From contig DASRCN010000067.1 in NCBI GenBank assembly GCA_035653075.1, positions 13,233-77,232 on the forward strand: DNA of 64,000 nt. Reading direction: 5' to 3'. The stretch is from Chthonomonadaceae bacterium. GTDB taxonomy: Bacteria > Armatimonadota > Chthonomonadetes > Chthonomonadales > Chthonomonadaceae. Numbering within the stretch: the first letter of the stretch is position 1; the number at the start of each line of letters is the position of its first letter. This document shows, piece by piece, positions 1 through 64,000 of this stretch. Both the position numbers and the translations under genes were made by a program. Below the pieces are notes generated by a model. The model searched no databases. It was not told the DNA's origin and worked only from the letters and a program-made list of their open reading frames with translations.

Positions 1-423
1 CCAGGCCTGCCGGCGAAGGTCCGCCGCCGTTTGCTGCCAGGGCAGACCGATAACCATAGTGTAGGGGCCGGCGGATACCGTCCGGACGCGCCAGCCATCG
101 TCCCGGCGCGGCCAGGCCGGCGCCTCTGGCTGAGATTGCTGGAGGGCATGCCCCCTGGCATCCACGATCAGCAGCGCCAGACGGTCGGGCAGCAGGTCCT
201 GTCGCTCGTCTTCCATCAATCGCGACAGCGGCACATTGCGGTCTTCCCCATTGAGGTCGTTGCGCACTTTCCGGGCCGCCGCCTGCAGCAGGACATCGGC
301 ATTCCGCTCCGCCACATAATGGGCATACGCGATCAGCCCTCCGCAGGCCAGCAGCATGAGCAGCGCGATGCTGCCGGCGAAGGCGAGGGTCATGCGCGCC
401 CGGATCGATTTAGCTATCATGGT
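1..423 (-). CDS. Sensor histidine kinase, N-terminal part only (continues beyond the window edge)
   Basis: Reverse-strand ATG at 421-423 opens a reading frame running off the left edge. Manual translation MIAKSIRARMTLAFAGSIALLMLLACGG... gives a TM/periplasmic-sensor-like N-terminus. It overlaps the stop of the upstream response regulator, a typical RR-HK operon layout. Confidence 0.5.
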
Positions 424-1087
424 CGGCGCTCATCCGGAATCCCACGCCGCGCACGGTGTGGATCAGGGGAGAAGAGTGGCCCTTATCGATCTTGCTGCGA
501 AGATAGCTGATGTAGACGTCGAGGACGTTGTCGTTGCCCTCGAAATCGTACTGCCAGACGTGGTCCAGGATCATGGCGCGCGTCAGGACCCGCCCGGCGT
601 TACGCATCAGGTACTCCAGGAGCGCGTATTCCGTGGCGGAGAGGGCGATCGTCTTGCCCGCGCGGGTCGCCTGGCGGGACGCCAGGTCCAGCGTCAGGTC
701 ATCCACGCGCAGCACCGCCGGAGAAAAGCTGCTGCGCCGCAGCAGCGCCCGGACGCGCGCAAGCAGCTCGGCCACTTGAAACGGCTTGACGATATAGTCG
801 TCCGCTCCGCTGTCCAGTCCCTCGATCTTGTCTTCCAGCGTATCTCGCGCCGTGAGGATCAGAATGGGCGTGCTGATCTTCGCGTTGCGAAGCCGGCGGC
901 AGATCGTGTAGCCATCCAGCCCCGGCAGCATCACGTCCAGCAGGATCAGGTCAAAATCTCCCGCCAGCGCCAGGTCCAGCGCCGTTGGCCCGTCGGCCAC
1001 GACCTGCGCCGCGTAGCCGGATTCGGCGACGGCCTGCTTCAAAAACCGCGCGACGCTTTCATCGTCTTCTACGATCAGGATATTCAC
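410..1087 (-). CDS. OmpR-family two-component response regulator (receiver plus winged-helix)
   Basis: MNILIVEDDESVARFL...LDVMLPGLDGY...LTARD receiver motifs (D, D, T, K positions). C-terminal winged helix ...YISYLRSKID...IHTVRGVGFR. Confidence 0.9.
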   Translation of the reverse strand: MNILIVEDDESVARFLKQAVAESGYAAQVVADGPTALDLALAGDFDLILLDVMLPGLDGYTICRRLRNAKISTPILILTARDTLEDKIEGLDSGADDYIVKPFQVAELLARVRALLRRSSFSPAVLRVDDLTLDLASRQATRAGKTIALSATEYALLEYLMRNAGRVLTRAMILDHVWQYDFEGNDNVLDVYISYLRSKIDKGHSSPLIHTVRGVGFRMSADHDS

Positions 1088-1105
1088 CTCTCACCCTCTT
1101 CCAGT

Positions 1106-2485
1106 TCAGTGTAAGGTAATCCCGGCCTGCGGCTGGACAGGCAGGGCGGCTCCGGTCGCCGCCAGAATCTCATCCTGGGCCTTGTAGAGGGCGAGCAGGC
1201 TGTTGATATAGCCCACCCGCGCATTCCGCAACGTCGTCTCCGCATCGATCACCGGCAAGATTCCCGTCGCGCCTTGCTGATAGCCGATCTGGGCCAGTTC
1301 CAGAAGCGTGCTCGAGGGCGTGAGAATATCGGTCTGATACTGGCTCGCCATCCGGCGCGCCTGCTCGAAATCCGCATACGCCTGGGCCACCTGCTGCTCT
1401 AACTGCTGCTCGCTCTGCTGTTTCTGGGCTATGGCCTGACGCCGGCTGGCCTGCGCCGAGCGTATCGCCTCGCGCACGCTGCCGAAATCCAGCAAGGGAA
1501 ATCGGATCACGCCGATCACCGCGTAGAGCGGCTCCAGTAGTGACCGCTGGTAGTCGAGGGAGAGATCCGGCAGGCGCGCCGCCTGGGCCTGCTTCACGGC
1601 GTAGTCGCCGGCGCGCACCTGCTCCGCTGCGGCCAGAAGCAGCGGACGGTTCCGTTGGGCCTGGCGCAGCAGCTCCGGCAGGGGAGGCAGGTCGGGCAGC
1701 AGGGTGGGGGTGGTCGAGGCGGTCGTGAGGGTGTCGGCCAGGCGCACGGGCGCTTCGGGCGAGCGAGCCAGCAGCGCATTGAAGGCGACGAGGGCGGCAT
1801 GCGCGCTGCCCTGGGCCGAGACCGCGCTCTGCCTGGCATTGGCGACGTCGATGGAGGCGCGCAGCACATCGGTCCTGGGCACCTCTCCGGCCGTAAGCTG
1901 GGTCTGGGTGAGCTGGTAGACCTTCTCGACGTCGGCAAGGCTCTGCTGCGCGATCTGGTTCTGGGCCTGGGCGGCCACGAGGCTCCAGTAGGCATCTCGG
2001 ATCTGCTGCGCCAGCGTGAGGCTGGATTCCTCGAAGCGGTAGCGGGTAGCGTTGAGCTGGGCTCTGGCGCCGGCTGCCTGGAAATGGCGCTGGCCGCTGG
2101 TATCCAGGTTGCCGATGACATCGATGAAGACGTCGCTGTTCTGGTTGTTGACGGTGGGAGCGGACGTGTTACCGGTGGCGCCGGTGACGCTCAGGTCGAT
2201 GGGGGGGAAGGCGGCCAGGGAGCGGTAGGTACCGGCAGCGGCGGCGATCCCGGCGATCCCGGCGGAAGTATTGGGATTGCGTTTCAGGCCGATGCTGACG
2301 GCCTGCTCGACGGTGAGAGGCTCGGGAAGGGTATCGTCAAGGGGCGTTGGATTCGTCGGGGGCATCTGTGCCGAGACCGTCCGGCTCAAAAACACGGCCA
2401 GACAAAGCGCGGCACTCAGAACGAGGCCGCGCCGCCGTTTCGCCCGGAAAGATCGAATGTGGGTACTCCGTCTCTCCCCTGCCAT
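1106..2485 (-). CDS. TolC-like outer membrane efflux protein (OEP family)
   Basis: Signal peptide. Two repeated alpha-helical/beta-barrel halves with Q/A-rich coiled segments typical of the outer membrane factor family. Sits in the same locus as an RND MFP/permease pair and a two-component system. Confidence 0.7.
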   Translation of the reverse strand: MAGERRSTHIRSFRAKRRRGLVLSAALCLAVFLSRTVSAQMPPTNPTPLDDTLPEPLTVEQAVSIGLKRNPNTSAGIAGIAAAAGTYRSLAAFPPIDLSVTGATGNTSAPTVNNQNSDVFIDVIGNLDTSGQRHFQAAGARAQLNATRYRFEESSLTLAQQIRDAYWSLVAAQAQNQIAQQSLADVEKVYQLTQTQLTAGEVPRTDVLRASIDVANARQSAVSAQGSAHAALVAFNALLARSPEAPVRLADTLTTASTTPTLLPDLPPLPELLRQAQRNRPLLLAAAEQVRAGDYAVKQAQAARLPDLSLDYQRSLLEPLYAVIGVIRFPLLDFGSVREAIRSAQASRRQAIAQKQQSEQQLEQQVAQAYADFEQARRMASQYQTDILTPSSTLLELAQIGYQQGATGILPVIDAETTLRNARVGYINSLLALYKAQDEILAATGAALPVQPQAGITLH

Positions 2486-2605
2486 ATCTTCTTGATTCCC
2501 TCTCAGAACTCGGAAGCTGCGGGGAGTGTTGCCTGTCAGCGGAACGACAGCGGCCGGGCCTGGAGAGAACCCGGCCGGAAAAAGGATCGACCCCGCGCTT
2601 CCGGT

Positions 2606-2989
2606 CTATGGTTTATGACGGTGATGCGCCGGCGATTTGCCGCCGTGGCGCGCTTTGGCAGCGTCCGCCCTGGCCTCTCGCTGCTCTTCGGCCTCCGAGG
2701 TGACCTCTACGGTAGCGATCTTGCCCGTTTTGGCGCTCACCATGACCTCGCGCAGTATTTTTCCGGAGCGGACCAGCACGCTGTACTGCCAGGCGCCCTC
2801 TTCGTTTTCCAATTTGACCGGCCCTTCCACGCGGCCGTGGTAGCGCTTCAACGCGACCGCGCGGGCCTGCTGTGTGGTTATTCTGGCATGGCCGTGGGTG
2901 TGCTGTGCCTGAGCCGCTATCGGGCAGAGGCACGCCCCGAGCAAAGCGAACACGCCGACAGAGCCTATCGCCGTTCGTACCGTTTTCAT
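2606..2989 (-). CDS. PepSY domain-containing secreted protein
   Basis: Signal peptide followed by a PepSY-like repeat (ARAVALKRYHGRVEGPVKLENEEGAWQYSVLV). PepSY proteins are frequently adjacent to two-component systems. Confidence 0.55.
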   Translation of the reverse strand: MKTVRTAIGSVGVFALLGACLCPIAAQAQHTHGHARITTQQARAVALKRYHGRVEGPVKLENEEGAWQYSVLVRSGKILREVMVSAKTGKIATVEVTSEAEEQREARADAAKARHGGKSPAHHRHKP

Positions 2990-3353
2990 TGTAGCCGATA
3001 TTTCCTTTCCTGGCGGAAGATACTATATTGAGTACTCTCCCATCTTAACGTCTGTTTCTTAAACGGGCCTTAAAGAAACCTGAGAGTTTGTTAAATACGA
3101 GGCGCTTTCTGCGGCCATTCGCGCCGGGTATCCTGAAATTTAAGCCGATTCTAAGGGAACACACAATATTTTTTAATGTGGAGCAGGGATAATTATGTAG
3201 GCGAAACGGGAGCACATCCTTTTCTCATCTTCTCAATTCTATACTATCCGTGCCCCGATTGACAACATAGCGCCCACGCCGAAAACAACTCCAGGCGATG
3301 CCTGCGATCTATCGAGGCACGTCACCACTCGGATTACGAAAAGGAGAACCTCT

Positions 3354-4397
3354 ATGCACTATCGTGCTTTTCTGCTCACCGGAGCCTTTCTCGGGCTTCT
3401 CGTTCCCGTCGCCGTGTCCGCACCGGCGCCCGAATACCATGTCGTCAAGACTATCCCGCTCACCGGGGATGGCGGCTGGGACTATCTGAGCATCGACGGC
3501 GCGGCCCACCGCCTCTACATCTCGCGCGGCACGCACGTCATGGTGGTCGACATCGACAAGGGCGAGCAGGTGGGCGACATCCCCGATACGCAGGGAGTCC
3601 ATGGAATCGCCATCGACCACGCGCTCAATCGCGGCTTTACCAGCAACGGCGGCGCCAACAGCGTCACGCCCTTCGATCTGAAGACTCTCAAGGCCGACGC
3701 GCCCGTTTCCGTGGGGCAGGGACCGGACTGCATTCTCTTCGATCCGGGCTCCAATCGCGTCTTCACCTTCAATGGACGCAGCCAGGATAGCACGGCCATC
3801 GACGCCGATTCGGAGAAAGTAGCGGGCACCATCGCGCTGGGCGGCCGGCCGGAGTTCGCCGCGGCAGACGGACGCGGCCACGTCTATGTGAATATCGAGG
3901 ACAAGAGCGAGATCGTCCAGATCGACTCTAAGGCGCTGACGGTCCTGAACCGCTGGCCCATCGCGCCCGGCGATAGTCCCTCCGGCCTGTCCATCGACAG
4001 CCGTCACCACCGCCTATTCTCGACCTGCCACAACAACATGATGGTCGTGATGGACGCCGATACCGGCAAAGTGATCGCGACGCCCGCCATAGGCCGGGGC
4101 ACGGATGCGTCCGCCTTCGATCCCAAGACCGGACTGGCGTTCAGTTCCAACGGAGACGGCACGCTGACGGTGGTGCAGGAGAAGGATCCGAACACGTTCG
4201 AAGTGGCGCAGAATGTTACCACCGAGCCGGGAGCGCGCACGATGGCGCTGGACCCCAAGACGCACTCGATCTATCTGTGTACCGCCAAGATAGACACTAC
4301 TCCGCCGCCGGCCGGTCAGGAGCAGGGACAGGGACCGCAGCGATTCCGCCGCCGGTTCGTGCCCGGCTCCTTCCATCTCATTGTCGTGGGGGAGTGA
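3354..4397 (+). CDS. YVTN-family beta-propeller repeat protein, secreted
   Basis: Signal peptide. Repeated roughly 40-aa units (...HGIAIDHALNRGFTSN..., ...LFDPGSNRVFTFN..., ...AFDPKTGLAFSSN...) matching the YVTN/NHL-like propeller repeat. RBS AAGGAGA lies upstream. Confidence 0.8.
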   Translation: MHYRAFLLTGAFLGLLVPVAVSAPAPEYHVVKTIPLTGDGGWDYLSIDGAAHRLYISRGTHVMVVDIDKGEQVGDIPDTQGVHGIAIDHALNRGFTSNGGANSVTPFDLKTLKADAPVSVGQGPDCILFDPGSNRVFTFNGRSQDSTAIDADSEKVAGTIALGGRPEFAAADGRGHVYVNIEDKSEIVQIDSKALTVLNRWPIAPGDSPSGLSIDSRHHRLFSTCHNNMMVVMDADTGKVIATPAIGRGTDASAFDPKTGLAFSSNGDGTLTVVQEKDPNTFEVAQNVTTEPGARTMALDPKTHSIYLCTAKIDTTPPPAGQEQGQGPQRFRRRFVPGSFHLIVVGE

Positions 4398-4685
4398 AAA
4401 AGCCCCCACCCCCAACCCCTCCTCGAACCTTCGGAATTCTAGGGGAGGGGAGATTCTATTCAAAGCTCGCTCGCTCTTACCTGAGCAGCGAGAGAGGCTA
4501 GGCAAATAGTTTCAGTTATGCTCCTGGTCCCAGGAAGCCTTTGGGAAAGAGTATTAGCCCTAAATCTAGTCCCCTTCTCCTAGATTTGGGGAAGGGGAGA
4601 CTAGATCAGGTGCTAACAGAGAAGGAGGTAAATTGCGTAGTAGTAGGCGACGCCTAGGGGCTATCTATTTCGGAGGACGGCTGTT

Positions 4686-6293
4686 TTGAGGATTTCATCT
4701 CCGCCATCGTTACGCCGCGCCGCTCTGGCGGCGCTGGCGCTTCTCATGGCGGTTTTCGTATTTAGCGGATGCTCGCATGGCGGCAGTGACCCTGCGGCGG
4801 GAGGTAAATCCGACACGGCGGCGCCGGTCGCCGTCGAGATGGCGACTGCCGAGACTCGCCCGATGAGCACCACCGTCCTCGCGCAGGGCACGCTGTCGCC
4901 GGGGCAGGGGGCCGTCGCCCACGTCGCGGCGGTGACGGCCGGGCGGCTGGTGAGCGTGCCTGTGCGGGAGGGCGACCGCGTGCGCAAAGGGCAGGTCGTC
5001 GCCCTGGTGGACAGCCGCCCGCAGCAGGCGCAGGCGCAAAGCGCGGCGGCAGCCTATACGGCGGCAGAGTCGCAGGCGCGCGAGGCCGCGCTGGCGGCCC
5101 AGGCCGCCGCCACCGACCAGACGAACGCCGTCCGCCTGGCGCGGCTGGCTTTGGAAGCGGCGCAGCGCGACCGGGATAGCTCCGTGGCGGCAGCCCGCCT
5201 CGATCTGGAAACGGCTCTGACCGATCTGCACAAAACGCAGGCCGGCGCTCGCCCGCAGGAGATCGCGCAGGCCGAGCAGACGGTCGCCCAGGACGAGGCG
5301 ACGTACAAGCGGGCAGAGACCGAGCTGGCGCGCGTCCAGTATCTCTACGGCAAGGGCATCGATGCCAAGCGGCAGTTGGACGATGCCCAGGCCGCGCTGG
5401 CGATCGCCGACTCGACGCTGAAGAGCGCTCAGGCTAGCCTTAGCCTGGTGAAGGCCGGGGCGCGTCCCGAAGATCTGCGCGCGGCTCAACTGCGCGTCGA
5501 TCAAGCGCGGCAGGCGCTGTCTGCCGCCAAGACCGGCGGCGACACGAAGGTTCGGCAGGCTCAGGCTTCGCTGCAGCAGGCCGAGCAGGCCGCGCTGCAG
5601 GTCGCCGTCAAGCAGCAGGACGCCCGCGCCATGCAGCAGACCGCCGCGCAGAAGCGCGCCGACCTGGCCGGCGCGCAGGCCGCCGCCGGCTATGCCGCGC
5701 TGCACGCGCCCCTGAGCGGCGTTGTCACCCACCGCGCGCTCAATCCCGGCGACATGGCCGATCCTGCCACCCCCGTGCTGGAGATCACCGACACGCGCGC
5801 CCTCAACCTCCTGGCGAACCTGCCTGCCGAGGACGGCATGAAAGTCCGGGTCGGGATGCCGGTGCGCATCTCCACAGCGGACGCGCCGGGCCATCCCTTC
5901 GCCGGACGCGTGCTCAGCGTGGGCGAGGTCGATCCGCAGACGAACCTGATGACCGCGCGCATCGCGGTCGCCAATCCCGAAGGGATACTTAAGGTCGGCT
6001 CGTTCGCCACGGGAGACATCCTCCTTCGCACCGATCCGCGCGCTGTGGTCGTGCCCAAGCAGGCGATCGTGACCCATGAGGACAAGACGGTCGTGTTCGT
6101 GGCCGGCGACGATAACGTGGCCCATCAGCGCGAGGTGACGACCGGCGCGGAAGAGAACGGCCTGGTGGAGATCCTGAACGGCATCAAGCCCGGCGAGAAA
6201 GTGATCAAGCTGGGGCAATATGAGTTGAGCGACGGCGCGAAGGTGCAGCCTGCCGAGAAGGCGGAAGCGGCGAAGGACGAGGACAAGAAATGA
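4686..6293 (+). CDS. RND efflux periplasmic adaptor (membrane fusion protein, HlyD family), lipoprotein
   Basis: TTG start with GGAGGA RBS 10 nt upstream. Lipoprotein signal ...LLMAVFVFSGC. Biotin-lipoyl-like and long alpha-hairpin (QAQ-rich) segments. 4-bp overlap with the downstream RND permease. Confidence 0.85.
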   Translation: MRISSPPSLRRAALAALALLMAVFVFSGCSHGGSDPAAGGKSDTAAPVAVEMATAETRPMSTTVLAQGTLSPGQGAVAHVAAVTAGRLVSVPVREGDRVRKGQVVALVDSRPQQAQAQSAAAAYTAAESQAREAALAAQAAATDQTNAVRLARLALEAAQRDRDSSVAAARLDLETALTDLHKTQAGARPQEIAQAEQTVAQDEATYKRAETELARVQYLYGKGIDAKRQLDDAQAALAIADSTLKSAQASLSLVKAGARPEDLRAAQLRVDQARQALSAAKTGGDTKVRQAQASLQQAEQAALQVAVKQQDARAMQQTAAQKRADLAGAQAAAGYAALHAPLSGVVTHRALNPGDMADPATPVLEITDTRALNLLANLPAEDGMKVRVGMPVRISTADAPGHPFAGRVLSVGEVDPQTNLMTARIAVANPEGILKVGSFATGDILLRTDPRAVVVPKQAIVTHEDKTVVFVAGDDNVAHQREVTTGAEENGLVEILNGIKPGEKVIKLGQYELSDGAKVQPAEKAEAAKDEDKK

Positions 6294-9200
6294 GTCTGAG
6301 CCGCTTCGCCACCCACCACATCAAAGCCATCCTGTTCGTGACCGTCATCCTCTGCGCCATTGGCGCGTGGCTGGTCGGCTCGTTCCCCGTCTCCATCTTG
6401 CCCGACGTGACCTTTCCCCGCGTGGTAGTCATCGCGGAGTCGGGCGACCGGCCCGTGCGCATGGTCGACGTCGGGATCGCGCGCCCGCTGGAAGAGGCTA
6501 TCGCTACGGTTCCCGGCGTCACGAAGATACGCACGAAGATGCAGCGCGGCGCGGCGGAGATTTCGGTGGACTTCGTCTGGGGCACCGACATGGTGATGGC
6601 CCAGCAGTTGGTCAGCACCAAAGTCAACGAAACCCGCCCGCTGCTGCCGCCGGACACGGATGTCAGCGCCGAGCGCATGAACCCGACGGTCTTTCCGATC
6701 CTGGGCCTCTCCTTGCGCGCAAAAGGGCTGACCCAGTCCCAACTTTGGAGCCTGGCGACCTACACCATACGGCCCCACCTGACTCGCGTGCCCGGCGTGG
6801 CGCGCGTGGTCGTGCAGGGGGGGAGCGTGCCGGAGATCGAGGTCGACGTCAATCCGCAGCGGCTGGCCGCCTTTAAGCTGTCCCTGCCGGAAGTCGAGCA
6901 GGCGCTCTCCCAGACCAACGTCATTCGCGCCGTCGGACGCATGGACCGCCAGTTCCAGCAGTACCAGGCGCTCATCTCCGGCCAGACCACCGACCCGGAG
7001 CAGTTGGGCGGCATCGTCGTGGCGCAGCGCAGCGGCGTGCCGATCACCCTGAGCGAGCTCGCCGACATCCGCCACAGCGTGCAGGACCGCACGACGATCG
7101 TCACGGCGGACGGGGCGCAGTCGGTCCTGATCAACATCGTGCGCCAGCCGGACGCCAACACAGTCACCGTCGTGGACGGCGTGCGGCGCGAACTGGCGGC
7201 GATGCAGCCCTCCCTGCCGCAGGGAACGGACGTGAGCGTCTTCTACGACCAGTCCGTGCTGATCGGCGAGGCGGTCGGCAGCGTACGCGACGCGGTCCTG
7301 ATCGGGGCCGTTCTGGCGGTGATCGTGCTGCTGATGTTCCTGGGGAACGTGCGCGCCACGGTGGTGACGGCGGTCATCATTCCGGCGACGGTGCTCATTA
7401 CGTTCCTGTTCATGCGGCTGGCCGGTCTCACAATGAACCTGATGACCCTGGGCGCGCTCGCCGTCGGGATCGGCCTGGTGATCGACGACGCGATCGTGGT
7501 GGTGGAGAACGTCTTCCGCCATCTCTCGCACGGCGAGCAGCGCACCATCGCCATCCAGAAGGCCGCCTCCGAGATCGCCGCGCCCATGATCTCCTCGACG
7601 CTGACCACGGTGGTCGTCTTCCTGCCGCTGGTGTTGGTCTCCGGGGTCTACGGCGCGTTCTTCACGGCGCTTGCCGTCACGCTGACCATCGCCCTGATGG
7701 TCTCGCTGGCCCTGGCGCTGCTGGTCAGCCCGACCCTGTGCGCGGCCTTCCTGCAGGTGCGGCAGGGCGCACCGGAGCATGGGCGGCTCTTCGAGCGCGC
7801 GATCGGCGGGTACGAGCGGATACTGCGCGTGGGGCTGCGCTACCGCTGGCTGATGCCCGTCACCGCCGCCGTCATCATCGGCCTCACCCTTTTCTTCGCC
7901 TTCAAACTCCAGACCGGAGTGATGCCGGACATGGACGAGGGCGCCTTCGTGCTGGACTACTGGACGCCGCCGGGCACCTCGCTGCAGGAGAGCGACCGCC
8001 TGCTCCGCAAGATCGAGGCGATCCTGGCGGAAACGCCGGAAGTCAGCTCCTATTCGCGCCGCACGGGCACGGAGCTGGGCTTTGCGATCACCGAGCCCAA
8101 CACGGGCGACTTCGCCGTCACCCTCAAGCCGAAGTCGGAGCGCCATCGGTCCATCGACGCGATCATGGACGGCGTCCGCGATAAGATCCAGGAAGAGGTG
8201 CCGGGCGTCGATCCCGATTTTCACCAGGTCTTGCAGGACCTGATCGGCGATCTGCAGGGCGCCCCCTCGCCCGTCGAGATCAAGCTGTTCGGCGAGAACC
8301 AGCAGGCGATCAATGCGCTTGGGGACCAGATCAAAGACGGGCTGGATAAGATCAAAGGGGTCTCGGACACCAAGTCGAGCGCCGTCGAGTCCGGACCGGA
8401 GCTGGTGGTGCATATTGATCCGATGCGGGCCGGACGGGTCGGGCTGACGCCGGACGCGGTCGCCACGCAGGTCAACGCCGCCATGTTCGGCGACGTGGTC
8501 ACCCAGATTCTGGAAGGCGACCGGCAGGTGGGCGTGCGCGTGCGCTATCCCGCCGCCTACCGCGCCGACGAGGCGCAGTTGATGCAGTTGGCCATCCATA
8601 CGCCCGGCGGCTTTAACGTCCCGCTGGCGGCGCTGGGGACCGTCGAGCGCGTTCCCGGCACGACCGAGCTGAACCGGGAGGACCAGCGCCAGGTCGTCTC
8701 CGTTACCGGAGAGCTGGACGGCACGCGGGACCTGGGCAGCGTGAAGCGGGACGTCGAGGCCATGATGGGCAAGATGACGCTGCCGCCCGGCGTCACCTAC
8801 GTGCTGGGCGGCCAGTTCCAGAGCCAGGCGGAATCGTTTAAGAACCTGCTCATGGTGCTGGCGCTGGCGATCCTGCTCGTGTTCGCCGTCATGATCTTCC
8901 AGTTCGGCTCGTTCACCGCGCCAACGGTCATCCTGCTGGTCATGCCGCTCTCCCTGTTCGGCGTGGTGCTGGGACTGTTCGTCACGAAGACGCCGCTGAA
9001 CGTCTCCTCCTTCATGGGCGCGATCATGCTGGTGGGCATCGTGGTCAAGAACGGTATCCTGCTGCTGGACCGCGCGCAGAAAGGCGAGGCGGAGGGCGCG
9101 CCGCTGGAAGAGGCGGTCCTGCAGGCGGGCCGAGTGCGGCTGCGGCCTATTCTCATGACCACCCTGACGGCGATTCTGGGACTCGTTCCTCTGGCGCTGG

Positions 9201-9382
9201 GCATCGGGGCGGGCGCCGAGATGCAGAAGCCGCTGGCCATCGCCGTCATCGGCGGGCTGAGCTTCTCGACCGTCTTCACCCTGCTCTTCGCGCCGCTGCT
9301 CTACGTCGCGCTTCGCCGCCGGCAGGCGCCTCATCCCATTGCCCTGCGCGCCCGTGGCGAAGAGGCTGCCGAAGCGGATTAA
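6290..9382 (+). CDS. RND efflux permease (AcrB/CzcA superfamily), 12 TM helices
   Basis: 1030 aa with characteristic RND N-terminus MSLSRFATHHIKAILFVTVIL...ILPDVTFPRVVV and two large periplasmic loops. Translationally coupled to the MFP gene. Confidence 0.95.
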   Translation: MSLSRFATHHIKAILFVTVILCAIGAWLVGSFPVSILPDVTFPRVVVIAESGDRPVRMVDVGIARPLEEAIATVPGVTKIRTKMQRGAAEISVDFVWGTDMVMAQQLVSTKVNETRPLLPPDTDVSAERMNPTVFPILGLSLRAKGLTQSQLWSLATYTIRPHLTRVPGVARVVVQGGSVPEIEVDVNPQRLAAFKLSLPEVEQALSQTNVIRAVGRMDRQFQQYQALISGQTTDPEQLGGIVVAQRSGVPITLSELADIRHSVQDRTTIVTADGAQSVLINIVRQPDANTVTVVDGVRRELAAMQPSLPQGTDVSVFYDQSVLIGEAVGSVRDAVLIGAVLAVIVLLMFLGNVRATVVTAVIIPATVLITFLFMRLAGLTMNLMTLGALAVGIGLVIDDAIVVVENVFRHLSHGEQRTIAIQKAASEIAAPMISSTLTTVVVFLPLVLVSGVYGAFFTALAVTLTIALMVSLALALLVSPTLCAAFLQVRQGAPEHGRLFERAIGGYERILRVGLRYRWLMPVTAAVIIGLTLFFAFKLQTGVMPDMDEGAFVLDYWTPPGTSLQESDRLLRKIEAILAETPEVSSYSRRTGTELGFAITEPNTGDFAVTLKPKSERHRSIDAIMDGVRDKIQEEVPGVDPDFHQVLQDLIGDLQGAPSPVEIKLFGENQQAINALGDQIKDGLDKIKGVSDTKSSAVESGPELVVHIDPMRAGRVGLTPDAVATQVNAAMFGDVVTQILEGDRQVGVRVRYPAAYRADEAQLMQLAIHTPGGFNVPLAALGTVERVPGTTELNREDQRQVVSVTGELDGTRDLGSVKRDVEAMMGKMTLPPGVTYVLGGQFQSQAESFKNLLMVLALAILLVFAVMIFQFGSFTAPTVILLVMPLSLFGVVLGLFVTKTPLNVSSFMGAIMLVGIVVKNGILLLDRAQKGEAEGAPLEEAVLQAGRVRLRPILMTTLTAILGLVPLALGIGAGAEMQKPLAIAVIGGLSFSTVFTLLFAPLLYVALRRRQAPHPIALRARGEEAAEAD

Positions 9383-9540
9383 CACTCCTTATCCTTCTGG
9401 GTGCTTCCGAAAGCTAGAAAGGGAGGGAACTGGAGACAAAACGGAGCGGGCACGCTACCTGGAAGCCGTCCAGCAAGGGTATTTGGAGAATTACGCTGCC
9501 CTGGCTGACTTTTTCCGAGAAACAGTGGAACGGCGCTTAT

Positions 9541-9570
9541 CCGGCTCCGTTTGAGGTTGAGCCGGCTTTA
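9541..9570 (+). terminator. Weak hairpin (CCGGCTC-N11-GAGCCGG followed by CTTTA) downstream of the RND operon
   Basis: Inverted repeat seen directly. The T-tract is poor. Confidence 0.25.
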
Positions 9571-9965
9571 GTCCTCGCGCGCCTTCCAAAACAGACGAGG
9601 CCCGCGCGTCCTGTTCGATCATACGCTGTCGCTGTTGACGATCGCGTAGATAAGGGTTTGTCTCTGAAAGTGAAGCCATTCCAGTTTCCTCTTGCATAAT
9701 GCAATTGTATTATATTGTACCACGTTTGCCACTCCCGTGCTATTCATGAGCCGAAAAACGTTAAGATGATCTGGTTCGGAAATTTCGGTGGTTTTATGGT
9801 ATCCAAACACTCAGACATGAATGATCGGCAATCCCGGCACAGGGGAGGCGTTTACGGCCCGGAGGGTGAGGGGCAACGCGTCAGCGGCAATTCTGCTGCC
9901 GGCGTGCAACAGATCATTCATGCGTTCTATTCATTTTACAGGAGACCGGAGGAAACAGGAACAGG

Positions 9966-11957
9966 ATGGATCTGACGATAGAGGCTGGAGTGCTGAATGA
10001 CTTTGCCGCCGCTTCCGCGCGCGAATGGCTGGTAACCAACGGTATCGGCGGCTATGCCTCCGGCAGCCTTTCAGGCGCCAACACGCGCCGGTATCACGGC
10101 CTGCTCGTCGCGGCGCTGACTCCGCCGACGGGCCGCATGACGCTCCTCTCCCAGCTCGACGAGGCGGTCACGATCGAGGGCGCCGTCTATGAGCTCTCCG
10201 CGAACCAATATCCCGGCGCGATCCATCCGCAGGGCTATCGCTTTCTGGAGAAATTCGAAGTCTATCCCGTTCCCACGTTTTCCTACCGTATCCGGCCGGA
10301 TATTTTGATCGAAAAGCGGATCTGGATGGCGTATGGGCGAAATACGACCTATATCCAGTACCGATTAGCGGCGGCGCCGGAGCCGGTCGCCTTGCGCCTG
10401 ACGCCGCTGGTCTGCTGGAAATCCTTCCACGCGGAGATGCATCCCTGGGAAGGCTTCCCGCTGTATCTCTCCGCCGGGCCGGGCGAGATGCGGATGCGCG
10501 CCACCTCGGATGCCCCGCTGCTGCGTCTGGTCGCAGGAAGCGCCGACTGGCAGCCGGCAGGCTACTGGCATGTCCATATCGAGCACGAGCGCGAAAGGGA
10601 GCGGGGCCTGGACTGGCAGGAGGACCTCTACGCTCCCGGCCATTTCCTGGCTACCGTGCAGCCCGGCGGCAGCCTGACGCTTCTTGCCACCATCGAGAAC
10701 GCTTGCGACACGCCGGAGCAAGCCAGAAACGCCCTCTTAAACCGGCAGCAGGAGCTGCTGGGCCGCGCTGACGTTTCCGACGACTATGCCCGTGCGCTCG
10801 TTCTTGCGGCCGATGCGTTTGTGATCGAAGGCGCCAAGGATGGTACGGCGGGTCCCAGGCGCAGCACGATCCTTGCCGGATATCCCTGGTTTTCCGATTG
10901 GGGCCGGGATACGATGATCTCCCTGCCGGGCCTCTGCCTTGCTACCGGGCGACCGGAAGTGGCCCGCACCATCCTGACCTCTTTTGCCGGCTTCGTCAGC
11001 GAGGGAATGCTGCCCAACCGTTTTCCCGATCAGGGCGAGACGCCCGAATACAACACGGTGGATGCGACGCTCTGGTACTTCCAGGCGATAATCGCCTATT
11101 GCGAGCAGGCAAAGGACGGCCTGGAGCTGGCGCGCGAGCTCTGGCCGGTGCTGAAAGACATCCTCGCCTGGCATGAGAAGGGAACGCGCTACGGCATCCA
11201 CGTCGATCCGCAGGACGGGCTGCTGCACGCGGGCGAGCCGGGCGTGCAGCTGACCTGGATGGACGCCAAGGTGGGCGATTGGGTGGTAACACCCCGTATC
11301 GGCAAGCCGGTGGAGATCAACGCGCTCTGGATCAATGCGCTCCAGGTCATGGCCGACCTGGCCGCTCGGCTCGGCGAAGACACGGCGGCCTATCGCAAGC
11401 GCGTGGAGAAAGCGGCCAAAAGCTTCCGCGCCGCCTTTGTGCGCTCCGACAAGCGCGGCCTCTACGATGTCCTCGCGGAGACAGGGCCGGACGCCTCTAT
11501 CCGTCCCAATCAAATCTTTGCTGTCAGCCTGCCCTATTCGCCGCTGACCCTGCCCCAGCAGAAGGCGGTCGTCAAGACCGTCGAAGAAGAGCTCCTCACT
11601 CCTTTCGGGCTGCGGACGCTTTCGCCCAAAGACCCGGCCTATCGCCCGCATTACGGCGGCAGCCCTGCCGAGCGGGACGGCGCGTACCATCAGGGTACCG
11701 TCTGGCCCTGGCTGCTGGGGCCGTTCGTGACGGCGCATTTGCGTGTCTACCAGGACGCAGACCGCGCCCGCGCCTATCTGCTGCCGCTTCAGGCCCATCT
11801 CCAAGAGGCCGGCATCGGATCTATTTCCGAAATCTTCGATGGCGACCCCCCGCACGCGCCGAACGGCTGCATCGTGCAGGCCTGGAGCGTCGCCGAAATT
11901 CTCCGCGCCTGGACCTTATCCTCTTCATTCCTTAATCCGCTTTTAACAATTGCTTAA
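9966..11957 (+). CDS. Glycogen debranching enzyme, archaeal/bacterial amylo-alpha-1,6-glucosidase type (GDE_N plus GDE_C)
   Basis: N-terminus ...WLVTNGIGGYASGSLSGANTRRYHGLL and the C-terminal (alpha/alpha)6 region (...TVWPWLLGPF...CIVQAWSVAE) match the GDE family. Confidence 0.85.
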   Translation: MDLTIEAGVLNDFAAASAREWLVTNGIGGYASGSLSGANTRRYHGLLVAALTPPTGRMTLLSQLDEAVTIEGAVYELSANQYPGAIHPQGYRFLEKFEVYPVPTFSYRIRPDILIEKRIWMAYGRNTTYIQYRLAAAPEPVALRLTPLVCWKSFHAEMHPWEGFPLYLSAGPGEMRMRATSDAPLLRLVAGSADWQPAGYWHVHIEHERERERGLDWQEDLYAPGHFLATVQPGGSLTLLATIENACDTPEQARNALLNRQQELLGRADVSDDYARALVLAADAFVIEGAKDGTAGPRRSTILAGYPWFSDWGRDTMISLPGLCLATGRPEVARTILTSFAGFVSEGMLPNRFPDQGETPEYNTVDATLWYFQAIIAYCEQAKDGLELARELWPVLKDILAWHEKGTRYGIHVDPQDGLLHAGEPGVQLTWMDAKVGDWVVTPRIGKPVEINALWINALQVMADLAARLGEDTAAYRKRVEKAAKSFRAAFVRSDKRGLYDVLAETGPDASIRPNQIFAVSLPYSPLTLPQQKAVVKTVEEELLTPFGLRTLSPKDPAYRPHYGGSPAERDGAYHQGTVWPWLLGPFVTAHLRVYQDADRARAYLLPLQAHLQEAGIGSISEIFDGDPPHAPNGCIVQAWSVAEILRAWTLSSSFLNPLLTIA

Positions 11958-12045
11958 TATTCTCTTTACAATCGATGACTATAATACTATAATGCTGGTG
12001 TCGCTAGACGATACACTCATCCCCAATTCTTAAAGGAGAAATGTC

Positions 12046-12909
12046 ATGAAGCGCCGTGCGTTCACCCTGATCGAGCTGCTCGTAGTCATCGCCATCATTG
12101 CGATCCTGGCAGCCATTCTCTTCCCCGTCTTCGCGCAGGCCCGCGAGAAAGCCCGAGCGATCAGTTGCCTCAGCAACCTGAGGCAGGCCGGCCTCGCCTT
12201 TGCCATGTATACGCAGGATTACGACGAGAACTGCCTGCCCCAGGAGGTGCATAGCCCGATCTCCCACGGAGGCTACTGGTATGTCCTCATGCAGCCCTAT
12301 GTCAAGAACTGGAACATGCTGCTCTGCCCCGATCGATCGGATACCGTATGCACCGAGAGCGCCGCGGCCCAACTTGGTATTCCGTTCTCGCCTCGCTGCT
12401 TAGGCTACGGCTATGAGGACGGCTTTATCAGCGACACCGGTTACGGTCTGTCGGAGACTTCCCAGCCCGATCCGGAGGGTTACACGATGCGTCCGGGCAA
12501 GGCTCTGGCGGCGATCTCGACCCCTGCCCAGATGGTGGCCTTTGGCGACACGTACGATAATCCCGGCTACTCGGTCGCGATGGATAATATCCTGAGCCGG
12601 CTGCCGGATGGCTCCAGCACCAAGGCCCTGCGTCACATGGGAGGAACCTTCAACTATGCGTTCGCGGACGGCCACGCCAAGGTGGTGCGCGTCCAGTCTG
12701 CGGAGTACAACGGCTATGGGCACGTCGGCAAGCCCGCCAGCGAGACCGACGGACTGATGTGGTGTTCCGATCCCAGTGTCACTCCCAGCTCGATCTTCCA
12801 AACCTACGACTGGGGAGGCGCCGGCAGCTATCCGATGCAGGATCCTACAGAGACGTGCCAGAAGGCGGTCAGCGACTTCTTCAGCAACCTGGTGACTGTA
12901 AACCCGTAA
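12046..12909 (+). CDS. Prepilin-type N-terminal cleavage/methylation domain protein with H-X9-DG motif (DUF1559 family)
   Basis: [47 protein letters not shown]... is the canonical type IV pilin-like N-terminus of the DUF1559 family. C-terminal ...[17 protein letters not shown] is the H-X9-DG motif. RBS AAGGAGA lies upstream. Confidence 0.85.
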
Positions 12910-12922
12910 TCGCATCGCTTCG

Positions 12923-12959
12923 CTCCGCATCGCGGATAGGCTGAATCCGCGATGCGGAG
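12923..12959 (+). terminator. Perfect 15-bp stem hairpin (CTCCGCATCGCGGAT-loop-ATCCGCGATGCGGAG) immediately after the DUF1559 gene
   Basis: Inverted repeat seen directly. There is no strong U-tract, so this is either a stabiliser or a factor-dependent terminator. Confidence 0.35.
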
Positions 12960-13006
12960 CAAAATCGGTCGCTGACAACGTCGTCCTTCGGAGCGAAATC
13001 TACCCT

Positions 13007-13216
13007 ATGGCTCAGACACTTCGTTATGCACTTCTGGCCGGACTTACCGTGGCGCTCGTGGCTATGCTTCTCGGCTGTACGCATGCGGTGACAGGGCAGA
13101 ACGTGATGCCGGACAATCCTAATTTGTCGCCCGCGCAACAGCGGCAGGCCATGATCAAATGGCACCAGCAGCACGACAAGCCCGCGGCAGGCGCCACCCC
13201 TTCCGGTGGACAGTAG
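13007..13216 (+). CDS. Small putative lipoprotein (69 aa)
   Basis: Signal peptide with lipobox LLGC. Short and without recognisable family, so the call is weak. Confidence 0.3.
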   Translation: MAQTLRYALLAGLTVALVAMLLGCTHAVTGQNVMPDNPNLSPAQQRQAMIKWHQQHDKPAAGATPSGGQ

Positions 13217-14714
13217 TCGCGCTCGATCCTCTTACTCGCTCTTGCCTGCACGTCTTCTCTTCTGCGGTCTGCTGGCTCTGATAATGCTGGGCAGGCCGGC
13301 CCTCGCCTCCCCATCCTCTTCGTCTGCTCCGGCTTCGTCCCAGGCGAAGCGGCTCTTGCCGCTGAACCGCTTCCGCTGGTCGCGCCAGGCTCAACAAGAC
13401 CCGCAGGGCTTTTATTATCAGCCGGCCGGTCTCTGCGAGGATTATCCGACGGAATCGCGCACGCCTGAGAAAGTGCAGCGCGACCTGGAGGTCCTGCGGC
13501 AGGTAGGAGCCAGAATACTGCGGGTCGGCATCTCCTGGCTGGACACAGAACCGCGGCCGGGAAAGTACGACTGGCGTTTCTGGGACCTGCTCGTCGAGAA
13601 GACCCGGCGCGCCGGCGTGACTCTGATCCCCTACGTCTGCTACACGCCCCAGTGGGCGGCGCAGAGCCAGGACAATTTCTGGCGGCAGCCGCCTAAAGAT
13701 GTCCGCGCGTTCGGCCGGTTTATGTATGCCATCGCCCATCGCTATCGCGGCCAGATCCACTCCTGGGAGCTATGGAACGAGCCGGACAACCCGGATTTCT
13801 GGCTGGGCAGCGTGGACCAGTACGCCCGGCTGGTCGCGGAAGGCGCGCGGCAGGCGCGCCGGGCGGACCCGAAGGCTGCTATCGTCCTCGGTGGGATTTC
13901 CAACGAGCAATCGCCTTTTTTTCGCCAGCTTCTGAGCCAATACGCCATTACCCGCACGGTGGATGTTATCAACCTGCACGGCTACGCGGAGACCTGGAAC
14001 GCCGACCGGATCGAGGACTACCCATACCACATCGACGCGCTCGCTCACGATGTTTACGCGACCGGGCAGAAACCGGACCTATGGCTGGCGGAGTTTGGCT
14101 ACAGCGACTTCCGGTTTCCTGCCGGCCAGGGGATGTGGCCGATTTTCTTCGACTACGAGCACACGCGTGCCTACCAGGCGGTCGCGCTGATCAAGTCGCA
14201 CGTCATGGCGCTTTCCGCCGGCAAGCTTTCCTTGACGGCCTGGTACCGGATCAACGACCTTAAGCCGAACGTCGGCGTGATCGGCGACGAGAACAACAAG
14301 TTCCTGGGTCTTGTCGATGTGCAAGGCCATCCCAAGCCGGCCTACTATGCGTTCCGCTTCATCACCCGGCTTTTCGATCAACCGGTCCGCTGTATCGACG
14401 ACCGGGTCCGGATCGAAGCGCCTCCTCACTCCCAGAGCGAGGTCCACGTCTTCGAGAAGAAGAATGGGGAGAAGGTCGTGATCGGCTGGCTGCGCCGCCC
14501 GCGCCAGGGCGAGGTCGCGGGCGCTTCCGGCCAGGCGAAAGATACAAGGCAAGAGGTCGTCACGATCCGCCTGCCCGCCGGAATTGGAAGCCATCTAAAG
14601 ACCTACGACGCGCAGGGCCATCCCTTCCCGACCGGGGCAACCTGGAGCGACAACGCCTTGCGCAACGTTACCTTGACCGGCCCACTGCTCTTCATCGGCG
14701 TGCTAACAAAATGA
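13206..14714 (+). CDS. Secreted glycoside hydrolase, TIM-barrel (GH5/GH39-like clan GH-A)
   Basis: Signal peptide. Catalytic-type motif IHSWELWNEPDN (the NEP acid/base motif of clan GH-A) and ...LHGYAE... region. Start may be at a downstream Met. Confidence 0.75.
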   Translation: MDSSRARSSYSLLPARLLFCGLLALIMLGRPALASPSSSSAPASSQAKRLLPLNRFRWSRQAQQDPQGFYYQPAGLCEDYPTESRTPEKVQRDLEVLRQVGARILRVGISWLDTEPRPGKYDWRFWDLLVEKTRRAGVTLIPYVCYTPQWAAQSQDNFWRQPPKDVRAFGRFMYAIAHRYRGQIHSWELWNEPDNPDFWLGSVDQYARLVAEGARQARRADPKAAIVLGGISNEQSPFFRQLLSQYAITRTVDVINLHGYAETWNADRIEDYPYHIDALAHDVYATGQKPDLWLAEFGYSDFRFPAGQGMWPIFFDYEHTRAYQAVALIKSHVMALSAGKLSLTAWYRINDLKPNVGVIGDENNKFLGLVDVQGHPKPAYYAFRFITRLFDQPVRCIDDRVRIEAPPHSQSEVHVFEKKNGEKVVIGWLRRPRQGEVAGASGQAKDTRQEVVTIRLPAGIGSHLKTYDAQGHPFPTGATWSDNALRNVTLTGPLLFIGVLTK

Positions 14715-14865
14715 GATGCGCCATGATGTATGGAAAAGCGCGATGGAATGGTTTGGCGATGGACGCAAGTCCTTCGCTTTTAGGCGCTCCCTTCGCGAGG
14801 CGGGCGCAAGCGCCGCTCGCTCGTGTCGCGCCGGGCGTGCTGCGCACACGCTTTCCAGATCGATT

Positions 14866-14896
14866 TCTCCCCTCTGCTTACGAAGGAGAGGGGAGG
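14866..14896. repeat. C-rich/G-rich palindromic repeat, family B copy (TCTCCCCTCT-loop-GGAGAGGGGAGG)
   Basis: Seen directly. Same arm motif as copies at 4403-4452, 4566-4604, 24610-24643 and 42559-42610. Confidence 0.45.
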
Positions 14897-15033
14897 GGTG
14901 CGGTTCCGTTACCCCGCACCGATGGCGATCGGACTGGGGTGAGGTCCGTCCGCAGGACACCCAGCCGAAGGCTTCACAGCGAAACGCTGTAGTCCATCGT
15001 GAAGGCGTTTTTACCGGCAAATAGGGCAACTGG

Positions 15034-15804
15034 TCAGCGGCTCTCTGCCTCTGTTTCCGCCTCCACGAAAAAGAAAGGGTCTTCTTGCAGCTTCTGGACG
15101 CCCACGCGGTGCAGCGCCGGGGCATCTATGAGGTGGCACGAAGCATTTCCCACCGGGCCGGTACGCAGCTCAGCCTCGTTCAACAGCCCGGCCACCCGGT
15201 CGTACCGCTGCCGATAACCCCGGAAGTTGTGCCGGACGTAGGTCTTGCGGAAGACGTTGCCGTCCTGGTCGGTGAGGGTATATTCCCGCTCCGGCCCGAA
15301 CAGATAGGGCGGACAGACATACTCCTCGACCGCGTGCATGGTGGTGTTGGGCCGCAGGCCGCAGCCGATCATCAGGATCTTTCCGCCCCGCTCGATCAGG
15401 CGATTGAACGGCGAATATTTGCCGCAGGGCGTCGTGTCTCGCCAATGCTCTCCCAGCATCTCCGGAACCTGCGCTCCGACCGCACAGACGGAATGGGTAG
15501 GATGGAGGCTGCGCACTGTGCCCGAACGCGTGCGGAAATACTCGGTCAGAAAGCCCACGCAGGAAGGCGCGGTGCGGGTGTCGTGCAGGTCGGGCGGCTG
15601 CTGCTGGTACGTGAGGGCGGGCATGAGAAGGGTTCCCCGCGGTCCCAGCGCATCCAGCAGCGCGCCGATGATCTCCTCCGGGTCCGTGATGCCCAGAGAT
15701 TTGAAGGAGGAATGCACGAGAACGATGTCGCCGGCCTGCAGTCCGAGCGATTCTAATTGGGAGCGTAACAGAGTTCTCATAGATTCGTATCCGATCCACC
15801 ACAC
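15034..15804 (-). CDS. Aminoglycoside N3-acetyltransferase family protein, AAC(3)-like
   Basis: ...DIVLVHSSFKSLG...LLMPALTY...HAVEEY... matches the conserved blocks of the AAC(3)/YokD family. Confidence 0.75.
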   Translation of the reverse strand: MWWIGYESMRTLLRSQLESLGLQAGDIVLVHSSFKSLGITDPEEIIGALLDALGPRGTLLMPALTYQQQPPDLHDTRTAPSCVGFLTEYFRTRSGTVRSLHPTHSVCAVGAQVPEMLGEHWRDTTPCGKYSPFNRLIERGGKILMIGCGLRPNTTMHAVEEYVCPPYLFGPEREYTLTDQDGNVFRKTYVRHNFRGYRQRYDRVAGLLNEAELRTGPVGNASCHLIDAPALHRVGVQKLQEDPFFFVEAETEAESR

Positions 15805-16490
15805 TACTCGCGGCGTTCTTCACGTATAGGCTTAACGTCGATAGGGACTTCCTCGGCACGCACCGATTTCCATTCCACATCGAAGCTTCCTTCATAGCCG
15901 AACAGGGATCCCCATCGTGGGTTCGTCACATGGACGCTGATTCGGTATCTCTCTGCCCGATCGTCGTACCACTCGCAGACGTCGGCCACGCCGGAAAAGA
16001 GCATGGGAAAGCGAAAGCCGATACGGCCTTCATAGAAGCGTTGTTCACCGGAGCGCAGACGAAGCCCTTTCGTTTGCTCGTCTACGGAGAGATGAATGTC
16101 GACAGCCAGATGCTGATGCGTTCCCAGGTAGTCCACAATGCGTCCACGCTGCGAGCTGTAAATCATAGTGGCATCGAATCGGCGCTTCTTCCGGGTCTCA
16201 AACGTGCGTATCCATGTCACCGTTTCCCGGCCGAAGCGATCTACGTAGGCGTAATTCTGAATGGTGAAGGGAACGTTTCTGCCATATTCGGGAAACATGA
16301 TCCGCCGCCAGGTTCCTATGTAGAGGAAGGGCAGCGTGTAGAGCCGGCCATGCCATATCCGGTCCATCGTTCCGGTTCCGATCGCGGCGATCTTGTCCTG
16401 GCTGCTAAAGCCGAAGCGCTGCTGGATTTTGGGATGCAAGCGGCAGAAATCGGCTCCTAAAACCTGCTGATAAATCGAGGTCACGACCAT
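15804..16490 (-). CDS. DUF4166 domain protein
   Basis: N-terminus ...IYQQVLGADFCRLHPKIQQRF is the signature start of DUF4166. That family is commonly encoded next to DoxX-like/SRPBCC proteins, as here. Start assigned to internal Met to limit overlap. Confidence 0.65.
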   Translation of the reverse strand: MVVTSIYQQVLGADFCRLHPKIQQRFGFSSQDKIAAIGTGTMDRIWHGRLYTLPFLYIGTWRRIMFPEYGRNVPFTIQNYAYVDRFGRETVTWIRTFETRKKRRFDATMIYSSQRGRIVDYLGTHQHLAVDIHLSVDEQTKGLRLRSGEQRFYEGRIGFRFPMLFSGVADVCEWYDDRAERYRISVHVTNPRWGSLFGYEGSFDVEWKSVRAEEVPIDVKPIREERRE

Positions 16491-17389
16491 TTCTCCGGCC
16501 GTCTGCGGCGACAAGACCGGGCGCTAGGCAGATCGTGCGCCGACAAGAGACCGATACCCGAAAGAGACGCCATCGCCAGAGTCAGCGTCAGCGGGTTAAA
16601 CGGAGCGACAAAGAGGGACGGCTGGCTCCACAAAGCTCCTGCTCCGAATAGGACCAAAATCAGAATGTTGAGCGCAAGCAGGAACCGAGAATGCCAGCGC
16701 CAGACGAGCAGGCAGCCGAAGAGAATCTCTCCCAGGCCGATCAGATTCAGAACCGTCGTCTCCCGCCCCCCAAACAGGCGCGTGTGTTGGAGAAGGACCA
16801 TCTCGCCGGTGTCGTGGAACAGCAGCTTGGGAAACAGGCCCTGATAGATCCAGATGCAGGCCAGCGTTACCCGTGCCAGGCCGTAAAGGACGCTCCGTTC
16901 CAGCGCGGCGGTCGGATCGACGTTTCGTTCCAGCCAGAGGCGCAGCCGGTCGAAACTCCAGGCGGTGGCCCATCCCAGCAGAGGACGAAACAGCAGGCGG
17001 TCTATCCAATGCCCCGGCCAGCCGAAGCGTGTTTGATAGTTGTATTGCGTGAGGAAGCGAATGCCTTCGGAAGTCGGGACATACTGCCAGTAGCCGGAAC
17101 CTTCGCGAATGAGCGAGCGGGGATCGTCCGACCAGAATTTGAGCGCGGAGGTACGGCAATCACTGCTGTCTTCCCGGCTGCCGACCGTTTCTCCTTTGCC
17201 GCGGATAGTCATCCCAAAGCCGATGCGGGTGGCGTAGAGAAACTGCTGGGGCTGTGCGGCGTCCGGACGCGGAAGATAGTCGATCGTGCTGAACCGTAAA
17301 TCCCAGCGCGCGTGAACGTTCGGGTTCTGCGTGTATTCCCAGAGTTTATCCATATCCGTGCGCATTAGGATTTCGACATAGATGCTCAT
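16481..17389 (-). CDS. SRPBCC (polyketide-cyclase-like) domain fused to DoxX-like membrane domain
   Basis: N-terminal roughly 150 aa soluble SRPBCC-like domain. C-terminal four predicted TM helices (LYGLARVTLACIWIYQGLFPK..., ...LILVLFGAGALW...) typical of DoxX-like proteins. Confidence 0.6.
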   Translation of the reverse strand: MSIYVEILMRTDMDKLWEYTQNPNVHARWDLRFSTIDYLPRPDAAQPQQFLYATRIGFGMTIRGKGETVGSREDSSDCRTSALKFWSDDPRSLIREGSGYWQYVPTSEGIRFLTQYNYQTRFGWPGHWIDRLLFRPLLGWATAWSFDRLRLWLERNVDPTAALERSVLYGLARVTLACIWIYQGLFPKLLFHDTGEMVLLQHTRLFGGRETTVLNLIGLGEILFGCLLVWRWHSRFLLALNILILVLFGAGALWSQPSLFVAPFNPLTLTLAMASLSGIGLLSAHDLPSARSCRRRRPEKWS

Positions 17390-17494
17390 GCTTGCGTCCC
17401 CCGGATGTTCTCTATAGGAGCTATCCTACCCGATCTCCGGACGGTTCCTGCTTTGCGGCGCCTGTGCCTTCCAGCCTATACGGAAAACCTGCCG

Positions 17495-17560
17495 GTCGTT
17501 TTAGCCGGGCCATGCATTACCCGCCTGCGGGGCACTACCCGTTGCCCTGCGGGCGGGAAG
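17495..17560. repeat. Dispersed intergenic repeat, family A copy (GTCGTTTTAGCCGGGCCATGCATTACCCGCCT...GCCCTGCGGGCGGGAAG)
   Basis: Near-identical 5' module to the copy at 41424-41492. Related copies lie at 26377-26470 and 48852-48940. Confidence 0.5.
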
Positions 17561-18227
17561 GTCTGGGTACTCGTAGTCCTGTCCCTGGCTACTCCTTTGC
17601 GCCCGCCTGCTTGAGCATCTGGAAACCGACGAGATCGAAATCCTGGCCCTGTCGGTGCTGTTTGCCTGCCCGATAGCAGAGGAATGGAGTCCTGCGAGAG
17701 TGCCACCCATCAGCAAAAGAAGCGAGCCTACGATCAGGCGAAGGTGTTTCATGATAATACTGCCTCCGACTATTGACAGTATACGCCAGCTACGTTACGC
17801 TATCGTTACAACACCGTTACAAGTCCGCCTGCTTTCCCGTCCGGTAGGACGGTGTGTCTTTCCTGCCGGGTCGTTTATCGGCCCGGCATAGATGGGCCAG
17901 GGATAGAAGCCTGGGTCCTCCCCTTCCAATCGCCTAGCCCACCCCTTACCCCATCCAATCGCCGACGCGTTCCCCATTCCCTGCGAATGGAGTGAGCGTA
18001 GCAGGGAAGGCAGGGCCACCAGGCCTGTGGTCAAGTGAGGGGTCAGGTAAAAGCGGGCCCAGCATTAAAACGATGTTAAAAACGGGGAAAATTCCTTCCC
18101 ACAGCGCCTTCTTTTGGAGGTATACTGTTGGGGTTGATGGCGATGGAAACGCCGTCTAAGATAACGGCCTCCGCCGCCAGAGACAGTATCAGCAGTTTCT
18201 CCGATGATGGCTCGCGCAGGAGGCGCC

Positions 18228-20375
18228 ATGCCGACCGGCCAAAAAGACCCGGCGCGCGTAATTCCCAGTACAACCCATATGAACGACAAGGGCGGCTTGA
18301 GCCTGGATGACCCGTTGCAATATCTGAAAGGCGTCGGGCCGCAAGCGGCGACCGTGCTCGGCAAGATCGGCCTGCGCACGGTAGCGGACCTGTTGCGCCA
18401 TATCCCCCGCCGTTGGGAGGATCGGACCAACTTCCGGCGGGTGGCCGACGTGCGCGGCGGCGAGATGGTGACCGTCCGCGGCGTGGTGATCGCCGCATCC
18501 ACCAAGTATCCCAGGCCGCGCCTGCAGATCACCGAAGCGCTCTTAGACGACGGCGGCTGCGCCCTGAAGCTGGTCTGGTTTAACCAGCCCTACATGGAAC
18601 GGACCTTCAAGGGGCTGGCGGCCACGCGCCGCCCGGTCGTCGTCTATGGGCTGGCCCGGCGCGCCGGCTGGGGCGTGGAGATCCAGAACCCGGAGTGGGA
18701 AGAGCTGGGCGAGGACGGCGACACGCTCTCGTCCAACCGCATCGTTCCCGTCTATCCCGCCACGGAGGGCGTGCGGCAGGGGCGGCTGCGGCGCATGGTG
18801 GATGCCGTGCTGCGCGCCTACCTGCCGCTGATCGAGGAGACGCTGCCCCCGGACGTGATCCGGCAGCACCGGCTTGTGGGCGCGCGGGAAGCGGTGCGCA
18901 ACATCCACTTCCCGGACAGCCTGGAGGCGCTGGAAGCGGCCCGGCGAAGGCTGGTCTTCGAGGAGTTTTTTGTCCTGCAGACCTTGCTGGCGATGCGCCG
19001 CAAGGCCCACAGCCGCGAGGCGCAGGGCATCCGATTTCAGGTTTCGCTGGAGCGGCTGCAGGAGGATCTCCAGCAGATCGTGCCGTTCACGCTGACGAAC
19101 GCGCAGCAGCGGGCCATCGCCGAGATCGCCGCCGATCTCTCCAGCGGGCACGCGATGAACCGGCTGCTGCAGGGCGACGTGGGCAGCGGCAAGACGATGG
19201 TGGCGCTGGCGGCCATGCTGATGGCCGTGGAGAACGGCTATCAGGCGGCGATGATGGCCCCGACCGAGATTCTGGCCCAGCAGCACGCCATCGTGCTGCG
19301 CCGCCTGCTGGAGCCGCTGGGCCTGGCGGTCGAGCTGTCGCTGGGCAGCCAGACGGTCAAAGAAAAAGCTGGCGTGCGGGAGCGGCTGCTCGGCGGGCAG
19401 TCCCGGCTGGTCGTCGGCACGCACGCCCTGATTCAGGAGGGCGTCGAGTTCGCCCGGCTGGGTCTCATCATCATCGACGAGCAGCACCGCTTCGGGGTGC
19501 TGCAGCGGCAGGCGCTGCGCAAGAAGGGCGAGCGCCCGCACGTCCTGGTGATGACGGCCACGCCGATCCCGCGAACGCTGACCCTGACGCTCTACGGCGA
19601 CCTGGACGTCTCGCTGCTGGACGAGCTGCCGCCAGGCCGCAAGCCGATCACGACGCACTGGAAGCCGCAGGACAAGCACGCCCAGGTCTATGCCGGGGCG
19701 CAGCGGCTTCTGGAAGAGGGCCGCCAGCTCTACATCGTCTGCCCGCTGGTGGAGGAGAGCGAGAAGCTGCAGGCCAAAAGCGCCACGCAGCTCTGCGAGC
19801 ACATCGCCAACGAGGTCTTCCCGCAGTACCGGGTGGGACTGCTGCACGGCCAGATGCGCTCGGATGAAAAAGAGGCGGCTATGGCCCGCTTCAAGGCGGG
19901 CGACCTGCACGTTCTGGTCGCCACGACGGTCATCGAGGTGGGCATCGACGTGCCCAACGCCTGTGTGATCGTCATCGAGGACGCCGACCGGTTCGGGCTG
20001 GCACAGCTCCATCAGTTGCGCGGGCGCGTGGGACGCGGGGAGTACGCCTCCTACTGCATCCTGGTCGCCGATCCCAAGACCGAGGACGGGCGGGCGCGCC
20101 TGGAGGTGATGACGGCCACCCAGGACGGTTTCAAGATCGCCGAGGAGGACTTGCGGCTGCGCGGTCCCGGCGAGTTCTATGGCACGCGCCAGAGCGGGAT
20201 GCCGGAGCTGATCGTCGCCGACATCGTCCGCGACATGGACATCCTGACGGAGACGCGGGAGACCGCGTTCCGTCTCGTCGAGTCGGACCCGACGCTCTCC
20301 CGATCGGAGCACCAGCCGCTCCGCCGCGCGCTGCAGCGCACGGAGATGGGCGTCGAGCTGATCAGTGTGAGCTAA
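18228..20375 (+). CDS. recG: ATP-dependent DNA helicase RecG
   Basis: Wedge-domain N-terminus (...LQYLKGVGPQAATVLGKIGLRTVADLL...). Helicase motifs I (GDVGSGKT), II (DEQHRFG), VI (QLRGRVGRG). Start is uncertain among Met codons at 18204, 18228 (AGGAGG RBS) and 18279. Confidence 0.9.
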   Translation: MPTGQKDPARVIPSTTHMNDKGGLSLDDPLQYLKGVGPQAATVLGKIGLRTVADLLRHIPRRWEDRTNFRRVADVRGGEMVTVRGVVIAASTKYPRPRLQITEALLDDGGCALKLVWFNQPYMERTFKGLAATRRPVVVYGLARRAGWGVEIQNPEWEELGEDGDTLSSNRIVPVYPATEGVRQGRLRRMVDAVLRAYLPLIEETLPPDVIRQHRLVGAREAVRNIHFPDSLEALEAARRRLVFEEFFVLQTLLAMRRKAHSREAQGIRFQVSLERLQEDLQQIVPFTLTNAQQRAIAEIAADLSSGHAMNRLLQGDVGSGKTMVALAAMLMAVENGYQAAMMAPTEILAQQHAIVLRRLLEPLGLAVELSLGSQTVKEKAGVRERLLGGQSRLVVGTHALIQEGVEFARLGLIIIDEQHRFGVLQRQALRKKGERPHVLVMTATPIPRTLTLTLYGDLDVSLLDELPPGRKPITTHWKPQDKHAQVYAGAQRLLEEGRQLYIVCPLVEESEKLQAKSATQLCEHIANEVFPQYRVGLLHGQMRSDEKEAAMARFKAGDLHVLVATTVIEVGIDVPNACVIVIEDADRFGLAQLHQLRGRVGRGEYASYCILVADPKTEDGRARLEVMTATQDGFKIAEEDLRLRGPGEFYGTRQSGMPELIVADIVRDMDILTETRETAFRLVESDPTLSRSEHQPLRRALQRTEMGVELISVS

Positions 20376-20378
20376 ACG

Positions 20379-20855
20379 ATGCCACGCGCGCTGGTGCCGG
20401 GCAGTTTCGACCCGGTCACAAACGGACACCTCGATATCATCGAGCGGGCGGCGGGAATGTTCGACCGCGTGCTCGTGGCCGTGGCGCGCAACTACTCCAA
20501 AGCGCCGCTCTTCACCATCGAGGAGCGGATGGAGATGCTGGCCGAAGTCTGCGTACCCTACCCCAACGTCGCGGTAGACGCCTTCGAGGGCCTGCTGGTG
20601 GATTACGCCGTCGCGCACGAAGCGACCGTCATCGTGCGCGGGCTGCGGGCCGTCACGGACTTCGAGTACGAGATGCAGATGGCGCTGATGAACCGGCGGC
20701 TCAACAGCGCCGTCGAGACCGTGTTTATGATGCCGGGGGCGGAATACTCCTACCTCAGCTCCAGTATCGTCAAAGAAATCGCCCGCCTCGGTGGGTCTGT
20801 GAAAGGGCTGGTACCAGACCGTGTTGAAGAACGACTACGACAGAAAGTCGGATAA
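20379..20855 (+). CDS. coaD: Phosphopantetheine adenylyltransferase
   Basis: [21 protein letters not shown]... carries the T/HxGH motif and matches the CoaD length. Confidence 0.95.
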
Positions 20856-20874
20856 CACCGAACAAACCGAACTC

Positions 20875-21582
20875 ATGAATCCCGATTCTCCCCCCAAGAA
20901 TACCGATACCGTACCGGTCGCGCCTACCCAGGCCGCCGATCCGCCGCGCTTCGTCGTGCCGCCTCAGGGCAGCGTGGACCTGTTAAAGCTGCTGACCGAG
21001 CTGGAAGAGCTGGTCGAGAAGACGCCGCGCCTGCCGATGGGCACGCTGTTCCGTTTCGACGAGGACCGCTTCCACATGACGCTCATGAAAATTCGGGCCA
21101 ACCTGCCGGAGGACCTGAAGCGCGCCTCGAAACTTGCCCGTGAGTCCGAGCGTATCGTAGAGGAGACGCGGGAGAACGTCGAGCGTGTCACGGAAGGGGC
21201 GCGGAAAGCGGCGCTGACCGAGCTGGAGCGCGGGCGCGCCGAGGCGGCGCGTCTGAAGGAGCAGGCCGTGGCGGAGGCCCAGCGCCTCCATGAGGCCGCC
21301 GTGCAGGAGGGGCAGCGAATCCAGGACGAGGCCCGCGTGGAGGCCGAGCGGATTCTGGAGGCCGCGCATGCGGAGGCGGCCGCGCTGGTGTCCGAAAGCG
21401 GCATCCTCCGGCAGGCCGAGGGCGTGGCCGAAGATATTAAGAAGCGCGCCTGGCAGGAAGCGGAGAAGATGCAGCGCGGCGCGGACGACTACGCGCACGG
21501 CGTGCTTGCCAACCTGGAGATCACCCTCGGCAAGACGCTCGCGCAGGTCCAGCAGGGGCGCGTGCTACTGGAAAAAAGCTGA
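20875..21582 (+). CDS. Coiled-coil hypothetical protein in conserved position between coaD and DUF177/rpmF
   Basis: Highly charged alpha-helical E/A/R-rich sequence. Start set at the internal Met after the coaD stop. No family recognised. Confidence 0.55.
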   Translation: MNPDSPPKNTDTVPVAPTQAADPPRFVVPPQGSVDLLKLLTELEELVEKTPRLPMGTLFRFDEDRFHMTLMKIRANLPEDLKRASKLARESERIVEETRENVERVTEGARKAALTELERGRAEAARLKEQAVAEAQRLHEAAVQEGQRIQDEARVEAERILEAAHAEAAALVSESGILRQAEGVAEDIKKRAWQEAEKMQRGADDYAHGVLANLEITLGKTLAQVQQGRVLLEKS

Positions 21583-21599
21583 GGTCGATTCAAGGTGTC

Positions 21600-22163
21600 A
21601 TGATGCGGCTTGATCTAACCGAGCTTCTGCATGAAGTCGGGAAGCAGGTAGAATACGACATCAACGAGCCTCCCCTCGTGGATGAGGATGTCGAATGTAC
21701 GCAGCCTATCCAGGGCAAGGCGACCTTTACCAATACGGGCGGCCTGCTGCTCATTCGCGGGAATGCCCGGACGGCGGTCGCCCTGCCGTGCAGCCGCTGC
21801 GCGCTCTACTACGAACAGCCTGTCGCGTTCCCGATCGAGGAGCAGTTCGAGATCCATCGGGTGTCGGGACCGCGCGGGCCGCAGGCGATAACGCTTCTGG
21901 AAGAGGACCAGAGCCCGATTGCGGGTAAACTGTTTGAGGGCTACGTGCTCGACCTGACGGAGATGCTTCGCCAGTATATCCTGCTGGCCGAGCCGACGCA
22001 GCCCTTGCCGCCGCTGGATGCCGGCGGGCGCTGCGCGCACTGCCACCGGACTCCGGAAGAGGTCCTGCAGGAAGCTACCGGAGAGACGGAAACGGACGAA
22101 GCGCCGATCAACCCGGCCTTTGCCAAGCTCGGCGAGCTACTGGATAAAAACAAGCCGACCTGA
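21600..22163 (+). CDS. DUF177 (YceD/YlbN family) protein, large-subunit ribosome accumulation factor-like
   Basis: Conserved position directly upstream of rpmF. CxxC...CxxC motifs (LPCSRCALYY; GGRCAHCH) typical of YceD. Confidence 0.85.
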   Translation: MMRLDLTELLHEVGKQVEYDINEPPLVDEDVECTQPIQGKATFTNTGGLLLIRGNARTAVALPCSRCALYYEQPVAFPIEEQFEIHRVSGPRGPQAITLLEEDQSPIAGKLFEGYVLDLTEMLRQYILLAEPTQPLPPLDAGGRCAHCHRTPEEVLQEATGETETDEAPINPAFAKLGELLDKNKPT

Positions 22164-22208
22164 TACAATAGGACGTAATAAGGAAATAGATAGAAAGGAG
22201 GTCATGGC

Positions 22209-22415
22209 ATGCCGCTTCCCAAACGTCGTCATTCCAATCAGCGCACGCGCAAGCGACGCACGCACTATAAACTCGCGCATCACCCCGCGATGGTGCCCAG
22301 CTTCGAGAAGCAGGGCGGATATACCTTAATGCACCGGGTCGATCCGGAGACGGGTCGCTACAAGGGTCGCCAGGTCTTTGACGTGGCGGATGAGACCCAG
22401 CAGGGCCAGGGTTGA
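22209..22415 (+). CDS. rpmF: 50S ribosomal protein L32
   Basis: MPLPKRRHSNQRTRKRRTHYKL... is the canonical bL32 N-terminus. RBS AAAGGAGG lies upstream. Confidence 0.95.
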   Translation: MPLPKRRHSNQRTRKRRTHYKLAHHPAMVPSFEKQGGYTLMHRVDPETGRYKGRQVFDVADETQQGQG

Positions 22416-23509
22416 TTACCGGCCCGCGAGCGGAGGTGAATCGGGCGACCCGAATCGCCGTCGATGCCATGGGCGGCGACAAGGGTCCGCCGGAGGTAGC
22501 GCGCGGCGTCATCGAGGCTGCGCGCCGCTCGCAGGCTTTTTTTTCGCTGGTGGGCGATCCAGGCGTCTTGCAGCCGGAGCTGGAGCGCCTGCCCGCGAAG
22601 CCGGCTAACATCGAGATCGTCCCGGCCGCCGAAGTCATCGCCATGTGCGAGCCGCCTGCGGCGGCGGTACGGCGCAAGCCGGACGCGTCGATCGTCGTGG
22701 CGGCGCGCATGGTCAAAGATGGCAAGGCCGACGCGCTGGTCACCATCGGCAACACCGGGGCGGCCATGGTGGTCGCGCACCGCATCTGGGGACCGATCCA
22801 GGGCGTCGATCGCCCGGCCATCGCCGCGCCCCTGCCCTCCCTGACAGGCACCGTCATCCTGCTCGACGTGGGCGCGACGGTGGACTGCGACCCGAACAAC
22901 CTCTATGAGTTCGCCATTATGGGGGGCGCCTACGCGCAGGCGGTCCTGGGGGTCGCGCGGCCGCGGGTCGGGCTGCTCTCCAACGGTGAGGAGGCCAGCA
23001 AGGGCAACCTGCTGGTCAAACGGACTCACGCCCTCTTTCGGCGGCTGCCGGAGAACCTGAGCAGCTTCGAGTTCATCGGCAACGTGGAGGGACGGGACAT
23101 TTTCCGGGGCGGGGTGGACGTGGTCGTCTGCGATGGCTTCGACGGCAACGTCGTCCTCAAGACGGGCGAGGGCGTGGCGGAGATGGTGCTGCGGCTGATC
23201 AAGGCAGAGCTAGGCCGGCACGTCTGGCTGAAGCCGTTTGTCGTTCCTTTAATGCCTGCCCTGCGGCGTCTGCACCGGCGTATCGACTACGCCGAGCGCG
23301 GCGGCGCCCCGCTTTTGGGCGTGAACGGCGTCTGCATCATCGGGCACGGCCGCTCGGACGCCTACGCCGTCACCAACGCCTGCCGCGTCGCCGAGCTGGC
23401 CATTCAGCACGATCTCGTTCAGACGATCCGGCAGCGAATCTGCGACCAGCCTCTCGTGCCATCCAAGCTTTCGGACGATTCGTCCTCGGAACAGAAGGGA
23501 AGGGAATGA
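22412..23509 (+). CDS. plsX: Phosphate acyltransferase PlsX
   Basis: ...RIAVDAMGGDKGP... N-terminal motif and ...VLKTGEG... block. Conserved synteny rpmF-plsX-fabH. Confidence 0.95.
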   Translation: MITGPRAEVNRATRIAVDAMGGDKGPPEVARGVIEAARRSQAFFSLVGDPGVLQPELERLPAKPANIEIVPAAEVIAMCEPPAAAVRRKPDASIVVAARMVKDGKADALVTIGNTGAAMVVAHRIWGPIQGVDRPAIAAPLPSLTGTVILLDVGATVDCDPNNLYEFAIMGGAYAQAVLGVARPRVGLLSNGEEASKGNLLVKRTHALFRRLPENLSSFEFIGNVEGRDIFRGGVDVVVCDGFDGNVVLKTGEGVAEMVLRLIKAELGRHVWLKPFVVPLMPALRRLHRRIDYAERGGAPLLGVNGVCIIGHGRSDAYAVTNACRVAELAIQHDLVQTIRQRICDQPLVPSKLSDDSSSEQKGRE

Positions 23510-24597
23510 CTTCCACTCCAGGCGCGCTTCCCAACAACTCTCCGCTCCCCTCCACGACGGCAGGCGGCTTCGGCGCCGGTATTCTCGGGCTGGGTCTGTG
23601 CGTGCCCGACCGTGTGGTCACCAACGACGACCTCGCGCGGATGGTGGACACCAGCGATGAGTGGATCACCACCCGCACCGGCATCCGGGAGCGGCGGATC
23701 GCCGGGCCGGAGACGGCTACGTCCGACCTGGCCGTCTCTGCCGCGCAGGAGGCGCTCAAAGATGCCGGGATAGAGGCCGCGCAGCTTGATCTGATCCTCT
23801 GCGCCACGACCTCCGGCGACTATGTCTGGCCGGCGACCGCCTGCGTGGTCCAGCAGCGGATCGGCGCCGTGCGCGCCGCCGCCTTCGATCTGGCCGCCGC
23901 CTGCTCCGGTTTCTGCTATGGCATGGCGGCGGCGGCGGGCTTTATTCAGACCGGGGCCATGCGGCGTATTCTGGTGATCGGCGCGGACATGCTTACCCGG
24001 CAGACCAATTGGGAGGACCGGGGGACCTGCATTCTCTTTGGAGACGGCGCGGGAGCGGCCGTCCTCGGCCCCTGCGCGCCGGAGGAGGGGATCCTGGCCT
24101 CCGTGCTGGGCGCGGACGGCAGCGGCGTGGATATGCTGCTCATTGCCGCCGGGGGCACGCGCCGGCCAATGACGCGGGAAGCCCTGGAAGAGAAAAAGAA
24201 TACCATTTTCATGCGCGGGCGCGAGGTCTACCGGTTCGCCGTCGAAGTCGTGCCGGAAGCGATCGAGGAGGCGTTGCGGCGCGCCTGTCTGCGCCCGAGC
24301 GACGTGAATCTTTTGGTGATGCATCAGGCGAATATCCGTATTCTCACGGCAGTCGCGGAGCGGATGGATATCCCGATGGAGAAGGTGTTCGTCAATATCG
24401 AAAAGTACGGCAACACGTCCGCCGCCTCTATCCCGATCGCCCTGGCGGAAGCCGCCGCGCAGGGGCGGCTGCACAAAGGCGATGTCGTCGTCACCGCCGG
24501 CTTCGGCGCGGGTCTGACCTGGGCCACCAATGTCTTGCGCTGGAACCGTGAAGAAAATAGACCTCACCCCTGTCCAATCGCCATCGGTGCGGGGTAA
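23506..24597 (+). CDS. fabH: 3-oxoacyl-ACP synthase III (FabH), with short N- and C-terminal extensions
   Basis: ...GILGLGLCVPDRVVTNDDL... Active-site Cys context AAACSGFCYG. ...HQANIRIL... and ...YGNTSAASIP... motifs. Confidence 0.95.
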   Translation: MTSTPGALPNNSPLPSTTAGGFGAGILGLGLCVPDRVVTNDDLARMVDTSDEWITTRTGIRERRIAGPETATSDLAVSAAQEALKDAGIEAAQLDLILCATTSGDYVWPATACVVQQRIGAVRAAAFDLAAACSGFCYGMAAAAGFIQTGAMRRILVIGADMLTRQTNWEDRGTCILFGDGAGAAVLGPCAPEEGILASVLGADGSGVDMLLIAAGGTRRPMTREALEEKKNTIFMRGREVYRFAVEVVPEAIEEALRRACLRPSDVNLLVMHQANIRILTAVAERMDIPMEKVFVNIEKYGNTSAASIPIALAEAAAQGRLHKGDVVVTAGFGAGLTWATNVLRWNREENRPHPCPIAIGAG

Positions 24598-24609
24598 CGG
24601 CCCCGCTAA

Positions 24610-24643
24610 TGTTCCCCCTCTCCTTATGAAGGAGAGGGGAACA
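24610..24643. repeat. C-rich/G-rich palindromic repeat, family B copy (TGTTCCCCCTCTCC-TTATGAA-GGAGAGGGGAACA) between fabH and fabD
   Basis: Near-perfect hairpin seen directly inside the fab operon intergenic gap. Confidence 0.5.
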
Positions 24644-24684
24644 GAGCCGAGGAAGCTGTTTAGTCATTCAGGCCGGGTTTAAGT

Positions 24685-25632
24685 ATGAAAGTCGCTTTTC
24701 TATTTCCAGGGCAGGGCGCGCAGAAGGTCGGGATGGGCTGGGAGTTCTACGAGAACTTTCCCCAGGGCCGAGCCGTCTACTTGCGTGCGAATGAGCTGCT
24801 GGACTTCGATCTGGCCAGGCTCTGCTTCGAGGGGCCGGAGGAAAGCCTGCGCGAGACGGAGAACGCTCAGGTCGCCCTGTTTGTGACGAGCATCTCCGCC
24901 TTGCGGTGCCTGGAAAGCATCTGCACGCGCCGGCCCGACGTCGTTGCCGGCCATAGCGTGGGCGAGTACGCGGCGCTCGTGGCCGCGGGGACACTGGCCT
25001 TCGACGACGGCCTGAATCTAGTGCGGAAGCGCGGCGAGCTGATGCGCGACGCAGCCAGAAGCACGCCGGGAACGATGGCGGCCGTGCTCGGGCTGGACGC
25101 GGAGACGGCGCGGCAGGCGTGCGAGGAGGCGCGAGCGAGCGGCGCTGGCCTGGTCGTGGTGGCGAACGTTAATGGCGCCGGGCAGATGGTGCTCTCCGGC
25201 ACGCCGGAGGCGGTGGAGAAGGCGGGCGAGATCGCGCGAGAGAAAGGCGCAAAGCGCGTGATTCCGCTATCCGTATCCGGCGCCTTCCACTCTCCGCTGA
25301 TGGTCAGCGCCGGGGATGCGCTGTTTACGCATCTCTCCCACACGGCGTTCCGAAAGCCGGAGGTGCCGGTCGTCTCCAACGTGACGGCCCGTTATGTCGA
25401 GATGCCGGACGATCTGATGGGCGGGCTGACGCGGCAGGTGAGCGGCAGCGTCCGCTGGGAAGAGTCGATGCAACTGCTTCTGCAGGACGGCGTGGACACG
25501 TTTATCGAATTAGGCTGTGGCGACGTGCTGACCGGACTGATCCGGCGCATGGATAAGTCCGTTCATGCGCTCAGCGTACAGGATGCCGATTCCCTGCAGG
25601 CCGCCTGCCATCTCCTTCAATCAGAAGCCTGA
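24685..25632 (+). CDS. fabD: Malonyl-CoA:ACP transacylase
   Basis: ...FLFPGQGAQ...GHSVGEYAAL... carries the GHSxG active-site motif. Confidence 0.95.
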   Translation: MKVAFLFPGQGAQKVGMGWEFYENFPQGRAVYLRANELLDFDLARLCFEGPEESLRETENAQVALFVTSISALRCLESICTRRPDVVAGHSVGEYAALVAAGTLAFDDGLNLVRKRGELMRDAARSTPGTMAAVLGLDAETARQACEEARASGAGLVVVANVNGAGQMVLSGTPEAVEKAGEIAREKGAKRVIPLSVSGAFHSPLMVSAGDALFTHLSHTAFRKPEVPVVSNVTARYVEMPDDLMGGLTRQVSGSVRWEESMQLLLQDGVDTFIELGCGDVLTGLIRRMDKSVHALSVQDADSLQAACHLLQSEA

Positions 25633-26375
25633 TGAAATTACAGGATAAAGTCGCGGTGGTGACGGGCGCCGGGCGCGGGATCGGCCGGGCGATCGCGCTG
25701 AAGCTGGCGGAAGAGGGCGCGAAGGTCGTCGTCAACTACAGCCGCAGCGCCGAAGCCGCCGAGCAGGTGGTCGCGCAAATCCGCGCGCAAGACAGAGAGG
25801 CGATCGCCGTTCAGGCCGACGTGGCGGATGCGGCGCAGGTAGAAGCCCTCTTTACGGCGGCGCGAGAGCGCTTCGAGCGCATCGACCTGCTGGTCAACAA
25901 CGCCGGCGTCACCCGCGACAAATTGCTGCTGCGCATGAGCGAAGAGGACTGGGATGCCGTTCTGGATACCAACCTCAAGGGCGCCTTCCTGTGCGCTCGC
26001 GCGGTCGCGCCGCTCTTTCTAAAGCAGAAGGGTGGGGGCATCGTCAACGTCGGCTCGGTGATCGGTACGGTCGGCGGCGCCGGCCAGGCCAACTACAGCG
26101 CCTCCAAGGCCGGCCTGGTGGGCCTGACGAAGTCGCTGGCGAAGGAATTGGGCTCGCGGAATGTGCGGGTCAATGCGGTCGCGCCGGGATTTATCGAGAC
26201 CGAGATGACGGAGGTCCTTAAGCCCGACTATCGGGAGGCGATCCTGCGCCAGATTCCGCTGGGGCGCTTCGGGACGGTCGAGGATGTGGCTCGTGTCGTC
26301 GCTTTTCTGTGTTCCGAGGATGCCGCCTATATCCAGGGACAGGTGATCTCTATCAACGGCGGGCTGTTTATGTGA
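25632..26375 (+). CDS. fabG: 3-oxoacyl-ACP reductase
   Basis: SDR motifs TGAGRGIGRAIA (TGxxxGIG) and YSASKAG (YxxxK). Confidence 0.95.
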   Translation: MKLQDKVAVVTGAGRGIGRAIALKLAEEGAKVVVNYSRSAEAAEQVVAQIRAQDREAIAVQADVADAAQVEALFTAARERFERIDLLVNNAGVTRDKLLLRMSEEDWDAVLDTNLKGAFLCARAVAPLFLKQKGGGIVNVGSVIGTVGGAGQANYSASKAGLVGLTKSLAKELGSRNVRVNAVAPGFIETEMTEVLKPDYREAILRQIPLGRFGTVEDVARVVAFLCSEDAAYIQGQVISINGGLFM

Positions 26376-26376
26376 G

Positions 26377-26470
26377 GCGCCGGGCCATGAAATACCCGTC
26401 TGGGGGGCCTTCGGCCTGCGTAGCGAGCGGCGCTTGCGCCTGCCTGGCGAAGAACCGTCCTGCCGGACGG
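26377..26470. repeat. Dispersed intergenic repeat, family A copy, between fabG and acpP
   Basis: GCGCCGGGCCATGAAATACCCGTCTGGGGGGCCTTCGGCC... shares the GCCGGGC-ATG-AT(T)ACCC-GGCCTTCGGCC core with the copies at 17495, 41424 and 48852. Confidence 0.45.
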
Positions 26471-26528
26471 AAAAACCGGCAGCGGAAATCTTTCCTATCA
26501 TGACCATCGAGAAGGAGAAAGGGAGCGC

Positions 26529-26765
26529 ATGAACACTTTCGAGCGTGTAAAGAAGGTACTGGTCGAGCAGTTGGACGTGAGCGAGGACGAGGTGACGCCG
26601 CAGGCGAACATCGTCGATGATCTGCATGCCGACTCGCTGGACGTGGTCGAGATCATCATGGGGTTGGAAGAGGAATTCGACATCGAGATCCCGGATGAGG
26701 ATGCCGAGAAGATCACCACCGTCCAGCAGATCATCGACTACGTCGAGGATAAGGCCAAGGGCTAA
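26529..26765 (+). CDS. acpP: Acyl carrier protein
   Basis: ...[25 protein letters not shown]... carries the DSLD phosphopantetheine attachment motif. Confidence 0.95.
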
Positions 26766-26831
26766 GGGAAGGAGAACGAGGCCGCTCTTCCGGCCGCGCG
26801 AGGTCCGGCAGGGGGCGATGAGGAGCGTGTT

Positions 26832-28241
26832 ATGAGCGCAGAGAGCAAGCAGAGGGCGAGCGCGCGGCGCGTGGTCATCACGGGCGTGGGCGCGGTGACG
26901 GCGCTCGGCCAGACCGCCGAGTCGCTCTGGAAAGCATGCCTGGCCGGCTGCTCGGGAATCACGCCCATCAGCGGCTTCGACGTCAGCAACTACACGACCC
27001 GCTTCGCCGGGGAGATCAAGGAGTGGGACCCTTCCCCCTTCATGGACCGTAAAGAGGCGCGGCGGATGGATCGCTTCGTCCAGTTTGCGGTCGCGGCGGC
27101 TTCTATGGCGCTGGAAGATGCCGGGCTTCAGATCGACGACGGCAACCGGGACCGGATCGGCGTCTATATCGGCTCGGGCATCGGGGGCCTGGCGACCATC
27201 GAGGAGCAGCACAGGGTCCTGCTGGAGCGTGGGCCGGGCCGGATCAGCCCGTTCCTCATTCCGGGGATCATCTGCGATATGGGGGCCGGCATGGTCTCCA
27301 TCGTGACGGGCGCGCGGGGTCCCAATGCCTGCATCACGACGGCCTGCACCACGGGCACCAACAACCTGGGCGACGCCTACGAAGTCATCCGCCGGGGAGC
27401 CGCCGACGCGATGATCGCGGGCGGGGCGGAGGCGTGCATCACGCCGCTGGGCATGGCGGGCTTCTGCGCGGCCCGCTCGCTCTCGACTCGGAACGATGCC
27501 CCGGAGTGTGCCAGCCGTCCCTTCGATGCCGGCCGGGACGGCTTTGTGATGTCCGAAGGCAGCGGCATTCTGATCCTGGAAGAATTGGAGTCGGCCCTGG
27601 CGCGCGGCGCGAAGATCTATGCGGAGATCGTCGGCTACGGCATGTCGGGCGACGCGCATCACATCACGGCCCCGTCTCCCGAAGGCGAGGGCGCGGCCCG
27701 CGCGATGAAAGCCGCCCTGGAGAGCGCCGGCTTGCGGCCCGAAGACATCGACTATATCAACGCGCACGGCACCTCCACCGAGCTCAACGACAAAAACGAG
27801 ACGGCGGCGATCAAGGCCGTGCTCGGCGAGCATGCCTATCGGGTCCCGGTCAGCTCCACCAAATCCATGACCGGCCATCTCATCGGCGCGGCGGGCGCGG
27901 TGGAAGCCATTCTCTGCGCGCTGACCATTCGGGACAGTGTTCTCGCCCCGACCATCAACTACGAGACCCTCGATCCGGAATGCGATCTGGACTATGTTCC
28001 TAACGCGCCCCGCAAGGCCAACGTGCGTGTCGCCATGTCCAACTCCTTCGGTTTCGGCGGCCACAACGCCACCATCATTCTCAAGCGCCTGGAAGCCGGC
28101 GCGTCGCAGGTGTCGCTGTTAGAGGAGCGGGTTGCCGAATCGCCGGAAGCCGCAATCGACTTTGCGGGATTGGAAGAGGAAATCGAACTCGAAGCCCTCG
28201 TCCGGGACCTGGAGGAGGACGCCATAGCGCCCATACGTTAG
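26832..28241 (+). CDS. fabF: 3-oxoacyl-ACP synthase II (FabF) with an unusual roughly 55-aa acidic C-terminal extension
   Basis: Active-site context ...CTTGTNNLG (Cys in a TACTTG-like block). ...NAHGTST... and ...KSMTGHLIGAAG... motifs. Confidence 0.95.
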   Translation: MSAESKQRASARRVVITGVGAVTALGQTAESLWKACLAGCSGITPISGFDVSNYTTRFAGEIKEWDPSPFMDRKEARRMDRFVQFAVAAASMALEDAGLQIDDGNRDRIGVYIGSGIGGLATIEEQHRVLLERGPGRISPFLIPGIICDMGAGMVSIVTGARGPNACITTACTTGTNNLGDAYEVIRRGAADAMIAGGAEACITPLGMAGFCAARSLSTRNDAPECASRPFDAGRDGFVMSEGSGILILEELESALARGAKIYAEIVGYGMSGDAHHITAPSPEGEGAARAMKAALESAGLRPEDIDYINAHGTSTELNDKNETAAIKAVLGEHAYRVPVSSTKSMTGHLIGAAGAVEAILCALTIRDSVLAPTINYETLDPECDLDYVPNAPRKANVRVAMSNSFGFGGHNATIILKRLEAGASQVSLLEERVAESPEAAIDFAGLEEEIELEALVRDLEEDAIAPIR

Positions 28242-28258
28242 GGAAAAGGCAAAAGACG

Positions 28259-28774
28259 ATGGCACAATCGCTGCCCCATCCGATCCATCCCGGTAAAATG
28301 ACCTTCGAGGAGTTTATCCACTGGGGAGACGAAACCTCGTTTGCCGAATGGATCGATGGGGAAGTCGTCGAACTGCCCCTGCCTACCTGGCGGCATCAGG
28401 ATCAGGTAGGCTTCCTGATGGCTCTGCTGCGTACGTTTTCCGAAGAACACCGATTAGGTGAAGTTCTTTCCGTCCCCTTCCTGATGCGATTGCCGGTACG
28501 CCCCTCCGGACGCCGACCGGACATCATGTTCGTCGCCAATGAACATCTCCACCGCTTCAAAGAATACTATCTCGATGGCCCCGCCGATCTTATCGTCGAA
28601 ATCAGCCTAGCGGAAACTGAAGATTGGGATCGAAACGAAAAGCTTAACGATTATGCCCAGTCCGGCGTGCGTGAATACTGGCTGATACATTCAGAGCGCA
28701 ATCAGGCAGAGTTCTATCAACTTGGCGAGAACAATACCTATCGTCCTGTCTCCATCAATCAAGTAGAGACTTGA
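28259..28774 (+). CDS. Uma2-family (DUF820) putative PD-(D/E)xK endonuclease
   Basis: ...MTFEEFIHWGDE...AEWIDGEVVE... and ...DLIVEISLAETEDWDRNEKLNDYAQSGVREYWLI... match the Uma2/DUF820 family. Confidence 0.8.
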   Translation: MAQSLPHPIHPGKMTFEEFIHWGDETSFAEWIDGEVVELPLPTWRHQDQVGFLMALLRTFSEEHRLGEVLSVPFLMRLPVRPSGRRPDIMFVANEHLHRFKEYYLDGPADLIVEISLAETEDWDRNEKLNDYAQSGVREYWLIHSERNQAEFYQLGENNTYRPVSINQVET

Positions 28775-29345
28775 CGACCTTGTAGACATGAGTCCCTGGA
28801 AATGAAGGCCAGAGTTCGTTAGGGGCACTATCCAAATTCTTAGCCCGTTGAATTGCCTGTCGGATATAGGGCTTATAAGCATCGATATCAAGGTTCTTTT
28901 TGCTATAGCTACCCAATTGTGACCGCAGACGGCTTTCTATGGCTCTACAGTCTGTATCAGAAACTTCACAATCACCATGATGAAGCCAAAGCCAGAGCTC
29001 AAAACAAGGATTACTTACAGCCAACCCTATATTCATCTGATTGGCCTGTTTACAAACTGTCGCCAAGTTTTCAAGGGACCATCTATCTACATCGATCATA
29101 AGCCACAGTTTATCTTCTGGCCCAAGATTATACTCATCATGGAATAAGCTCAGTCTATCAAAGACATGCGCAGGGCTTGATTTCCCGTCTGGCCCCGTTG
29201 GTATGACCCTCACCTTGACACGCGGACTTTGGAAGATTGTGAAATATTGCCCCTCTGTCTTTTCGCCTTCGGTAGCGATTATATATAACCTAGCATCGCG
29301 GACGCTGTCTTGACGTTGCAGAAGTTTCGTGCGGTCAAGCTTCAT
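28755..29345 (-). CDS. RloB-like (Toprim/OLD C-terminal-like) protein; AbiLii-like partner of an AAA ATPase
   Basis: N-terminus LYIIATEGEKTEGQYF matches the RloB signature (hhhhcEGe+TE..YF). A DxD Toprim-type acidic motif (MIDVDRWS) is present. Translationally coupled (4-bp overlap) to the upstream AAA_21 ATPase. GC is about 45% against a roughly 63% background. Confidence 0.75.
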   Translation of the reverse strand: MKLDRTKLLQRQDSVRDARLYIIATEGEKTEGQYFTIFQSPRVKVRVIPTGPDGKSSPAHVFDRLSLFHDEYNLGPEDKLWLMIDVDRWSLENLATVCKQANQMNIGLAVSNPCFELWLWLHHGDCEVSDTDCRAIESRLRSQLGSYSKKNLDIDAYKPYIRQAIQRAKNLDSAPNELWPSFPGTHVYKVVKSLLD

Positions 29346-30745
29346 CTCTCCTCCCCTGACGCTGCCGAAGTCTTCTGATCGGACGGGACCCAGCCAAGAT
29401 TGCAGATATCGCCGATGAACGGAATAGCCCCAAAGCGGCCATTCAGATAGCCTTTTTCGATTTTTAGATCTGGACGGATTTTGAATTCCGCCAATGAGTA
29501 CATATGGGACGCCCCTGACAAATCCTTTTCGACAAACCAGATCTCATCGCGACGCAAAATATCCAAATCGAGTAGACTTGTTTCATGGGTTGTGAAAATA
29601 AGTTGACCTTTGTTTGCATGATCTTCGCAATCTAAAGCCGTTTGTAGAAACAAGCGCGACAGTAGTGGATGCAATCGACGATCTAGTTCGTCAATAATGA
29701 ATACTCTTTCACGGGCCTGCTTTAAGCTAAATAGCGCAGGAGTAAGATGCATGAGGCGTTGAGTCCCATCCGACTCTTCATCAATATCAAATTTAACAAG
29801 ACGGTTATCGCTAGTCCGATGCTGTGTTAGAAGACGAATAAAGGCAATTTGTCCTTCGGATCCATGAGTAATTAGATACCTGTCTCCTTCGGGTGTGTGT
29901 ATAAGCAGCCCACCACGGTCGCCAAGTTCTGATGCTTGCTGTAGAAGTTTGTCTTTGTATTCCTCTGGCATACCTGGAAAATACTGCTCAAAATTAGCCT
30001 CTACTTCCTCAGTCGTCAAACCATCTATGCCTGTTCCTGCCGCACGCAGAAATGTTCCCAGGAAATCCGTTAATTTCGACCTTGTGTGTATATAATGTTC
30101 AAGGGCCGCACTTTCTGAATCCGCAGGAATGACTATCAGCACGTCTTTAAACCATTGATAGATTGGAAGGATTTGTGCCACATTTCTATCTACTGCTTCC
30201 GTTAAGAAGAGTTGATTAGGCCGAGTTCCCTTCGCAACAAATGACAGGAACAGTTTCTGCTCCTGACCTTTGCCGGAGAAAGTAGCACCAAATTCTACCT
30301 TTACTTTATCCCCATCCGTTATACGCTCAAAGTAACGAAGCTCTTTTTTATTTGGAGTCGCATACAGCCATTCCTCCAGTATATGACTGGAGGTTAGCAC
30401 AAATCCATAAGAGTAGAGAACGCCTTCATGAGCAAAAATAAACTCAAATCTGCTCGGCCGCATGGTAGGCGTATCAAGCTTATAGGGAGAGATAGGAATT
30501 GTTTTGTTGCTGCGTGTACCCTTGATAATGAGATTCTGTGCAAACTGAATCGCCTTCACTACATTGGATTTCCCTGATGCATTAGCGCCATAAATGGCAG
30601 CAGCCCGTAATAGAGTTGGCACCTTGCTACTGTCGTCAGCAATCAGATGATCGGGATGGCGCTGATCATCCTTTATAGCTGCCATACTAAAGGTAGTCTT
30701 GTCTCTGAAAGATCGAAAATTTTCTACCGTAAATTGTACTAGCAT
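29342..30745 (-). CDS. AAA_21/ABC-type ATPase (OLD/AbiLi/RloA-like)
   Basis: Start MLVQFTVENFRSF with GAGGAG RBS. Walker A GANASGKSN, ABC-signature-like IIDELDRRLHP, D/H-loop region LIFTTHETSLLD. Low-GC island. Confidence 0.8.
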   Translation of the reverse strand: MLVQFTVENFRSFRDKTTFSMAAIKDDQRHPDHLIADDSSKVPTLLRAAAIYGANASGKSNVVKAIQFAQNLIIKGTRSNKTIPISPYKLDTPTMRPSRFEFIFAHEGVLYSYGFVLTSSHILEEWLYATPNKKELRYFERITDGDKVKVEFGATFSGKGQEQKLFLSFVAKGTRPNQLFLTEAVDRNVAQILPIYQWFKDVLIVIPADSESAALEHYIHTRSKLTDFLGTFLRAAGTGIDGLTTEEVEANFEQYFPGMPEEYKDKLLQQASELGDRGGLLIHTPEGDRYLITHGSEGQIAFIRLLTQHRTSDNRLVKFDIDEESDGTQRLMHLTPALFSLKQARERVFIIDELDRRLHPLLSRLFLQTALDCEDHANKGQLIFTTHETSLLDLDILRRDEIWFVEKDLSGASHMYSLAEFKIRPDLKIEKGYLNGRFGAIPFIGDICNLGWVPSDQKTSAASGEER

Positions 30746-30888
30746 TTGGCTCCTCGCTAACTTGCGTGTCTCGCACAATAAGATTATACCACGTTTCCAC
30801 GAGAATAGTTTGCTTTAGGAGAAAAAATCACGCAAAATGCCATTTTCCAGGCCAACTCCATTCATTTAGCTAAACGGGTAGAAACTAT

Positions 30889-30921
30889 GACAGCCGGGGT
30901 ATGAACGATACCCCGACTGTC
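30889..30921 (-). terminator. Hairpin (GACAGCCGGGGTAT-GAACG-ATACCCCGACTGTC) just downstream of the flotillin gene stop on the minus strand
   Basis: 14-bp stem with one G-U pair, followed on the minus strand by a T-rich stretch. Confidence 0.45.
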
Positions 30922-30950
30922 GTTTAGGTGTAGAGGTGTGTTATTGAATG

Positions 30951-33050
30951 TTAAGCCTTCGGCGTGGGAACGAGGTCCTTCTTGCCGTCCGCCTTGCCCG
31001 GCTTGGCGGGAGCCTGCGTTTCCACGATCGCCTCCACCGGAGCAGGCTGGCTGGGAGCGGACGGGCCGGGCGCGGTCAGCGCCTCCTGCAGGGCATTCAG
31101 GAAGGCCGGGTTCTCGGCCAGACTGCGCGCCACCTGCTCGGTCATCTCCGGGGTGACGCGGGCGGGATCGCCGCCGGTCACTTTGGCGAGGGCGGGCTGG
31201 AGCAGGCCGCCGATCTGGGAGATCAGGCTGCCGACCGCATCGCCGCTGCCTTTGCCGTTGCCCTCCGCCGGAATGTGGCCGTTGGAAGCAATGGCGCCAT
31301 TGGCCTGCGCGCCGTTGACGAAGCCTTCGACCATCGCTCGCAGCCCGAACCCTTTTGCCATGCTGTCCAGCATCGTCGTGGCCGTTTCCGGCGTGCCGTA
31401 AAGGGTCATGTGGCCGCTGGCCAGGAAGTTGGCTAACGCCTGCGCGAAGGCGATCTGCACGTCGCGGCTGGCCTGGATGGTCAGCTTCTGGATTTCGAGC
31501 TGGATACCGGCCTCAGCGAACTCCTGCCGGTTCTCCCACTGCTGGCGCTCGACGGCTACCTTCGCCTGCTCGACGTTGACCTGCTCGCGGGCCACGTCCA
31601 CTGAGACCATCTGCTGGGCCTTCTCGCCGCGCGCCACCAGCTCTTTGGCCTGCGCTTCCGCCTCGGCGAGCTGGCGCTTGGCCTCCGCCTGCTTGGCCGC
31701 CGCTTCCTGCTCGGCCTCCGCCTGCTTGACGCGGCTGTAGGCCTCCACGTCCGCCGTGGTCTGCTGGCGCAGCTTGCCCTGCTCAATCTCCTGGCGGGCG
31801 GCGATGAGCTTCTTGTTCGCCTCGCGGTCGGCTTCCGCCAACTGCGTCACCGTCTGCACCTGCTGGCCCGCCTTCTCGCGCTCGGCGGCGGCGCGCAGCG
31901 CCTCCTCCTCGGCTTTGGCGCGGGCCGCTTCCTGCTCGGCGATGGCGATCTGCTTCTGCCGCTCGGCCAGCGATACGCTCTTCTCGCGCTCGACCGTGGC
32001 GATCTGCACCTGCTGGTCCTTGGCGATCTGGGCGGCCTGCACCGCCTGCTCCTGCTGGGCGCGGGCGACCTCGACGACCTGCTGGCGGGCGATCTCCTGC
32101 GCCTGGACCTGCTTCTCCTTCTCGATCTTGGCCAGCTCGACCTGCCGTGCCTGAGTGATCTGTGCCTCCTGAGACTCCCGCTCTTTATCGGCGCGCACCT
32201 TGGCGATCTCGGTCGCCTGCTGCGCCTCGGCTTCGGCCTGCTTGCGCTCCAACTCCAGAATCTGCTGGCGCGTCTCCACGTCTTTGAGCTTGCGGGCGCG
32301 CTCGGCCTCCCGCTCCAGATTGTTGCGCTCAACGGCTGCCGCCGCGGTGATCTCGGTGATCTTGCGCTTGCCCTGCGCGTCGAAGACGTTGTTGTCGCTC
32401 AGCTCGCCCGGATCGGTCTGGTCGAGCTCGGAGATGGTCACCGACTCCAGCAGCAGACCGTTGGCTTCCAGGTCCGTCTTAACGTGCTCCTTGACCCGCT
32501 CGGCGAACTCGTCGCGCTTGGTGTGGATCTCGAACAGGTCCATCTGCGAGGCGATGGCGCGCAGCGCGGAAACCAGCTTCTCGCTTACCAGCGCCTCGAC
32601 CGCTTCGGCATTGACGCTGCTCTGGCCGAGGGAGCGCGCGGCATTCAGAATGTGCTCGGTATCGGCCTGTACGCGAATGTAGAACTGGGCCAGGACGTTG
32701 GCGCGCAGATTGTCGTGGGTGATCAACGCGTTCACCCCGCGCGGATTGACCCCCAGCTTCATCGTCTTGAGGTTGATCTCAAGAATGTTATGGAAGAACG
32801 GGAAGACATGAATGCCCCCGTCCAGTACGACCCGGCTGCCGCCCATGCCGGTCCGCACGAACGCCTGATCGGCGCTGGTGCGCCGGTAGAACGACATGTA
32901 GGTCAGGGCAAGTCCGATCAAACCCAATGCGGCGCCGGCGATACTGAGAATGAATCGCGTCGCTCCGGGCAAGGCAATCCCCATTTGGGCGCCGAACATG
33001 CCCAGAATCATCAAGGCGATGCCCACGAGAATAACAAAAAATGCTGCCAT
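30951..33050 (-). CDS. Flotillin-family protein (SPFH/band-7 domain plus long E/A/Q-rich coiled coil)
   Basis: N-terminal TM segment then SPFH domain (...VVLDGGIHVFPFFHNILEINLKTM...). Extended EA-repeat coiled coil (...EREAERARKLKDVETRQQILELERKQAEAEAQQATE...) typical of FloT/YuaG. Confidence 0.85.
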   Translation of the reverse strand: MAAFFVILVGIALMILGMFGAQMGIALPGATRFILSIAGAALGLIGLALTYMSFYRRTSADQAFVRTGMGGSRVVLDGGIHVFPFFHNILEINLKTMKLGVNPRGVNALITHDNLRANVLAQFYIRVQADTEHILNAARSLGQSSVNAEAVEALVSEKLVSALRAIASQMDLFEIHTKRDEFAERVKEHVKTDLEANGLLLESVTISELDQTDPGELSDNNVFDAQGKRKITEITAAAAVERNNLEREAERARKLKDVETRQQILELERKQAEAEAQQATEIAKVRADKERESQEAQITQARQVELAKIEKEKQVQAQEIARQQVVEVARAQQEQAVQAAQIAKDQQVQIATVEREKSVSLAERQKQIAIAEQEAARAKAEEEALRAAAEREKAGQQVQTVTQLAEADREANKKLIAARQEIEQGKLRQQTTADVEAYSRVKQAEAEQEAAAKQAEAKRQLAEAEAQAKELVARGEKAQQMVSVDVAREQVNVEQAKVAVERQQWENRQEFAEAGIQLEIQKLTIQASRDVQIAFAQALANFLASGHMTLYGTPETATTMLDSMAKGFGLRAMVEGFVNGAQANGAIASNGHIPAEGNGKGSGDAVGSLISQIGGLLQPALAKVTGGDPARVTPEMTEQVARSLAENPAFLNALQEALTAPGPSAPSQPAPVEAIVETQAPAKPGKADGKKDLVPTPKA

Positions 33051-33096
33051 AGTGTGCCTCCTCCTTTGAAGGCTATCGAACGTTGCGTGCAGGAGA

Positions 33097-33900
33097 TCAC
33101 CGGACGGAGTCGGGGATCTCCTCGACAATCAAACGACCTTGCGTATCCATGTCCACGACGATGGCCCGATGTCCTTTTTCGATCGGCGGATGGCCGGAAG
33201 GGACCCGGCACATTTCGTCGTGAAGCGTTCCGAAGGAATCATAGATATGAATGCGTCCGGCTTCCTCGCTTACCGGGAACGCGATCGCCCCGGTGAGGCC
33301 GAACAGCTCTTGCTGCGAGACGGCAAACGACTCTTCTTTGGGCAGGACGCGCGAAAGCAGCTCCGCCGCCAGCCGGGAGCCGACGATCCCACCTCCCAGA
33401 GCGATGCCCAGGGACGGCAGCATCTGCAGCAGCGATGGCGTGGGCGTGCGCACCAGAAACTCGTTGGCCCAGAAGCCGCACAGCCCCCAGGCGATGCAGA
33501 ACGCCTCCAGGACCATCGGCGCCGGAGCGCGCCCGAAGCCGAGCAGCCCCAGCAGCAGGCCCGCCGGGGTGATAATGTTCTCTTTGGTCCCATTCGCTGT
33601 CGGATGGGCTTTTCCTCCTGGCCGGGCCGCCGCGCCGTGCGGCTGCGCATGGCCGCCCGCCGTCGCCGTCGCGTGCCCGTGAGCAGGCCCGGCGTGCCCG
33701 CCTGCCGCATGCGCGCCATGCGGAGCCGCGTGGCCGTGAACGGCGGCGTGCCCGTGGGCGGCCACATGGCCGTGACCGCCAGGGCCGGTATGATGTCCCA
33801 GGCGCAGGGAGGAGAGCAGCAGCAGGAGCAGGGCCGTGCCGAGGGGAAGCAGGAAGATCAAATAGTGCCACTGCAAGAGCAGCGTTGCATCTGTCGTCAT
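33097..33900 (-). CDS. NfeD-family membrane protein (flotillin-associated, YuaF-like) with a His-rich low-complexity insert
   Basis: Directly upstream of and co-oriented with the flotillin gene (46-nt gap). TM helices plus C-terminal OB-fold-like segment (...RAIVVDMDTQGRLIVEEIPD). Contains HGHVAAHGHAAVHGHAAPHGAHAAGGHAGPAHGH. Confidence 0.65.
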   Translation of the reverse strand: MTTDATLLLQWHYLIFLLPLGTALLLLLLSSLRLGHHTGPGGHGHVAAHGHAAVHGHAAPHGAHAAGGHAGPAHGHATATAGGHAQPHGAAARPGGKAHPTANGTKENIITPAGLLLGLLGFGRAPAPMVLEAFCIAWGLCGFWANEFLVRTPTPSLLQMLPSLGIALGGGIVGSRLAAELLSRVLPKEESFAVSQQELFGLTGAIAFPVSEEAGRIHIYDSFGTLHDEMCRVPSGHPPIEKGHRAIVVDMDTQGRLIVEEIPDSVR

Positions 33901-34090
33901 AGCGTTATGACCTCCGGACCTCCAGCCCATTCTGGAGGTTCTCTTCCATTATACGCCTTGCTTTCGTAGCTTGCAATCTATTTCTTAACACATAACGTGT
34001 TAAATTCGTCACTGGTTGCATAAAATGCGAGGACGCTCAATCTGCGCCCGTTCAATCTTTGAGTTGCCTCCGTTTGCCTGTCGGCGCGGA

Positions 34091-34119
34091 TTGAAGATTG
34101 CTGGCCGATAGAGTATAAT
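34091..34119 (+). promoter_or_regulatory. Sigma70-type promoter TTGAAG-17-TATAAT giving a roughly 330-nt leader to the 34454 CDS
   Basis: Hexamers and 17-bp spacer counted directly. An inverted repeat TTAACAC-N5-GTGTTAA lies about 80 bp upstream (about 34007-34025). Confidence 0.4.
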
Positions 34120-34453
34120 GAGGGCAACTCGACTTTTACTATTCGCGCTATCATCCGCTTTTTCATCCTTCCGTAGCTAGCGCAAGGGGTGCGTTTTCCG
34201 GATCGAAGCTAGCGCAATCGGCGTGAACGCACCCAGGGAAGGCTGTTTTTCGGCTGTCGGCGGTGGCAGTCTGCGCAGGCGGGCCTGGTTCCGTGGTTGC
34301 AGCGACTCCAGCCGTCCGATGAAACCTGAAGCGCCCGGTAAGCCGGTTCCTTTGATATTGCTGCCTGCTTCCTTAGTCGGGAAGCATCGCGCGTGCAGTA
34401 GGAATCATAGCCGGCGCAAACCGTTTGGCAAGCACAATTTAGGAGAAAATCGC

Positions 34454-37400
34454 ATGAGTCATGACGAGCTCCCGCCGGACTCGGCGCCGGCCCGTCCCCT
34501 GGGGGACAGCGCCGCGGAGTCCAGGCCGGAAGCCTCTGCGCCGGAGACGCCACCTGCCGCGCCCGCGCGCCGTCGTCGCGGAAGGACGGCGGGGTCTGCC
34601 GCCGCCTCCCATCCCGCTCCCCCCGTTTCCGAACCACCCATTTCCGAGACACCCAAGCCGCGGCGCCGTCGCAAGGCGGCGGCGCCGGAAGAGGCCGCTG
34701 CGCCGCCGGTCGTAGAGAGCCGCGCACCTGCACAGGCGCCGGAGCCGGAAGCGCCCTCCCGGCGCCCGCGCGGCGGGCGCCGTACCTCCGGCAAGCAGCC
34801 GGAACAGGCGGCTGCGCCGCTGATAGAGAACGCCGCTCCAGCGCCGGAGACACCGGCCTCGAAAGGCCGCCGCGGCCGGCGCCGCAAAGCGGAGGCCGCC
34901 CCGGCTGCCGAAGCCGCTGTGGAGGCCATCTCCCCGATGCCCGAGACGCTTCCGTCGGCGCCTCCGGAAGAGGCGACACCTCCGGCCAAAACGCCGCGCC
35001 GCCGTCGTGGGCGCAAAGGAGCCGCGGAGAGCGCAACACCGGTCGAAGCCGTCTCCGCAGAGCTGGCCGCCGAGGCGATCTCCCCGCACGTCGAGCCGGC
35101 TCCGGAAGCGGAGCGTCCGGCAGGACGGCGCTCGCGCCGCCGTCGACCCGCCCGGGAGGCCGCGCCAGCGGCAGAGGCCCCGACTGCACTCCGACAAACG
35201 GAGCTGGGGCCGGCCTGGGAGACGGGTGAGCCGATGGCCTCCACCCCTGTGGAAGCCGCTACTCCCGCTGTCAAAGAGCCCTCGCGCCGTAGGCGGCGCG
35301 GAGAGCGCGCCCGCCGCGCCGAAGAGACCGTGGAAGCGCGGGCGCCGGAAGGCGAGGAGATCGAAGAGCGCATCGACCGCTCGGTCGGCGCGCACCTCCT
35401 CTCTCGCCACGGGATGCCCGAAATCCATATCGACGGCAAGCCTTTTCCGCCCATCCTGTTTTTCGGGAACATGGAGAGCGCGTCCAGCGCGCAGCGTGTC
35501 CTCTCGGAAGTGCGCCGCGCCGCCCGCGCCGGAGTCCACCTGCACTCGACTCTCATCGAGCTGCCCTGTCCGCTCACCGAAGCGACCGACGCCCTCGACA
35601 TCATCGACGACCGCCTGCGCGAGATCCTGGAAGCCGACCCGGAAGGCTACGTCATGCCGCGCCTGCTCTTTGTCCCCAGCCGCGGCTGGCGGCGCGAGTA
35701 CCCGACTGAGATCGCCACGTATGCCGACGGCACCACCGGCGATCCCTCCATCACCAGCGAGCGATTCTGGCAGGAGGCGGAGCGATCTCTGGTCGCCCTG
35801 ATCGAGCACCTGAGGATGTCCGAGTGGGGCCAGCGGGTCTTTGCCTTCCACCTGGAGCGCGGGGAGTGGTTCCAGCCGATGAGCACGGGCTACGACCGCA
35901 GCATGGCCAACCGCGAGGCGTTTCGAGACTGGCTGCGCGAGAGGTATAAGCACAACCTCGTCTCCCTGCGCGCCGCCTGGTACGACGGCAGCGTCCAGTT
36001 CCATACCGCCGAGATCCCCGCGATGCCCGCCAAGCCGAACCCGCAGCAGGCGTTCTACGAGCCGCGGCGGGAGCGACGCATCATCGATTTCCACGAGTTC
36101 ACCGCCGAGAGCACGGCCCGGCGGCTGGTCCAGTTGGCGAAAGTGGTCAAGAAGGCCACCAACAACACGGCGCTGGTATCGGTCTGCTACGGCTACACCT
36201 TCGAGTTCGGCCATCCCTTCAGCGGGCACCTGGCGCTGAACCTGTTGCTCGCCGCGCAGGCGATCAACCTGATCTGCGGCCCGCCCTCCTATCGCGACCG
36301 CAAACCCGGCGGCGCGGCCTCCTATCCTGCCCCAGTCGACTCGCTGCCGCTGCACGGCAAGCTGTGGCTGTCGGAAGACGATACCAAGACCTATCTGTCT
36401 CCTCCGAACCAGGACCCGGAAGACTTCAATCCACGCCTGAGCGACCGCTTCCTGACCGAGCAGGCGCAGGCGCGCGCCTTCGGAAAGGCGCTGGTGCATG
36501 AGGCCGGCATCAGTTGGATGGACCTGTGGGGCGAAGGCTGGCTCGACGGCGAGGAGATCTGGAACCGCCTGGTCGGCTATACGCAGACCTATGCAGCCTG
36601 GATGAAGCACCGGGAGCGAGCGCAGCCGCCCGAGGTGGTGGCGCTGATCGGGGAGAAGAGCCTGCTGCACATCCAGCGCGGCGAGGCCTTCTTCCGCAAG
36701 CTCACCAACGGCCTGCGCGAGGTGCTGCAGCGTGCCGGGGTCCACTTCGGCCTCTATCTTCAGAGCGACCTGCTGGCCAGGGATTTCCCGACCGACGCCA
36801 AGCTCTATCTCTTCCTGACGCCCTTTCGCATGCCGTCAGAACAGCGCGCGGCCATCAAAGAGAAGCTGCATCGCGGCGGCAAGACGCTCGTCTGGCTCTA
36901 TGCGCCCGGCGCCTGTGAGGAGCGGCCCGTCGCCGCGACCGGCATGGAGGAGGGCGTGACCGACGCCATCGGAATCGCGCTGCGGCAGCAGGAATGGAAT
37001 TCGGAGATCGGCTCGCGCATCATCGAGCCGTATCATACGATCACCGAGCGGCTGCCCAGCCGTGAGATCGGCGTGCGGGAGCGCCTGAACCCCTCCTTCT
37101 ACGTGGATGATTCGGACGCGATCATGCTGGCGGAATATCAGGGCTCGGGCTTGCCATCCCTGGCGGCCCGCAACTTCGGAACGTGGCAGTCGGTCTTCGT
37201 GGGCGAGCCCACCTTGCCGCTGGAGCTGCTGCGCGGCATCTGCCGCTATGCCGGCGTTCACGTCTGGACGCCGCAGGGCGATGACGTGGTGGAGATCGGC
37301 AACGGCTGGGTCATGATCCACGCCGCCCGCGACGGTCAGCGGACGCTGCAGTTGCCGGAGGTGACCGGACTCTACGACCTGACCGAGCGGCATTGGGTGG

Positions 37401-37942
37401 GCGGCGCAACGCGGGAGCATCGCTTTTTCCTGCGGGCCGGCGCGACGCGCCTCTTTGCCGTCGGCCCCACCGAAGAGCTGGTGCGGCGCGGCCTGCCGGA
37501 CATCCCGGCGCACGGCAAGGATCGCGCGCGCGCCGTCCTCGAACCGCCCAAAGAGCGTGAAGCGCCCCGCGAAATCCACGCGGACGAGGCGGTCCCGCCC
37601 CCTTCGCTGCGAGAGGATCTGGAGACGCTGGAGGCCATCCTGAAGATGGATGTAAGCCAGTTGGAGGACCTGGAGACGAACGGAGCGGAGATGTTCGAGG
37701 GCAGTAGGATCGAAGCGTCCGGGATTGAGGCGGCCGAGCCTCAGACGGAAACGCCGGGCGAGGTGACTGGAAACGGCCGCCGTCGCCGCCGGCGGGGCGG
37801 GCGCGGGCATGGGCGGCGCCGGCAGGGAAATGCCTCGGAGCTTGCCGAGGGGGCCGGATTGGAAATGAGCGCGCCTCCTACGCCGGAAGGTACGCCCTTC
37901 GACCCGGTCCACGAAGCGCCGCCGGACGGCTCGGAGGAGTAG
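34454..37942 (+). CDS. Large (1163 aa) protein: roughly 310-aa Arg/Pro/Ala-rich disordered N-terminal region with repeated RRRRGR(K) motifs, central GH42-like (beta-galactosidase-fold) domain, and a C-terminal poly-Arg tail
   Basis: Start chosen at ATG 34454 with AGGAGA RBS (the ORF track extends further upstream). Central region ...AFHLERGEWFQP...GYDRSMANREAFRDWLRERYKHNLVSLRAAWYDGSVQF... parallels the GH42 block (HIDNEYG...AFREWLKxKYGTxEALNxAWGTxFWS). N-terminus has at least 6 RRRRG-type motifs interspersed with PAPE/AAPA repeats. C-terminus has GNGRRRRRRGGRGHGRRRQG. Confidence 0.7.
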   Translation: MSHDELPPDSAPARPLGDSAAESRPEASAPETPPAAPARRRRGRTAGSAAASHPAPPVSEPPISETPKPRRRRKAAAPEEAAAPPVVESRAPAQAPEPEAPSRRPRGGRRTSGKQPEQAAAPLIENAAPAPETPASKGRRGRRRKAEAAPAAEAAVEAISPMPETLPSAPPEEATPPAKTPRRRRGRKGAAESATPVEAVSAELAAEAISPHVEPAPEAERPAGRRSRRRRPAREAAPAAEAPTALRQTELGPAWETGEPMASTPVEAATPAVKEPSRRRRRGERARRAEETVEARAPEGEEIEERIDRSVGAHLLSRHGMPEIHIDGKPFPPILFFGNMESASSAQRVLSEVRRAARAGVHLHSTLIELPCPLTEATDALDIIDDRLREILEADPEGYVMPRLLFVPSRGWRREYPTEIATYADGTTGDPSITSERFWQEAERSLVALIEHLRMSEWGQRVFAFHLERGEWFQPMSTGYDRSMANREAFRDWLRERYKHNLVSLRAAWYDGSVQFHTAEIPAMPAKPNPQQAFYEPRRERRIIDFHEFTAESTARRLVQLAKVVKKATNNTALVSVCYGYTFEFGHPFSGHLALNLLLAAQAINLICGPPSYRDRKPGGAASYPAPVDSLPLHGKLWLSEDDTKTYLSPPNQDPEDFNPRLSDRFLTEQAQARAFGKALVHEAGISWMDLWGEGWLDGEEIWNRLVGYTQTYAAWMKHRERAQPPEVVALIGEKSLLHIQRGEAFFRKLTNGLREVLQRAGVHFGLYLQSDLLARDFPTDAKLYLFLTPFRMPSEQRAAIKEKLHRGGKTLVWLYAPGACEERPVAATGMEEGVTDAIGIALRQQEWNSEIGSRIIEPYHTITERLPSREIGVRERLNPSFYVDDSDAIMLAEYQGSGLPSLAARNFGTWQSVFVGEPTLPLELLRGICRYAGVHVWTPQGDDVVEIGNGWVMIHAARDGQRTLQLPEVTGLYDLTERHWVGGATREHRFFLRAGATRLFAVGPTEELVRRGLPDIPAHGKDRARAVLEPPKEREAPREIHADEAVPPPSLREDLETLEAILKMDVSQLEDLETNGAEMFEGSRIEASGIEAAEPQTETPGEVTGNGRRRRRRGGRGHGRRRQGNASELAEGAGLEMSAPPTPEGTPFDPVHEAPPDGSEE

Positions 37943-37945
37943 CCG

Positions 37946-38164
37946 ATGTCCTCCCAGCCACCGGGCGCGAAGCAGATGATCGCCTTCAAGATCGGCGCCC
38001 GCGCCCGGAAGTTCGCTCTGGAAGGCTGCCCCATCGAAGGCTATGAGATCCTCTATACGGCCCTCGCGGAAGCCAAAGAGACGGACCCAGAGCTTTATAC
38101 GCTCCTGCAGACCGAGCTGGAAAAGTACGAGCGCCGTGTCGCCTCCCTCGACGAAGAAATTTAA
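37946..38164 (+). CDS. Small hypothetical protein (72 aa), translationally coupled to the large upstream gene
   Basis: ATG 4 nt after the upstream stop. Ends immediately before a palindromic terminator. No family recognised. Confidence 0.5.
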   Translation: MSSQPPGAKQMIAFKIGARARKFALEGCPIEGYEILYTALAEAKETDPELYTLLQTELEKYERRVASLDEEI

Positions 38165-38200
38165 CCACCCGCTCGCTACGCGAGCGGGTGGTTTATTTCC
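38165..38200. terminator. Bidirectional rho-independent terminator (CCACCCGCTCGC-TACG-CGAGCGGGTGG then TTTATTTCC) between convergent genes
   Basis: Perfect 11-12-bp GC-rich stem with T-rich flanks on both strands. The same palindrome sequence recurs, split, at the ends of the element at 63297-63608. Confidence 0.6.
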
Positions 38201-38229
38201 TCCAAGCTGACAGCAGGTACACGCTATGG

Positions 38230-39387
38230 TCAGGCGAGGGCGTCGGCCAGGTCGGTCTCTTCCCACGGGAAAGCGGGGTTGCCGAAGTGGCCGTTGCGGG
38301 CGGTCTGGACGTACTGGATGCGCTCCGGGCGCAGCAGGCACAACCGCTCGATCATAGCGCGGGGTCGCAGATCGACCGCCTGGCGGACGCGCCGCACGAT
38401 CTCGGCGTCGGAGGCGCGGCCCGTGCCGAAAGTGTCCACCAGAACGCTGACCGGCTCGGCAACCCCGATGGCATAGGCAAGCTGGATCTCGACGCGATCG
38501 GCCAGGCCCGCCGCCACGATGTTCTTGGCGATGTAGCGGCCCGTGTAGGAAGCCGAGCGGTCCACTTTCGAGGGGTCCTTGCCGGAGAAAGCGCCGCCGC
38601 CGTGCCGCGCCGCGCCGCCGTAGGTGTCTACGATGATCTTGCGGCCGGTCACGCCGGTATCCGCCTGCGGGCCGCCGATGACGAAGCGGCCCGTCGGATT
38701 GATATAGTATTTGATATTGCCCTTGTTGACCCGATCGTACTTCTGCAGCACCGGCTTGACGACGTACTCCTGGACGTTCGCCTGCACGCTCTCCTGCGTA
38801 TGCGAGGGATCGTGTTGCGTGGAGACCACTAACGTTTCGATGTGATCGGGCCGCCCATCCGGGCCGTAGGCGATGGTCACCTGGGCTTTGCCGTCGGGCC
38901 GGAAGCCGAGCTCGGGATGGGCGCGGCGCGTTGCCGCCAACTGCCGGGTCAGGTCGTGGGCGATGGTGATGGGCAGGGGCATCAGGTGCTCGGTCTCATT
39001 GACGGCATAGCCGAACATGAGGCCCTGGTCGCCCGCGCCCTGCTCGTTGGGGTCCTCGCGGTCGACGCCCTGCGCGATGTCGGGCGACTGCTGCTGGATG
39101 GCGAGCATGACGCCGCAGGTATAGCCGTCGAAGCCGTAGTCCGTATGCGTATAGCCCACGCCCACGATGGTCTGGCGGACCACGTCGGCGATCTCCACGT
39201 AGGCTTCGGTGGTCAACTCGCCGCCGACCACGCACAGCCCGCGCGTCAGGAAGGTCTCCAGGGCCACGCGCGAGCGGGAATCTTTCTTGAGCAGCTCATC
39301 CAGAACGGCGTCGCTGATCTGGTCGGCGAGCTTGTCCGGGTGTCCTTCCGTAACGCTCTCCGAGGTAAACAGGGTGAAATCCGACAT
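38230..39387 (-). CDS. metK: S-adenosylmethionine synthetase
   Basis: [30 protein letters not shown]... is the canonical MetK N-terminus. ...[12 protein letters not shown]... and ...[17 protein letters not shown]... motifs. Start set at MSDF (the ORF track includes a 47-codon upstream extension). Confidence 0.95.
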
Positions 39388-39841
39388 ATCCAAATCGATC
39401 CTTTCTTCGCGGCCCGACCTCGCTCTGCGTTGAGTGGAGGCAGCTTCGGGCTGGAAAGTTCCTAATGGGCGCGCTGCCGGAAGAGCATGGCCCTCCTGCA
39501 GAACGGCGTCGTTCCTGATGCGCAAGCTTCGGTCTGCGTTCTGCCGTCGCCGGCAAATGCGGCGACAAACAAAAACCCCTTCTGCGTTGCAGAAGAGGTC
39601 GTAACGGCGGGTTAAAGGACGGTCTTCACGTAAAGGGACCGTGTCCTTGCCTTACGCTCTCTTATCTTGCAGTTGGCAGAATGTGCGACTGCCCGGATTT
39701 AGCACCTGCCCGGCCTCCTGGAAAAAGGCGGGTGGTTGTTGTGGTGTCGTCGGGCCGGTTCCCTCGACCACTCTCGATAAGAAGCTTCGCTATACGGTTG
39801 TCAGCGAAAGAGTATCATATTCCCTGTAGGAATGTCAATAT

Positions 39842-40111
39842 TCAGGGCTGCCTTCCTGCTGCATCTGCCGCCTGCTGGATAGGCTCTGTTGCGCTCAAAG
39901 GCAAGCCGCGCTTCACGGAGCGTTCTTGCCGTGCCGCCTCCAACTGCTCCATGAAGTCGAGGATTTCTACGCTGATAACTCGGCCACTCTTATCGTAATC
40001 GACGATCACACCCTCTTCAATCTCCTCCGTATCCTCCACGGGCTCATCAAACAGATCGATCGAGAGAGCATCCACTTCTGGATCATAGCGAAGTCTCATG
40101 ACTGCCTCCAA
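39842..40111 (-). CDS. DUF2283 family protein (putative antitoxin of a DUF4258/DUF2283 pair)
   Basis: MRLRYDPEVDALSIDLFDEP...GVIVDYDKSGRVISVEILDF matches the DUF2283 pattern (YDxExDxLxI...DxDxxGxxxGIEIL). Overlaps the upstream DUF4258 gene by 16 nt. Confidence 0.65.
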   Translation of the reverse strand: MEAVMRLRYDPEVDALSIDLFDEPVEDTEEIEEGVIVDYDKSGRVISVEILDFMEQLEAARQERSVKRGLPLSATEPIQQAADAAGRQP

Positions 40112-40350
40112 TATTTTGCTTTCGTAGTCGGGTAGATGGTGACGACTACTGCCGGGTCGGTTCGGTCGTCTACTATCAAACGAAGCATCATGATTTTATT
40201 CCCTCTAACGAGGAGAGATTGATAGGTTTTACGCCCTTTCTTCGCGGGCAGAATTTGTTGCGGATGCTGCATGACCGCATCGATTTCCTCGGCGGTCACA
40301 TTGCGCTTGACCATCTCTTCCTGTGTATGATCAGAAAGAATATAGTTCAT
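40096..40350 (-). CDS. DUF4258 family protein (putative toxin)
   Basis: MNYILSDHTQEEMVKRNVTAEEIDAVMQHP...GRKTYQSLLVRGNKIMMLRLIVDD...VVVTIYPTTKAKYW matches the DUF4258 pattern (hTxHAxxRMxxRxIxxxEVxxVL...GRxxYQ...VVVTVY...KYW). Lies in an AT-richer islet. Confidence 0.65.
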   Translation of the reverse strand: MNYILSDHTQEEMVKRNVTAEEIDAVMQHPQQILPAKKGRKTYQSLLVRGNKIMMLRLIVDDRTDPAVVVTIYPTTKAKYWRQS

Positions 40351-40501
40351 CCGCTCCCTCTTGTTATACGATCTCTGGCAAACTATATAAGCACTGGTGA
40401 ATAGGAAATATCACGTTCAAACCAGCTCTTATTACGCAGTCTACGGACGAACAGATAATAAGATGCTGCTTAGCCTCATGTCAAGAAAGTCGGGTCCTTC
40501 C

Positions 40502-41416
40502 CTATAAGGAAGAGGTGTCGGTCAGGCGTATGGCCTCAAGGAAGGCGCGGACGGCGGCGCGGCGCGAGCGCGACTTCTTTACCAGCAGGCCCGCCGGGCG
40601 CAGAAAGGCGTCTTTTGCGGAGAGCGGCACGACGGCCAGCGTACCTTCCCGTGCTTCCTGCCGCACCGTGTTCTCCGGAACGAGCGCCACTCCGCTGCCG
40701 ATCTCCACCAGGTTCTTGATCGTCTCGATATTGTCGAAGGCTGCTACGATGCGGACGTTCACACTGGCGGCGCTGAGATGCGCGTCGATCAGCTTTCGGG
40801 TGGGAATGTCGTCGGCAAAGGCGATGAACGGCTGCCCTTCCAACTGCCGCAAAGGAATTTTTTGCTTTCGCGCCAGCGGATGCTCCGGCGCACAGATAAA
40901 GACCATCGCCTCCTCGCCGAACGGCGCGATCTCGATACCGCTTCTGGGCGTGGGGCAGGCGACGATTCCCACATCGACCGCGCCCGACAGCACGTCCTGA
41001 TACACTTTCCCTGTCCGGCTGTACTCCAGGTGAACGGAGATTTTCGGATGCGCGGCCAGAAACGGCTTGAGCCGGCCCGGCAGGGAGTGGAGGCCCACCG
41101 AATAGACCGTCGCCACATTCACCGTCCCGGCGGCCTCATCGGAAAGTCCGCGCAGGCGGGCATCCAGCTCCTGCATCTCGCTCAAGATCGGCTTGGCGCC
41201 CTCATAGAGAATCTGACCGGCCTCCGTCAGTTGGAGGCGACCTTTTCCCTTGCCCCGCTCGATCAACACATGGCCGTACTCCTGCTCCAGTGCGCGCAGC
41301 TTCTGGCTCACCGCCGATTGCGACAGGTAGCTCCGCTCCGCCGCCCGCGAGAACGACTGTGTCTCCACTAGATCGCAAAACAGCCTCAGTGTTCGCAACT
41401 CCATACTTTTCTCCAT
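40502..41416 (-). CDS. LysR-family transcriptional regulator, divergent from sdhCAB
   Basis: N-terminal HTH ...LRTLRLFCDLVETQSFSRAAERSYLSQSAVSQKLRALEQEYG... and a C-terminal substrate-binding domain. Confidence 0.9.
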   Translation of the reverse strand: MEKSMELRTLRLFCDLVETQSFSRAAERSYLSQSAVSQKLRALEQEYGHVLIERGKGKGRLQLTEAGQILYEGAKPILSEMQELDARLRGLSDEAAGTVNVATVYSVGLHSLPGRLKPFLAAHPKISVHLEYSRTGKVYQDVLSGAVDVGIVACPTPRSGIEIAPFGEEAMVFICAPEHPLARKQKIPLRQLEGQPFIAFADDIPTRKLIDAHLSAASVNVRIVAAFDNIETIKNLVEIGSGVALVPENTVRQEAREGTLAVVPLSAKDAFLRPAGLLVKKSRSRRAAVRAFLEAIRLTDTSSL

Positions 41417-41423
41417 AGACCGT

Positions 41424-41492
41424 GTCGTTTTAGCCGGGCAATGAATTACCCGTCTCTAGGGCCTTCGGCCAACCGCCCTGCGGGCGGAAAAG
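41424..41492. repeat. Dispersed intergenic repeat, family A copy (GTCGTTTTAGCCGGGCAATGAATTACCCGTCT..GGGCCTTCGGCC..CCGCCCTGCGGGCGGAAAAG)
   Basis: Contains a GGCC-UUCG-GCC tetraloop hairpin and a CCGCCC-TGC-GGGCGG hairpin. Lies in the LysR/sdhC divergent region. Confidence 0.5.
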
Positions 41493-41668
41493 CCGTTATC
41501 TCCTCTTTTGGTTTATTATTAGCCTTGCTTCTAATTCCTATCTTAACATTTCATTTCTCATTTCTGCAAGCTTGTGCCATACTATACGCATGGCGGTGTA
41601 GTGGCAACCAACATCGCAACCTTTTTGTACAATTCCCCTCAAGTGACGAGAGGATAGGGAGTGAGGGA

Positions 41669-42493
41669 ATGGCTGTTCAAACCGCGCCTGCGCCGCGTCC
41701 GACGACCCCGGAGTCGCCGCATCTGCCCAAAATCGCGCGCAAAGACGCCTGGTGGATCGGACCGCTCTGGTTCTTCGTGCTCTTCAGCGCCTTCGTCGTG
41801 TGGACCACCTTCCGTACCTTTCAGAACGCCTACTACGACTATCAGAACTATCTGTCGCCGTTCTATTCGCCGACCATCGTCGTTGGCTGGACGGTCCTGG
41901 GCTACCATATCTCGCCGGCCATCTGGATCCTGATCTTCCCGCTCTCCTTCCGGCTGAGCTGCTACTACTACCGCAAGGCCATCTACCGCTCTTACCTGGC
42001 CGATCCGCTGGCCTGCGCGGTCACGGAGCCGGCGCCGCTGGAGAAATCCCGCTTCAAGCGCTATATGGGAGAGCGCGGGTTCCCGCTCATTATCCAGAAC
42101 TTCCACCGCTTCGCCTTCTATGCCGCCGTCGTGTTCATCGTCATCCTCTGGTATGACACCGTCGAGGCCTTTCTTTTCTGGAACACGCCCACCGGCAACG
42201 GTATCCACTTCGGCATCGGCATCGGGTCGCTGGTGTTCCTGGTCAACATCCTGCTGTTGACCTGCTACACCTTCTCCTGTCACTCCTGGCGGCATCTGAT
42301 CGGCGGCACGGTGAACTGCTACTCCTGCTCCCTCGCCAACCGGACGCGCTACGGCATGTGGAAGAAGGTTACGTTTCTGAACGAGTGGCACGGCCTCTGG
42401 GCGATGCTGAGTCTCATCTCCGTCGGCCTGACCGATGTCTACGTCTGGCTCGTCGCCAGCGGCAGGATTACGGATTTTCACCTGTTGGGGTAG
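41669..42493 (+). CDS. sdhC: Succinate dehydrogenase/fumarate reductase cytochrome b membrane subunit (Bacillus-type)
   Basis: Five predicted TM helices with conserved His residues. Directly upstream of sdhA/sdhB. Start set at MAVQTAP (the ORF track begins upstream inside the repeat element). Confidence 0.8.
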   Translation: MAVQTAPAPRPTTPESPHLPKIARKDAWWIGPLWFFVLFSAFVVWTTFRTFQNAYYDYQNYLSPFYSPTIVVGWTVLGYHISPAIWILIFPLSFRLSCYYYRKAIYRSYLADPLACAVTEPAPLEKSRFKRYMGERGFPLIIQNFHRFAFYAAVVFIVILWYDTVEAFLFWNTPTGNGIHFGIGIGSLVFLVNILLLTCYTFSCHSWRHLIGGTVNCYSCSLANRTRYGMWKKVTFLNEWHGLWAMLSLISVGLTDVYVWLVASGRITDFHLLG

Positions 42494-42558
42494 TGCCGGG
42501 GTTAAAACCCCGGTCTGAAATACAAAGCCCGCCTAAGCGGGCTATCCGCTTCCAACTA

Positions 42559-42610
42559 TGTTCCCCCTTCCTACGAGCGTAGCGAGCCAACCAGGGAGGG
42601 GAACAGGGGG
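42559..42610. repeat. C-rich/G-rich palindromic repeat, family B copy (TGTTCCCCCTTCC...GGAGGGGAACAGGGGG) between sdhC and sdhA
   Basis: Seen directly. Confidence 0.4.
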
Positions 42611-42620
42611 TAAGGGGTAA

Positions 42621-44435
42621 TTGGATTTCGATACCTTTGAATTCGATGTGCTGATTATCGGCGCGGGCGGCGCGGGCCTGCGGGCCGTTATCGCCGCGCG
42701 GGAGGCCGGCTGCACCGTCGGCGTGGTGTGCAAATCGCTTTTAGGCAAGGCGCACACGGTCATGGCCGAGGGCGGCATCGCGGCGGCGCTGGGCAACATG
42801 GTCGCTCCTGACGGCACCCGCGAGCCCGACGACTGGAAGGTCCACTTCGTCGATACGATGAAGGGCGGCGCCTTCCTGAACGACTGGCGCACCGTGGAAA
42901 TCTTCGCCAAGGAAGCGCCGGAGCGCGTCCTGGAACTGGAGCAGTACGGCGCCGTTTTCGACCGCACGCCGGAGGGCTTGATCGCCCAGCGCCCGTTCGG
43001 CGGCCATAAATACCGCCGCCTGAACCACGTCGGCGACCGCACCGGGCTAGAGCTGATCCGCACCGTGCAGGATAAGGCGGTCGGAGTCGGCATGGACGTC
43101 CTCATGGAGGTCACGCTCACGCGGCTCCTCAAAGAGGGCGACCGGGTCGTCGGCGCGTTCGGCTACTACCGCGAGACGGGCCAGTTCGTGCTCATCAAGG
43201 CCAAAGCGGCTGTGATGGCGACCGGCGGCTGGGGACGCATGTACAAGTACACCTCCAACTCCTGGGAAGGAACGGGCGACGGCCTGCAGATGGCGTATGA
43301 GGCGGGCGCGGACCTGATCGACATGGAGATGGTCCAGTTCCATCCGACCGGCATGATCTGGCCGCCCGGAATGCGCGGCATCCTGGTCACTGAAGGCGTG
43401 CGCGGCGAAGGCGGCATCCTGCGCAACAACAAGGGCGAGCGGTTCATGTTCAAGCCGGAGTACATGCCGGCCCTCTATGCCGGCCAGTTCGCCGAGTCGG
43501 AGGAGGAGGCCGCCCGCTGGCTGGACGATAAAAAGAACAATCGCCGCCCGCCGGAGCTGCTTCCCCGCGACGTGGTCTCCCGCAGCATCTATAAAGAGGT
43601 CGAGGCCGGCCGGGGCAGCGAGCATGGCGGCGTCTACCTGGACGTCTCCCATCGCGGCGAGGACTACATCAAGCGCAAGCTACCCAGCATGTACGAGCAG
43701 TTCCATGCCCTCGGCGAGATCGACATCACCAAGCAGCCGATGGAGGTCTATCCGACCATCCACTACACGATGGGCGGCGTCTGGGTCGAGCCGGAGACCT
43801 GCGCGACCAGCGTGCCCGGCCTGTTTGCCGCGGGCGAGGTGGCGGCCAGCCTGCACGGCGCGAACCGGCTGGGCGGCAACTCGCTCTCGGACATCCTGGT
43901 CTTCGGCAAGCGCGCTGGCGAAGGCGCCGCTGCCTATGCCAAAACGGTCTCGCACGGCCAGATCGATCCCAAACAGATCGAGGCCGAGGCGGATGTCCTG
44001 CTCGCTCCGCTAGGAACGAAGGGCGGCGAAAGCCCGTATGCGATCCATCAGGAGTTGCAGGAGACGATGCAGAAGAACGCCATGATCGCGCGTACGGAGC
44101 CGGGGCTTCTGGAGGCGCTGGAGAAGATTCAGGAGCTGCAGCAACGGGCGCAGCACATCAGCGTGCCCGGCGACCGCCTCTTCAATCCCGGCTGGCACGC
44201 CGCCCGCGACGTGCGGTTCATGCTCGTCACGTCCGAGATCATCGTCCGCTGCGCCCTGGAGCGCAAGGAGAGCCGGGGCGCGCAGTGGCGCACGGACTTT
44301 CCCGAGCGGGACGACGCCTATTGGGGCAAGCAGAACCTGATCGCCAAAAAGGCGGGAGATCGCATCGAGATCGCGCCCCGACCGCTCAAGGAGATGCCGC
44401 CGGAGTTGAAAGCGCTCTTCGAGGAGATCAAATAA
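42621..44435 (+). CDS. sdhA: Succinate dehydrogenase/fumarate reductase flavoprotein subunit
   Basis: FAD-binding N-terminus FDVLIIGAGGAGLRA. ...RSHTVMAEGGIAAA... and catalytic ...HYTMGGV... motifs. Confidence 0.95.
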   Translation: MDFDTFEFDVLIIGAGGAGLRAVIAAREAGCTVGVVCKSLLGKAHTVMAEGGIAAALGNMVAPDGTREPDDWKVHFVDTMKGGAFLNDWRTVEIFAKEAPERVLELEQYGAVFDRTPEGLIAQRPFGGHKYRRLNHVGDRTGLELIRTVQDKAVGVGMDVLMEVTLTRLLKEGDRVVGAFGYYRETGQFVLIKAKAAVMATGGWGRMYKYTSNSWEGTGDGLQMAYEAGADLIDMEMVQFHPTGMIWPPGMRGILVTEGVRGEGGILRNNKGERFMFKPEYMPALYAGQFAESEEEAARWLDDKKNNRRPPELLPRDVVSRSIYKEVEAGRGSEHGGVYLDVSHRGEDYIKRKLPSMYEQFHALGEIDITKQPMEVYPTIHYTMGGVWVEPETCATSVPGLFAAGEVAASLHGANRLGGNSLSDILVFGKRAGEGAAAYAKTVSHGQIDPKQIEAEADVLLAPLGTKGGESPYAIHQELQETMQKNAMIARTEPGLLEALEKIQELQQRAQHISVPGDRLFNPGWHAARDVRFMLVTSEIIVRCALERKESRGAQWRTDFPERDDAYWGKQNLIAKKAGDRIEIAPRPLKEMPPELKALFEEIK

Positions 44436-44437
44436 AT

Positions 44438-45241
44438 ATGGATAAGATAACTCTGCGCGTCTTTCGCGGCGATTCGGAAGGCGGCAAGATGATCGCCTAT
44501 GAAGTGCCGACGTTCCCCGGCATGGTCGTGCTGGATGCGGTACATTACATACAATCCCATCTGGACAGCACGCTGGCCTGCCGCTGGAACTGCAAAGCCG
44601 CCAAATGCGGCTCCTGCAGCGCCGAGATCGACGGCAAGCCGCGCCTGATGTGCAAGTCCCGCGTGGACGAGTACCCTTCCGGCGACATCAGCCTGGGACC
44701 GATGCGCGCCTTCCCGCTCATCAAGGACCTGGTGACGGACGTGTCGTGGAACTACCGCACGGCGGCCATGATCCCGCCGCTGGTCCCCAAACCGGAGGTG
44801 GCGGGCAAGCCGTTCGTGCTGCAGCAGATGGACGTGGACCGCGTGCAGGAGTTCCGCAAGTGCATCGAGTGTTTCCTCTGCCAGAACGTCTGTCACGTTC
44901 TGCGGGACCACCAGCGCATGGACGGCTTCTTCGGCCCGCGCCAGATGTGCCGTCTCGGCGCTCTGGAGATGCACCCGATGGACGACCTCAACCGCCGCGA
45001 GCAGTTGCGCCACGAGGCGGGCGTGGGATTCTGCAACATTACCAAATGCTGCACGGAGGTTTGCCCGGAGCACATTCACATCACGGATAACGCGATCATC
45101 CCCCTCAAAGAGCGCGTGGTGGACGACTACTTCGATCCCATCAGCGGCCTGCTGACCAAGATCGGGGTCCTCAAGCGGGAAAAGAAGCGGCCCATGAGCA
45201 GCGTCAAAAACAACCTGACCCGCTTCCACCGCCCCAAATAG
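44438..45241 (+). CDS. sdhB: Succinate dehydrogenase/fumarate reductase iron-sulfur subunit
   Basis: 2Fe-2S Cys cluster (CRWNCKAAKCGSCSAEI), 4Fe-4S (CIECFLCQNVC) and 3Fe-4S (CTEVCPEHI) motifs. Start at ATG 44438 (MDKITLRVF...). Confidence 0.95.
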   Translation: MDKITLRVFRGDSEGGKMIAYEVPTFPGMVVLDAVHYIQSHLDSTLACRWNCKAAKCGSCSAEIDGKPRLMCKSRVDEYPSGDISLGPMRAFPLIKDLVTDVSWNYRTAAMIPPLVPKPEVAGKPFVLQQMDVDRVQEFRKCIECFLCQNVCHVLRDHQRMDGFFGPRQMCRLGALEMHPMDDLNRREQLRHEAGVGFCNITKCCTEVCPEHIHITDNAIIPLKERVVDDYFDPISGLLTKIGVLKREKKRPMSSVKNNLTRFHRPK

Positions 45242-45557
45242 GGCACGATCCGAAAATGTTACTTTTTGATACCCTAGGATATGGAAAACCCCAGGATAAA
45301 GCAAAGAGCGCCGGATCGGCCTGGATCCGGCGCGTAGGACAGCGGGTAGGCTTGTCTTAGCTTCTATTATGGTCCTTCACACGCAGGGCATTCCCCGTAA
45401 ACCTACCAGGTTGATCGCCGGGCGGCTCAGGCAAAATAAATTTTTCGGGATCCTCCGCCAAAATACCGTCTTCTGGCACGCTTTATGCAGAGACCGGTAA
45501 TGATACTGTCCAGACCCAGGGATGGAACGCCGCCTTTTCAGGACGAAAGGAGATCTC

Positions 45558-45779
45558 ATGCGCCCGATCGACGATCGCTTGCCTGCCACGAGACAGGCGG
45601 AAGAGGAGCATGCCACGCAGCAAAACCTCGACTCAACGCATTCCAGGCTGGAGGAGCAGCGCTACCTGGCCGATGTCATGGAGGCGCTGGAGGCGGACCG
45701 GCTTTCGGAAGAGGAGCGAACGCATCTTAAAAGAGTCTTGATACGCTGCTTCGGCGAGGCCGTTCGCGGGGGGGTGTGA
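45558..45779 (+). CDS. Small hypothetical protein (73 aa)
   Basis: AAGGAGA RBS 6 nt upstream of ATG 45558. No family recognised. GC codon bias acceptable. Confidence 0.3.
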   Translation: MRPIDDRLPATRQAEEEHATQQNLDSTHSRLEEQRYLADVMEALEADRLSEEERTHLKRVLIRCFGEAVRGGV

Positions 45780-45813
45780 CGAATTTCACAGTCAAGATGT
45801 GACGAAATTCTCT
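45775..45813 (+). promoter_or_regulatory. Tandem CRP/FNR-type sites (TGTGACGAATTTCACA; TGTGACGAAATTCTCT) upstream of a TAGAAT -10 element
   Basis: First site is a perfect TGTGA-N6-TCACA palindrome. Site centres are about 65 and 42 bp upstream of the inferred start near 45848. Confidence 0.35.
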
Positions 45814-45847
45814 TCCCAACGTCTGCATTTTCTGTTAGAATGAACAT

Positions 45848-45940
45848 GCGAGTAGAGAATGCGAGTAAGAGTGAGACAAATTGATTGCAGAGTAAGCGAG
45901 GGAGGCGATTTCGCCTCCCTCTCCTTCTTTCTATCGCTTT
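45848..45940 (+). ncRNA. Candidate small RNA (about 90 nt) between a TAGAAT -10 element and a rho-independent terminator
   Basis: -10 box at 45836-45841. Terminator GAGGGAGGCG-ATTT-CGCCTCCCTC then TCCTTCTTTCTATCGCTTTT at 45898-45940. Body contains three GCGAGTA(A/G)GAG-like direct repeats. Alternatively this is simply the 3'UTR and terminator of the 45558 ORF. Confidence 0.25.
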
Positions 45941-46114
45941 TGGCACGCTTCTTGCAGGAAGACAGGTTGCAGTACTAAAAAAGCCGTGTCTTGCCGGGGA
46001 GAGCATTCCTGCGTCCTTGCTGCCTCTTGACCGACTGCAAGCCTACCAACCGCAGGAGGTAAAGCCATGCAAAGACGAAGGACGCCTGCCTGACAGACAC
46101 GGCTTTTGCACTGC

Positions 46115-47194
46115 TTACTGGCCGGACAGGCAGCCTAACTGGCCGCTGCTGTTCGGGTAGCCCGTGCCGGCATTGTAGGCCGCGTTAGACCACTCGCCCT
46201 GGATCTTCCACTGCGTGCCGTTGGAGAAGGTGACCAGCGGCGCCCCGAACGTCCAGGCGCATTTGTCTCCATTCTCGTTGTTGCCGGCATCGTACCAGCC
46301 GCCATTGCGCGGATCCGTGCGCGCCTCGGAGAGCTCGTGGCCGCTCACGTTCGCCAGCGCCGCCAGCCCCTGCGAGTGCAGGCCGGAGGTGTCTCCGGGA
46401 TCGCAGCCGGGATCGCCGTCCAGGTTGAAGAAGAAGGCGAACTGAACGGGAACGCCGCTGCAGGAGCCATAGCTGTGCCAGGCGCAGTAGCCCGCGCTGG
46501 CGGGCCGCGGCTTGTCAATGTAGACGGCATAGTAGCCGTTCGCGACCAGGTCGGAGGCGGGGATGACCTTGCAGACCTCGGACTGGATGGTCGAGACGGA
46601 AGGCGCGCGTTTCGGCGCCGCCGAGCCGTCGATGAAGTGTCCGTAGTACGAGGTGGTGGCCGTCACCTGGCCGTTCGTGCCGGTATACTCATCGGAGGCC
46701 TTTGCGTAGTTGCTGCCATTGAAGCCGTTATACCAGGAGTCCATACCGCTGATCTTGTCGCCTGAATAGCTGGGCCAGCTCGATCCCCAGAAGATGGCTG
46801 CGTTGGCTGCCGTCACCATGATCGCGCCGTTATGCCAGGTCATGTCGCCGTAGACGACCGCAGGCTGAATACCGCCGCCGCCTTTAACGCGAAGGAAGTT
46901 GGCGCGAGCCAGGAAATGACTGGGGCAGGGGAGAATGGAGTTGCGGTCCACATAGGCCATCAGCTTTTCGCCGGTCTGGGTGGCGATGCCATTGTGGTCG
47001 GCGGCATACAAGAAATAGGCTTCCGAGAACTGCCGCTCGTTGGAAAGGCAGGAGACTTTGCGATAGTCGCGAGCCTGAGCGATGACGGGGAACAGGGCGG
47101 CGGCCAGGATGGCGACGACCGCCAGGGCGATGAGGAGCTCGATCAACGTGAAGGCGTCTTGCCGATGACTTCTCCGAACGGTTGCTGCGTGCAT
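46115..47194 (-). CDS. Prepilin-type N-terminal cleavage/methylation domain protein (DUF1559 family), second copy
   Basis: [42 protein letters not shown]...SCLSNERQ... Start set at the MHAA Met. Confidence 0.8.
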   Translation of the reverse strand: MHAATVRRSHRQDAFTLIELLIALAVVAILAAALFPVIAQARDYRKVSCLSNERQFSEAYFLYAADHNGIATQTGEKLMAYVDRNSILPCPSHFLARANFLRVKGGGGIQPAVVYGDMTWHNGAIMVTAANAAIFWGSSWPSYSGDKISGMDSWYNGFNGSNYAKASDEYTGTNGQVTATTSYYGHFIDGSAAPKRAPSVSTIQSEVCKVIPASDLVANGYYAVYIDKPRPASAGYCAWHSYGSCSGVPVQFAFFFNLDGDPGCDPGDTSGLHSQGLAALANVSGHELSEARTDPRNGGWYDAGNNENGDKCAWTFGAPLVTFSNGTQWKIQGEWSNAAYNAGTGYPNSSGQLGCLSGQ

Positions 47195-47508
47195 GTAGGG
47201 TTCCTTTCTAGATCCACACGTGGGGAACTTGGTCAGTATTACCCAGTTACGAACAGACCGAAGATGGTCGGCACTACAGTTGCATAGAAGGTGACAGAGG
47301 GGAAGTGGCTCGATAGGCATCTCTCCTGAGCAGCACAGGCTGCCGCAAAGTGGCGATCATACGCGCATAATAACAGATTGCCGTCGCATTGTCAATAAGA
47401 ATTTTCGCTAGCTTTTATGTTCGATGATGCAAATGGGAGCAAACAACCGGAAAGCGCCTGCCGGAAAGCCGGCAGGCGCTCTTGTTGAGGGTTTAGAACG
47501 GGCCGGGC

Positions 47509-48045
47509 TTACGGGCGCATGGCCAGCAGCCGGGCTTTCTCGATGGCAAGTCGCAGGGTATCGATGTCCCAGAAGTCGTCGTGGCGGACGCCGTTGACGA
47601 AGAAGGTCGGGGTGCTGCGCACCCCGGCGGCCACGCCGCTGTGGAGGTCTTCGAGGACCCGCTCGACGAAGGTATGGTTTTCCAGGTCGGCGGCGAACGG
47701 GCGGGTATCCAGGCCCATCGCGGTGGCGTAAGCCAGCAGGTTCGCTTCGTCCAGAACATCCTGGTTCTGCAGCAGATGGCGATGCATCTCCCAGAACTTG
47801 CCCTGCTTGCCCGCGGCTTCGGCGGCTTCGGCGGCGCGCTGGGAGGGGGAGTGGGCGGTCTCGCGCGGAAAATGGCGATAGATCAGCCGGATCGGGTCGC
47901 CGGCCTCGCGGATTTCGTCCACGATGACCATGGCCTGCCGGCAGTGCGGGCAGTCGTAGCTGCCGTACATTACCAGCGTGACCGGCGCGTCGGCCGGACC
48001 CAGCGTATGATCGCTTTCGCGAACGGGAGTTACGAGCGTGCTCAT
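47509..48045 (-). CDS. DsbA-like thioredoxin-fold protein
   Basis: CPHC active site (...MYGSYDCPHCRQA...) and DsbA-like helical insertion. Start set at MSTLVTPV. Confidence 0.8.
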   Translation of the reverse strand: MSTLVTPVRESDHTLGPADAPVTLVMYGSYDCPHCRQAMVIVDEIREAGDPIRLIYRHFPRETAHSPSQRAAEAAEAAGKQGKFWEMHRHLLQNQDVLDEANLLAYATAMGLDTRPFAADLENHTFVERVLEDLHSGVAAGVRSTPTFFVNGVRHDDFWDIDTLRLAIEKARLLAMRP

Positions 48046-48214
48046 GAGGTTCCTCCTTGCGGACACGGCAAGGGAATGCGAATCTCGATGCCGTTCTTTC
48101 CGTATCATGGATTACGAATGGGCTGGACAGATAGCTGCAGGCAAAACTCACCTCGGTAAGACCGGCCCTACTTTGACCGATCCCTCCGTTCCCTCCGTCG
48201 CCAGGAATTTTCGC

Positions 48215-48259
48215 TTGACATTTCTCTGAGCCTCTGCTATAATCATTATCAATAATGAT
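48215..48259 (+). promoter_or_regulatory. Sigma70 consensus promoter TTGACA-17-TATAAT with overlapping perfect inverted repeat ATCATTAT-CA-ATAATGAT (candidate operator for the ArsR-like autoregulator)
   Basis: Hexamers at 48215-48220 and 48238-48243 with a 17-bp spacer. 8-bp inverted repeat arms at 48242-48249 and 48252-48259. GGAGGGAG RBS precedes the ATG at 48298. Confidence 0.5.
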
Positions 48260-48297
48260 AATACAGGGGCAAGCAAGCCGGAACGCGAGGAGGGAGC

Positions 48298-48843
48298 ATG
48301 GCTACTTCCAGGGCCGACCTGATCACCCATCCTATGCGGGCGCGCATCATCGCCGCGCTCATGGGCAGGCAGCTTACCACCCAGCAGATGGCGGAGCTGC
48401 TGCCGGACATTCCCCTGCCTTCTCTCTACCGGCACGTACGGCTGCTGGTGGAGGCGGGCGTTCTGAAGGCGGTCGAGGAGGTCCGCGTGCATGGCGCGCT
48501 GATGAAAGTCTATGCTCTGCAGGAGGGCGGCGGGCGACTGCAACCCCAGGATGTCGCCGACGCTGACCGCGCCGACCGCCTGCGCCACTTTACGACGTTT
48601 CTCAATACTCTGCTGGAGAGCTATCGTCTGAAGCTGGAGCAGAACGATCCCGAACCCGGCGCGGATTTCCTGAACTGTCTGGTCGAGCCGCTCTATCTGC
48701 GTCCGGAAGAGACAAAGGGCTTCGTCGAGGCGCTGCAGGCGTTTCTGGAGCCCTGGCGCGCGCACCCTTCGGCTCCGGATCGCCGCCGGCTGCTCTTCGC
48801 CCGGATTCTCTTTCAGGACAAGCCCGATCCGCCGCTTACTTGA
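48298..48843 (+). CDS. ArsR/winged-helix family transcriptional regulator
   Basis: N-terminal wHTH ...ITHPMRARIIAALMGRQLTTQQMAELLPDIPLPSLYRHVRLLVEAGVLKAVEE.... Followed by a hydrolase gene in the same orientation. Confidence 0.65.
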   Translation: MATSRADLITHPMRARIIAALMGRQLTTQQMAELLPDIPLPSLYRHVRLLVEAGVLKAVEEVRVHGALMKVYALQEGGGRLQPQDVADADRADRLRHFTTFLNTLLESYRLKLEQNDPEPGADFLNCLVEPLYLRPEETKGFVEALQAFLEPWRAHPSAPDRRRLLFARILFQDKPDPPLT

Positions 48844-48851
48844 GCCCGTGT

Positions 48852-48940
48852 GGGCCGGGCACGGAATTACCCACCTGGGGGTCCTTCGGCCCGCGGGGCG
48901 TCTACTCGAACCTTCGGGCAATCCTACGGGCGGGAAAGTC
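48852..48940. repeat. Dispersed intergenic repeat, family A copy (GGGCCGGGCACGGAATTACCCACCTGGGGGTCCTTCGGCCC...CGAACCTTCGGGCAATCCTACGGGCGGGAAAGTC)
   Basis: Shares core blocks with the copies at 17495, 26377 and 41424. Contains two CCTTCGG tetraloop modules. Confidence 0.45.
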
Positions 48941-49044
48941 AAGATCAGGTCGCTTACACAGAATGTTCGTACGGGCTCTCGACGTTCGCTACAAGTAACA
49001 CACCCGGTTCACCGGGTACACACCGACGAATGGAGATATTTTCG

Positions 49045-50574
49045 ATGCGAGACTATCTTTACTTGGGTCTTATTGCTACTATCACTAGCCTGGCCCTGGC
49101 CGTTGGCGCGGTATCGGCGGCTGCGCAAAGCGATCCGCCTGCCAATAATGCAGCGGCCCTTCCAGATACGCCGGCAGGACGACTGGACCGCGCGCTGCTG
49201 GAGGCGATCGATAGCGGCGATCGGGCCGCAATGCTGCGGTTCGTTACCACATCGACCACCGAGGAAGGGCTGCTGCGCTACCCGGCGGAAGACCAGGTGA
49301 CTTTTATGACCCGAATCTACGAACAGAGCGGTGGCCTGGAGGTCATGCAGGTTCTGCCGGAGCGGATGCGCGGCGAGCTGCGTATGAACGTACGCAGCAA
49401 GCGCGGCGACCACTGGGCGCAACTCTACCTGCGCGTCAATGCAGCCCACCCGGAGAAGCTGGACGGGTTCGGCCTGCTTCCTCGCCGAGATCCCGAAGCG
49501 GAAAAGGCGGATGCCTGGTCGGAGGGAAGGTTAAGCGAGGCCGGTATCGTCCGGGAAATCAGGAAGCATGTCGAGAAAGCGGTGGCGGAGGACCGCTTCT
49601 CTGGGGTGGCGCTGGTCGCCAAAGGAGAGAAGATCCTGTTTAACCGAGCCTACGGATTTCAGGAGAAAGGCAACCGCATCCCCAACCGGCTCGATACGAA
49701 GTTCAACCTCGGCTCGATGAACAAGATGTTTACCAGCGTGGCCATCGCGCAGTTGGTGCAGGCCGGCAAGCTCTCGTATCAGGACACATTGGCGAACGTA
49801 CTGCCGGAATATCCCAACAAGGAGACAGCCGCCAAAATCACCCTCCACCACCTGCTCACGCACACCGCCGGACTGGGGGACATCTTCGTGCCCGAATTCT
49901 TCCAGAACCGGGAGCGATATCGCAAGCCTGCCGACTACTTCCCGCTTTTCGCGCACCAGCCGCTCCTGTTCGCGCCGGGGACAGGCTGGTCCTACAGCAA
50001 CGCCGGATTCGTGGTGCTCGGCGCGGTGATCGAAAAGGTGTCCGGCCAGGACTATTTCGACTACATTCGCGAGCACGTCTATACTCCGGCCGGAATGCAC
50101 GATACCGATTCCTATGAGATGAATCAGGTGGTACCGAATCTGGCGGTGGGCTACATGCGTTATGACGATGAAGACCCGTTCGGCATCGAGCCGCGCCGGA
50201 GCAACTGGATGTTCCTTCCATGGAAGGGCAACCCGGCGGGAGGCGGCTACTCCACCGCGCCCGACCTGCTCAAGTTCGCGCAGGCGCTGCGCGGCCATAA
50301 GCTGCTCAATGCCGCTCTGACCGAGACCATCACCAGCGGGAAGGTAGACACTCCCTTCGGTCCGGACCGCCGGTACGGCTATGGCTTTGGGGAATCTCTT
50401 TTTAACGGCAGATCGGTGCGCGGGCATAACGGCGGGGGCCCGAATTCGGGCATCAATTCCGACCTGGAGATGTTCTGGGACGGAAGCTATACGGTCATTG
50501 TGATGGGCAACTACGACGCCCCGGCCGCGCAGGACCTGGCCACCAAAATCTGTACCTTCCTCTCCCGGCAGTAG
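49045..50574 (+). CDS. Secreted serine hydrolase of the beta-lactamase/transpeptidase family (class C-like)
   Basis: Signal peptide. SxxK motif in ...LGSMNKMFTSVAIAQL.... Y-x-N-like and C-terminal ...HNGGGPNSG... (KTG-equivalent region) blocks. Confidence 0.85.
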   Translation: MRDYLYLGLIATITSLALAVGAVSAAAQSDPPANNAAALPDTPAGRLDRALLEAIDSGDRAAMLRFVTTSTTEEGLLRYPAEDQVTFMTRIYEQSGGLEVMQVLPERMRGELRMNVRSKRGDHWAQLYLRVNAAHPEKLDGFGLLPRRDPEAEKADAWSEGRLSEAGIVREIRKHVEKAVAEDRFSGVALVAKGEKILFNRAYGFQEKGNRIPNRLDTKFNLGSMNKMFTSVAIAQLVQAGKLSYQDTLANVLPEYPNKETAAKITLHHLLTHTAGLGDIFVPEFFQNRERYRKPADYFPLFAHQPLLFAPGTGWSYSNAGFVVLGAVIEKVSGQDYFDYIREHVYTPAGMHDTDSYEMNQVVPNLAVGYMRYDDEDPFGIEPRRSNWMFLPWKGNPAGGGYSTAPDLLKFAQALRGHKLLNAALTETITSGKVDTPFGPDRRYGYGFGESLFNGRSVRGHNGGGPNSGINSDLEMFWDGSYTVIVMGNYDAPAAQDLATKICTFLSRQ

Positions 50575-50686
50575 AGGGAAGGCATGGAACAGGCTACACG
50601 CGCCTTCTCAGGAACAAAGCAGGAGGCTTTCCCGCTCTTACGGCTTGTAGGGCGAGATTTCATCATGCTGTCTCTGGAGGAACGAA

Positions 50687-50890
50687 ATGAAAGAGACGAG
50701 GCTGACATTGCCGGAGATCGGGCTGATAGCCGTAACGCGTGGAATGCTTGGGGCAGGAGTGGCCCTGTTATTGGGGGATAAACTGGATACGAGCCGGCGA
50801 AAAGCCATAGGGAAGGTATTGTTTCTTCTCGGAGCGGTGAGTACGATCTCCCTGGCGATAGATATATGGAGCAAGCGGCAGCCATCCTAA
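50687..50890 (+). CDS. Small membrane protein (67 aa, two TM segments)
   Basis: GGAGGAAcgaaATG RBS. Two hydrophobic helices. Confidence 0.4.
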   Translation: MKETRLTLPEIGLIAVTRGMLGAGVALLLGDKLDTSRRKAIGKVLFLLGAVSTISLAIDIWSKRQPS

Positions 50891-50969
50891 CGGTTTACAC
50901 CTTCCTGGCCTCTCTGAGCAACGGCGTGGAGGGCTATGAGAGTTGATGAGTTTTCGATAGCGATCTGCC

Positions 50970-51773
50970 TCATCGTTGTTGTCGAGTCCATTCGCTCTCG
51001 ATGTAGGCCAGACGCAGGCCGGCCCGCTGTTGATTGCGGAAGCTGCTCGAGTTGAAGCTGGCGGCGCCCGTCACGAAGGGACATCCTAGCTGATGGGCGA
51101 CGTGGAGACGATGGTGAACGAGCGCCAGGTGGCAGCCTTTTCGCCGGTATTGCGGGACGACGGCGCCCCCGACCACGTGCGCGACTCCGTCCTCATCCAC
51201 CCGAAGCGCGCCAACGCCGGCAGGCTTGCCCTCGTACCGAGCGAGAAACCGGCGCTCGCCCGGCGCGGCCTCCGTTCGCACCCCCTGCATCGCCGCTTCC
51301 CGCCAGGCTGCGTGCCATTCGAATCCGTCGGCGGTGGCGGTGACAAACTCTTCCAGGTTGTCCGCCGTGACCGGCTCGATGGTCACGGCGGATGGCAGCG
51401 AGACCGGCGCGTCCTGCGGCAAACCGTAGAGGAGCGCCTGCTCGAAGTCGCACTGCCCGAATCCTGCCGCCGTCAATGCCCGGGCGACCTTTCGCGAAAA
51501 TCCCATGGGAGCCAGGTAGAAATGGGGCTCCAGGTCGTCCTGCGCGTAGAAGCTTAGAATGTCTTCGAGATGGTGGATGTCATCGTGTCCGAAGCAGAAC
51601 ACCTTATTGCGGGGACGTCCGCCTCTGGCTTTGACGGCGATCGTTCGGCCGAATTCCGCGGCCTGCTGCGGGAAGGGGTCTTGCGCCTGATCGGGCGCTC
51701 GGAGACTGCCTTCCCCAACCCGCCGCTCGATCCGAAGGGCCAGGTCCCTGGTAAGGGGTGGAGCTTCTGCCAT
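50970..51773 (-). CDS. GNAT-family N-acetyltransferase (two-domain)
   Basis: C-terminal ...VVPQYRRKGCHLALVHHRLHVAHQLGCPFVT... acetyl-CoA-binding-like block. Weak overall. Confidence 0.5.
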   Translation of the reverse strand: MAEAPPLTRDLALRIERRVGEGSLRAPDQAQDPFPQQAAEFGRTIAVKARGGRPRNKVFCFGHDDIHHLEDILSFYAQDDLEPHFYLAPMGFSRKVARALTAAGFGQCDFEQALLYGLPQDAPVSLPSAVTIEPVTADNLEEFVTATADGFEWHAAWREAAMQGVRTEAAPGERRFLARYEGKPAGVGALRVDEDGVAHVVGGAVVPQYRRKGCHLALVHHRLHVAHQLGCPFVTGAASFNSSSFRNQQRAGLRLAYIESEWTRQQR

Positions 51774-52013
51774 AGATACCCTTTCCTATGCGCCTACCCG
51801 CGTTGGGTGACCGCTCGCGAAATGCCCCAGAGCACAGCTCCGTTTTCTACGGGGCCGGTAGAGAGTCCTACGGAACAGGCTGTTTTTGTCTCTTCCGTAA
51901 AATAAGGAACTCCGGAATCAGGTCCCATCCCGGAAACAGGCGACGATAAAGGCGGGATACAGACGGTAAAGAGAGCATTGCACCACGGATAAACAGGCAG
52001 ACACAAAGACAAA

Positions 52014-52042
52014 TTTTGACAAATCACATTTCAAATGATACA
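52014..52042 (+). promoter_or_regulatory. Sigma70 consensus promoter TTGACA-17-TACAAT upstream of the GloVer-repeat gene
   Basis: Counted directly. About 175-nt leader to ATG 52216. Confidence 0.4.
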
Positions 52043-52215
52043 ATTACCTGGAACAGTTTGTATGGCTTCAAAAGCGAGGGGCTATTGTGCCCCTCTTCAT
52101 TCGCAATAGCGCCCACCGCTGTGGCGTCCACCGATTCGGATGTTTCTGCCTTGCAGACCATTCCGGTATTCATCCCGGCAGTTTGTCCGGTTGTACTCTA
52201 AAGGAGATAGCATCA

Positions 52216-53725
52216 TGTTTGACAGCCGTGCGTTCTCGCATAGGCCCAAGGCGGTCCGCCTCGATCGCGCTCTGACGTTCTTATTGATCTTCTGTCTGGC
52301 GCTTGGCCTGGCGTCTGTTCGTCCGGCGCAGGCGCAATTGACCGACAGCGTTCTCTACAGCTTCAATAGCGCCAGCGGCGCCGCGAATTCAAGCTATACC
52401 ACCGGTCGCCTGGCCTTAGGAAAGGACGGCAACTATTACGGCACCACCGTTGGGGGTGGTCTTTATGGCTATGGCACGCTGTTCGAGGTCAGCCCTTCCG
52501 GCCAATTGACCGTCCTGCATAATTTCACCAATGGCAACGATGGCGCCAACCCTACGAACGGTGTCGTTTTCGACGGCAAAGGTAATCTGTATGGCGATGC
52601 GGCGAACGGCGCCATCGGCGGCTTCGGCGTTACCTACGAGTATTCGCCCGCAACGGATACCTTTACCGTCCTCTACCAGTTTCATGGCCCGGATGGCGAC
52701 GGCCCCAACGGCGTGATGCTCATCGGCAACAACCTGTATGGCGTGACATACTTTGGTGGAATCGGAAGCGGGCTGGGGAATGGTGTCGTCTACAAGATCG
52801 AGCTGCCCACCGCCACCCGGTCGCTGACCTTTAAAGTCCTGCACTATTTCTCCGGATCGGATGGAGAAAATATGTGGGGTCCGCTGGTGGAAGGCTCGGA
52901 CAAGTACCTCTACGGGACGACGGGCTTCGGCGCCAACGGAGAGGAACCGTCTTTCAAATCAGCCAGGATGGCCGCGTCTTCAACACGCTGCACACGTTCA
53001 GCGGGCCGGACGGCGCCTACCCGGTTGCCGGCCTGATCGAAGGCAGCGATGGCCTGCTCTATGGCACGACCGCCGATGGCGGCCCCAGTTGGACAGGCGC
53101 CAACACGGGCCATGGCACGGTCTTTCAGATCAGCCGGGACGGCGGTGTCTTCAATACCCTTCATGCCTTTGACGGCACGGATGGCGCGGACCCGATCAGC
53201 GCCCTGCTGCCGGCTACCGACGGGCTGCTCTACGGCACGACTCGCTATGGCGGCCCCGACTTCACCGGCAGCGCGACCGGCGGGGGCACGGCCTTTCAAA
53301 TGAGCCTGAACGGCAGCGTCTTCAACAGCTTCTACAGTTTCGGCGCTTCGAGCACGGACGCCGCCAACCCGATATGCGGGCTGCGGGAAGGGCCGGATGG
53401 CAACCTCTATGGGATCTCCGGTACGGGCGGAGCGAACGGCTCCGGCGCGGTGTATCTACTCCCGACCCAACTGCCGATCATCAAGGGCTTCAGTCCCACT
53501 TCCGGCAGCGCCTCGGCAGGCACGATCGTATCCGTCCGAGGCGTCAATTTGGAGAGCGCCAGCGCCATTACCATCGCCGGTGTCGCGCAAACAATCCTGA
53601 GTAAGACCGCCACAGCAGTCAAATTCAAACTCGCCGCGGCCACTCCGACGGGCAGTTACACCCTCTTCGTAACCACGCCCAACGGCACTGCGACCAGCGC
53701 CCGGACGTTTACCGTCGATCCGTAA
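52216..53725 (+). pseudogene. Frameshifted choice-of-anchor tandem-repeat (GloVer/Gloeo_Verruco repeat) protein with C-terminal IPT/TIG domain
   Basis: Signal peptide, then at least 9 repeats of the LYGTTxxGGxxGxGTVFxxxxxGxxxxL type. The reading frame shifts near 52938-52946 (GANGEEPSFKS... against the expected GANG-GTVFQISQDG, which continues in the +1 frame as ORF 52874-53725). C-terminal IPT domain (IIKGFSPTSGSASAGTIVSVRGVNL...). Confidence 0.6.
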
Positions 53726-53791
53726 GCCATTGCTGTTTCATCAGAAAAGCTCTCTGCCTTTTGACAGAGAGCTTTTTCATGGCAGCGGCGA

Positions 53792-56032
53792 CTAGGGCTT
53801 GACGGTCAGGGTGTGCTGACCGGACCCGGAGATCACCGCCCGTACCACGCCGCCACTGCCGAACTGAGCGGCAAACGGCTGGCCGCCGTCGATCTGGATC
53901 GTCCAGCTTAAGGTCGGATCCAGATCCAACAAGTACGCGTCCGTTTCCCTGGCGGTGATGGTAAAGCTCAGGCTGTAGCTGCTCTCCACCAGCCGGCTCG
54001 CCGCGTTGTTGGAGAAGACCGCCAGGGTCGCCGCCTCCTTGCCGGGGCAGACCAGCGCGCCGCTGATCCCGTTGCCATCTACCCGGCCGATCGCCGGCGT
54101 TGAGTTATCGTAGATACAGAGGGCATGAAGGAGGAAATGCCAGGCATTGTCATCGCTGAATGTCTCTCTGACCTGGTACTTGCGCTCTGTATTCGGAACG
54201 CCTCCATAATTGAAATAGAGATAGTTTCCCAGGCTATCTGTCGCCGACTCGTTGACGATGGAAAAGGCAGTCTGCGTGGGACTGGGCGCCAGCTCCTGGG
54301 ACACCACATACTGCCCGCCCGCCGTTTTCCAGGCGATCGCGCCATTCTGGATGGCCGGGGCGATGGGCATGTGCAAGGTCCATTGCAGCGGTCCGAAGGG
54401 AAAGACGCTCGTCTCGGCGTTCTGGATATTGGCGGCATCCCAGGATCGCCAATCATTCAGGAAGGAACCCGCCAGCATGGGATTGGTGGCGTTGACCCGA
54501 TCGGCCACGATCAGCACGTCGGCCGTCTTATTGACCCCATGCACGTAGAGGACGCTGCCCGTCTGCTCGGAGATGTAGGCAGGGGGCGGAGTATAGTAGT
54601 TGGAATTATAGGGCGATCCCGAAGTCTCGCTGCGCTGGTAGCAGTAGTTGGAGCCGTCCTCCCAGGCGGTAGCGGCATGCTGCCACATGACCCCTAGCCC
54701 ACCGGCCACGACCGTGTTGTTGCCGTTCTCATCGCAGCCCATGCCGCCATACGTGATCGGATGCGTCAGCGCCCATTCGCCTTTCCGGTACAGACGGAAG
54801 CTTCTAAAGACTTCATCCTGCTGCGTGTGATCGACCAGACTCATAGGGTCGGTGTTCACGCCGAAGACACTGTCGCCGGTCGTATCCCAGCCGCTTCTCC
54901 AGACGGAGAGGCCGCTGCCGTTGACGGGCCATGTCTCCGAGCGGAAATCGGTGGCGGGCGCAAAGGGATCCATGCAAAGATACATGCGGCAGGCGTAGCT
55001 TCGGTAGCCATAGAGACTGGCCCAGTAGTTGACCAGCCATTGCAGTTCGGCGCCAACGCCGGTGCCTTCCAACTGGCGGGCCAGCATCGTCATCGTGCAG
55101 AGGGTATCGGCGATGTGGAGCTGATGTGGGAATCCATCGTCTCCGAACTGGAACTCGTCGATCAGGGAGTTGGTCAGGATTCCGATTGCGGCCTGGCCGA
55201 TCTGGGGCAGGGCTGCGGTGACTTCCGGGAAATGGTCCTGGCCGGTGATCTCATTGATGGCCAGGGTATAGAGCAAGAGGGGTTCGAGGGAAGCGTTGAA
55301 ATACTGCGTGCCCTCCAGCCAGACGCCTCCCGAAGTGGGGGTCGGGCAGGTGCGGGTCACATAGTCGTAGATGGCGTTGCGGGCGCTGCCGCGAGGCCCC
55401 AGGGTGGCATCGTAGTCCAGGCCGCCATACGGCTTCCAGGCGCCACTGTCGTCCCAGGTGCCGGAAAGCATCGTACTGGCCTGGGGATTGTCGGGCGCGG
55501 AGATGAGCGACCACAGGCACAACCCCAGGTATTCGCCAATCAGCCCGTTCGCGTTTCCACTGAAAAAACCGGTTCGCGCCCTCTGCGCGATGCCGTTCAT
55601 CCAGGCGATGTAGAGCTGCTGGTCCGATGAGGAGAGCGTGGAGTAGAGAATGCGGAAGCAGATGGCGTACAGCCCGAAGTAGATGCGGATGCTATTGTTA
55701 TTGTTTCCACAGGGAAGCGTTCTTGCCTCAGCATACGGTTTGATGGCCGACCAGGCGTTTTGAGCATATTTGGGATTGCCGGTGTAGAGATAGGCGTACG
55801 CAGCGGCTGTCCCCTGGTTCTCGATCCCGGTCTGGCCCGTCGAATCGGAAGCGTACTTCAGCAGATAAGAAAACCACACGTTGTTGGTGGCGACCATCTT
55901 CTGGCGTATCGCCTGATCCTGCGCGGTATTGAACGGCATGGGCACCTGCTGGCCCTGGCTGATGGTGGGGAAAATCGAGAGTAGTATTGCTATAATAGCA
56001 AATAGTACCCTGACTCCTTTTTTCTGTTTCAT
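53792..56032 (-). CDS. Secreted hypothetical protein, (alpha/alpha)-toroid plus beta-sandwich, tentatively heparinase II/III-like polysaccharide lyase
   Basis: Signal peptide. Start at MKQKKG with AGGAGAGGG RBS. W/Y-rich catalytic-domain-like N-half and beta-rich C-half. Function is inferred from fold-type features only. Confidence 0.6.
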   Translation of the reverse strand: MKQKKGVRVLFAIIAILLSIFPTISQGQQVPMPFNTAQDQAIRQKMVATNNVWFSYLLKYASDSTGQTGIENQGTAAAYAYLYTGNPKYAQNAWSAIKPYAEARTLPCGNNNNSIRIYFGLYAICFRILYSTLSSSDQQLYIAWMNGIAQRARTGFFSGNANGLIGEYLGLCLWSLISAPDNPQASTMLSGTWDDSGAWKPYGGLDYDATLGPRGSARNAIYDYVTRTCPTPTSGGVWLEGTQYFNASLEPLLLYTLAINEITGQDHFPEVTAALPQIGQAAIGILTNSLIDEFQFGDDGFPHQLHIADTLCTMTMLARQLEGTGVGAELQWLVNYWASLYGYRSYACRMYLCMDPFAPATDFRSETWPVNGSGLSVWRSGWDTTGDSVFGVNTDPMSLVDHTQQDEVFRSFRLYRKGEWALTHPITYGGMGCDENGNNTVVAGGLGVMWQHAATAWEDGSNYCYQRSETSGSPYNSNYYTPPPAYISEQTGSVLYVHGVNKTADVLIVADRVNATNPMLAGSFLNDWRSWDAANIQNAETSVFPFGPLQWTLHMPIAPAIQNGAIAWKTAGGQYVVSQELAPSPTQTAFSIVNESATDSLGNYLYFNYGGVPNTERKYQVRETFSDDNAWHFLLHALCIYDNSTPAIGRVDGNGISGALVCPGKEAATLAVFSNNAASRLVESSYSLSFTITARETDAYLLDLDPTLSWTIQIDGGQPFAAQFGSGGVVRAVISGSGQHTLTVKP

Positions 56033-56056
56033 CCGTGTAACCCTCTCCTTGCTCAC

Positions 56057-56082
56057 CCTGCAGGCAGTCCTGCCTGCAGGGC
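56057..56082. promoter_or_regulatory. Perfect 12-bp-arm palindrome CCCTGCAGGCAG-TC-CTGCCTGCAGGG in the 5' leader of the 53792-56032 gene
   Basis: Seen directly, about 25 nt upstream of the minus-strand start codon. Could be an operator or a 5'UTR hairpin. Confidence 0.3.
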
Positions 56083-56645
56083 AACGGGAACCCTTGCATT
56101 CCCTTTGGGATTATGCGCGGACGGCAGATTATTGCTTACGCGTATAATCGCCGGAAGCGCGCTCGCCGGACGCGATTCTGCGGTTCGCGCGCTGCCGCAA
56201 AGCGACGAGGCGGCAAAAACACCGGCCGCCAGGCAGCATGACGGGCGCGAACGCAGTCGCACGATTGTGTCCAGCCTGCCTGCAAGCCGGACATAGCGCG
56301 AAGGCAGAGGCCTGCGCGCATCGATAGTGCCGATGGGCCTTATGGTTGGAAACGACAGAAGGAAAGGCGAGGATTCGGCTTACAGAGTCCGCTGCCCCCG
56401 AGAGGGCAACCGAATGTTTGCGCGATGCGCTTCTTTAAAAGAAGCGCATGCTAGTGGGGACGGGAAGGAAGCCGAGCTTCCAAAACTAAGGATGCCATCT
56501 ATCCGGGCCTGAGCCAGCCGGTAGAAGAACCTGTTTTGGGCATGCTCTCGTCTTTAATGACGCAGCCAGGAGCTAAAACAGCACGTCTCGGCAACTTAGA
56601 ATTTTCTAAAAGCTTTCGATTTCTTCGTGCCGCCGATCCGCTAAC

Positions 56646-57446
56646 TCAATGCACGCGTACAAACGGCTGTAGTTTGGCAAACTTCTTATCTCCGATGCCG
56701 GAGATTTCGAGCAGGTCCTCGACGCGCTTGAATCCCTGGTTCTGCCGGCGGTAGGCGAGGATGCGCTCGGCCATGGCCGGGCCGACGCCCGGCAGCCGCT
56801 GCAGCTCCTCGGAACTGGCCGTATTGATATTCACGGTTCCCTGGCTCGGATCGCTCAGCTTGGCCGGTTTCTCGCTGCCGCCCCGGCTGCGGCTGCCGGA
56901 CCGGGCCGGATGCGCGGTGGACCTGGCGCTCTTTTTGAGGGTCGAGGTTGCTGTATCCGGCGGCGTGGAAACGGTTTCCGGCGGCGCGCCTCCGGTGGGC
57001 TGTTCCTGGCGCGTGGGGAAATAGAGCTGCATGCCGTCGTCGAGCCTGGCGGCCAGATTGATGGCGTCTGTGTTGGCGTCGGCCATCGGTCCTCCTGCCG
57101 CTTTAAGAGCGTCCTCGCCCCGCGCGCCCGGCTTTAAATGATAGACCCCCGGCTTTTTCACGGCCCCTGCGACATGCACGACCACTTCGGCAGGAGCAGC
57201 ATCCGGCGCGGGCGCGCTGGCCGGCGCCGAAGACATCTCGCCGCGCGTCGAAGCCGAAGCGAGGCTATCGGCAGGGCGGATGGGAGGCGGCGCGGCCGGC
57301 GCCTGCGGAAAGGCGTCGTGGAGTGTAATGCCGGGCGCGGCGGCCGAGACCATTGCCCGCACGACGGTCACGCCGGTGATAATCACCAGGATTCCCAAAA
57401 GCGCCAGCACGCCGATGACCTGACTGCGCGATAGCGGTTTCATGGC
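56646..57446 (-). CDS. comEA: Competence protein ComEA (SLBB plus tandem helix-hairpin-helix DNA-binding domain)
   Basis: N-terminal TM anchor. SLBB-like segment (...VVVHVAGAVKKPGVYHL...). C-terminal HhH ...INTASSEELQRLPGVGPAMAERILAYR...LLEISGIG.... Confidence 0.85.
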   Translation of the reverse strand, partial: AMKPLSRSQVIGVLALLGILVIITGVTVVRAMVSAAAPGITLHDAFPQAPAAPPPIRPADSLASASTRGEMSSAPASAPAPDAAPAEVVVHVAGAVKKPGVYHLKPGARGEDALKAAGGPMADANTDAINLAARLDDGMQLYFPTRQEQPTGGAPPETVSTPPDTATSTLKKSARSTAHPARSGSRSRGGSEKPAKLSDPSQGTVNINTASSEELQRLPGVGPAMAERILAYRRQNQGFKRVEDLLEISGIGDKKFAKLQPFVRVH

Positions 57447-57523
57447 TTTTCTTTCCTTACCTTCGTGCCGCAATATTTGCCTTTAGGATGCTCGATAGTG
57501 AAAGTACTTTATAGCACAGCCCA

Positions 57524-57552
57524 ATTGTAGAGGTTGACCTCTCGATTGTCAA
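57524..57552 (-). promoter_or_regulatory. Sigma70 promoter TTGACA-17-TACAAT for comEA (minus strand)
   Basis: Reverse complement of 57524-57552 reads TTGACAatcgagaggtcaacctcTACAAT. Confidence 0.4.
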
Positions 57553-57557
57553 GAGGG

Positions 57558-57573
57558 TGTGATGAATTTCACG
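57558..57573. promoter_or_regulatory. CRP/FNR-like half-palindromic site TGTGATGAATTTCACG in the comEA / TIR-STAND divergent region
   Basis: Resembles the TGTGA-N6-TCACA consensus with one mismatch. Highly similar to the site at 45775-45790. Confidence 0.3.
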
Positions 57574-57583
57574 CTCGAAAGTC

Positions 57584-57612
57584 TTGACGAGCAGACTTGA
57601 ACTTGCTATAGT
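57584..57612 (+). promoter_or_regulatory. Sigma70 promoter TTGACG-17-TATAGT for the TIR-STAND gene
   Basis: Counted directly. About 35-nt leader to ATG 57648. Confidence 0.45.
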
Positions 57613-57647
57613 ATCAGCCATGGAATTGCTGCCGAAGGTGAGCTCAT

Positions 57648-60461
57648 ATGGCTGCAGAAATCTTTATCAGCTATGCCCGCAAAGACAACCGAAAGGTCTT
57701 GCCACTGGTGCGGCATCTGCGAGACGCAGGTATTTCCGTCTGGTTGGATACCAGCGACATTGATGCCGGCGTGCAATGGCGACCGGAAATTGAAAAGGGC
57801 ATAAAAGATTGCCAAGTTGTGCTCTTGATGCTTTCAGCTTCCTCGGCTGCTTCGGAAGAGGTAGGTAAGGAGATTGTTTTTGCTCAGAAACTGGAAAAGC
57901 CCATCGTTCCCCTGGTTCTGGAGCCGGTGGCACTTCCTCCTGCTCTTCTCTTTCTTGAAGATATTCAGCAGGTGATACTGTTCGGAGAGGGACTGCAACA
58001 GAGATGGCAGGCATTGGGGAGCTCTCTGGTTAGATTGGGCGTGAAGCTAGAACGATCTCTTGAGGGCTTCGACCAGAATTTGCCTCTTGCCTCTACTTCT
58101 TTCATCGGACGTCAGAAGGAGATGCAGGAGATCGGGGAACTGCTCTTGCAGGCGCGGCTGCTGACGCTGACAGGAGCAGGCGGATGCGGCAAGACGAGGC
58201 TGGCTCTGGAGATAACAAAAGCGAACCTGGGCGCTTATCCAGACGGTGTATGGTTGGTAGAACTGGCCGATCTTTCCGATCCTTCCTTAGTACCCCAGCA
58301 ACTGGCGACTGTCCTGGGATTGAGAGAAGAGCCAGGCAGAACGCTAACAGAGACACTACGGGACTATCTGCAACCCAGGACCGTACTTCTGTTGCTGGAT
58401 AACTGCGAGCATCTGATTACAGCCTGTGCGGAGTTGGCAGATAGACTGCTGAGAGGTTGTCCGCAACTGGGCATCTTTGCCACGAGCCGGGAAGCATTGG
58501 GAGTGCCGGGAGAGCAGATCTATCGGACGCCCCCTCTGTTCGCCCCATATCCTGCTCACCTGCCCAAAAATGAGAAAGACCTCGCTGTAATCGTCTCTGG
58601 ATATGATGCTCCGCGTCTGTTCGTGGAGCGAGCCGGGTTGAAGAAGCCAGGCTTCGCGCTGACAACCCAGAACGCGGCTGTCGTGGCTTCGGTGTGTTAT
58701 CGTCTGGACGGCATTCCCCTGGCTGTCGAGCTGGCCGCCGCTAGAGTCAGTGTCCTCTCGGTCGAAGAGATCAGCATGCATTTAGAGCATCGGTTCCGCT
58801 TGCTCATAAGCGGTAGTAGTACTGTTCTGCCCAGACAGCAGACCTTGCAAGCAACTCTGGATTGGAGCTATGAGCTTTTGACCGAGCAAGAGAGGCTGTT
58901 GCTTTCCAGGCTGTGTGTGTTTGCCGGAGGATGGACCCTGGAAGCCGCTGAGGCCGTTTGCGCAGAGGAGCAGGATTCTGTCCTGGCTATGCTCTCTTCC
59001 GGCAAGCGGGTCGAACGAGAAGGGATGATGGACATCCTGGCCTCTCTTGTAGAAAAGTCGCTGGTAATTGTCGAGGAGCGGGAAGGCAAGAGTCGCTATC
59101 GCATGCTGGAAACCATTCGAGAGTATGCATCTGAGAGACTAAGAGAGAAAAGAGAGGAAAAGCTCTGGCACGGTCGTCATCTAAATTTCTTTTTGAATTT
59201 GGCCGAAGAGGCGGAGACTAAACTGACAGGAGCCGAGCAAGCCGAGTGGCTAGAGAGGTTGCAGGAGGAGAATGAGAACCTGCAGGCTGCATTGAACTGT
59301 TGCACGATAGATAAGGAGAAGGTCGAACCATGTGTGCAGCTTTGGGGAGCCATCTGGCGGTATTGGTATATCCGTGGCTGCTATAGTGAGGGCCGAGAGC
59401 AGCTGCAAGCCGCATTATCTCAAGATGCGAGGAATTTTCGCTCACAAGCATGGGCTAAGGCCTTTTATGGATTAGGCAGCTTGATATTGATGCAAGGAGA
59501 CTATGCCGCAGCGCGCTCTCAGTTTGAGGAAAGCCTGGCGATATCAAGGGAATTAGGAGATAAGAGATATATGGCCGCCTCGCTTATCGGTCTTGGGAAT
59601 GTGGCCATGGATCAAGGTGATTATGCAGCCGGACAGGCCTTTTATGAAGAGTGTCTGGCATTATTCAGGGAACTAGGAGATAAGAGGGGTATCTCTGTTG
59701 TGCTCAACAACTTGGGCAATGTGGCCTATCATCAAAGCAACTATAAAGCCGACCGAGCGCTACAAGAGGAAAGTCTGGAGATACAAAGGGAGTTAGGTGA
59801 TAAGCGGAGCATTGCCATCTCGCTCAATAATCTTGGAAATGTGGCATATCATCAAGGCGACTATACAGCCGCACATGCGTTCTATGAAGAATGTTTGGCG
59901 TTATTTCGGCAGCTAGGAGACAAGTGGGGCGTTTCCATCGCATTAAACGGTGCTGGCGGTGTGGCTAAAGCCTGCGGCGACTATGGAGCGGCAGGCGCTC
60001 TATACGAGGAAAGTCTTTCGTTAAGCAAAGAGACAGGAGGGAAGAGCGGAGTTGCTAGCGCCCTCAGTAACCTGGGAGAGGTGGCCTATCGGGAAGGCGA
60101 CTATGCCAAGGCAAGTTGCTTTTATAAGGAGAGTCTAGTTATCAGACGAAAAATAGAGGAAAAACCTGGCATTGCCGAATCGCTGAGAGACATGGCTGAT
60201 CTTGCGGCAGGGCAGGGACAATTCGAGATGGCCGCCAGACTATGGGCTGCAGCAGAAGTCTTGCGTGAAACGATTGGCTCGCCCTTGCCACCGAAGGAGA
60301 AAGAAGAGGTTGACCGTAAGGTGGCGACAGCACGAGCGTCTTTGGGAGAAGAGGCGTTTGCGAGTGCCTGGGAACAGGGACAGGCCATGACCTTCGAGCA
60401 GGCCATTGAATACGCCCTTCAGGAGAATCCGCAAGAAAGCAAAGGACGTCCTGCTGAATAG
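57648..60461 (+). CDS. TIR-domain / NB-ARC (STAND NTPase) / TPR-repeat protein, NLR-like
   Basis: N-terminal TIR (AEIFISYARKDN...ISVWLDTSDIDAGVQW...VVLLMLSASSAASEEVGKEI). NB-ARC: Walker A LTGAGGCGKTRLA, Walker B LLLLDNCEHL, RNBS-B-like FATSRE, GxP motif LDGIPLAVELAAARV. At least 8 TPR-like repeats with the LGDKRGISVVLNNLGNVAYHQGDY core. GC about 50% against about 63% genome background. Confidence 0.85.
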   Translation: MAAEIFISYARKDNRKVLPLVRHLRDAGISVWLDTSDIDAGVQWRPEIEKGIKDCQVVLLMLSASSAASEEVGKEIVFAQKLEKPIVPLVLEPVALPPALLFLEDIQQVILFGEGLQQRWQALGSSLVRLGVKLERSLEGFDQNLPLASTSFIGRQKEMQEIGELLLQARLLTLTGAGGCGKTRLALEITKANLGAYPDGVWLVELADLSDPSLVPQQLATVLGLREEPGRTLTETLRDYLQPRTVLLLLDNCEHLITACAELADRLLRGCPQLGIFATSREALGVPGEQIYRTPPLFAPYPAHLPKNEKDLAVIVSGYDAPRLFVERAGLKKPGFALTTQNAAVVASVCYRLDGIPLAVELAAARVSVLSVEEISMHLEHRFRLLISGSSTVLPRQQTLQATLDWSYELLTEQERLLLSRLCVFAGGWTLEAAEAVCAEEQDSVLAMLSSGKRVEREGMMDILASLVEKSLVIVEEREGKSRYRMLETIREYASERLREKREEKLWHGRHLNFFLNLAEEAETKLTGAEQAEWLERLQEENENLQAALNCCTIDKEKVEPCVQLWGAIWRYWYIRGCYSEGREQLQAALSQDARNFRSQAWAKAFYGLGSLILMQGDYAAARSQFEESLAISRELGDKRYMAASLIGLGNVAMDQGDYAAGQAFYEECLALFRELGDKRGISVVLNNLGNVAYHQSNYKADRALQEESLEIQRELGDKRSIAISLNNLGNVAYHQGDYTAAHAFYEECLALFRQLGDKWGVSIALNGAGGVAKACGDYGAAGALYEESLSLSKETGGKSGVASALSNLGEVAYREGDYAKASCFYKESLVIRRKIEEKPGIAESLRDMADLAAGQGQFEMAARLWAAAEVLRETIGSPLPPKEKEEVDRKVATARASLGEEAFASAWEQGQAMTFEQAIEYALQENPQESKGRPAE

Positions 60462-60579
60462 AGGGCATGAGACTACCGCATTTCGCACTCCAGCGATCCA
60501 CCGCCTCTACCTGAACAGTTCCATTAACTGTACATTTCGTTTTGGCAAACTTTTTATCGCTTTCTTCACCGCGACAGGA

Positions 60580-61248
60580 CTACCGGCTGGCGCCTGCTTG
60601 CTTGAGCAGGCGCGCGGTGTCCGGATGTCTTTGCCGGATGGCTATACGCAGGGCTGTCGTGCCGTCGTTTGCGCGCATATTGACGTCTGCGCCCCGCTGC
60701 AGCAGCATCTTGACGATGTCGTTTCTGCCGATTCGGGCTGCCTCCATCAACGCCGTATAGCCTTGCAGGGTACGATTGACGTTGGCGCCCGCTTTTAGCA
60801 GCATCTGAACGCCCTCAGCGTCTCCGTTTGCGGCGCGGTTCATGAGCAGGGTATAGCCGGAGGGAGCGGTGGGCATAAAATTCTCGCCGTTCAGGGAGTG
60901 ATCCTGAGCGAGAAGGCGGCGCGCGATCTCCGGGCGCTGCTGAAACAGCGCATATGCCACGAGAGTATCGTTCGGCCTGGCCCCATGCCGGAGCAGGGCA
61001 TCGACCGTATCCCCGGAGCCGGAACGGACGGCCTCCGTTAAGGGAGTATGTCCGTTTAAATTTAAATTCGGATCGATCCCCTGCTTCAGCAGCGACTCAA
61101 CGGTCACGGTATCCCCATGCTGCGCCGCTTGCAGCAGTCTCTCCGGCATACGGTTGCGATAGAGGCGATTGGCTCCGATCCCTGCAGCCACCAGGATAAA
61201 GAGAACGATCAGGACCCGGTCACGCCAGAGGCTGAAATTCTTGCCCAT
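60580..61248 (-). CDS. Ankyrin-repeat protein with N-terminal membrane anchor
   Basis: N-terminal TM helix then at least 5 ankyrin repeats (...GHTPLTEAVRSGSGDTVDALLRHGARPN..., ...GYTALMEAARIGRNDIVKMLLQRGADVN...). Confidence 0.85.
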   Translation of the reverse strand: MGKNFSLWRDRVLIVLFILVAAGIGANRLYRNRMPERLLQAAQHGDTVTVESLLKQGIDPNLNLNGHTPLTEAVRSGSGDTVDALLRHGARPNDTLVAYALFQQRPEIARRLLAQDHSLNGENFMPTAPSGYTLLMNRAANGDAEGVQMLLKAGANVNRTLQGYTALMEAARIGRNDIVKMLLQRGADVNMRANDGTTALRIAIRQRHPDTARLLKQAGASR

Positions 61249-61259
61249 CTCCTCGTCCT

Positions 61260-61625
61260 CTATCTGTCTCTATGAGGTCCCTTCGGTCGCCTTTGGCGCA
61301 GGTAAAAAATGCCGAAGACCGCGCAGCCCAGGGATACGCAGAGCAGCACCACACCCATAAGCAGACGTCCCGGTCCGGTGATAGGGCCGTTCGTGCGGCT
61401 GAAGATCACGAATCGGGTATCCAGTTCAACCCAGGCGCAGAGACCCGTTACTACACTGATAATGAGAGCATGAACCGCGATATGTAAGTAGGGGTCCCGC
61501 TCTCGAAGGCGATCCAGCCACTCGAACGGACGCTGACCGAGCTGGGCCCAGACCTGAAATGGGCGGATAATCCACCGGACGGCCCGTCTTCCCCAGGATA
61601 ACTCGGGGCTGACCTCCTCTGCCAT
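61260..61625 (-). CDS. Small membrane protein (121 aa)
   Basis: Start set at MAEEVSP. Two predicted TM helices. No family recognised. Confidence 0.4.
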   Translation of the reverse strand: MAEEVSPELSWGRRAVRWIIRPFQVWAQLGQRPFEWLDRLRERDPYLHIAVHALIISVVTGLCAWVELDTRFVIFSRTNGPITGPGRLLMGVVLLCVSLGCAVFGIFYLRQRRPKGPHRDR

Positions 61626-61723
61626 GGCTCTCTCCTTCATGGGTATTTGGTGTTTAAATCTAACACTCAATACCCTGCACTCAAGAGAGCGGTTTCGCCG
61701 GCATCTTCTGTTGCAAAGCGAGA

Positions 61724-63154
61724 TTATCGGGTCGGCTGCGCGAACGCGACCGGACTCCAGTCGTCCTGGCGATTCATGGCACGCACCCCGAAATAGTAAT
61801 CGTCTTTGGAAAGTCCGTGCAGCGTGTAGCGCGTCACGTTGCCGACCCAGAGCGAGCGTTCCCAGGACGGAGCGGTCGTCGATCGCCACTCGACGTAGTA
61901 GCCGGCCAGATCCGGCTCGGTATTGGGCGCCCACTTCAACTCCGTGTCGTTGGTCAGCTCGCGCGTGACGATCCCGACCTCCTGGGGCGTCGCTGGCGCC
62001 AGCGCCAGCATCGCCAGGGCCGCGGCGTTGACGCGCGTCACCTGCGCCAGGTAATCGAAGTCCAGGAACTGCGGCAGGTCGCCGTAGAGCACGCCACCTA
62101 CCGAGCGCACATTCTGATGCTGGTGCCGGAAGTCCTCGTTCGGCTCGGTAAAGCGCACGGCCGGATAGCCGCGCTCCTGGAAGGGGATCTGATCGCCGCC
62201 GCGCAGGAAGCGGTCCCGCCGGTAGACCAGGTTCACGTCAAAATGATGCACGTAGCGCGCGCCGACCCCCTGGATAAAGCGGGCCAGCTCCCGCGAGGGC
62301 GAATCGTTCTCGCCGCCGACGGCGCGCAGGATGCGCAGGCCCGTAGGCGTCTCTTCCGAGGGTACGCCTTCGGAGAAGACGCGCACAGAATGATTATCGT
62401 GGATGCCGTTGGCGCCGTGCGAGCTGCCGATGATGTCGTTATTGAGCATCCCCATGATCCGCCAGCCCTTCTCCTTCGCCCGGTCCGCGAAGTAGGTCGA
62501 GCCGTACAGACCTTGCTCCTCGCCCGCCACGCAAAGGAACACGATGGAGGCTCCATAATGGTATTGGGACATCACCCGCGCCATCTCCAGCACGGCGGCC
62601 ACGCCGGAGCCATCGTCGTCCGCGCCGGGCGCCTCCGCTGTGGGATCGTCGGCATTGCTGGCTCTGGAATCGTAGTGCGCGCTGACCACGTACACTCGCT
62701 TGTTGAGGTTGGGCAGGTCGCCGGGCAGGATGGCGGCGATGTTGGTGATGCGCACCGGATGCGGGATGCGCGGGCCGGCCGGCTGCTCGAAGGTCTGCAT
62801 CTCCACCTCCAGCCGCCCCCCGGACTGCGCCCGAATCTGCTGGAACTGGCTCAGGATCCAGTCCCGCGCCGCGCCGATGCCGCGCCGTGGATCGTCTTGT
62901 ACCGACAGCGTGTTGCGCGTATCGAAGGAGACCAGCTTGCGGATGGCGGCCTGGAGATAGTAGGAGTCGATCTCGCGGACGATGCGCCGGATGTCCGTCT
63001 GGGTCGCCTCCAGCATCGGACGCGGCGCCGTTTTCGACCTGGGGGGGCGCGCGACCACCCGGCCCTGCTGTCGGCCCTGCGCATACACGGCAAGGGAGAC
63101 GGCGCAGAGCCCAGCCACTCCAAACAGAGAAAGGCGTCGTTTTAAGTCTTTCAT
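61724..63154 (-). CDS. M28-family zinc aminopeptidase with C-terminal fibronectin type III-like domain, secreted
   Basis: Signal peptide. Metal-ligand blocks ...VVSAHYDS..., ...DDDGSGVAAVLEMARV..., ...GEEQGLYGS.... C-terminal FN3-like ...YYVEWRSTTAPSWERSLWVGNVTRYTLHGLSKDDYYFGVRAMN.... Confidence 0.85.
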   Translation of the reverse strand: MKDLKRRLSLFGVAGLCAVSLAVYAQGRQQGRVVARPPRSKTAPRPMLEATQTDIRRIVREIDSYYLQAAIRKLVSFDTRNTLSVQDDPRRGIGAARDWILSQFQQIRAQSGGRLEVEMQTFEQPAGPRIPHPVRITNIAAILPGDLPNLNKRVYVVSAHYDSRASNADDPTAEAPGADDDGSGVAAVLEMARVMSQYHYGASIVFLCVAGEEQGLYGSTYFADRAKEKGWRIMGMLNNDIIGSSHGANGIHDNHSVRVFSEGVPSEETPTGLRILRAVGGENDSPSRELARFIQGVGARYVHHFDVNLVYRRDRFLRGGDQIPFQERGYPAVRFTEPNEDFRHQHQNVRSVGGVLYGDLPQFLDFDYLAQVTRVNAAALAMLALAPATPQEVGIVTRELTNDTELKWAPNTEPDLAGYYVEWRSTTAPSWERSLWVGNVTRYTLHGLSKDDYYFGVRAMNRQDDWSPVAFAQPTR

Positions 63155-63296
63155 GCCTATAGTTTCTCGATAGATTGCTTATCCCCCTCCTTGCATCGCC
63201 CAGGCGTGTACCTGCCGTTAAGCTGCAAGAGATCGAACCCCCCGCTCGCAAAGCACTACCCCAAGCGTGTCCTTATTCCTAAGCTCCTTAATATGT

Positions 63297-63608
63297 CACC
63301 ACCCGCTCGCTACGCGAGCTAGAGCCACAGAGCACACAGAGGAAAAGCCAATGCGAGAAAAGCAAGAAGACAAGAAAGAGGCTGGTGCAAATAGAGATGC
63401 CTGTGCCGCTGCTATCCACACAAGGAGAACACAGAGAAAAACCAACCCTAGAGAAGAGAGGCCTTTCTCTGTGCTCTCCCTCGTGATGAGGAAGAGGCAA
63501 TGGCTTGCTAATTTGGTATAGCCTGCTTTCTTTTCTCTTTTGTTTTTCTCGCATTGGCTTTTCCTCTGTGTGCTCTGTGGCTCTAGCGAGCGAAGCGAGC
63601 GGGTGGTG
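63297..63608. mobile_element. MITE-like element: about 70-85-bp terminal inverted repeats flanking about 140 bp, inserted within a copy of the CCACCCGCTCGCTACGCGAGCGGGTGG palindrome
   Basis: Left arm CACCACCCGCTCGCTACGCGAGCTAGAGCCACAGAGCACACAGAGGAAAAGCCAATGCGAGAAAAGCAAGAA... Right arm ...TTTTCTCGCATTGGCTTTTCCTCTGTGTGCTCTGTGGCTCTAGCGAGCGAAGCGAGCGGGTGGTG. Both strands yield mirror-image ORFs (84 and 116 aa), an artefact of the inverted repeat. No transposase present. Confidence 0.5.
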
Positions 63609-63702
63609 AAAATCTCTGCAGCCTGACAGCAGGCACACGCTTGAGGTAGAGCCTGGCGAGTGGGTGGTTTAATCTTCGGCAAACTGGCGGTAGGTACAGG
63701 CT

Positions 63703-64000
63703 CAGGTCAGGGGGAATTCGGTGATGCGCAGATGGGCGCTGCCGTAGGGGATCAGCGTGATCGGTTCCAGAGGCGTATCGGTAGAAACGGGACTTTGGGG
63801 CAGGGGGCCGGCAGAGTTCAGCTCCAGGGTCCACTGTGGCAGCCGTTGACCTTGAGTTGTCAGGACGACCGGCGGGGCCTTCGGGTCGAAAGGAATGGGG
63901 CTGACCGGCGTTTCCTGGATAGAGAAGGAGGGCGCGGCGGGGTCAAGCGCCAGGCCGTAGTTCCAGGGGGTCGTGGGAAGAATTTCCCAATCGGCGCGGG
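63703..64000 (-). CDS. Partial CDS (C-terminal about 99 aa only; N-terminus beyond window), beta-sandwich tail possibly of a glycoside hydrolase
   Basis: Manual translation of the minus strand: ...RADWEILPTTPWNYGLALDPAAPSFSIQETPVSPIPFDPKAPPVVLTTQGQRLPQWTLELNSAGPLPQSPVSTDTPLEPITLIPYGSAHLRITEFPLT*. Strong GC3 codon bias, open to the window edge. Confidence 0.45.

Follow-up and report, generated by a model that had tools for sequence, protein, structure and literature searches.

Copies of the Repeat in the Window

The window, i.e., the whole stretch of 64 kb that was analysed, contains six copies of a hairpin-bearing repeat, about one per 10 kb (Table 1). An earlier note had described four of them (copies 1–4), and a check of the sequence found each of these in its place, all on the plus strand. 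The total of four was too low, however, since a covariance model gave six hits at E<1e-3 and added two copies on the minus strand (copies 5 and 6). The core GCCGGGCNNNGNANTACCC, which has 15 specified bases, matches the window exactly four times, always on the plus strand (at 17504, 26379, 41433, and 48854), versus 0.79 matches in the shuffled window even with two mismatches allowed. The identical four copies were recovered by an independent repeat finder, as its family D2.

Pfam assignments agree with the gene contexts proposed earlier, i.e., the gap between the genes for FabG and AcpP (copy 2), a divergent region next to a LysR gene (copy 3), and a site 3′ of an ArsR-like gene (copy 4), which is an HTH_20 gene. 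On its other side, the LysR divergent region is bordered by genes for a membrane protein and SdhA, and copy 3 starts at a distance of 8 nt from the LysR gene, as judged by its longest-ORF start. The neighbors of copy 1 are a DoxX-like gene and recG.

Table 1. Copies of the repeat in the window and their parts. Scores are those of the covariance model.
Copy	Position	Strand	Site	Score	Parts
1	17495–17560	+		39.5 bits, E 1.4e-9	5′ extension GTCGTTTTA 17495–17503; H1 17504–17525 (GCCGGGCCATGCATTACCCGCC); no H2; H3 core GCCC-TGC-GGGC 17544–17554, then GGGAAGG
2	26375–26475	+	fabG-acpP gap	45.7 bits (5′ part), 11.7 bits (H3 part)	H1 26379–26400; H2 GGCCTTCGGCC 26406–26416; 38-nt GC-rich insertion 26417–26454; H3 CCGTCC-TGCC-GGACGG 26455–26470, then AAAAA tail
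3 (canonical unit)	41424–41491	+		84.2 bits, E 3e-22	5′ extension GTCGTTTTA 41424–41432; H1 41433–41454; H2 41460–41470; H3 CCGCCC-TGC-GGGCGG 41473–41487, then AAAA tail
4	48850–48940	+	Between HTH_20 gene and beta-lactamase-family gene	24.5–25.0 bits	H1 48854–48875, degenerate (3′ arm CCCACC, ACGG replacing ATG); H2 GTCCTTCGGCC 48881–48891; 30-nt insertion 48892–48921; weak H3 and GGGAAA 48922–48937
5 (new; B-type subfamily)	17833–17891	-		19.6 bits, E 6e-4	H1 GCCGGGC-CGATAAACG-ACCCGGC 17865–17887, perfect stem; no H2; H3 CCGTCC-TACC-GGACGG 17837–17852, then GAAAG
6 (new, partial)	14942–14991	-		25.8 bits, E 1e-5	H2 AGCC-TTC-GGCT 14963–14973; H3 GTGTCC-TGC-GGACGG 14946–14960

The blocks that the earlier note had listed as common to the four copies are shared only in part. 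The 16-nt 5′ module GTCGTTTTAGCCGGGC is indeed identical at 17495–17510 and 41424–41439. An ATG, said to be present in each copy, is found in three of the four; in copy 4, it is replaced by ACGG, and the ORF begins at GTG. The GGCCTTCGGCC hairpin is missing from copy 1, and the terminal hairpin is as described in copy 3 and degenerate in copy 4 (TCC-TAC-GGG). In copy 1, the segment 17520–17557 can alternatively be folded as a single long imperfect hairpin. Copies 5 and 1 are arranged tail-to-tail with 272 nt between them, and an exact 21-mer of copy 5, CCGGGCCGATAAACGACCCGG, has 12 further occurrences in nine related loci. Copy 6 carries an unrelated small hairpin in place of H1.

Structure of the Unit and Covariation

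The unit is ~63–72 nt long, consists of three consecutive hairpins, H1, H2, and H3, and is rich in T at its 5′ edge and in A at its 3′ edge; the order is (T)TTA, H1, CTGG, H2, AA, H3, AAAA. In H1 (GCCGGG-C-NN-TGAA-N′N′-A-CCCGKC), the stem GCCGGG/CCCG is invariant and is followed by an internal C·A mismatch, a 2-bp extension that covaries (NN/N′N′), and the loop, TGAA. H2, of the GGCC-UUC-GGCC type, varies among the copies, whilst H3 reads CCGYCC-UGC-GGRCGG. The 5′ edge has the consensus T-T-T-A ahead of the stem G, with a G at position -3 in only ~10% of the copies. H2 had been described before as a C(UUCG)G tetraloop hairpin, but it is a 4-bp stem (G-C, G-C, C-G, C-G around UUC) with a 3-nt loop; the pair that covaries is C5-G9 (CG 66, GC 15, UA 3).

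Covariation, proposed in the earlier note as a check, is strong in all three hairpins. In the model alignment, 92% of the cells are paired vs. 77.8% after shuffling, with 228 vs. 59.7 double changes. An independent, ungapped MAFFT alignment of 53 copies of 63 nt gave 93.8% vs. 81.6% paired and 113 vs. 36 double changes, and slid controls of this alignment were paired to 51% at most. Among the mismatches in stems, G·U (18) is no commoner than A·C (21). When the window was searched with Rfam 15 at the gathering threshold, no match to the element was obtained, the only hit being a SAM riboswitch elsewhere in the window, and a search with two copies at E≤10 returned only meaningless hits of <18 bits.

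Distribution and Site Occupancy Among Relatives

The evidence set comprises ~190 non-redundant copies from Chthonomonadaceae, Abditibacteriaceae, and soil metagenome contigs. These two families are separated at the class level in GTDB and at the phylum level in the NCBI taxonomy. Many copies exist beyond the window, in Armatimonadota genomes and metagenomes. The genome scan yielded 12 loci, each of them in a MAG of Chthonomonadaceae, Armatimonadota, or Abditibacteriaceae, and the metagenome scan at least 119 stretches; among the matches listed, the covariance model finds at least 123 + 60 copies. Twelve other hits of the genome scan were discarded as chance matches in coding sequence, without H2 or H3.

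According to gene calls made with a crude codon-score caller, 129 of the 135 classifiable copies (96%) are intergenic, every kind of gap is occupied (13 convergent vs. 25 divergent), and solo copies in co-directional gaps show no orientation preference (26 sense vs. 29 antisense). Adjacent pairs are mostly tail-to-tail (33 of 41, besides one head-to-head and seven tandem), and the spacers mostly measure 3–90 nt. Several sequence subtypes occur per genome, and two different ones are often paired in a doublet. Extrapolation from the observed density implies hundreds of gene-less copies.

Orthologous gaps differ in occupancy among relatives, a polymorphism of the element's sites. The fabG-acpP gap is occupied by a copy of the A type in the window and by one of the B type in a relative with 89% identity in FabG, and the element was not found in this gap in relatives with 84 and 79% identity in FabG or in C. 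calidirosea. A doublet is present in the yceD-rpmF gap of locus L147, which in the window is a gap of 45 nt, and an additional copy is found in the fabH-fabD gap of locus L145. A clean pair of an empty and a filled site, which would define a target duplication and the exact ends of the element, was not recovered among the relatives compared.

A Y1 Transposase Gene Between Inverted Copies

At all six loci examined (L101/L033, L133, L149, L150, L151, and L152), which had been retrieved for containing the element, a gene for a Y1/HUH transposase of 144–150 amino acids lies between two inverted copies. In L101, for example, the ORF at 3409–3843 on the minus strand encodes a Y1_Tnp protein (Pfam PF01797, E 2.5e-27) and is bracketed by near-identical copies. 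The proteins consist of the Y1 domain only, and all of them share the HUH motif, Tyr116, and Gln120. They score 66–79 bits (one protein 76 bits) with the NCBIfam model transpos_IS200, thus passing its cutoff of 55, and remain below the cutoff of 80 of the RAYT model (REP_Tyr_transpos, NF047646) with 34.9 and 24.5 bits. The nearest solved structures are those of IS200-like transposases of Sulfolobus and IS608 TnpA; no E. coli RayT structure was found at E≤1 when the PDB was searched with the transposase sequence.

In each of two contigs of 3.8–4.0 Mb, the gene was located at one place by an identical-protein look-up, which would miss diverged paralogues, and the transposase protein clusters are each found on one or two contigs. 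The position is syntenic in these two genomes; the transposases are 70% identical and the products of neighboring genes 58–72%. Synteny amid neighbors so diverged fits vertical inheritance and not transposition of the gene. No transposase gene or remnant was found in the 64-kb window; the genome from which the window comes is, hence, linked to the transposase by family membership and not by direct observation.

The element could represent the ends of an ordinary autonomous insertion sequence of the IS200/IS605 type, in which case the dispersed copies would be MITE derivatives, i.e., palindrome-associated transposable elements, and the system would not be a domesticated one of the RAYT type with a single gene copy. 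The passing of the IS200/IS605 equivalog cutoff with failure of the RAYT one, the closest solved structures, and the hairpin ends, presumably read as single-stranded DNA, are in line with such an origin. However, IS200/IS605 elements have distinct left and right subterminal hairpins in the same orientation and no terminal inverted repeats, whereas the flanks here are inverted and near-identical. Moreover, a gene that is apparently single-copy, syntenic between genomes, and seen on one or two contigs per protein cluster, next to the implied hundreds of gene-less copies, does not resemble such an insertion sequence. We consider this origin unlikely.

Nature of the Repeat

The best explanation for the copies in the window, with a probability of about 0.78, is that they constitute a non-autonomous, REP/REPIN-like family of miniature mobile DNA of Armatimonadota (Chthonomonadaceae and relatives), belonging to a REP/REPIN-RAYT-like system (REPtron). 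The suggestion of a REP/MITE-like element in the earlier note is, thus, supported by the additional copies, the covariation, the inverted doublets, the variable occupancy, and the bracketed Y1 gene (6/6 loci). Both outcomes named there as refuting, a lack of additional copies and a lack of covariation, are clearly contradicted. That the element brackets a small, apparently single-copy transposase gene in relatives argues for a parasite or passenger of the REP/REPIN type and not for a regulatory RNA. By analogy with TnpA of IS200/IS605 and TnpA-REP of E. coli, the Y1 enzyme would be the mover of the copies: it may recognize the folded hairpins in single-stranded DNA, e.g., in the lagging-strand template, cut beside them, and copy or move units or doublets to other intergenic sites. 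Inserted copies would afterwards decay neutrally. The copies in the window would then be passengers, and any effects on their neighbors, such as that of a stable hairpin cluster in the fabG-acpP transcript, would be secondary.

Roles in binding nucleoid or other proteins, in stabilizing mRNA 3′ ends, or in transcription termination have been proposed for REP and BIME sequences of E. coli, and such a host function could maintain the repeats here, with the transposase association being incidental. H1 is nearly invariant from Chthonomonadaceae to Abditibacteriaceae, which exceeds what neutral decay alone would lead one to expect, and the copies keep strictly to intergenic regions. Yet, recognition by the transposase explains the conservation of H1 equally well, the hairpins are followed by an A-run and not by a U-tract, convergent gaps are not enriched, and occupancy of orthologous sites varies. 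Maintenance by a host function is, therefore, improbable, although it would be compatible with a REP/REPIN-like mobile family and does not exclude it. Selection of the hairpins at the RNA level, as cis-regulatory leaders or small RNAs, the other option considered in the earlier note, is very improbable: the compensatory changes, the conserved single-stranded TGAA loop and linkers, and the co-orientation of the four originally described copies with the downstream gene would suit it, but it is contradicted by the balance of sense and antisense solos in the large sample, the lack of G·U enrichment, the presence of copies in all kinds of gaps, convergent ones included, the relatives without the element in the fabG-acpP gap, and the absence of an Rfam match at either threshold, and it assigns no role to the inverted doublets and the flanked transposase.

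Within the reading as a REP/REPIN-like family, a more tentative possibility is that of an independently domesticated partnership of the REPIN-RAYT type, in which an IS200-clade Y1 transposase, and not a canonical RAYT, persisted as a single, vertically inherited gene and co-evolved with its three-hairpin cargo, whose H1 has changed very little between lineages as distant as Chthonomonadaceae and Abditibacteriaceae. The idea of ancient intragenomic replicators has so far been documented mainly in Proteobacteria. If such a partnership exists here, it would extend this idea to a deep-branching, poorly studied phylum. It would also make available a substrate of richer structure on which the reading of DNA hairpins by Y1 enzymes could be studied.

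Comparison With Known Systems

The element shares with the REP/BIME/REPIN sequences and RAYTs of E. coli and Pseudomonas its high copy number, its extragenic palindromes, and its occurrence as solos and inverted doublets (PMC2817692, PMC3116915, PMC5581495, PMC6006769). Also the location of a Y1/HUH gene, which appears to be single-copy and vertically inherited, between inverted copies of a dispersed repeat is as in a REPtron, and the doublets of two different subtypes resemble the Y/Z2 pairs of E. coli. In contrast to classical REPs, which are single stem-loops of 20–40 nt, the present unit has three hairpins in ~63–72 nt and a variable middle arm that tolerates insertions. In REPs, one end of the stem-loop bears a tetranucleotide, GTAG or CGTC, that is conserved and unpaired (PMC3733652), whereas the 5′ edge here is (T)TTA, and CGTC occurs only within paired arms. 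Further differences are the tail-to-tail arrangement of the doublets and a transposase that scores too low for the RAYT model and does not match the E. coli RayT structures by sequence. No mention of Armatimonadota was found in the surveys of REPs and RAYTs consulted, and no description of this element family in the literature searched. The element most likely represents a REP/REPIN-RAYT-like system, unusual in its combination of a three-hairpin unit with an IS200-clade transposase.

TIRYTs are Y1 transposases with long terminal inverted repeats that recur elsewhere as dispersed families of moderate abundance (Di Nocera et al., 2013, PMC3733652); Quentin et al. (2018, PMC6006769) list these transposases as subclass 2.1. 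Here too, a Y1 gene lies between long (~60 nt or more), non-classical inverted repeats that are also scattered in the genome. However, whereas TIRYT repeats have the consensus GGGG[AT][CG]A[CG] and most of the proteins contain an additional C-terminal HTH domain (PMC6006769), the proteins here, of 144–150 amino acids, possess the Y1 domain only, and the repeat is composed of several hairpins and very abundant, with about one copy per 10 kb.

Modular units with optional middle modules are also known from the pneumococcal BOX, the enterobacterial ERIC, and the neisserial Correia and dRS3 elements, none of which has any sequence in common with the present element. To our knowledge, these elements are not associated with a Y1 transposase, dRS3 being a partial exception. 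As in the BOX, ERIC, and Correia/dRS3 mosaics, different repeat families abut between genes: in the convergent gap that contains copy 6, the element (family A) directly adjoins a copy of a second family of hairpin repeats (ACCTCACCCC...).

Copies in the window

The earlier note on this DNA had described four copies of a dispersed intergenic repeat, family A, and had proposed a REP/MITE-like element or a small structured RNA family. All four copies were found in the window sequence where they had been placed, and Pfam confirmed their gene neighbourhoods. A core of 15 specified bases, GCCGGGCNNNGNANTACCC, has an exact match in each of them, against 0.79 matches, with two mismatches allowed, in dinucleotide-preserving shuffles, and a mechanical repeat finder grouped the same four copies as one family. 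The 16-mer GTCGTTTTAGCCGGGC, said to be shared by two copies, occurs exactly at the start of copies 1 and 3. The in-frame ATG attributed to each copy is present in three and absent from the fourth. The GGCCTTCGGCC hairpin, attributed to every copy as a UUCG tetraloop, is absent from copy 1 and consists of a 4-bp stem with a 3-nt loop instead.

A covariance model built from six clean copies recovers the four copies with the speed filters on or off, and it identifies two additional, diverged copies on the minus strand. Copy 5 represents a distinct subfamily, called B-type (GCCGGGCCGATAAACGACCCGGC, without the second hairpin, H2), and a 21-mer from it recurs exactly 12 times across nine related loci. 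The density in the window is thus six copies per 64 kb.

Between copies 1 and 5 lies an 83-aa ORF with a signal-peptide-like N-terminus (MKHLRLIVGSLLLLMGGTLAG...). The ~20 codons at its 3' end run antisense to copy 1, and a Pfam search of the ORF gave no match; it may be a true gene or a spurious one.

Coordinates of family A copies and of other features in the window and in fetched loci (L-numbers)
Feature	Sequence	Position	Strand	Context
Family A, copy 1	window	from 17495 (core at 17504)	+	downstream of DoxX-like gene, upstream of recG
Family A, copy 2	window	from 26377 (core at 26379)	+	FabG/AcpP gap
Family A, copy 3	window	from 41424 (core at 41433)	+	between LysR and membrane protein, the latter followed by SdhA
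Family A, copy 4	window	from 48852 (core at 48854)	+	between HTH_20 (ArsR-like) gene and beta-lactamase-family gene
Family A, copy 5	window	17833-17891	-	B-type
Family A, copy 6	window	14942-14991	-	partial
83-aa ORF	window	17501-17752	-	between copies 1 and 5
Upstream H1 half-repeat	window	17491-17503
Upstream H1 half-repeat	L150	2886-2900
Shared ~30-nt leader	L006	2200-2232; 3066-3098		Abditibacteriaceae MAG
Shared ~30-nt leader	L009	4303-4335		Abditibacteriaceae MAG
Distant Y1 gene	L141	4631-5038
Repeats bracketing distant Y1 gene	L141	4560-4640; 5040-5110
Second repeat family	window	14883-14945	-
Second repeat family	window	24561-24639	+
SAM-I riboswitch	window	39659-39783	-	upstream of S-adenosylmethionine synthetase gene
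S-adenosylmethionine synthetase gene	window	38230-39525	-
Three 61-nt segments	window	52943-53345	+	inside ORF 52874-53725

Anatomy of the unit and covariation of its hairpins

The unit comprises three hairpins, H1, H2 and H3, between a T-rich 5' edge, (T)TTA, and an A-rich 3' edge, AAAA(GC); the information content of the flanks is at background past ~5 nt upstream and ~6 nt downstream. H1 reads GCCGGG, C, two variable bases, TGAA, the complements of those two bases, A and CCCGKC. A linker of CTGG plus 1-2 bases leads to H2, GGNCC-UNC-GGNCC, and AA connects H2 to H3, which consists of CCGYCC, a loop of 3-4 nt and GGRCGG. H2 may be lengthened to GGCGGC-UAC-GCCGCC, missing altogether or swapped for 30-60 nt of additional hairpins, as in copies 2 and 4.

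In many solo copies (e.g., in L089, L074, L126 and L150, and copy 1), the 5' half of H1 is duplicated directly upstream, 10-16 nt before H1, as GCCGGGCnnnTTTA-GCCGGGC...; the form in L150 is GTCCCGCCGTGATTA-GTCCCGCCGTGAACGG. Some other copies carry a whole additional H1 hairpin followed by TATA on their 5' side. The half-repeat could be in a guide/cleavage-site relation as in IS608, or could be the trace of a nested insertion.

Compensatory substitutions, for which the earlier note had advised a covariance-model check, support all three hairpins in two alignments. When 113 distinct copies were aligned to the model, standard pairs filled 92% of the pair cells versus 77.8% in shuffles, double-sided changes numbered 228 versus 59.7, and sliding the partners reduced pairing to 30-54%. 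A second alignment, built by MAFFT without gaps from 53 copies that each measure exactly 63 nt and independent of the model, gave 93.8% versus 81.6% pairing (slid controls ≤51%) and 113 versus 36 double changes. The inner two pairs of H1 appear as AU, CG, UA and GC combinations, and in both H2 and H3, G-C is found exchanged for U-A and C-G for G-C; the second position of H1 (C·U in most copies) does not pair. G·U mismatches (18) are not more frequent than A·C mismatches (21), which fits neutral decay of DNA palindromes rather than selection on one transcribed strand. The hairpin structure is real, yet it is not RNA-specific.

A long-range pairing between the 3' arms of H1 (CCCGYC) and H3, predicted by RNAalifold from the four window copies, was rejected, because copies with CCCGGC or GACCGG arms are unable to form it and because the local hairpins hold across all subtypes.

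Distribution and genomic placement

Rfam 15 yielded no family for the whole window at the gathering threshold or for two copies at E≤10. The search for copies elsewhere that had been proposed found many, in genomes as well as metagenomes. The FabG encoded in the window is itself catalogued as a protein of a Chthonomonadaceae MAG. A genome scan that covered each species with one genome yielded 24 loci, 12 of which contain the complete three-hairpin unit and derive from MAGs of Chthonomonadaceae, unclassified Armatimonadota or Abditibacteriaceae, the last assignment, of two element-bearing contigs, being the depositors' binning. The other 12, in alphaproteobacterial and other coding regions outside the Armatimonadota, were discarded as chance matches since H2 and H3 are absent. 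A metagenome scan returned at least 119 stretches, the majority of which come from a small number of soil series. In the fetched loci, which were chosen for element content and include re-assemblies of the same DNA, so that duplicates were removed by sequence, the covariance model gave 123 and 60 copies among the matches listed. No match was found in the viral contigs of IMG/VR or the plasmids of PLSDB. A 20.7-kb syntenic stretch of Chthonomonas calidirosea contains no copy, and comparable stretches of three other relatives contain 1-2 copies each according to the covariance model; in that of the closest relative (L145), a pattern search added one more B-type copy.

In an Abditibacteriaceae MAG, the same ~30 nt (...GAGTTCGTGCATGATTTTTATG) precede each of three copies. 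On the opposite strand, this leader reads as the beginning of a paralogous gene (ATGCACGAACTCAAACC...); the element there either travels with a duplicated gene start or lies at a constant distance from it.

Gene context was derived with a simple codon-score gene caller of our own making, and the context counts are therefore approximate. Of the 135 non-redundant copies that could be classified among the matches listed, 129 lie between genes, with 25 located in divergent, 13 in convergent and 91 in co-directional gaps. Solo copies in co-directional gaps are sense in 26 cases and antisense in 29. Adjacent copies are arranged tail-to-tail, with the H3 ends facing and H1 outside, in 33 of 41 pairs (seven are tandem and one is head-to-head). 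The spacers of these doublets mostly measure 3-90 nt, and the two members usually represent different H2 subtypes in a rough regex classification.

Occupancy varies between relatives. In the fabG-acpP gap, the window has an A-type copy and the closest relative, whose FabG is 89% identical, has a B-type one; relatives with 84%, 79% and 70% FabG identity have no copy there. The closest relative also has an additional copy in the fabH-fabD gap, and another relative (L147) has a doublet in the yceD-rpmF gap, which measures only 45 nt in the window. An all-against-all search of the flanks of the fetched loci gave no pair of empty and filled sites, and exact boundaries or target duplications were not obtained; one apparent lead proved to be a repeat-to-repeat alignment of B-type doublets, and the remainder were identical duplicates of the same contigs.

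A Y1 transposase gene between inverted copies

A first search for a transposase, with an approximate E. coli RayT query and a strict motif regex, gave no match. The gene was found later by inspection of doublets with long spacers, two of which measure ~460 nt. One (in L101, identical to L033) contains a 144-aa ORF with a full-length match to Pfam Y1_Tnp (E 2.5e-27), and the other (in L133) encodes a homologue with 56% identity. A search for homologues of the protein provided four more contexts (L149, L150, L151 and L152), and in 4/4 the covariance model places copies directly next to the gene on both sides, inverted relative to each other and with their H3 ends pointing at it. For any one gene, the copies to its left and right are near-identical; from gene to gene, they differ. 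In L150 and L152, the stem of H1 is rewritten (CCCGCCG-TGAA-CGGCAGG), while loop, linkers, H2 and H3 are retained. The proteins keep the HUH motif (HVH), the Tyr at the catalytic position and a Gln. The source contigs of L150 and L152 measure 3.96 and 3.84 Mb, and a look-up of the identical protein gives a single place in each. These two genes share 70% identity and have common neighbours of 72%, 58% and 64% identity. Neither the whole window nor the 272-nt spacer between copies 1 and 5 contains a Y1 gene or remnant.

A seventh, more distant Y1 gene, in L141, encodes a protein 43% identical to that of L101 and is bracketed by a different inverted repeat of two hairpins, GTCCGC-GCAG-GCGGAC and GCGGCT-TCA-GCCGCC. 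This suggests that several Y1/repeat pairs coexist in bacteria of this group.

Nature of the family

Dispersed palindromic repeats, inverted doublets, variable occupancy and a single-copy, syntenic Y1 gene are hallmarks of REP/REPIN-RAYT systems or REPtrons, i.e., REP sequences with a REP-associated Y1 transposase (PMC2817692, PMC3116915, PMC5581495, PMC6006769). The doublets, the variable occupancy and the bracketed, syntenic and apparently single-copy Y1 gene of family A thus lead to a picture of the REP/REPIN-RAYT type. By analogy with IS200/IS605 TnpA and E. coli TnpA-REP, a Y1 dimer likely recognises the hairpins within single-stranded DNA and would cleave beside them, so spreading units and doublets, which would decay afterwards; the lagging-strand template is generally the preferred one in Y1 systems. 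A host function, such as protein binding or a role at mRNA ends, may be secondary to this, but no observation here requires it.

Some features are variant. The REP super-family is recognised by a single stem-loop that carries an unpaired GTAG or CGTC tag (PMC3733652), and family A does not have this feature. Its transposase fails the NCBIfam RAYT model and passes the IS200 model; the nearest solved structures are IS200-like enzymes, and a search of solved structures gave no match to E. coli RayT. The inverted, identical flanks speak against an ordinary multi-copy IS200/IS605 element with MITE derivatives, as do the apparent single copy and the synteny. The arrangement is similar to that of the TIRYTs of Di Nocera et al., but the TIRYT repeat consensus and extra protein domain are absent (PMC6006769). 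A structured RNA family, the other proposal of the earlier note, would also have covarying hairpins, but solo copies show no preferred orientation, and the mismatch spectrum, the variable site occupancy, the doublets and the bracketed transposase likewise speak against it. A terminator function was rejected on sequence, because A-runs and not T-runs follow the hairpins. The system is therefore filed as a new addition to the REP/RAYT-type systems; in the REP/RAYT literature searched, no mention of Armatimonadota was found.

Armatimonadota would thus join the lineages that carry a REP and Y1-transposase system, an unusual one with a three-hairpin unit and a transposase classed under IS200 by sequence models, which bears on how frequently Y1 transposases are domesticated and on the range of DNA shapes they recognise. 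Family A swells the intergenic regions of Chthonomonadaceae genomes, where it seeds spurious ORFs (MNYPSLGPSA..., MKYPSGGPSA...) and could pass for riboswitch-like leaders; once its REP-type identity is known, both annotation errors are avoidable. At ~1 copy per 10 kb, it may also serve as a marker for strain typing and contig binning in the uncultured soil and thermal bacteria that carry it.

Second repeat family and other features of the window

A second family of dispersed intergenic repeats is represented by two copies in the window and, in related loci, by 44 distinct ones. Its parts are ACCTCACCCC(C), an inner module (TGTCCAATCGCCATCGGTGCGGGGTAACGG...) that is not always present, and a hairpin, CCCCTCTCCTT-CGTA-AGGAGAGGGG; the first part is sometimes in tandem with a 14-nt period (e.g., in L082). 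It very often adjoins the 3' end of family A (GGACGG|ACCTCACCCC), and at some loci it is followed by another module of the H2 3' arm and H3, resulting in BIME-like mosaics.

The window also contains a SAM-I riboswitch (Rfam RF00162, 66.8 bits). Furthermore, three segments of 61 nt are spaced by exactly 171 nt; they share 74% identity with the reference copy and probably represent a 57-residue protein repeat.

What the first reader, a model, noticed from the sequence alone, without database searches (positions are those of the whole stretch)
28755..30930. Low-GC island carrying an AbiL-like split OLD-type module (AAA_21 ATPase plus RloB/Toprim), a candidate anti-phage defence system
A two-gene, translationally coupled cassette sits on a roughly 2.1-kb segment whose GC (about 45%) is far below the genomic background (about 63%). 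It is wedged between the fabF/Uma2 genes and the flotillin operon terminator. The ATPase has Walker A GANASGKSN, an ABC-signature-like DELDRRLHP and a TTHE D-loop. The partner has the diagnostic RloB N-terminus (IIATEGEKTEGQYF) and a Toprim-like DxD motif. This ATPase-plus-Toprim split architecture is that of AbiL (AbiLi/AbiLii) and is related to OLD, Gabija and PARIS nucleases. In a presumably Armatimonadota/Planctomycetota-like host it is uncharacterised and clearly horizontally acquired.
Basis: partly seen in the sequence, partly recalled or inferred. Interest (0 to 1): 0.75.

Follow-up and report, generated by a model that had tools for sequence, protein, structure and literature searches.

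The report
Imported AbiL-type anti-phage gene pair
A 2.2-kb piece of foreign, low-GC DNA carrying a standard two-gene AbiL-type phage-defence module (an ABC ATPase plus an RloB/Toprim nuclease) replaced 0.3 kb between two housekeeping genes of a Chthonomonadaceae bacterium; the acquisition is well documented, but the system is an ordinary member of a very large known family.

Summary

**The genes.** Two translationally coupled minus-strand genes, joined by an ATGA overlap, encode a 467-aa ABC ATPase and a 196-aa RloB protein.
- ATPase: Pfam AAA_21 3e-36; PADLOC AbiLi 5e-95.
- RloB protein: Pfam RloB 5e-35; PADLOC AbiLii 2e-21.
- The catalytic motifs are intact in both proteins.

**The acquisition.** Closer relatives of the host share 91-92% protein identity in FabF and flotillin. 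They carry fabF, a full-length Uma2 gene and flotillin with no cassette.
- DNA alignment places the foreign segment at 28764-30948 (2,185 bp, GC 0.447 against 0.62, z = -4.9).
- It replaces about 303 bp: the last 37 codons of Uma2 plus the native intergenic terminators.
- No mobility genes or flanking repeats are present.

**The family.** It is very large: 9,731 RloB clusters at 50% identity. It is strictly paired, with 21 of 22 viral contigs keeping the ATPase just upstream. It occurs on plasmids and prophages, including a lactococcal prophage pair annotated as abortive phage resistance proteins.

**Mechanism (inferred).** By analogy with PARIS and P2 Old, the ATPase probably senses infection and holds the Toprim nuclease, which on release cuts nucleic acid, possibly tRNA.

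**Verdict.** New member of a known kind; modest interest.

The parts
28764..30948 (.). Foreign low-GC segment (2,185 bp, GC 0.447). It replaces about 303 bp of the ancestral Uma2 3' end plus the intergenic spacer.
   Evidence: blastn: window 27190-28763 aligns to L089 1-1574, and window 30949-34499 aligns to L089 1878-5410; L092 gives the same picture. GC z = -4.9.
29342..30745 (-). abiLi-like gene: a 467-aa ABC (Rad50/SMC/OLD-type) ATPase. Motifs: Walker A G53-K59-S60, Q-loop Q178, signature S325DGTQR330, Walker B D352-E353, D-loop D355, H-loop H387. An invariant C-terminal tail, R424..K431GYLNGRFGAIP442, follows.
   Evidence: Pfam AAA_21 3.1e-36. PADLOC AbiLi 5.4e-95. Invariant columns in A2 and A4. 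hhalign to P2 Old aligns the signature, Walker B and H-loop. AF2 model pLDDT 82.9; Foldseek top hits are Rad50, OLD 6p74 and SMC heads.
28755..29345 (-). abiLii-like gene: a 196-aa RloB/Toprim-type putative nuclease. Invariant residues include E26 just after strand 1, D85-x-D87 just after strand 3, and E31, D78, S111-N112, E116, H122, H186. The last two codons and the stop (28755-28763) lie in host Uma2-antisense DNA.
29342..29356 (-). Translational coupling: a GGGGAGGAG Shine-Dalgarno sequence (29356-29348) and the ATGA stop/start overlap (29345-29342).
   Evidence: Sequence read directly. The same 4-nt or short overlap is seen in L082, L086, L084 and L117.
30746..30948 (-). Imported 203-nt leader of the cassette. 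It holds a strong hairpin (30921-30889, 14 bp), an extended -10-like TGgTATAAT (30791-30783) and a GAGGAG Shine-Dalgarno sequence (30755-30750).
   Evidence: Hairpin dG -25.6 kcal/mol, z -6.3. The tool's sigma-70 scan found no full promoter, so the promoter is an inference. No Rfam match.
28259..28774 (+). Native Uma2-family gene, truncated by the event. Homology to full-length relatives (192-215 aa) stops at residue 168 (nt 28762), after which the ORF reads V-E-T-stop inside the insert.
   Evidence: Pfam Uma2 2.4e-29, covering profile positions 1-153 of 172. Alignment A3. tblastn finds no trace of the missing C-terminus elsewhere in the window. Full-length Uma2 sits at the same locus in L089-L092.

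Best explanation
This is an AbiL-family two-gene anti-phage (abortive-infection type) cassette that a Chthonomonadaceae bacterium acquired horizontally.

**Shown.** A 2,185-bp, 44.7%-GC fragment carries its own leader, an ABC-ATPase gene (abiLi-like) and a translationally coupled RloB/Toprim gene (abiLii-like). It replaced about 303 bp between the convergent Uma2 and flotillin genes. The event clipped 37 codons from Uma2 and removed the native terminators. No integrase, transposase or flanking repeats are present. Both proteins keep every catalytic motif of their families.

**Inferred, by analogy with PARIS (AriA/AriB) and P2 Old.** The ATPase oligomer acts as the infection sensor and holds the Toprim nuclease inactive. 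A phage cue, or a change in the ATPase cycle, releases or activates the nuclease. The nuclease then cuts nucleic acid in a metal-dependent way through E26 and D85-x-D87, and stops phage production at the cost of the cell.

The substrate is unknown. I favour RNA or tRNA over DNA for two reasons: lactococcal AbiL acts after phage transcription, and both AriB and P2 Old turned out to be tRNases.
For: **Family assignment.**
- Pfam AAA_21 and RloB hits.
- PADLOC AbiLi 5.4e-95 and AbiLii 2.3e-21, both stronger than the scores of a lactococcal prophage pair annotated 'abortive phage resistance protein' on the same models.
- hhalign of the RloB alignment to that lactococcal ORF56 gives probability 97.6%, E 3e-12, with the TEG-E, DxD and SN..E.WL.LH motifs aligned.

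**Catalytic competence.**
- Walker A, Q-loop, signature, Walker B, D-loop and H-loop are invariant in the ATPase and align with P2 Old.
- The fold is closest to Rad50, OLD and SMC heads.
- In the RloB protein, E26 follows strand 1 and DxD follows strand 3 of an alternating beta/alpha model. This is the Toprim signature described for RloB in PMC12065111.

**The two genes form one unit.**
- An ATPase-to-RloB pair with overlapping or abutting genes appears in unrelated neighbourhoods: L082, L084 (Anabaena), L086 (Capsulimonadaceae), L093, and an Agrobacterium plasmid where it sits next to a CBASS operon.
- The same pairing holds in 21 of 22 IMG/VR viral contigs.

**Acquisition.**
- Empty-site relatives and exact junctions.
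- GC and GC3 contrast.
- The nearest homologues are only 62-65% identical, and many named ones are cyanobacterial.

**Mechanistic analogy from the literature.**
- AbiL is grouped with PARIS as ABC ATPase plus Toprim; its mode of action is still open; its block falls 'after transcription' (PMC13064643).
- An AAA antitoxin paired with a TOPRIM_OLD toxin behaves as a toxin-antitoxin pair (PMC10440598).
- AriB is a tRNase (PMC12409363, PMC11464382).
- P2 Old is a tRNase (bioRxiv 10.64898/2026.07.10.737580).
Against: - No experiment exists for this clade or host. Defence activity, toxicity, trigger and substrate are all inferred.
- The recombination altered the 3' end of the RloB gene: its last two residues and stop come from host DNA. 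Several homologues end at the same alignment column.
- One relative (L083) keeps an intact RloB gene behind only a 60-aa remnant of the ATPase. This is hard to reconcile with a simple picture of a lethal toxin held by a full ATPase.
- The cassette sits alone between housekeeping genes, not in a defence island.
Confidence: 0.8

Rival explanations
1. The pair is mainly a selfish toxin-antitoxin (addiction) module. The Toprim protein is a toxin and the ATPase its antitoxin, and the cassette persists because losing it kills the cell. Any phage defence would be incidental.
For: NetFlax places AAA (D29) proteins as antitoxins of TOPRIM_OLD and RloB-like toxins, and validated related pairs in toxicity-neutralisation assays (PMC10440598). 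The layout is compact and translationally coupled, with the putative antitoxin first. The pair is frequent on small plasmids: 183 plasmid records, many of them about 5-kb Klebsiella plasmids.
Against: The two readings do not exclude each other; PARIS is both. Here the cassette sits in the chromosome, with no replicon to stabilise. L083 keeps RloB with almost no ATPase, which is unexpected if RloB alone were lethal. Relatives lie next to CBASS and in prophage moron positions, which is typical of defence genes.
Confidence: 0.12
2. The cassette is an RloAB-like accessory of a restriction-modification system, or an OLD-like DNA-processing or repair nuclease acting on DNA ends, rather than a stand-alone abortive-infection system.
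For: RloB was named from ORFs linked to type I R-M loci in Campylobacter (PMC10440598, PMC12065111). The ATPase fold is closest to Rad50/SMC heads and OLD.
Against: No hsd or methylase gene lies next to the cassette. The flanks are fabF/Uma2 and flotillin/NfeD-like genes. The homologous cassettes examined are also self-contained two-gene units in unrelated contexts. The AbiLi model scores far above the AriA, GajA and PtuA models.
Confidence: 0.04
3. The cassette is a dead passenger. It was recently imported, but the junction that rewrote the AbiLii C-terminus, or the foreign promoter and codon usage, has inactivated it, so it has no function in this host.
For: The last two codons and stop of AbiLii are host-derived. 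GC3 of 0.40-0.44 in a host with GC3 near 0.8 implies poor codon adaptation. The tool's scan found no canonical sigma-70 promoter.
Against: Both ORFs are intact, with all invariant residues, a good Shine-Dalgarno sequence and start/stop coupling. Several homologues end at the same column as this AbiLii. The insert brings its own leader, with an extended -10-like box.
Confidence: 0.04

Closest known systems
AbiL (AbiLi/AbiLii) of Lactococcus lactis, as modelled in PADLOC and DefenseFinder
   Same: The architecture is the same: an AAA_21-type ABC ATPase followed by a small RloB protein on one strand. Both PADLOC models are hit strongly. The RloB alignment matches the lactococcal prophage proPhi7 ORF56 at 97.6% hhalign probability with the catalytic motifs aligned, and the ATPase is 29% identical over 95% of its length to ORF55. 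The C-terminal R..D....K.Y..G.FGA.P tail of the ATPase is also shared.
   Different: It is a distant clade, with about 23-31% identity to the lactococcal pair. Its nearest relatives are environmental and cyanobacterial sequences at 52-65%. It is chromosomal, with no plasmid or prophage context. The ATPase is 467 aa against 410 aa, with a longer insertion between the two ATPase lobes.
PARIS (AriA ABC ATPase plus AriB DUF4435/Toprim tRNase)
   Same: It has the same split layout of an ABC ATPase plus a separate Toprim-superfamily effector. The ATPase belongs to the same AAA_15/21 radiation (PADLOC AriA model 3.8e-35). PARIS is the best-understood model for how such pairs work.
   Different: The effector is RloB (PF13707), not DUF4435. 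No DUF4435 or Toprim_OLD hit appeared for any of the 38 family members, even at E <= 10. The AbiLi model outscores the AriA model by 60 orders of magnitude. The published review reports poor superposition of AbiLii on AriB. The trigger and substrate are unknown.
OLD-family nucleases (P2 Old, class 1; Gabija GajA, class 2)
   Different: ATPase and nuclease are separate proteins here. There is no GajB-like helicase or reverse-transcriptase neighbour. The RloB profile shows no detectable sequence similarity to the Old Toprim region.
RloA/RloB of Campylobacter type I R-M loci, and RloB-type effector domains of Menshen NsnC
   Same: It has the same Pfam RloB domain, with a conserved Glu after strand 1 and DxD after strand 3.
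   Different: There are no hsd genes and no Menshen NsnA or NsnB partners nearby. Here RloB is a stand-alone protein paired with an AbiLi-type ATPase.

Membership tests
AbiL (PADLOC/DefenseFinder sense) | A protein matching the AbiLi profile | tested here: met
   PDLC02335 AbiLi: E 5.4e-95, 316 bits, covering residues 6-468. This is a higher score than the lactococcal prophage ORF55 gets on the same model (4.4e-76).
AbiL (PADLOC/DefenseFinder sense) | A protein matching the AbiLii profile (RloB domain) | tested here: met
   PDLC02337 AbiLii 2.3e-21. Pfam RloB 4.7e-35, full length. hhalign to lactococcal ORF56: probability 97.6%.
AbiL (PADLOC/DefenseFinder sense) | The two genes are adjacent, on the same strand, with the ATPase first | tested here: met
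   ATGA overlap at 29342-29345. The same order is seen in all homologous loci examined.
AbiL (PADLOC/DefenseFinder sense) | Confers abortive-infection-type phage resistance | not testable with these tools
   This needs cloning and phage challenge. Only lactococcal AbiL has been tested (PMC13064643).
OLD-like ABC ATPase plus Toprim systems (broad class) | ABC ATPase with Walker A and B, Q-loop, signature and H-loop of the AAA_15/21 type | tested here: met
   Invariant motifs. hhalign to P2 Old E 9.4e-5. Foldseek hits to Rad50, OLD 6p74 and SMC at E 1e-10 to 1e-9.
OLD-like ABC ATPase plus Toprim systems (broad class) | Effector with a Toprim fold: Glu after strand 1, DxD after strand 3 | tested here: inconclusive
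PARIS | AriB effector with a DUF4435-type Toprim domain | tested here: not met
   Only RloB is found. There is no DUF4435 or Toprim_OLD hit in any of the 38 members at E <= 10, and no AriB model hit in PADLOC.
Gabija | Fused ATPase-Toprim GajA plus a UvrD-like helicase GajB | tested here: not met
   The proteins are split. GajA scores only 2.6e-5 on the ATPase. No helicase gene is adjacent.
RloAB of type I R-M loci | Embedded in or next to hsdR/M/S genes | tested here: not met
   The neighbours are fabF, Uma2, flotillin (Band_7) and an NfeD-like gene.
Horizontally acquired genomic islet | Absent from the orthologous site of close relatives, with atypical composition | tested here: met
   L089-L092 have the syntenic site without the cassette, and the junctions are mapped to the base. 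GC is 0.447 against 0.624, z -4.9. GC3 is 0.40-0.44 against about 0.8.
Classical mobile element (IS, integron, integrative element) | Integrase or transposase, terminal inverted repeats, target-site duplication, or a tRNA target | tested here: not met
   Only two ORFs lie in the insert. There are no flanking direct or inverted repeats beyond chance. At most a TGTTA microhomology is seen at the right junction. The event is a replacement with loss of 303 bp, not a simple insertion.

The most novel reading that the evidence does not exclude
The invariant C-terminal tail of AbiLi (R424..D426..K431-G-Y-L-N-G-R-F-G-A-I-P442) may be the element that binds and silences the RloB nuclease. It is conserved from this clade to Lactococcus, yet the monomer model predicts it with very low confidence (pLDDT <50; taken to mean unstructured). 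On this reading a short peptide, rather than the whole ATPase, would be the minimal antitoxin.

This would explain why one genome (L083) keeps an intact RloB gene preceded only by a 60-aa ORF that is exactly this tail. It would also give AbiL a latch mechanism distinct from the AriA-AriB cage of PARIS.
Probability: 0.15. Interest if true: 0.55.

Novelty: new member of a known kind. Interest (0 to 1): 0.3.

Why it matters
For defence biology this adds one more AbiL-family member, in a rarely studied phylum (Armatimonadota). It is not a new kind of system.

Its value is as a clean example. The pre-insertion state is preserved in sister lineages, so the event can be read to the base. A naked two-gene defence cassette, with its own leader and hairpin but no mobility gene, replaced the 3' end of a neighbouring gene and the native terminators.

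AbiL's trigger and substrate remain unknown in the literature I could search. The family is very large: nearly 10,000 clusters at 50% identity. The conserved motifs listed here (E26, D85/D87, and the ATPase C-terminal tail) are therefore reasonable targets for mutagenesis in any tractable homologue.

Tried and rejected
1. **NCBIfam scan of the three proteins.** No hits.
2. **PDB sequence searches.** Single sequences and the RloB profile gave nothing. The ATPase profile gave only weak P-loop and signature hits to PtuA, SMC and OLD.
4. **hhalign of the RloB alignment against P2 Old.** No similarity.
5. **Relaxed Pfam scan of 38 RloB members for DUF4435 or Toprim_OLD.** None found.
6. **Empty site in the three Chthonomonadales genomes from the genome collection.** Synteny ends after fabF, so they were uninformative beyond showing absence. 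The empty site came instead from looking up the nearest Uma2 homologues.
7. **Uma2 as part of the island.** Rejected. It is syntenic and has the same intermediate GC3 (0.58-0.60) in relatives that lack the cassette.
8. **Simple insertion into Uma2.** Rejected. The missing Uma2 3' end is nowhere in the window.
9. **Flanking repeats, tRNA-type targets, Rfam elements.** Nothing.
10. **Donor identification.** The closest homologues are unnamed metagenome contigs. Cyanobacteria are frequent among named homologues at 52-57% identity, but that does not identify the donor.
11. **Co-variation of AbiLi and AbiLii identities across viral loci.** Only weak (Spearman 0.45, p 0.04).
Full report
**1. The observation**

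The region holds two minus-strand ORFs. The upstream one is listed from a TTG at 30778. Three things point to the ATG at 30745 as the real start:
- a GAGGAG Shine-Dalgarno sequence lies at 30755-30750;
- all homologues begin with the same MLVQF(T/S)VENF N-terminus;
- an independent gene call on an identical Logan contig gives 467 aa.

NCBI's own annotation of the identical protein starts 20 residues too late, at 447 aa.

The downstream ORF (28755-29345, 196 aa) starts with an ATG that overlaps the upstream TGA as ATGA at 29342-29345. A GGGGAGGAG box precedes it.

The composition is clearly atypical:
- GC is 0.43-0.48 against 0.60-0.75 in the flanks.
- GC3 is 0.40 and 0.44 against 0.77-0.87 for the neighbouring host genes.
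- The 2,185-bp segment has GC 0.447. All other windows of that size in the 64 kb have mean 0.624, sd 0.036 and minimum 0.525, giving z = -4.9.
- It is the deepest GC trough in the window.

**2. What the genes are**

Family hits:
- The 467-aa protein hits Pfam AAA_21 (3.1e-36), and the 196-aa protein hits Pfam RloB over its full length (4.7e-35).
- Against PADLOC they hit AbiLi (5.4e-95) and AbiLii (2.3e-21). The AriA, PtuA and GajA models score far lower.
- NCBIfam has no model for either.

The ATPase, across alignments of 37 close and 7 more distant homologues, keeps invariant:
- Walker A: G53..G58-K59-S60
- Q-loop: Q178
- signature-like motif: S325-D-G327-T-Q-R330
- Walker B: D352-E353
- D-loop: D355
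- H-loop: H387

A profile comparison with P2 Old aligns exactly the signature, Walker B and H-loop block: ESDGTQR with GHGTQR, IIDELDRRLHP with FIDEPELYLHP, and FTTHE with ISTHS (E 9.4e-5).

An AlphaFold model of the ATPase (pLDDT 82.9) is most similar to Rad50 heads, the Thermus OLD nuclease 6p74 and SMC heads.

The RloB protein has these invariant residues: E26, E31, D78, D85, D87, S111, N112, E116, H122 and H186. Its model (pLDDT 86.5) is an alternating strand-helix domain. In it, E26 directly follows strand 1 (residues 19-25) and D85-V-D87 directly follows strand 3 (residues 79-84). That arrangement is the Toprim signature, and it has been described for RloB domains in the literature (PMC12065111; PMC10440598).

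My own independent tests of the fold were weak:
- Foldseek against the PDB found nothing significant.
- The profile comparison with P2 Old found nothing.
- PDB sequence searches found nothing.

I therefore treat 'Toprim nuclease' as well supported by motifs and the literature, but not proven here.

**3. Relationship to the named system**

A Lactococcus cremoris prophage (proPhi7) carries a two-gene pair annotated 'abortive phage resistance protein' at the moron position after the lysin gene. That pair hits the same two PADLOC models, with lower scores than the window proteins. Its small protein matches the RloB alignment at 97.6% hhalign probability, with the catalytic motifs in register. Its ATPase is 29% identical to the window's ATPase over 95% of the length.

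The cassette therefore meets every testable criterion for AbiL. It fails the criteria for three alternatives:
- PARIS: there is no DUF4435 domain.
- Gabija: the proteins are not fused and there is no helicase.
- R-M-linked RloAB: no hsd genes are nearby.

**4. How common the pair is, and whether it is one unit**

Family size:
- A profile of the RloB clade finds 9,731 cluster representatives at 50% identity with E <= 1e-3, 4,906 at <= 1e-10 and 588 at <= 1e-30, among 1.84 billion proteins.
- The ATPase search saturated at 8,000 candidates.

The ATPase-to-RloB pair recurs as a self-contained unit in unrelated neighbourhoods:
- an unnamed soil contig (L082);
- Anabaena sp. PCC 7108 (L084);
- a Capsulimonadaceae MAG (L086);
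- L093;
- an Agrobacterium plasmid, where it sits beside a CBASS operon (L117).

In addition, 183 plasmid records carry ATPase relatives, and 21 of 22 IMG/VR viral contigs with an RloB relative have the ATPase immediately upstream. In every host checked the cassette has lower GC than its flanks.

**5. How it got here**

The identical proteins are named as coming from a Chthonomonadaceae MAG.

Three Chthonomonadales genomes with FabF 75-81% identical keep fabH-fabD-fabG-acpP-fabF. They have different genes downstream and no cassette.

The decisive comparison came from the nearest Uma2 homologues. Contigs L089, L090 and L091, and L092, come from closer relatives:
- FabF is 92% and flotillin 91% identical at the protein level, and the DNA is 82-86% identical.
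- They carry acpP, fabF (469 aa), a full-length Uma2 (192 or 205 aa), a convergent flotillin, an NfeD-like gene and the same large downstream gene.
- Nothing lies between Uma2 and flotillin except a spacer of 150-190 nt.

blastn aligns window 27190-28763 to L089 1-1574, and window 30949-34499 to L089 1878-5410. So window 28764-30948 (2,185 bp) replaces L089 1575-1877 (303 bp). The replaced stretch is the last 37 codons of Uma2 plus the spacer with its GC-rich terminator hairpins.

Consequences of the event:
- Uma2 homology stops at residue 168, and the ORF then reads V-E-T-stop inside the insert.
- The missing Uma2 end is nowhere else in the window.
- The last two codons and the stop of the RloB gene are host DNA read in antisense. 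Several homologues end at the same alignment column, so the protein is effectively full length.
- The strong hairpin at 30921-30889 (dG -25.6 kcal/mol, z -6.3) belongs to the insert. It now sits 30 nt after the flotillin stop, where the native terminators used to be.

Uma2 itself has the same intermediate GC3 (0.58-0.60) in relatives without the cassette. It is a native neighbour, not part of the import.

The insert has no integrase, transposase, flanking repeats or tRNA. At most a TGTTA microhomology is seen at the right junction. The event looks like illegitimate or microhomology-mediated replacement.

The donor is unknown. The closest homologues are 62-65% identical and unnamed. Many named ones at 52-57% are filamentous cyanobacteria, whose GC would fit, but that is only suggestive.

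**6. Mechanism**

What is shown:
- an intact, coupled ATPase-nuclease operon with all catalytic residues;
- membership of a family whose lactococcal member gives abortive-type phage resistance;
- defence-typical contexts for relatives (CBASS neighbour, prophage moron, plasmids).

What is inferred is the working cycle. The held literature says that AbiL's mode of action has not been determined, and that AbiL is grouped with PARIS and P2 Old as an ABC-ATPase-plus-Toprim system (PMC13064643, PMC11464382, PMC12409363). A targeted search found no mechanistic study of RloB or AbiLii.

Known points from related systems:
- In PARIS, an AriA hexamer sequesters AriB until a phage protein triggers release, and AriB then cleaves tRNA.
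- P2 Old was recently reported to be a tRNase as well.
- Related AAA-plus-TOPRIM_OLD pairs behave as toxin-antitoxin pairs.
- Lactococcal AbiL is listed as acting after phage transcription, which fits a translation-level block better than DNA degradation.

I therefore propose sensor-ATPase sequestration of a Toprim nuclease that, once released, cuts RNA, probably tRNA. I give about 0.4-0.5 confidence to the sequestration and release scheme, and about 0.3 to tRNA as the substrate. That compares with about 0.9 for 'AbiL-family cassette, horizontally acquired'.

**7. Loose ends worth noting**

The ATPase ends in a tail, R424..D426..K431-G-Y-L-N-G-R-F-G-A-I-P442. It is invariant even in the lactococcal homologue, but the monomer model predicts it with pLDDT below 50. 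That pattern would fit a motif that folds only on a partner.

In one long contig (L083) the ATPase gene is reduced to a 60-aa ORF that is precisely this tail, followed by an intact RloB gene. It is a single case. It still suggests a testable idea: the tail may be the part that restrains the nuclease.

**8. Verdict**

It is a new member of a known and very abundant family, and routine defence-finder tools would call it automatically. The base-level reconstruction of the acquisition is good documentation. The open mechanism of AbiL gives the family some interest, but nothing here is surprising to a specialist. Interest 0.3.

Noticed in passing
L083:7822-8597: In a 1.56-Mb metagenome contig the AbiLi gene is reduced to a 60-aa ORF, directly after sucD. 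The ORF keeps only the conserved C-terminal tail (SLAEFNIRPELKVQKGYLNGRFGAIPF...). An intact RloB gene with E/DxD preserved follows, overlapping it by 4 nt. This could be an orphan nuclease that the cell tolerates, or the tail peptide may be enough to restrain it.
   Followed up: partly
window 29345-29476 (AbiLi residues 423-467): The AbiLi C-terminal tail motif R..D....KGYLNGRFGAIP is invariant from this clade to the lactococcal prophage homologue, yet it has pLDDT below 50 in the monomer model. It lies outside the Pfam AAA_21 domain. It may be a partner-binding element.
   Followed up: partly
window 28259-28774: The native Uma2-family endonuclease gene lost its conserved last ~37 residues (..DGIYxSxVLxGLWLKVDWLWQEPLP..) in the replacement event. 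Uma2 also matches the PADLOC candidate defence model PDC-S03 (1.3e-22). It has an intermediate GC3 (0.58-0.60) in all relatives, unlike the rest of the genome.
   Followed up: partly
window 28096-28241 (FabF residues 422-469): FabF carries a ~48-aa acidic C-terminal extension (..EERVAESPEAAIDFAGLEEEIELEALVRDLEEDAIAPIR). The extension is kept in the close relative L092 (469 aa) and is absent from more distant Chthonomonadales FabF proteins (421-425 aa).
   Followed up: no
window 29342-30745: The NCBI annotation of the identical protein (P0121, 447 aa) starts at Met21. This removes the conserved N-terminal strand MLVQFTVENFRSF. The 467-aa start at 30745 is supported by homologues and a Shine-Dalgarno sequence.
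   Followed up: yes
L117:1-5990 (Agrobacterium plasmid NZ_CP049222.1): The closest plasmid-borne AbiL-like pair (45% identity) lies immediately downstream of a CBASS operon (patatin-like phospholipase, DncV-like cyclase, ThiF/E1-like protein). Together they form a small defence island next to a HTH regulator and ParA.
   Followed up: no
window 34223-37942: A 1,239-aa protein has an N-terminal third rich in Pro, Ala, Arg and Glu, and no Pfam match. It is conserved at 77% identity in relative L089. Its function is unknown.
   Followed up: no
window 59001-60000, 40001-42000, 45001-46000: Other, milder GC dips occur at 0.50, 0.55-0.58 and 0.55. The first has a strong positive GC skew (0.24). They were not examined and could be further acquired or atypical segments.
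   Followed up: no
L082, L083, L084, L086 cassettes: In every host examined the AbiL-like cassette has lower GC than its flanks, by 4-10 points (20 points in the window). This suggests either frequent recent transfer or an intrinsically AT-biased composition for this gene pair.
   Followed up: partly

What the first reader, a model, noticed from the sequence alone, without database searches (positions are those of the whole stretch)
57520..60461. TIR-NB-ARC-TPR STAND NTPase (bacterial NLR-like) in a low-GC segment, with its own consensus promoter
A 937-aa protein combines an N-terminal TIR domain (candidate NAD+-hydrolase effector), a complete NB-ARC module (Walker A, hhhhDN Walker B, GxP/GLPL motif) and at least 8 near-identical TPR units (LGDKRxISxxLNNLGNVAYHQGDY). 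This is the architecture of conflict/immune STAND sensors (Avs-, bNACHT- and plant TNL-like). The gene has about 50% GC in a roughly 63% GC genome. Its promoter (TTGACG-17-TATAGT) sits next to a CRP-like TGTGA-N6-TCACG site shared with the divergent comEA promoter. The highly regular TPR array suggests recent repeat expansion or diversification.
Basis: partly seen in the sequence, partly recalled or inferred. Interest (0 to 1): 0.8.

Follow-up and report, generated by a model that had tools for sequence, protein, structure and literature searches.

The report
Bacterial TIR–NB-ARC–TPR switch protein
This is a real, intact gene for a bacterial NLR-like switch protein that carries a TIR (NAD+-cleaving) output domain; the architecture is already known, and its closest relatives use the same sensor body with cyclase or DNA-binding outputs, so it is a well-supported but fairly ordinary new member of a known class.

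Summary
The ORF at 57648..60461 (+) encodes a 937-aa protein, identical to HZT42719.1 from a Chthonomonadaceae MAG, where it is annotated only as "tetratricopeptide repeat protein". The domain calls hold. The TIR_2 match has E=1.5e-23, and Glu75 aligns with SARM1 E642 and SPARTA E77 and is invariant in 40 relatives. The NOD has Walker A and B, TSR and GxP motifs, and its profile hits AfsR (1e-18), Apaf-1 and Roq1. Seven 40-residue TPR hairpins follow.

Some claims were overstated. The repeats are 42–75% identical, not near-identical, and nothing shows recent expansion. The NB-ARC "MHD" His-Asp is Leu-Glu across the family. No Avs or bNACHT model matches.

The NOD-TPR body belongs to a large family whose N-termini are mostly class III cyclases, then SARP/BTAD, TIR, kinase or HTH. 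The query's NOD sits in a clade (bootstrap 89) of cyclase and BTAD proteins, so the TIR arrived by domain swap. Gene GC3 is 55% against 71–85% in the neighbours and matches the contig of its nearest relative, which suggests horizontal acquisition. The neighbours are housekeeping genes.

Most likely mechanism: a ligand binds the TPR, the NOD oligomerises, and clustered TIRs cleave NAD+. A defence role is inferred, not shown. Verdict: new member of a known kind, modest interest.

The parts
57558..57573 (.). Palindromic CRP/FNR-like site TGTGATGAATTTCACG in the comEA / TIR-STAND divergent intergenic region
   Evidence: A near-identical site lies at 45775. There are 5 sites with <=3 mismatches in the window against 0.73 expected, and 0 of 100 shuffles reach 5. 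Function not shown.
57584..57612 (+). Sigma-70-like promoter TTGACG-17-TATAGT (10 of 12 matches, TG before the -10 hexamer), about 35 nt upstream of the start codon
   Evidence: This is a consensus match only. An AAGGTGA Shine-Dalgarno sequence lies 6 nt before the ATG.
57524..57552 (-). Divergent sigma-70-like promoter TTGACA-17-TACAAT (11 of 12 matches), facing comEA
   Evidence: The comEA gene call starts at 57443 (MKPLSRSQ).
57648..60461 (+). Complete ORF of 937 aa plus stop: TIR-NOD-TPR STAND protein, identical to HZT42719.1
57648..58037 (+). TIR domain (aa 1-130), flavodoxin-like beta-alpha fold
   Evidence: Pfam TIR_2 E=1.5e-23. AF2 model of aa 1-350 has pLDDT 93.4. Foldseek matches SPARTA TIR-APAZ at rmsd 2.0-2.5 A and 27% identity, plus SARM1 TIR and RPP1.
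57870..57872 (+). Codon of Glu75, the predicted catalytic glutamate of the TIR NADase site (VGK-E-IVFA)
   Evidence: It aligns with SARM1 'VHKEIV' (E642) and SPARTA TIR-APAZ 'VLKELA' (E77); the residue numbers were counted from the printed alignments. It is invariant in 40 TIR-bearing relatives.
58038..58112 (+). Linker and conserved NOD entry motif NLPxxxTSFIGR (aa 131-155). This is the junction where homology to the cyclase/BTAD relatives begins.
   Evidence: identity to P0002 is 22% for aa 1-135 and 64% for aa 146-330.
58113..58547 (+). Nucleotide-binding domain (aa 156-300): Walker A GAGGCGKT (58173-58196), Walker B LLLLDNCEH (58386-58412), sensor-1 TSR (within 58476-58493)
58581..58808 (+). 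Helical domain 1 (aa 312-387), with the GxP motif LDGIPLAVELAAAR at 58704-58745
58830..59147 (+). Winged-helix domain (aa 395-500; Pfam HTH_77, weak). RYRMLETIREYA at 59094-59129 occupies the MHD position but reads Leu487-Glu488.
59157..59429 (+). Helical arm / HD2-like connector (aa 504-594), including one degenerate TPR-like hairpin
   Evidence: helices 504-590.
59430..60269 (+). TPR sensor (aa 595-874): seven 40-residue helix-hairpin units, six recognisably related by sequence
60270..60458 (+). Conserved C-terminal helical cap (aa 875-937; family motif ...PLPPxERxxYDRxVAxARxALGExAF...)

Best explanation
The gene encodes a one-protein NLR-like (STAND) switch. At rest it is a closed monomer.

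Proposed sequence of events:
- The C-terminal TPR superhelix binds a still unknown ligand, either a protein or peptide or a small molecule.
- Binding releases autoinhibition of the NB-ARC-type NOD.
- The NOD exchanges ADP for ATP and oligomerises head to tail.
- Oligomerisation brings the N-terminal TIR domains together, forming composite NADase sites that use Glu75.
- NAD+ is cleaved.

The gene is monocistronic and no receptor or effector gene sits beside it. The most likely output is therefore NAD+ depletion itself, giving growth arrest or abortive-infection-type self-sacrifice, as part of a conflict or defence function.

The gene entered this Chthonomonadaceae genome horizontally from a lineage of about 54% GC. 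Its TIR was grafted by domain swap onto a NOD-TPR body whose nearest relatives carry class III cyclase or SARP/BTAD outputs.

Shown here: the domain identities, motif conservation, fold matches, the family relationships that cross-cut output type, and the composition anomaly.

Inferred, not shown: ligand binding, oligomerisation, NADase activity, the cellular outcome and the defence role.
For: TIR:
- TIR_2 E=1.5e-23.
- Glu75 aligns with the catalytic Glu of SARM1 and SPARTA and is invariant in 40 relatives, together with W32, S69 and A79.
- The confident model (pLDDT 93.4) matches the SPARTA TIR at about 2 A rmsd, the SARM1 TIR, and the TNL RPP1 over TIR plus NB-ARC.

NOD:
- Walker A, Walker B, TSR and GxP are invariant or nearly so in 113 relatives.
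- The family profile hits AfsR at 1.1e-18, Apaf-1 at 6e-9, Roq1 at 2.6e-7 and PH0952 at 2.8e-5.
- The full-length model has pLDDT above 90 over the NOD and TPR. It matches 6MFV, ZAR1, Apaf-1, NRC3 and Roq1.

Single-gene unit:
- Divergent comEA upstream and a convergent ankyrin gene downstream.

Literature:
- TIR2 and guanylate cyclase are described as 'all-in-one' effector domains on bacterial NB-ARC/TPR NLR-like proteins (bioRxiv 10.1101/2020.01.06.895854).
- TIRs inside Avs proteins and stand-alone TIR genes are treated as likely NAD+-depleting effectors (bioRxiv 10.64898/2025.12.03.692087).
- STAND activation through ADP/ATP exchange and multimerisation, with TPR-NBD autoinhibition, is described in PMC6468293.

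Domain swap:
- The query NOD lies in a 9-member clade (bootstrap 89) with 5 cyclase and 3 BTAD proteins.

Acquisition:
- Gene GC3 is 55% against 71-85% in neighbours.
- The nearest relative's contig is natively 54% GC with GC3 57-58%.

Defence-type neighbours of some TIR-bearing relatives:
- An MmeI-type R-M gene in L167.
- BrnT/CopG, Uma2 and two further TIR genes in L169.
Against: - No known defence gene lies within 5 kb. The neighbours are comEA, an ankyrin-repeat gene, an M28 peptidase, a beta-lactamase-family gene and a GNAT. The AbiL system in the window is about 27 kb away.
- PADLOC recognises no Avs, bNACHT or other whole-system model.
- The family's dominant outputs (cyclase in about 82 of 120 top hits, BTAD in about 19, kinase in 5, HTH in 2, by my count) are classical signalling outputs. 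The closest solved relative, AfsR, is a transcription factor.
- The TPR sensor is a short, regular, consensus-like superhelix whose best PDB sequence hit is an engineered TPR at 1.7e-45. It is unlike the large irregular lobes with which Avs proteins envelop phage proteins (PMC13581612).
- The MHD His that stabilises the ADP-bound off state in plant NLRs, Apaf-1 and AfsR is Leu here, so details of the switch may differ.
- The family is almost absent from viral contigs, which is neutral evidence.
- No biochemical or genetic data exist.
Confidence: 0.5

Rival explanations
1. It is a non-immune signalling switch. The protein belongs to a housekeeping signal-transduction family in which one sensed cue, endogenous or environmental, is wired to different outputs: cAMP/cGMP, SARP transcription, phosphorylation. 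Here the output is a TIR that makes an NAD+-derived messenger or tunes NAD+ levels, with no role in defence against phages or other mobile elements.
For: - Most close relatives carry class III cyclase, BTAD/SARP, kinase or HTH N-termini.
- The closest solved NOD is the antibiotic regulator AfsR.
- The genomic context is housekeeping.
- There is no PADLOC system hit.
- The sensor is a short, regular TPR like those of AfsR, PH0952 and LGN.
- Defence and non-defence STAND clades are reported to be interspersed (PMC13581612).
Against: - Known bacterial TIR domains with the catalytic Glu act in conflict systems (established knowledge).
- The gene looks horizontally acquired. Its TIR paralog sits beside an IS1595 transposase in a low-GC patch.
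- Some TIR-bearing relatives lie next to R-M or toxin-antitoxin genes and other TIR genes.
- No candidate receptor for a TIR-made signal is linked to the gene.
Confidence: 0.27
2. It is a signal-producing TIR with an unlinked effector. Once activated, the TIR makes a cADPR-type or other ADPR-derived signal, as in Thoeris or plant TNLs. That signal switches on an effector encoded elsewhere in the genome, rather than killing by NAD+ depletion.
For: - The TIR fold and catalytic Glu are shared with signal-producing TIRs, and ThsB-type models give weak domain-level hits.
- The best whole-model match is the TNL RPP1, whose TIRs make signals.
Against: - No ThsA-like, SLOG, Macro, SAVED or caspase-type partner lies in the operon or nearby.
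- The closest TIR matches by sequence and structure are the NAD+-depleting SPARTA and SARM1 TIRs.
- The Trp four residues before the catalytic Glu (SARM1 'DWVHKE') is Glu71 here.
- Stand-alone TIR genes are treated as likely depleters in the Thoeris survey.
Confidence: 0.12
3. The TIR is a non-enzymatic adaptor. It only mediates TIR-TIR protein contacts, as in animal TLR/MyD88 signalling, recruiting another TIR protein.
For: Foldseek also matches the MyD88, TLR1 and Hydra TRR-2 TIR domains. A second TIR-NOD-TPR paralog exists in the same MAG.
Against: The catalytic Glu75 and several other residues (F6, S8, Y9, W32, D34, S69) are invariant or nearly invariant in 40 relatives. That pattern is expected for an active site, not only an interface.
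Confidence: 0.06
4. It is an AfsR/SARP-type transcription regulator that has been mistaken for an immune protein.
For: There is NOD and TPR homology to AfsR. Many relatives have BTAD/Trans_reg_C domains.
Against: This protein has no BTAD, Trans_reg_C, LuxR or other credible DNA-binding domain. Its N-terminus is a TIR and its C-terminus is a helical cap conserved across all output types.
Confidence: 0.02

Closest known systems
Bacterial 'all-in-one' NLR-like proteins with NB-ARC + TPR and a TIR_2 effector domain (Koonin & Aravind 2002; Dyrka et al. 2020, bioRxiv 10.1101/2020.01.06.895854)
   Same: The three-part architecture is the same: TIR_2, NB-ARC-type NOD, TPR. The same effector alternatives (TIR2, guanylate cyclase) occur on the same chassis. 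Occurrence in soil bacteria with large genomes also matches.
   Different: Nothing essential differs; this is the class it belongs to. Those surveys stress repeats of 80-90% internal identity, and here the repeats are only 42-75% identical. The host is an Armatimonadota (Chthonomonadaceae) MAG, not an actinobacterium or cyanobacterium.
AfsR (Streptomyces SARP-NOD-TPR regulator; PDB 8K60/8JKE)
   Same: It is the closest solved relative of the NOD: profile E=1.1e-18 over the whole NOD, with shared NLPxxxxxFxGR entry motif, P-loop, LLDN Walker B, PLA(I/V) GxP motif and RYR...R..YA WHD motif. A TPR sensor follows in both.
   Different: AfsR has an N-terminal SARP DNA-binding output and keeps the His-Asp switch (RYRFHD). 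The query has a TIR output and Leu-Glu at that position.
Class III cyclase-NOD-TPR and BTAD-NOD-TPR proteins of the same family (e.g. P0002, P0057 = HZT42808.1, P0005)
   Same: They are 60-66% identical over the NOD (aa 141-560) and 46-61% over the TPR and cap. They share a NOD clade with the query at bootstrap 89.
   Different: The N-terminal output domain is unrelated to the query's. Homology begins at about residue 136-146.
Plant TIR-NLRs (RPP1, ROQ1)
   Same: RPP1 is the best PDB match of the TIR+NBD model, aligned over both domains in 414 columns. Roq1 is hit by the NOD profile at 2.6e-7. The logic is the same: NOD oligomerisation assembles the TIR NADase sites.
   Different: The sensor is TPR, not LRR plus C-JID. 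Sequence identity is about 16%. MHD is replaced by LLE. No EDS1-type downstream pathway is present.
SPARTA TIR-APAZ and SARM1 TIR domains
   Same: They are the closest TIR domains by sequence (E about 5e-5) and by structure (rmsd 2-3.6 A, 21-27% identity), with an aligned catalytic Glu. Both deplete NAD+ on oligomerisation.
   Different: The TIR is activated by a different scaffold: a short Argonaute with guide and target, or ARM-SAM octamers, instead of a STAND NOD.
Avs (antiviral STAND) and bNACHT defence proteins
   Same: The overall logic is the same: effector, STAND NTPase and a C-terminal helical-repeat sensor in a single gene. TIR is among the known Avs effector domains.
   Different: No Avs or bNACHT PADLOC model matches, and no NACHT module is present. 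The NOD clade is different (AfsR/Apaf-1 side). The sensor is short and regular, whereas Avs sensors are large, irregular and bilobed. There is no defence-island context here.
PH0952 (archaeal STAND with TPR sensor; PDB 6MFV)
   Same: It is the top full-length structural match (Foldseek E=4e-14, 778 columns), with the same NOD-arm-TPR layout. It is the model for double autoinhibition by arm-NBD and sensor-NBD contacts.
   Different: Identity is 16%. PH0952 has an ArsR-type DNA-binding output and is archaeal.

Membership tests
TIR domain (Pfam TIR_2, PF13676), enzymatic NADase type | Profile match above the curated threshold | tested here: met
   84 bits against a cut-off of 28, E=1.5e-23, aa 5-114. 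PF01582 TIR also matches at 29 bits against 21.3.
TIR domain (Pfam TIR_2, PF13676), enzymatic NADase type | Flavodoxin-like beta-alpha fold superimposable on solved TIRs | tested here: met
   The model has pLDDT 93.4. It matches SPARTA TIR at rmsd 2.0-2.5 A, SARM1 TIR at TM 0.71-0.77 normalised to the target, and Hydra TRR-2 at TM 0.87-0.89.
TIR domain (Pfam TIR_2, PF13676), enzymatic NADase type | Catalytic glutamate in helix alpha-C | tested here: met
   E75 aligns with SARM1 E642 and SPARTA E77. It is invariant in 40 of 40 TIR-bearing relatives.
TIR domain (Pfam TIR_2, PF13676), enzymatic NADase type | NAD+ cleavage activity | not testable with these tools
   Needs biochemistry.
NB-ARC / AP-ATPase clade of STAND NTPases | Walker A GxxxxGK[ST] and Walker B hhhhD[DN] | tested here: met
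   GAGGCGKT at 176-183 and LLLLDN at 247-252. G178, G179, G181, K182, D251 and N252 are invariant in 113 sequences.
NB-ARC / AP-ATPase clade of STAND NTPases | Sensor-1 Arg (TxR / RNBS-B) and the GxP (GLPL) motif in HD1 | tested here: met
   T279-S280-R281 are nearly invariant. D354, G355, I356, P357, L358 and A359 are invariant or nearly so.
NB-ARC / AP-ATPase clade of STAND NTPases | MHD (His-Asp) motif at the start of the last WHD helix | tested here: not met
   The family motif RYR(L/M)LE aligns with AfsR RYRFHD and Apaf-1 RYYLHD. The query has L487-E488, and both are at least 90% conserved in the family.
NB-ARC / AP-ATPase clade of STAND NTPases | Profile or fold similarity to bona fide NB-ARC proteins over NBD-HD1-WHD | tested here: met
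   Pfam NB-ARC is only just above its cut-off and partial (24.8 against 23.5 bits). The family profile hits AfsR at 1e-18, Apaf-1 at 6e-9, Roq1 at 3e-7 and ZAR1 at 5e-3. Foldseek hits ZAR1, Apaf-1, NRC3, Roq1 and RPP1.
Avs (AVAST) antiviral STAND | Match to an Avs family model | tested here: not met
   PADLOC gives only TPR and TIR domain-level hits, with no Avs model.
Avs (AVAST) antiviral STAND | Association with defence islands | tested here: inconclusive
   The query locus has none within 5 kb. The paralog P0120 lies by an IS1595 and a low-GC patch. One other TIR-bearing locus lies beside an MmeI-type R-M gene, and a second lies in a BrnT/CopG toxin-antitoxin, Uma2 and TIR cluster. A third is fragmentary and has no defence genes. 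The sample is too small.
Avs (AVAST) antiviral STAND | Large sensor that binds a conserved phage protein; anti-phage activity | not testable with these tools
   The sensor here is about 280 aa of regular 40-aa repeats, unlike the described Avs sensors. Binding and protection need experiments.
bNACHT (bacterial NACHT NLR-related) | NACHT-type NTPase module (PF05729) | tested here: not met
   The query has no PF05729 hit among the 25 families listed of 29 found. The NOD profile hits AfsR, Apaf-1 and plant NLRs, not NACHT proteins.
SARP/AfsR-type transcription activators | N-terminal SARP DNA-binding module (Trans_reg_C + BTAD) | tested here: not met
   Neither domain is present in the query. NCBIfam AfsR scores 71.8 bits against a cut-off of 1430, over the NOD C-terminal part and TPR only.
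Thoeris (ThsB TIR + ThsA-type effector) | TIR gene in an operon with a signal-activated effector | tested here: not met
   The ThsB models give only weak domain hits. The gene is monocistronic and no effector gene is adjacent.

The most novel reading that the evidence does not exclude
The NOD-TPR body may be a general-purpose signalling chassis that has dispensed with the canonical MHD histidine lock (Leu-Glu across the family). It freely exchanges outputs: cyclase, SARP, kinase, HTH, TIR.

On that reading, this TIR version would not be an abortive-infection device. It would be a regulated NAD+-cleaving or NAD+-derived second-messenger generator, responding to the same endogenous or environmental cue as its cyclase sisters.

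That would make it a bacterial, non-immune use of a TIR-NLR. It would also be a natural example of rewiring between signalling and immunity within a single, closely related NOD clade.
Probability: 0.15. Interest if true: 0.6.

Novelty: new member of a known kind. Interest (0 to 1): 0.3.

Why it matters
If the inferred mechanism holds, this is one more bacterial relative of plant TIR-NLRs, and it gives Armatimonadota an NLR-like NAD+-cleaving switch.

The more useful point is at the level of the family. There is a very large NOD-TPR family: 123,585 cluster representatives match the TIR+NBD query at E<=1e-3, and 12,673 at E<=1e-30. Its members keep an almost invariant switch core and swap outputs between cyclase, SARP, kinase, HTH and TIR. 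Sisters 60-66% identical in the NOD differ only in output. That offers matched natural pairs for two experimental questions:
- Do 'signalling' and 'immune' STANDs sense the same kind of cue?
- How does a STAND switch work without the MHD histidine?

Neither point changes current understanding. The architecture and the effector alternatives were already described in the literature.

Tried and rejected
- **Synteny test.** I used the flanking M28 peptidase as an anchor in the species-representative genome collection. The best hits were <=60% identical and came from Acidobacteriota, Verrucomicrobiota and others, with no close relative of this MAG.
- **Metagenome scan with the TIR+NBD alignment.** The most conserved patterns were in the NBD, so all 80 loci matched only residues ~136-350. 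It gave no TIR-specific contexts. The loci were reused to build the NOD-only profile.
- **Second word-index protein search with aa 1-330.** It returned mostly short fragments and added little context.
- **First full-length AlphaFold run.** The TIR came out at pLDDT 36-58, because only 7 of the 113 rows had a TIR. This was fixed with a TIR-rich alignment.
- **Single-sequence PDB search with the NOD alone.** It found nothing significant. A profile was needed.
- **Pfam scan of aa 250-581 to identify PF25872.** It gave no hit. The name HTH_77 came from the precomputed annotation.
- **Insertion scars.** There are no convincing flanking direct or inverted repeats and no tRNA gene.
- **Viral contigs.** Only 7 weak NBD-only loci were found.
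- **First labelling of N-terminal domains for the tree.** It was wrong because the kinase seed overlapped the NOD. It was corrected.
- **Rejected readings.** A SARP-type regulator is rejected because there is no DNA-binding domain. bNACHT is rejected because there is no NACHT module. Recent TPR expansion is rejected because the repeats are only 42-75% identical.

Full report

Yes in its core. A single ORF runs from 57648 to 60461 on the plus strand and encodes 937 aa. It is preceded by an AAGGTGA ribosome-binding site.

The exact protein is already public as HZT42719.1. It is annotated only as "tetratricopeptide repeat protein" from a Chthonomonadaceae (Armatimonadota) metagenome-assembled genome.

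Pfam gives the following:
- TIR_2 at aa 5-114: E=1.5e-23, 84 bits against a cut-off of 28.
- NB-ARC: just above its cut-off and only for the N-terminal part (24.8 against 23.5 bits, profile positions 3-108 of 248). AAA_22 and nSTAND1 also match.
- TPR_12: a very strong match, E=3e-43 in five stretches.

- Walker A GAGGCGKT, aa 176-183
- Walker B LLLLDNCEH, aa 247-255
- TSR, aa 279-281
- LDGIPLAVELAAAR, aa 353-366

The composition anomaly is real. The gene is 53.0% GC against 61.8% for the window. GC3 is 54.6% against 71-85% in five neighbouring genes. Only 3.6% of equal-length windows are as low.

The promoter-like hexamers TTGACG-17-TATAGT (57584-57612, with TG before the -10) exist. So does a divergent TTGACA-17-TACAAT facing comEA, and so does the TGTGA-N6-TCACG site at 57558-57573.

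**2. What was overstated**

*The TPR array.* It is regular but not "near-identical":
- The AlphaFold model shows seven helix-hairpin units of 40 residues (aa 600-876), preceded by one degenerate hairpin and followed by a helical cap.
- By sequence, six units (aa 595-834) are recognisably related.
- The best pair is 75% identical in protein and 72% in DNA. Most pairs are 42-62% identical.
- Tandem Repeats Finder sees 2.9 copies at 66% matches.
- This does not indicate recent expansion. The bacterial and fungal NLR repeats cited as rapidly diversifying are 80-90% identical internally (bioRxiv 10.1101/2020.01.06.895854).

*The NB-ARC module.* It lacks one hallmark. A NOD-only family profile aligns the family's RYR(L/M)LE with AfsR RYRFHD and Apaf-1 RYYLHD. 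The His-Asp of the "MHD" switch is therefore Leu487-Glu488 here. Both residues are at least 90% conserved in the family.

**3. The TIR domain**

The best PDB sequence matches of aa 1-140 are the SPARTA TIR-APAZ proteins and the SARM1 TIR, at E about 5e-5 to 1e-4. In those alignments the query's VGK-E75-IVFA lies on SARM1 VHK-E-IVTA and on SPARTA VLK-E-LAVA. Counting along the printed alignments, these are SARM1 E642 and SPARTA E77. That these are the catalytic glutamates is established knowledge, not tested here.

Among 40 TIR-bearing members of this family, E75 is invariant, as are W32, S69 and A79. F6, S8, Y9 and D34 are at least 90% conserved.

With that TIR-rich alignment, AlphaFold models aa 1-350 at mean pLDDT 93.4. 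Foldseek's best PDB hits for that model are:
- the plant TIR-NLR RPP1, aligned across both TIR and NB-ARC (414 columns, E=8e-13);
- the SPARTA TIR (rmsd 2.0-2.5 A, 27% identity);
- the SARM1 TIR.

The Trp four residues before the catalytic Glu in SARM1 (DWVHKE) is Glu71 in the query.

**4. The NOD and its family**

The single NOD sequence has no significant PDB match. A profile of 38 family NODs does:

| Target | E-value |
|---|---|
| AfsR (whole NOD) | 1.1e-18 |
| Apaf-1 | 6e-9 |
| TNL Roq1 | 2.6e-7 |
| PH0952 | 2.8e-5 |
| ADR2 | 1.3e-3 |
| ZAR1 | 5.2e-3 |

The full-length model has pLDDT above 90 over the NOD and TPR. It best matches the archaeal STAND-TPR protein PH0952 (6MFV), then LGN-type TPRs, ZAR1, Apaf-1, NRC3 and Roq1. 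So the NOD lies on the Apaf-1/AfsR side of the STAND superfamily. It is neither NACHT nor one of the Avs models in PADLOC, which returns only TIR- and TPR-level hits.

The closest sequence relatives match only the C-terminal ~84% of the protein, at 45-61% identity. By my count of the precomputed Pfam lists for the 120 best hits, their N-terminal domains are:
- class III cyclase in about 82 (5 of these also carry BTAD);
- BTAD/SARP in about 19;
- TIR_2 in 7;
- protein kinase in 5;
- an XRE-type HTH in 2.

The exhaustive search with aa 1-330 found 123,585 cluster representatives at E<=1e-3 and 12,673 at E<=1e-30. Among the 269 proteins fetched up to that point, 42 have an N-terminal TIR followed by this NOD. 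The fusion is therefore common. The source names that are available point to Chthonomonadaceae, Chloroflexota, Roseiflexaceae, Ktedonobacteraceae, Rubrobacter, Gaiellaceae and others, largely from soil metagenomes.

**5. Domain swap**

Over the NOD (aa 141-560), the query is 60-66% identical to cyclase- or BTAD-bearing proteins. It is only 51-58% identical to the other TIR-bearing ones, whose TIRs are 29-49% identical to its own.

I built a bootstrapped neighbour-joining tree of 253 NODs. The query falls in a nine-member clade with bootstrap 89/100. The other eight members are five cyclase proteins and three BTAD proteins. One of the cyclase proteins is P0057 = HZT42808.1, from the same accession series and probably the same MAG.

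The MAG's other TIR paralog, P0120 = HZT43461.1, comes from the same samples. It is more distant, at 57-58% identity in the NOD.

Identity to the nearest relative, P0002, is 22% over aa 1-135 and 64-70% from aa 146 onward. The junction therefore sits just before the conserved NLPxxxTSFIGR entry motif.

Caveats: deep nodes of the tree are unsupported. The sequence sample is also biased towards hits to the query.

**6. Acquisition**

The gene's GC and GC3 (53% and 55%) are uniform across the TIR, NOD and TPR. They match the contig of its nearest relative, P0002, whose gene has GC3 57% and whose neighbouring gene has GC3 58%. They do not match the host genome.

The resident cyclase paralog is close to host composition (GC3 73% against about 80% in its neighbours). 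The TIR paralog is intermediate (GC3 64%) and lies next to a low-GC patch containing an IS1595 transposase.

This fits horizontal acquisition of an already assembled TIR-NOD-TPR gene from a lineage of about 54% GC. I found no flanking repeats, tRNA gene or integrase. I could not test presence or absence in sister genomes, because the anchor scan found no close relative.

**7. Context**

The gene is monocistronic. comEA (SLBB plus HHH domains) is divergent upstream. An ankyrin-repeat gene is convergent downstream. Then come a small ORF, an M28 peptidase, and GH127, PRAI, GFO/IDH and RIO1 genes. Upstream lie a 754-aa protein with no family match, a GNAT and a beta-lactamase-family gene. No defence gene lies within 5 kb.

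Contexts of other TIR-bearing members are mixed:
- One is preceded by an isochorismatase-family gene and an MmeI-type R-M gene (L167).
- One lies in a cluster with BrnT/CopG, Uma2, a second TIR-NOD-TPR gene and a small ThsB-like TIR (L169).
- One is fragmentary.

The family is nearly absent from viral contigs. By the two criteria used in the recent STAND survey, defence neighbours or immune-type effector domains (PMC13581612), the family as a whole looks like signalling. The TIR subset qualifies through its effector domain. That paper notes that defence and non-defence clades are interspersed.

**8. Mechanism**

The best-supported model is the generic STAND cycle, as described for MalT, PH0952 and Apaf-1 in PMC6468293:
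- The resting form is a closed, ADP-bound monomer held shut by arm-NBD and sensor-NBD contacts.
- Ligand binds to the TPR.
- The NOD opens and exchanges nucleotide.
- The protein multimerises head to tail.

Here multimerisation would cluster the TIRs into composite NADase sites, as in RPP1/ROQ1, SPARTA and SARM1.

No partner gene is linked to this gene. Its closest TIRs are NAD+ depleters, and stand-alone TIR genes are treated as likely depleters. I therefore favour NAD+ depletion as the output and a conflict or defence role, at about 0.5 confidence.

The main rival, at about 0.27, is a non-immune signalling role shared with the cyclase, SARP and kinase sisters. A signal-producing TIR with an unlinked effector (0.12), a non-enzymatic adaptor TIR (0.06) and a SARP-type regulator (0.02) are less likely.

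None of the biochemical steps is shown. What is shown is domain identity, active-site conservation, fold, family structure and composition.

**9. Promoter and CRP-like site**

The hexamers are good consensus matches, but they are only that.

TGTGAyGAATTTCAC occurs twice exactly in the window, at 45775 and 57558, against 0.22 expected. With up to three mismatches there are five sites against 0.73 expected, and 0 of 100 shuffles reach five. By my reading of the ORF lists and the sequence, the four sites I could place lie between genes; the fifth, at 63974, is too close to the end of the window to judge. It is therefore probably a real regulator-binding motif of this genome.

At 57558 it lies 5 bp from the -35 of the comEA-facing promoter and 10 bp from the -35 of the TIR gene's promoter. 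Which gene it serves cannot be decided from sequence.

**10. Novelty and verdict**

TIR2-NB-ARC-TPR "all-in-one" bacterial NLR-like proteins have already been described, with guanylate cyclase as an alternative effector on the same chassis. TIR effectors on antiviral STANDs are also known. This is a new member of a known kind.

The modestly new points are:
- the family-wide Leu-Glu in place of the MHD His-Asp that acts as the activation switch in AfsR (abstract of bioRxiv 10.64898/2026.09.02.748808);
- the clear case of output swapping within one well-supported NOD clade;
- the Armatimonadota host.

Interest: 0.3.

Noticed in passing
window 28259-30778: A second low-GC patch; the lowest-GC gene-length window, 47% GC, starts at 28201. 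It carries a confident AbiL abortive-infection pair on the minus strand: AbiLi/AAA_21 ATPase at 29342-30778 (E=6e-95) and AbiLii/RloB at 28755-29345 (E=2.5e-21). Next to them is a Uma2-family putative endonuclease at 28259-28774 on the plus strand (PADLOC PDC-S03, E=1e-22). This is the real defence islet of the window, about 27 kb from the TIR gene.
   Followed up: partly
window 33998-34013 (-), 45775-45790, 45798-45813, 57558-57573, 63974-63989: A recurrent palindromic motif, TGTGAyGAATTTCACr. There are 5 sites with <=3 mismatches against 0.73 expected by chance, and four of them lie between genes as far as I could read (the 63974 site is at the window edge). It is probably the binding site of a CRP/FNR-family regulator of this genome. 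At 45775/45798 two copies sit 23 bp apart, upstream of a TAGAAT -10-like hexamer.
   Followed up: partly
window 45470-46100: By eye there are two sigma-54-type promoter motifs: TGGCACGCTTTATGCA at about 45476-45491 and TGGCACGCTTCTTGCA at about 45942-45957. The first precedes a 73-codon ORF (45559-45780). Between them, downstream of the paired CRP-like sites, lies a strong terminator-like hairpin (GAGGGAGGCGATTTCGCCTCCCTC followed by a T-rich run, about 45898-45935). The stretch could encode a short (~85 nt) non-coding transcript. There is no Rfam hit.
   Followed up: no
window 39659-39783 (-): SAM riboswitch (RF00162): 66.8 bits against a gathering score of 44.4, E=2e-13. It is the only Rfam family found in the window.
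   Followed up: no
window 59103-59111 (codons 486-488) and family alignments A1/A3: The whole cyclase/BTAD/TIR/kinase NOD-TPR family has Leu-Glu where AfsR, Apaf-1 and plant NLRs have the His-Asp of the MHD switch. AfsR, the closest solved relative, keeps His-Asp.
   Followed up: partly
L169 (JGI 3300013772, Ga0120158_10009560) 184-8877: One 9-kb contig carries a BrnT/CopG toxin-antitoxin pair, a TIR-NOD gene apparently split from its HTH_77-TPR part (ORFs of 472 and 286 aa), a Uma2 gene, a second intact TIR-NOD-TPR gene (875 aa) and a small ThsB-like TIR protein (150 aa). This is a TIR-rich, defence-like cluster.
   Followed up: no
L167 (ENA ERZ27237513 k119_169020) 3106-10766: The TIR-NOD-TPR relative P0085 is immediately preceded, in the same orientation, by an isochorismatase-family gene; that family includes nicotinamidases, suggesting a possible NAD-salvage link. 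Further upstream is a 1022-aa MmeI-type methyltransferase/restriction gene.
   Followed up: no
L083 (ENA ERZ27279673 k141_75899) 12702-17435: Next to the TIR paralog P0120 lies a low-GC stretch (50-53% GC). It holds an unannotated 707-aa gene, an IS1595-family transposase and an SDH-type (ClpP-class) serine protease. The same contig has a 1839-aa ribonucleotide reductase interrupted by Hint/LAGLIDADG inteins.
   Followed up: no
window 61724-63154 (-) and loci L003-L082: The M28 peptidase flanking the finding has no close relative in the one-genome-per-species collection. The best matches are 52-60% identical and come from Pyrinomonadaceae, Chthoniobacterales and other phyla. This MAG's lineage is therefore poorly represented, or the peptidase is itself a transferred gene.
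   Followed up: no
window 34223-37942 (+) and 53792-56056 (-): Two large ORFs, of 1239 aa and 754 aa (the latter with a signal-peptide-like N-terminus), have no Pfam or PADLOC match at E<=1e-3.
   Followed up: no
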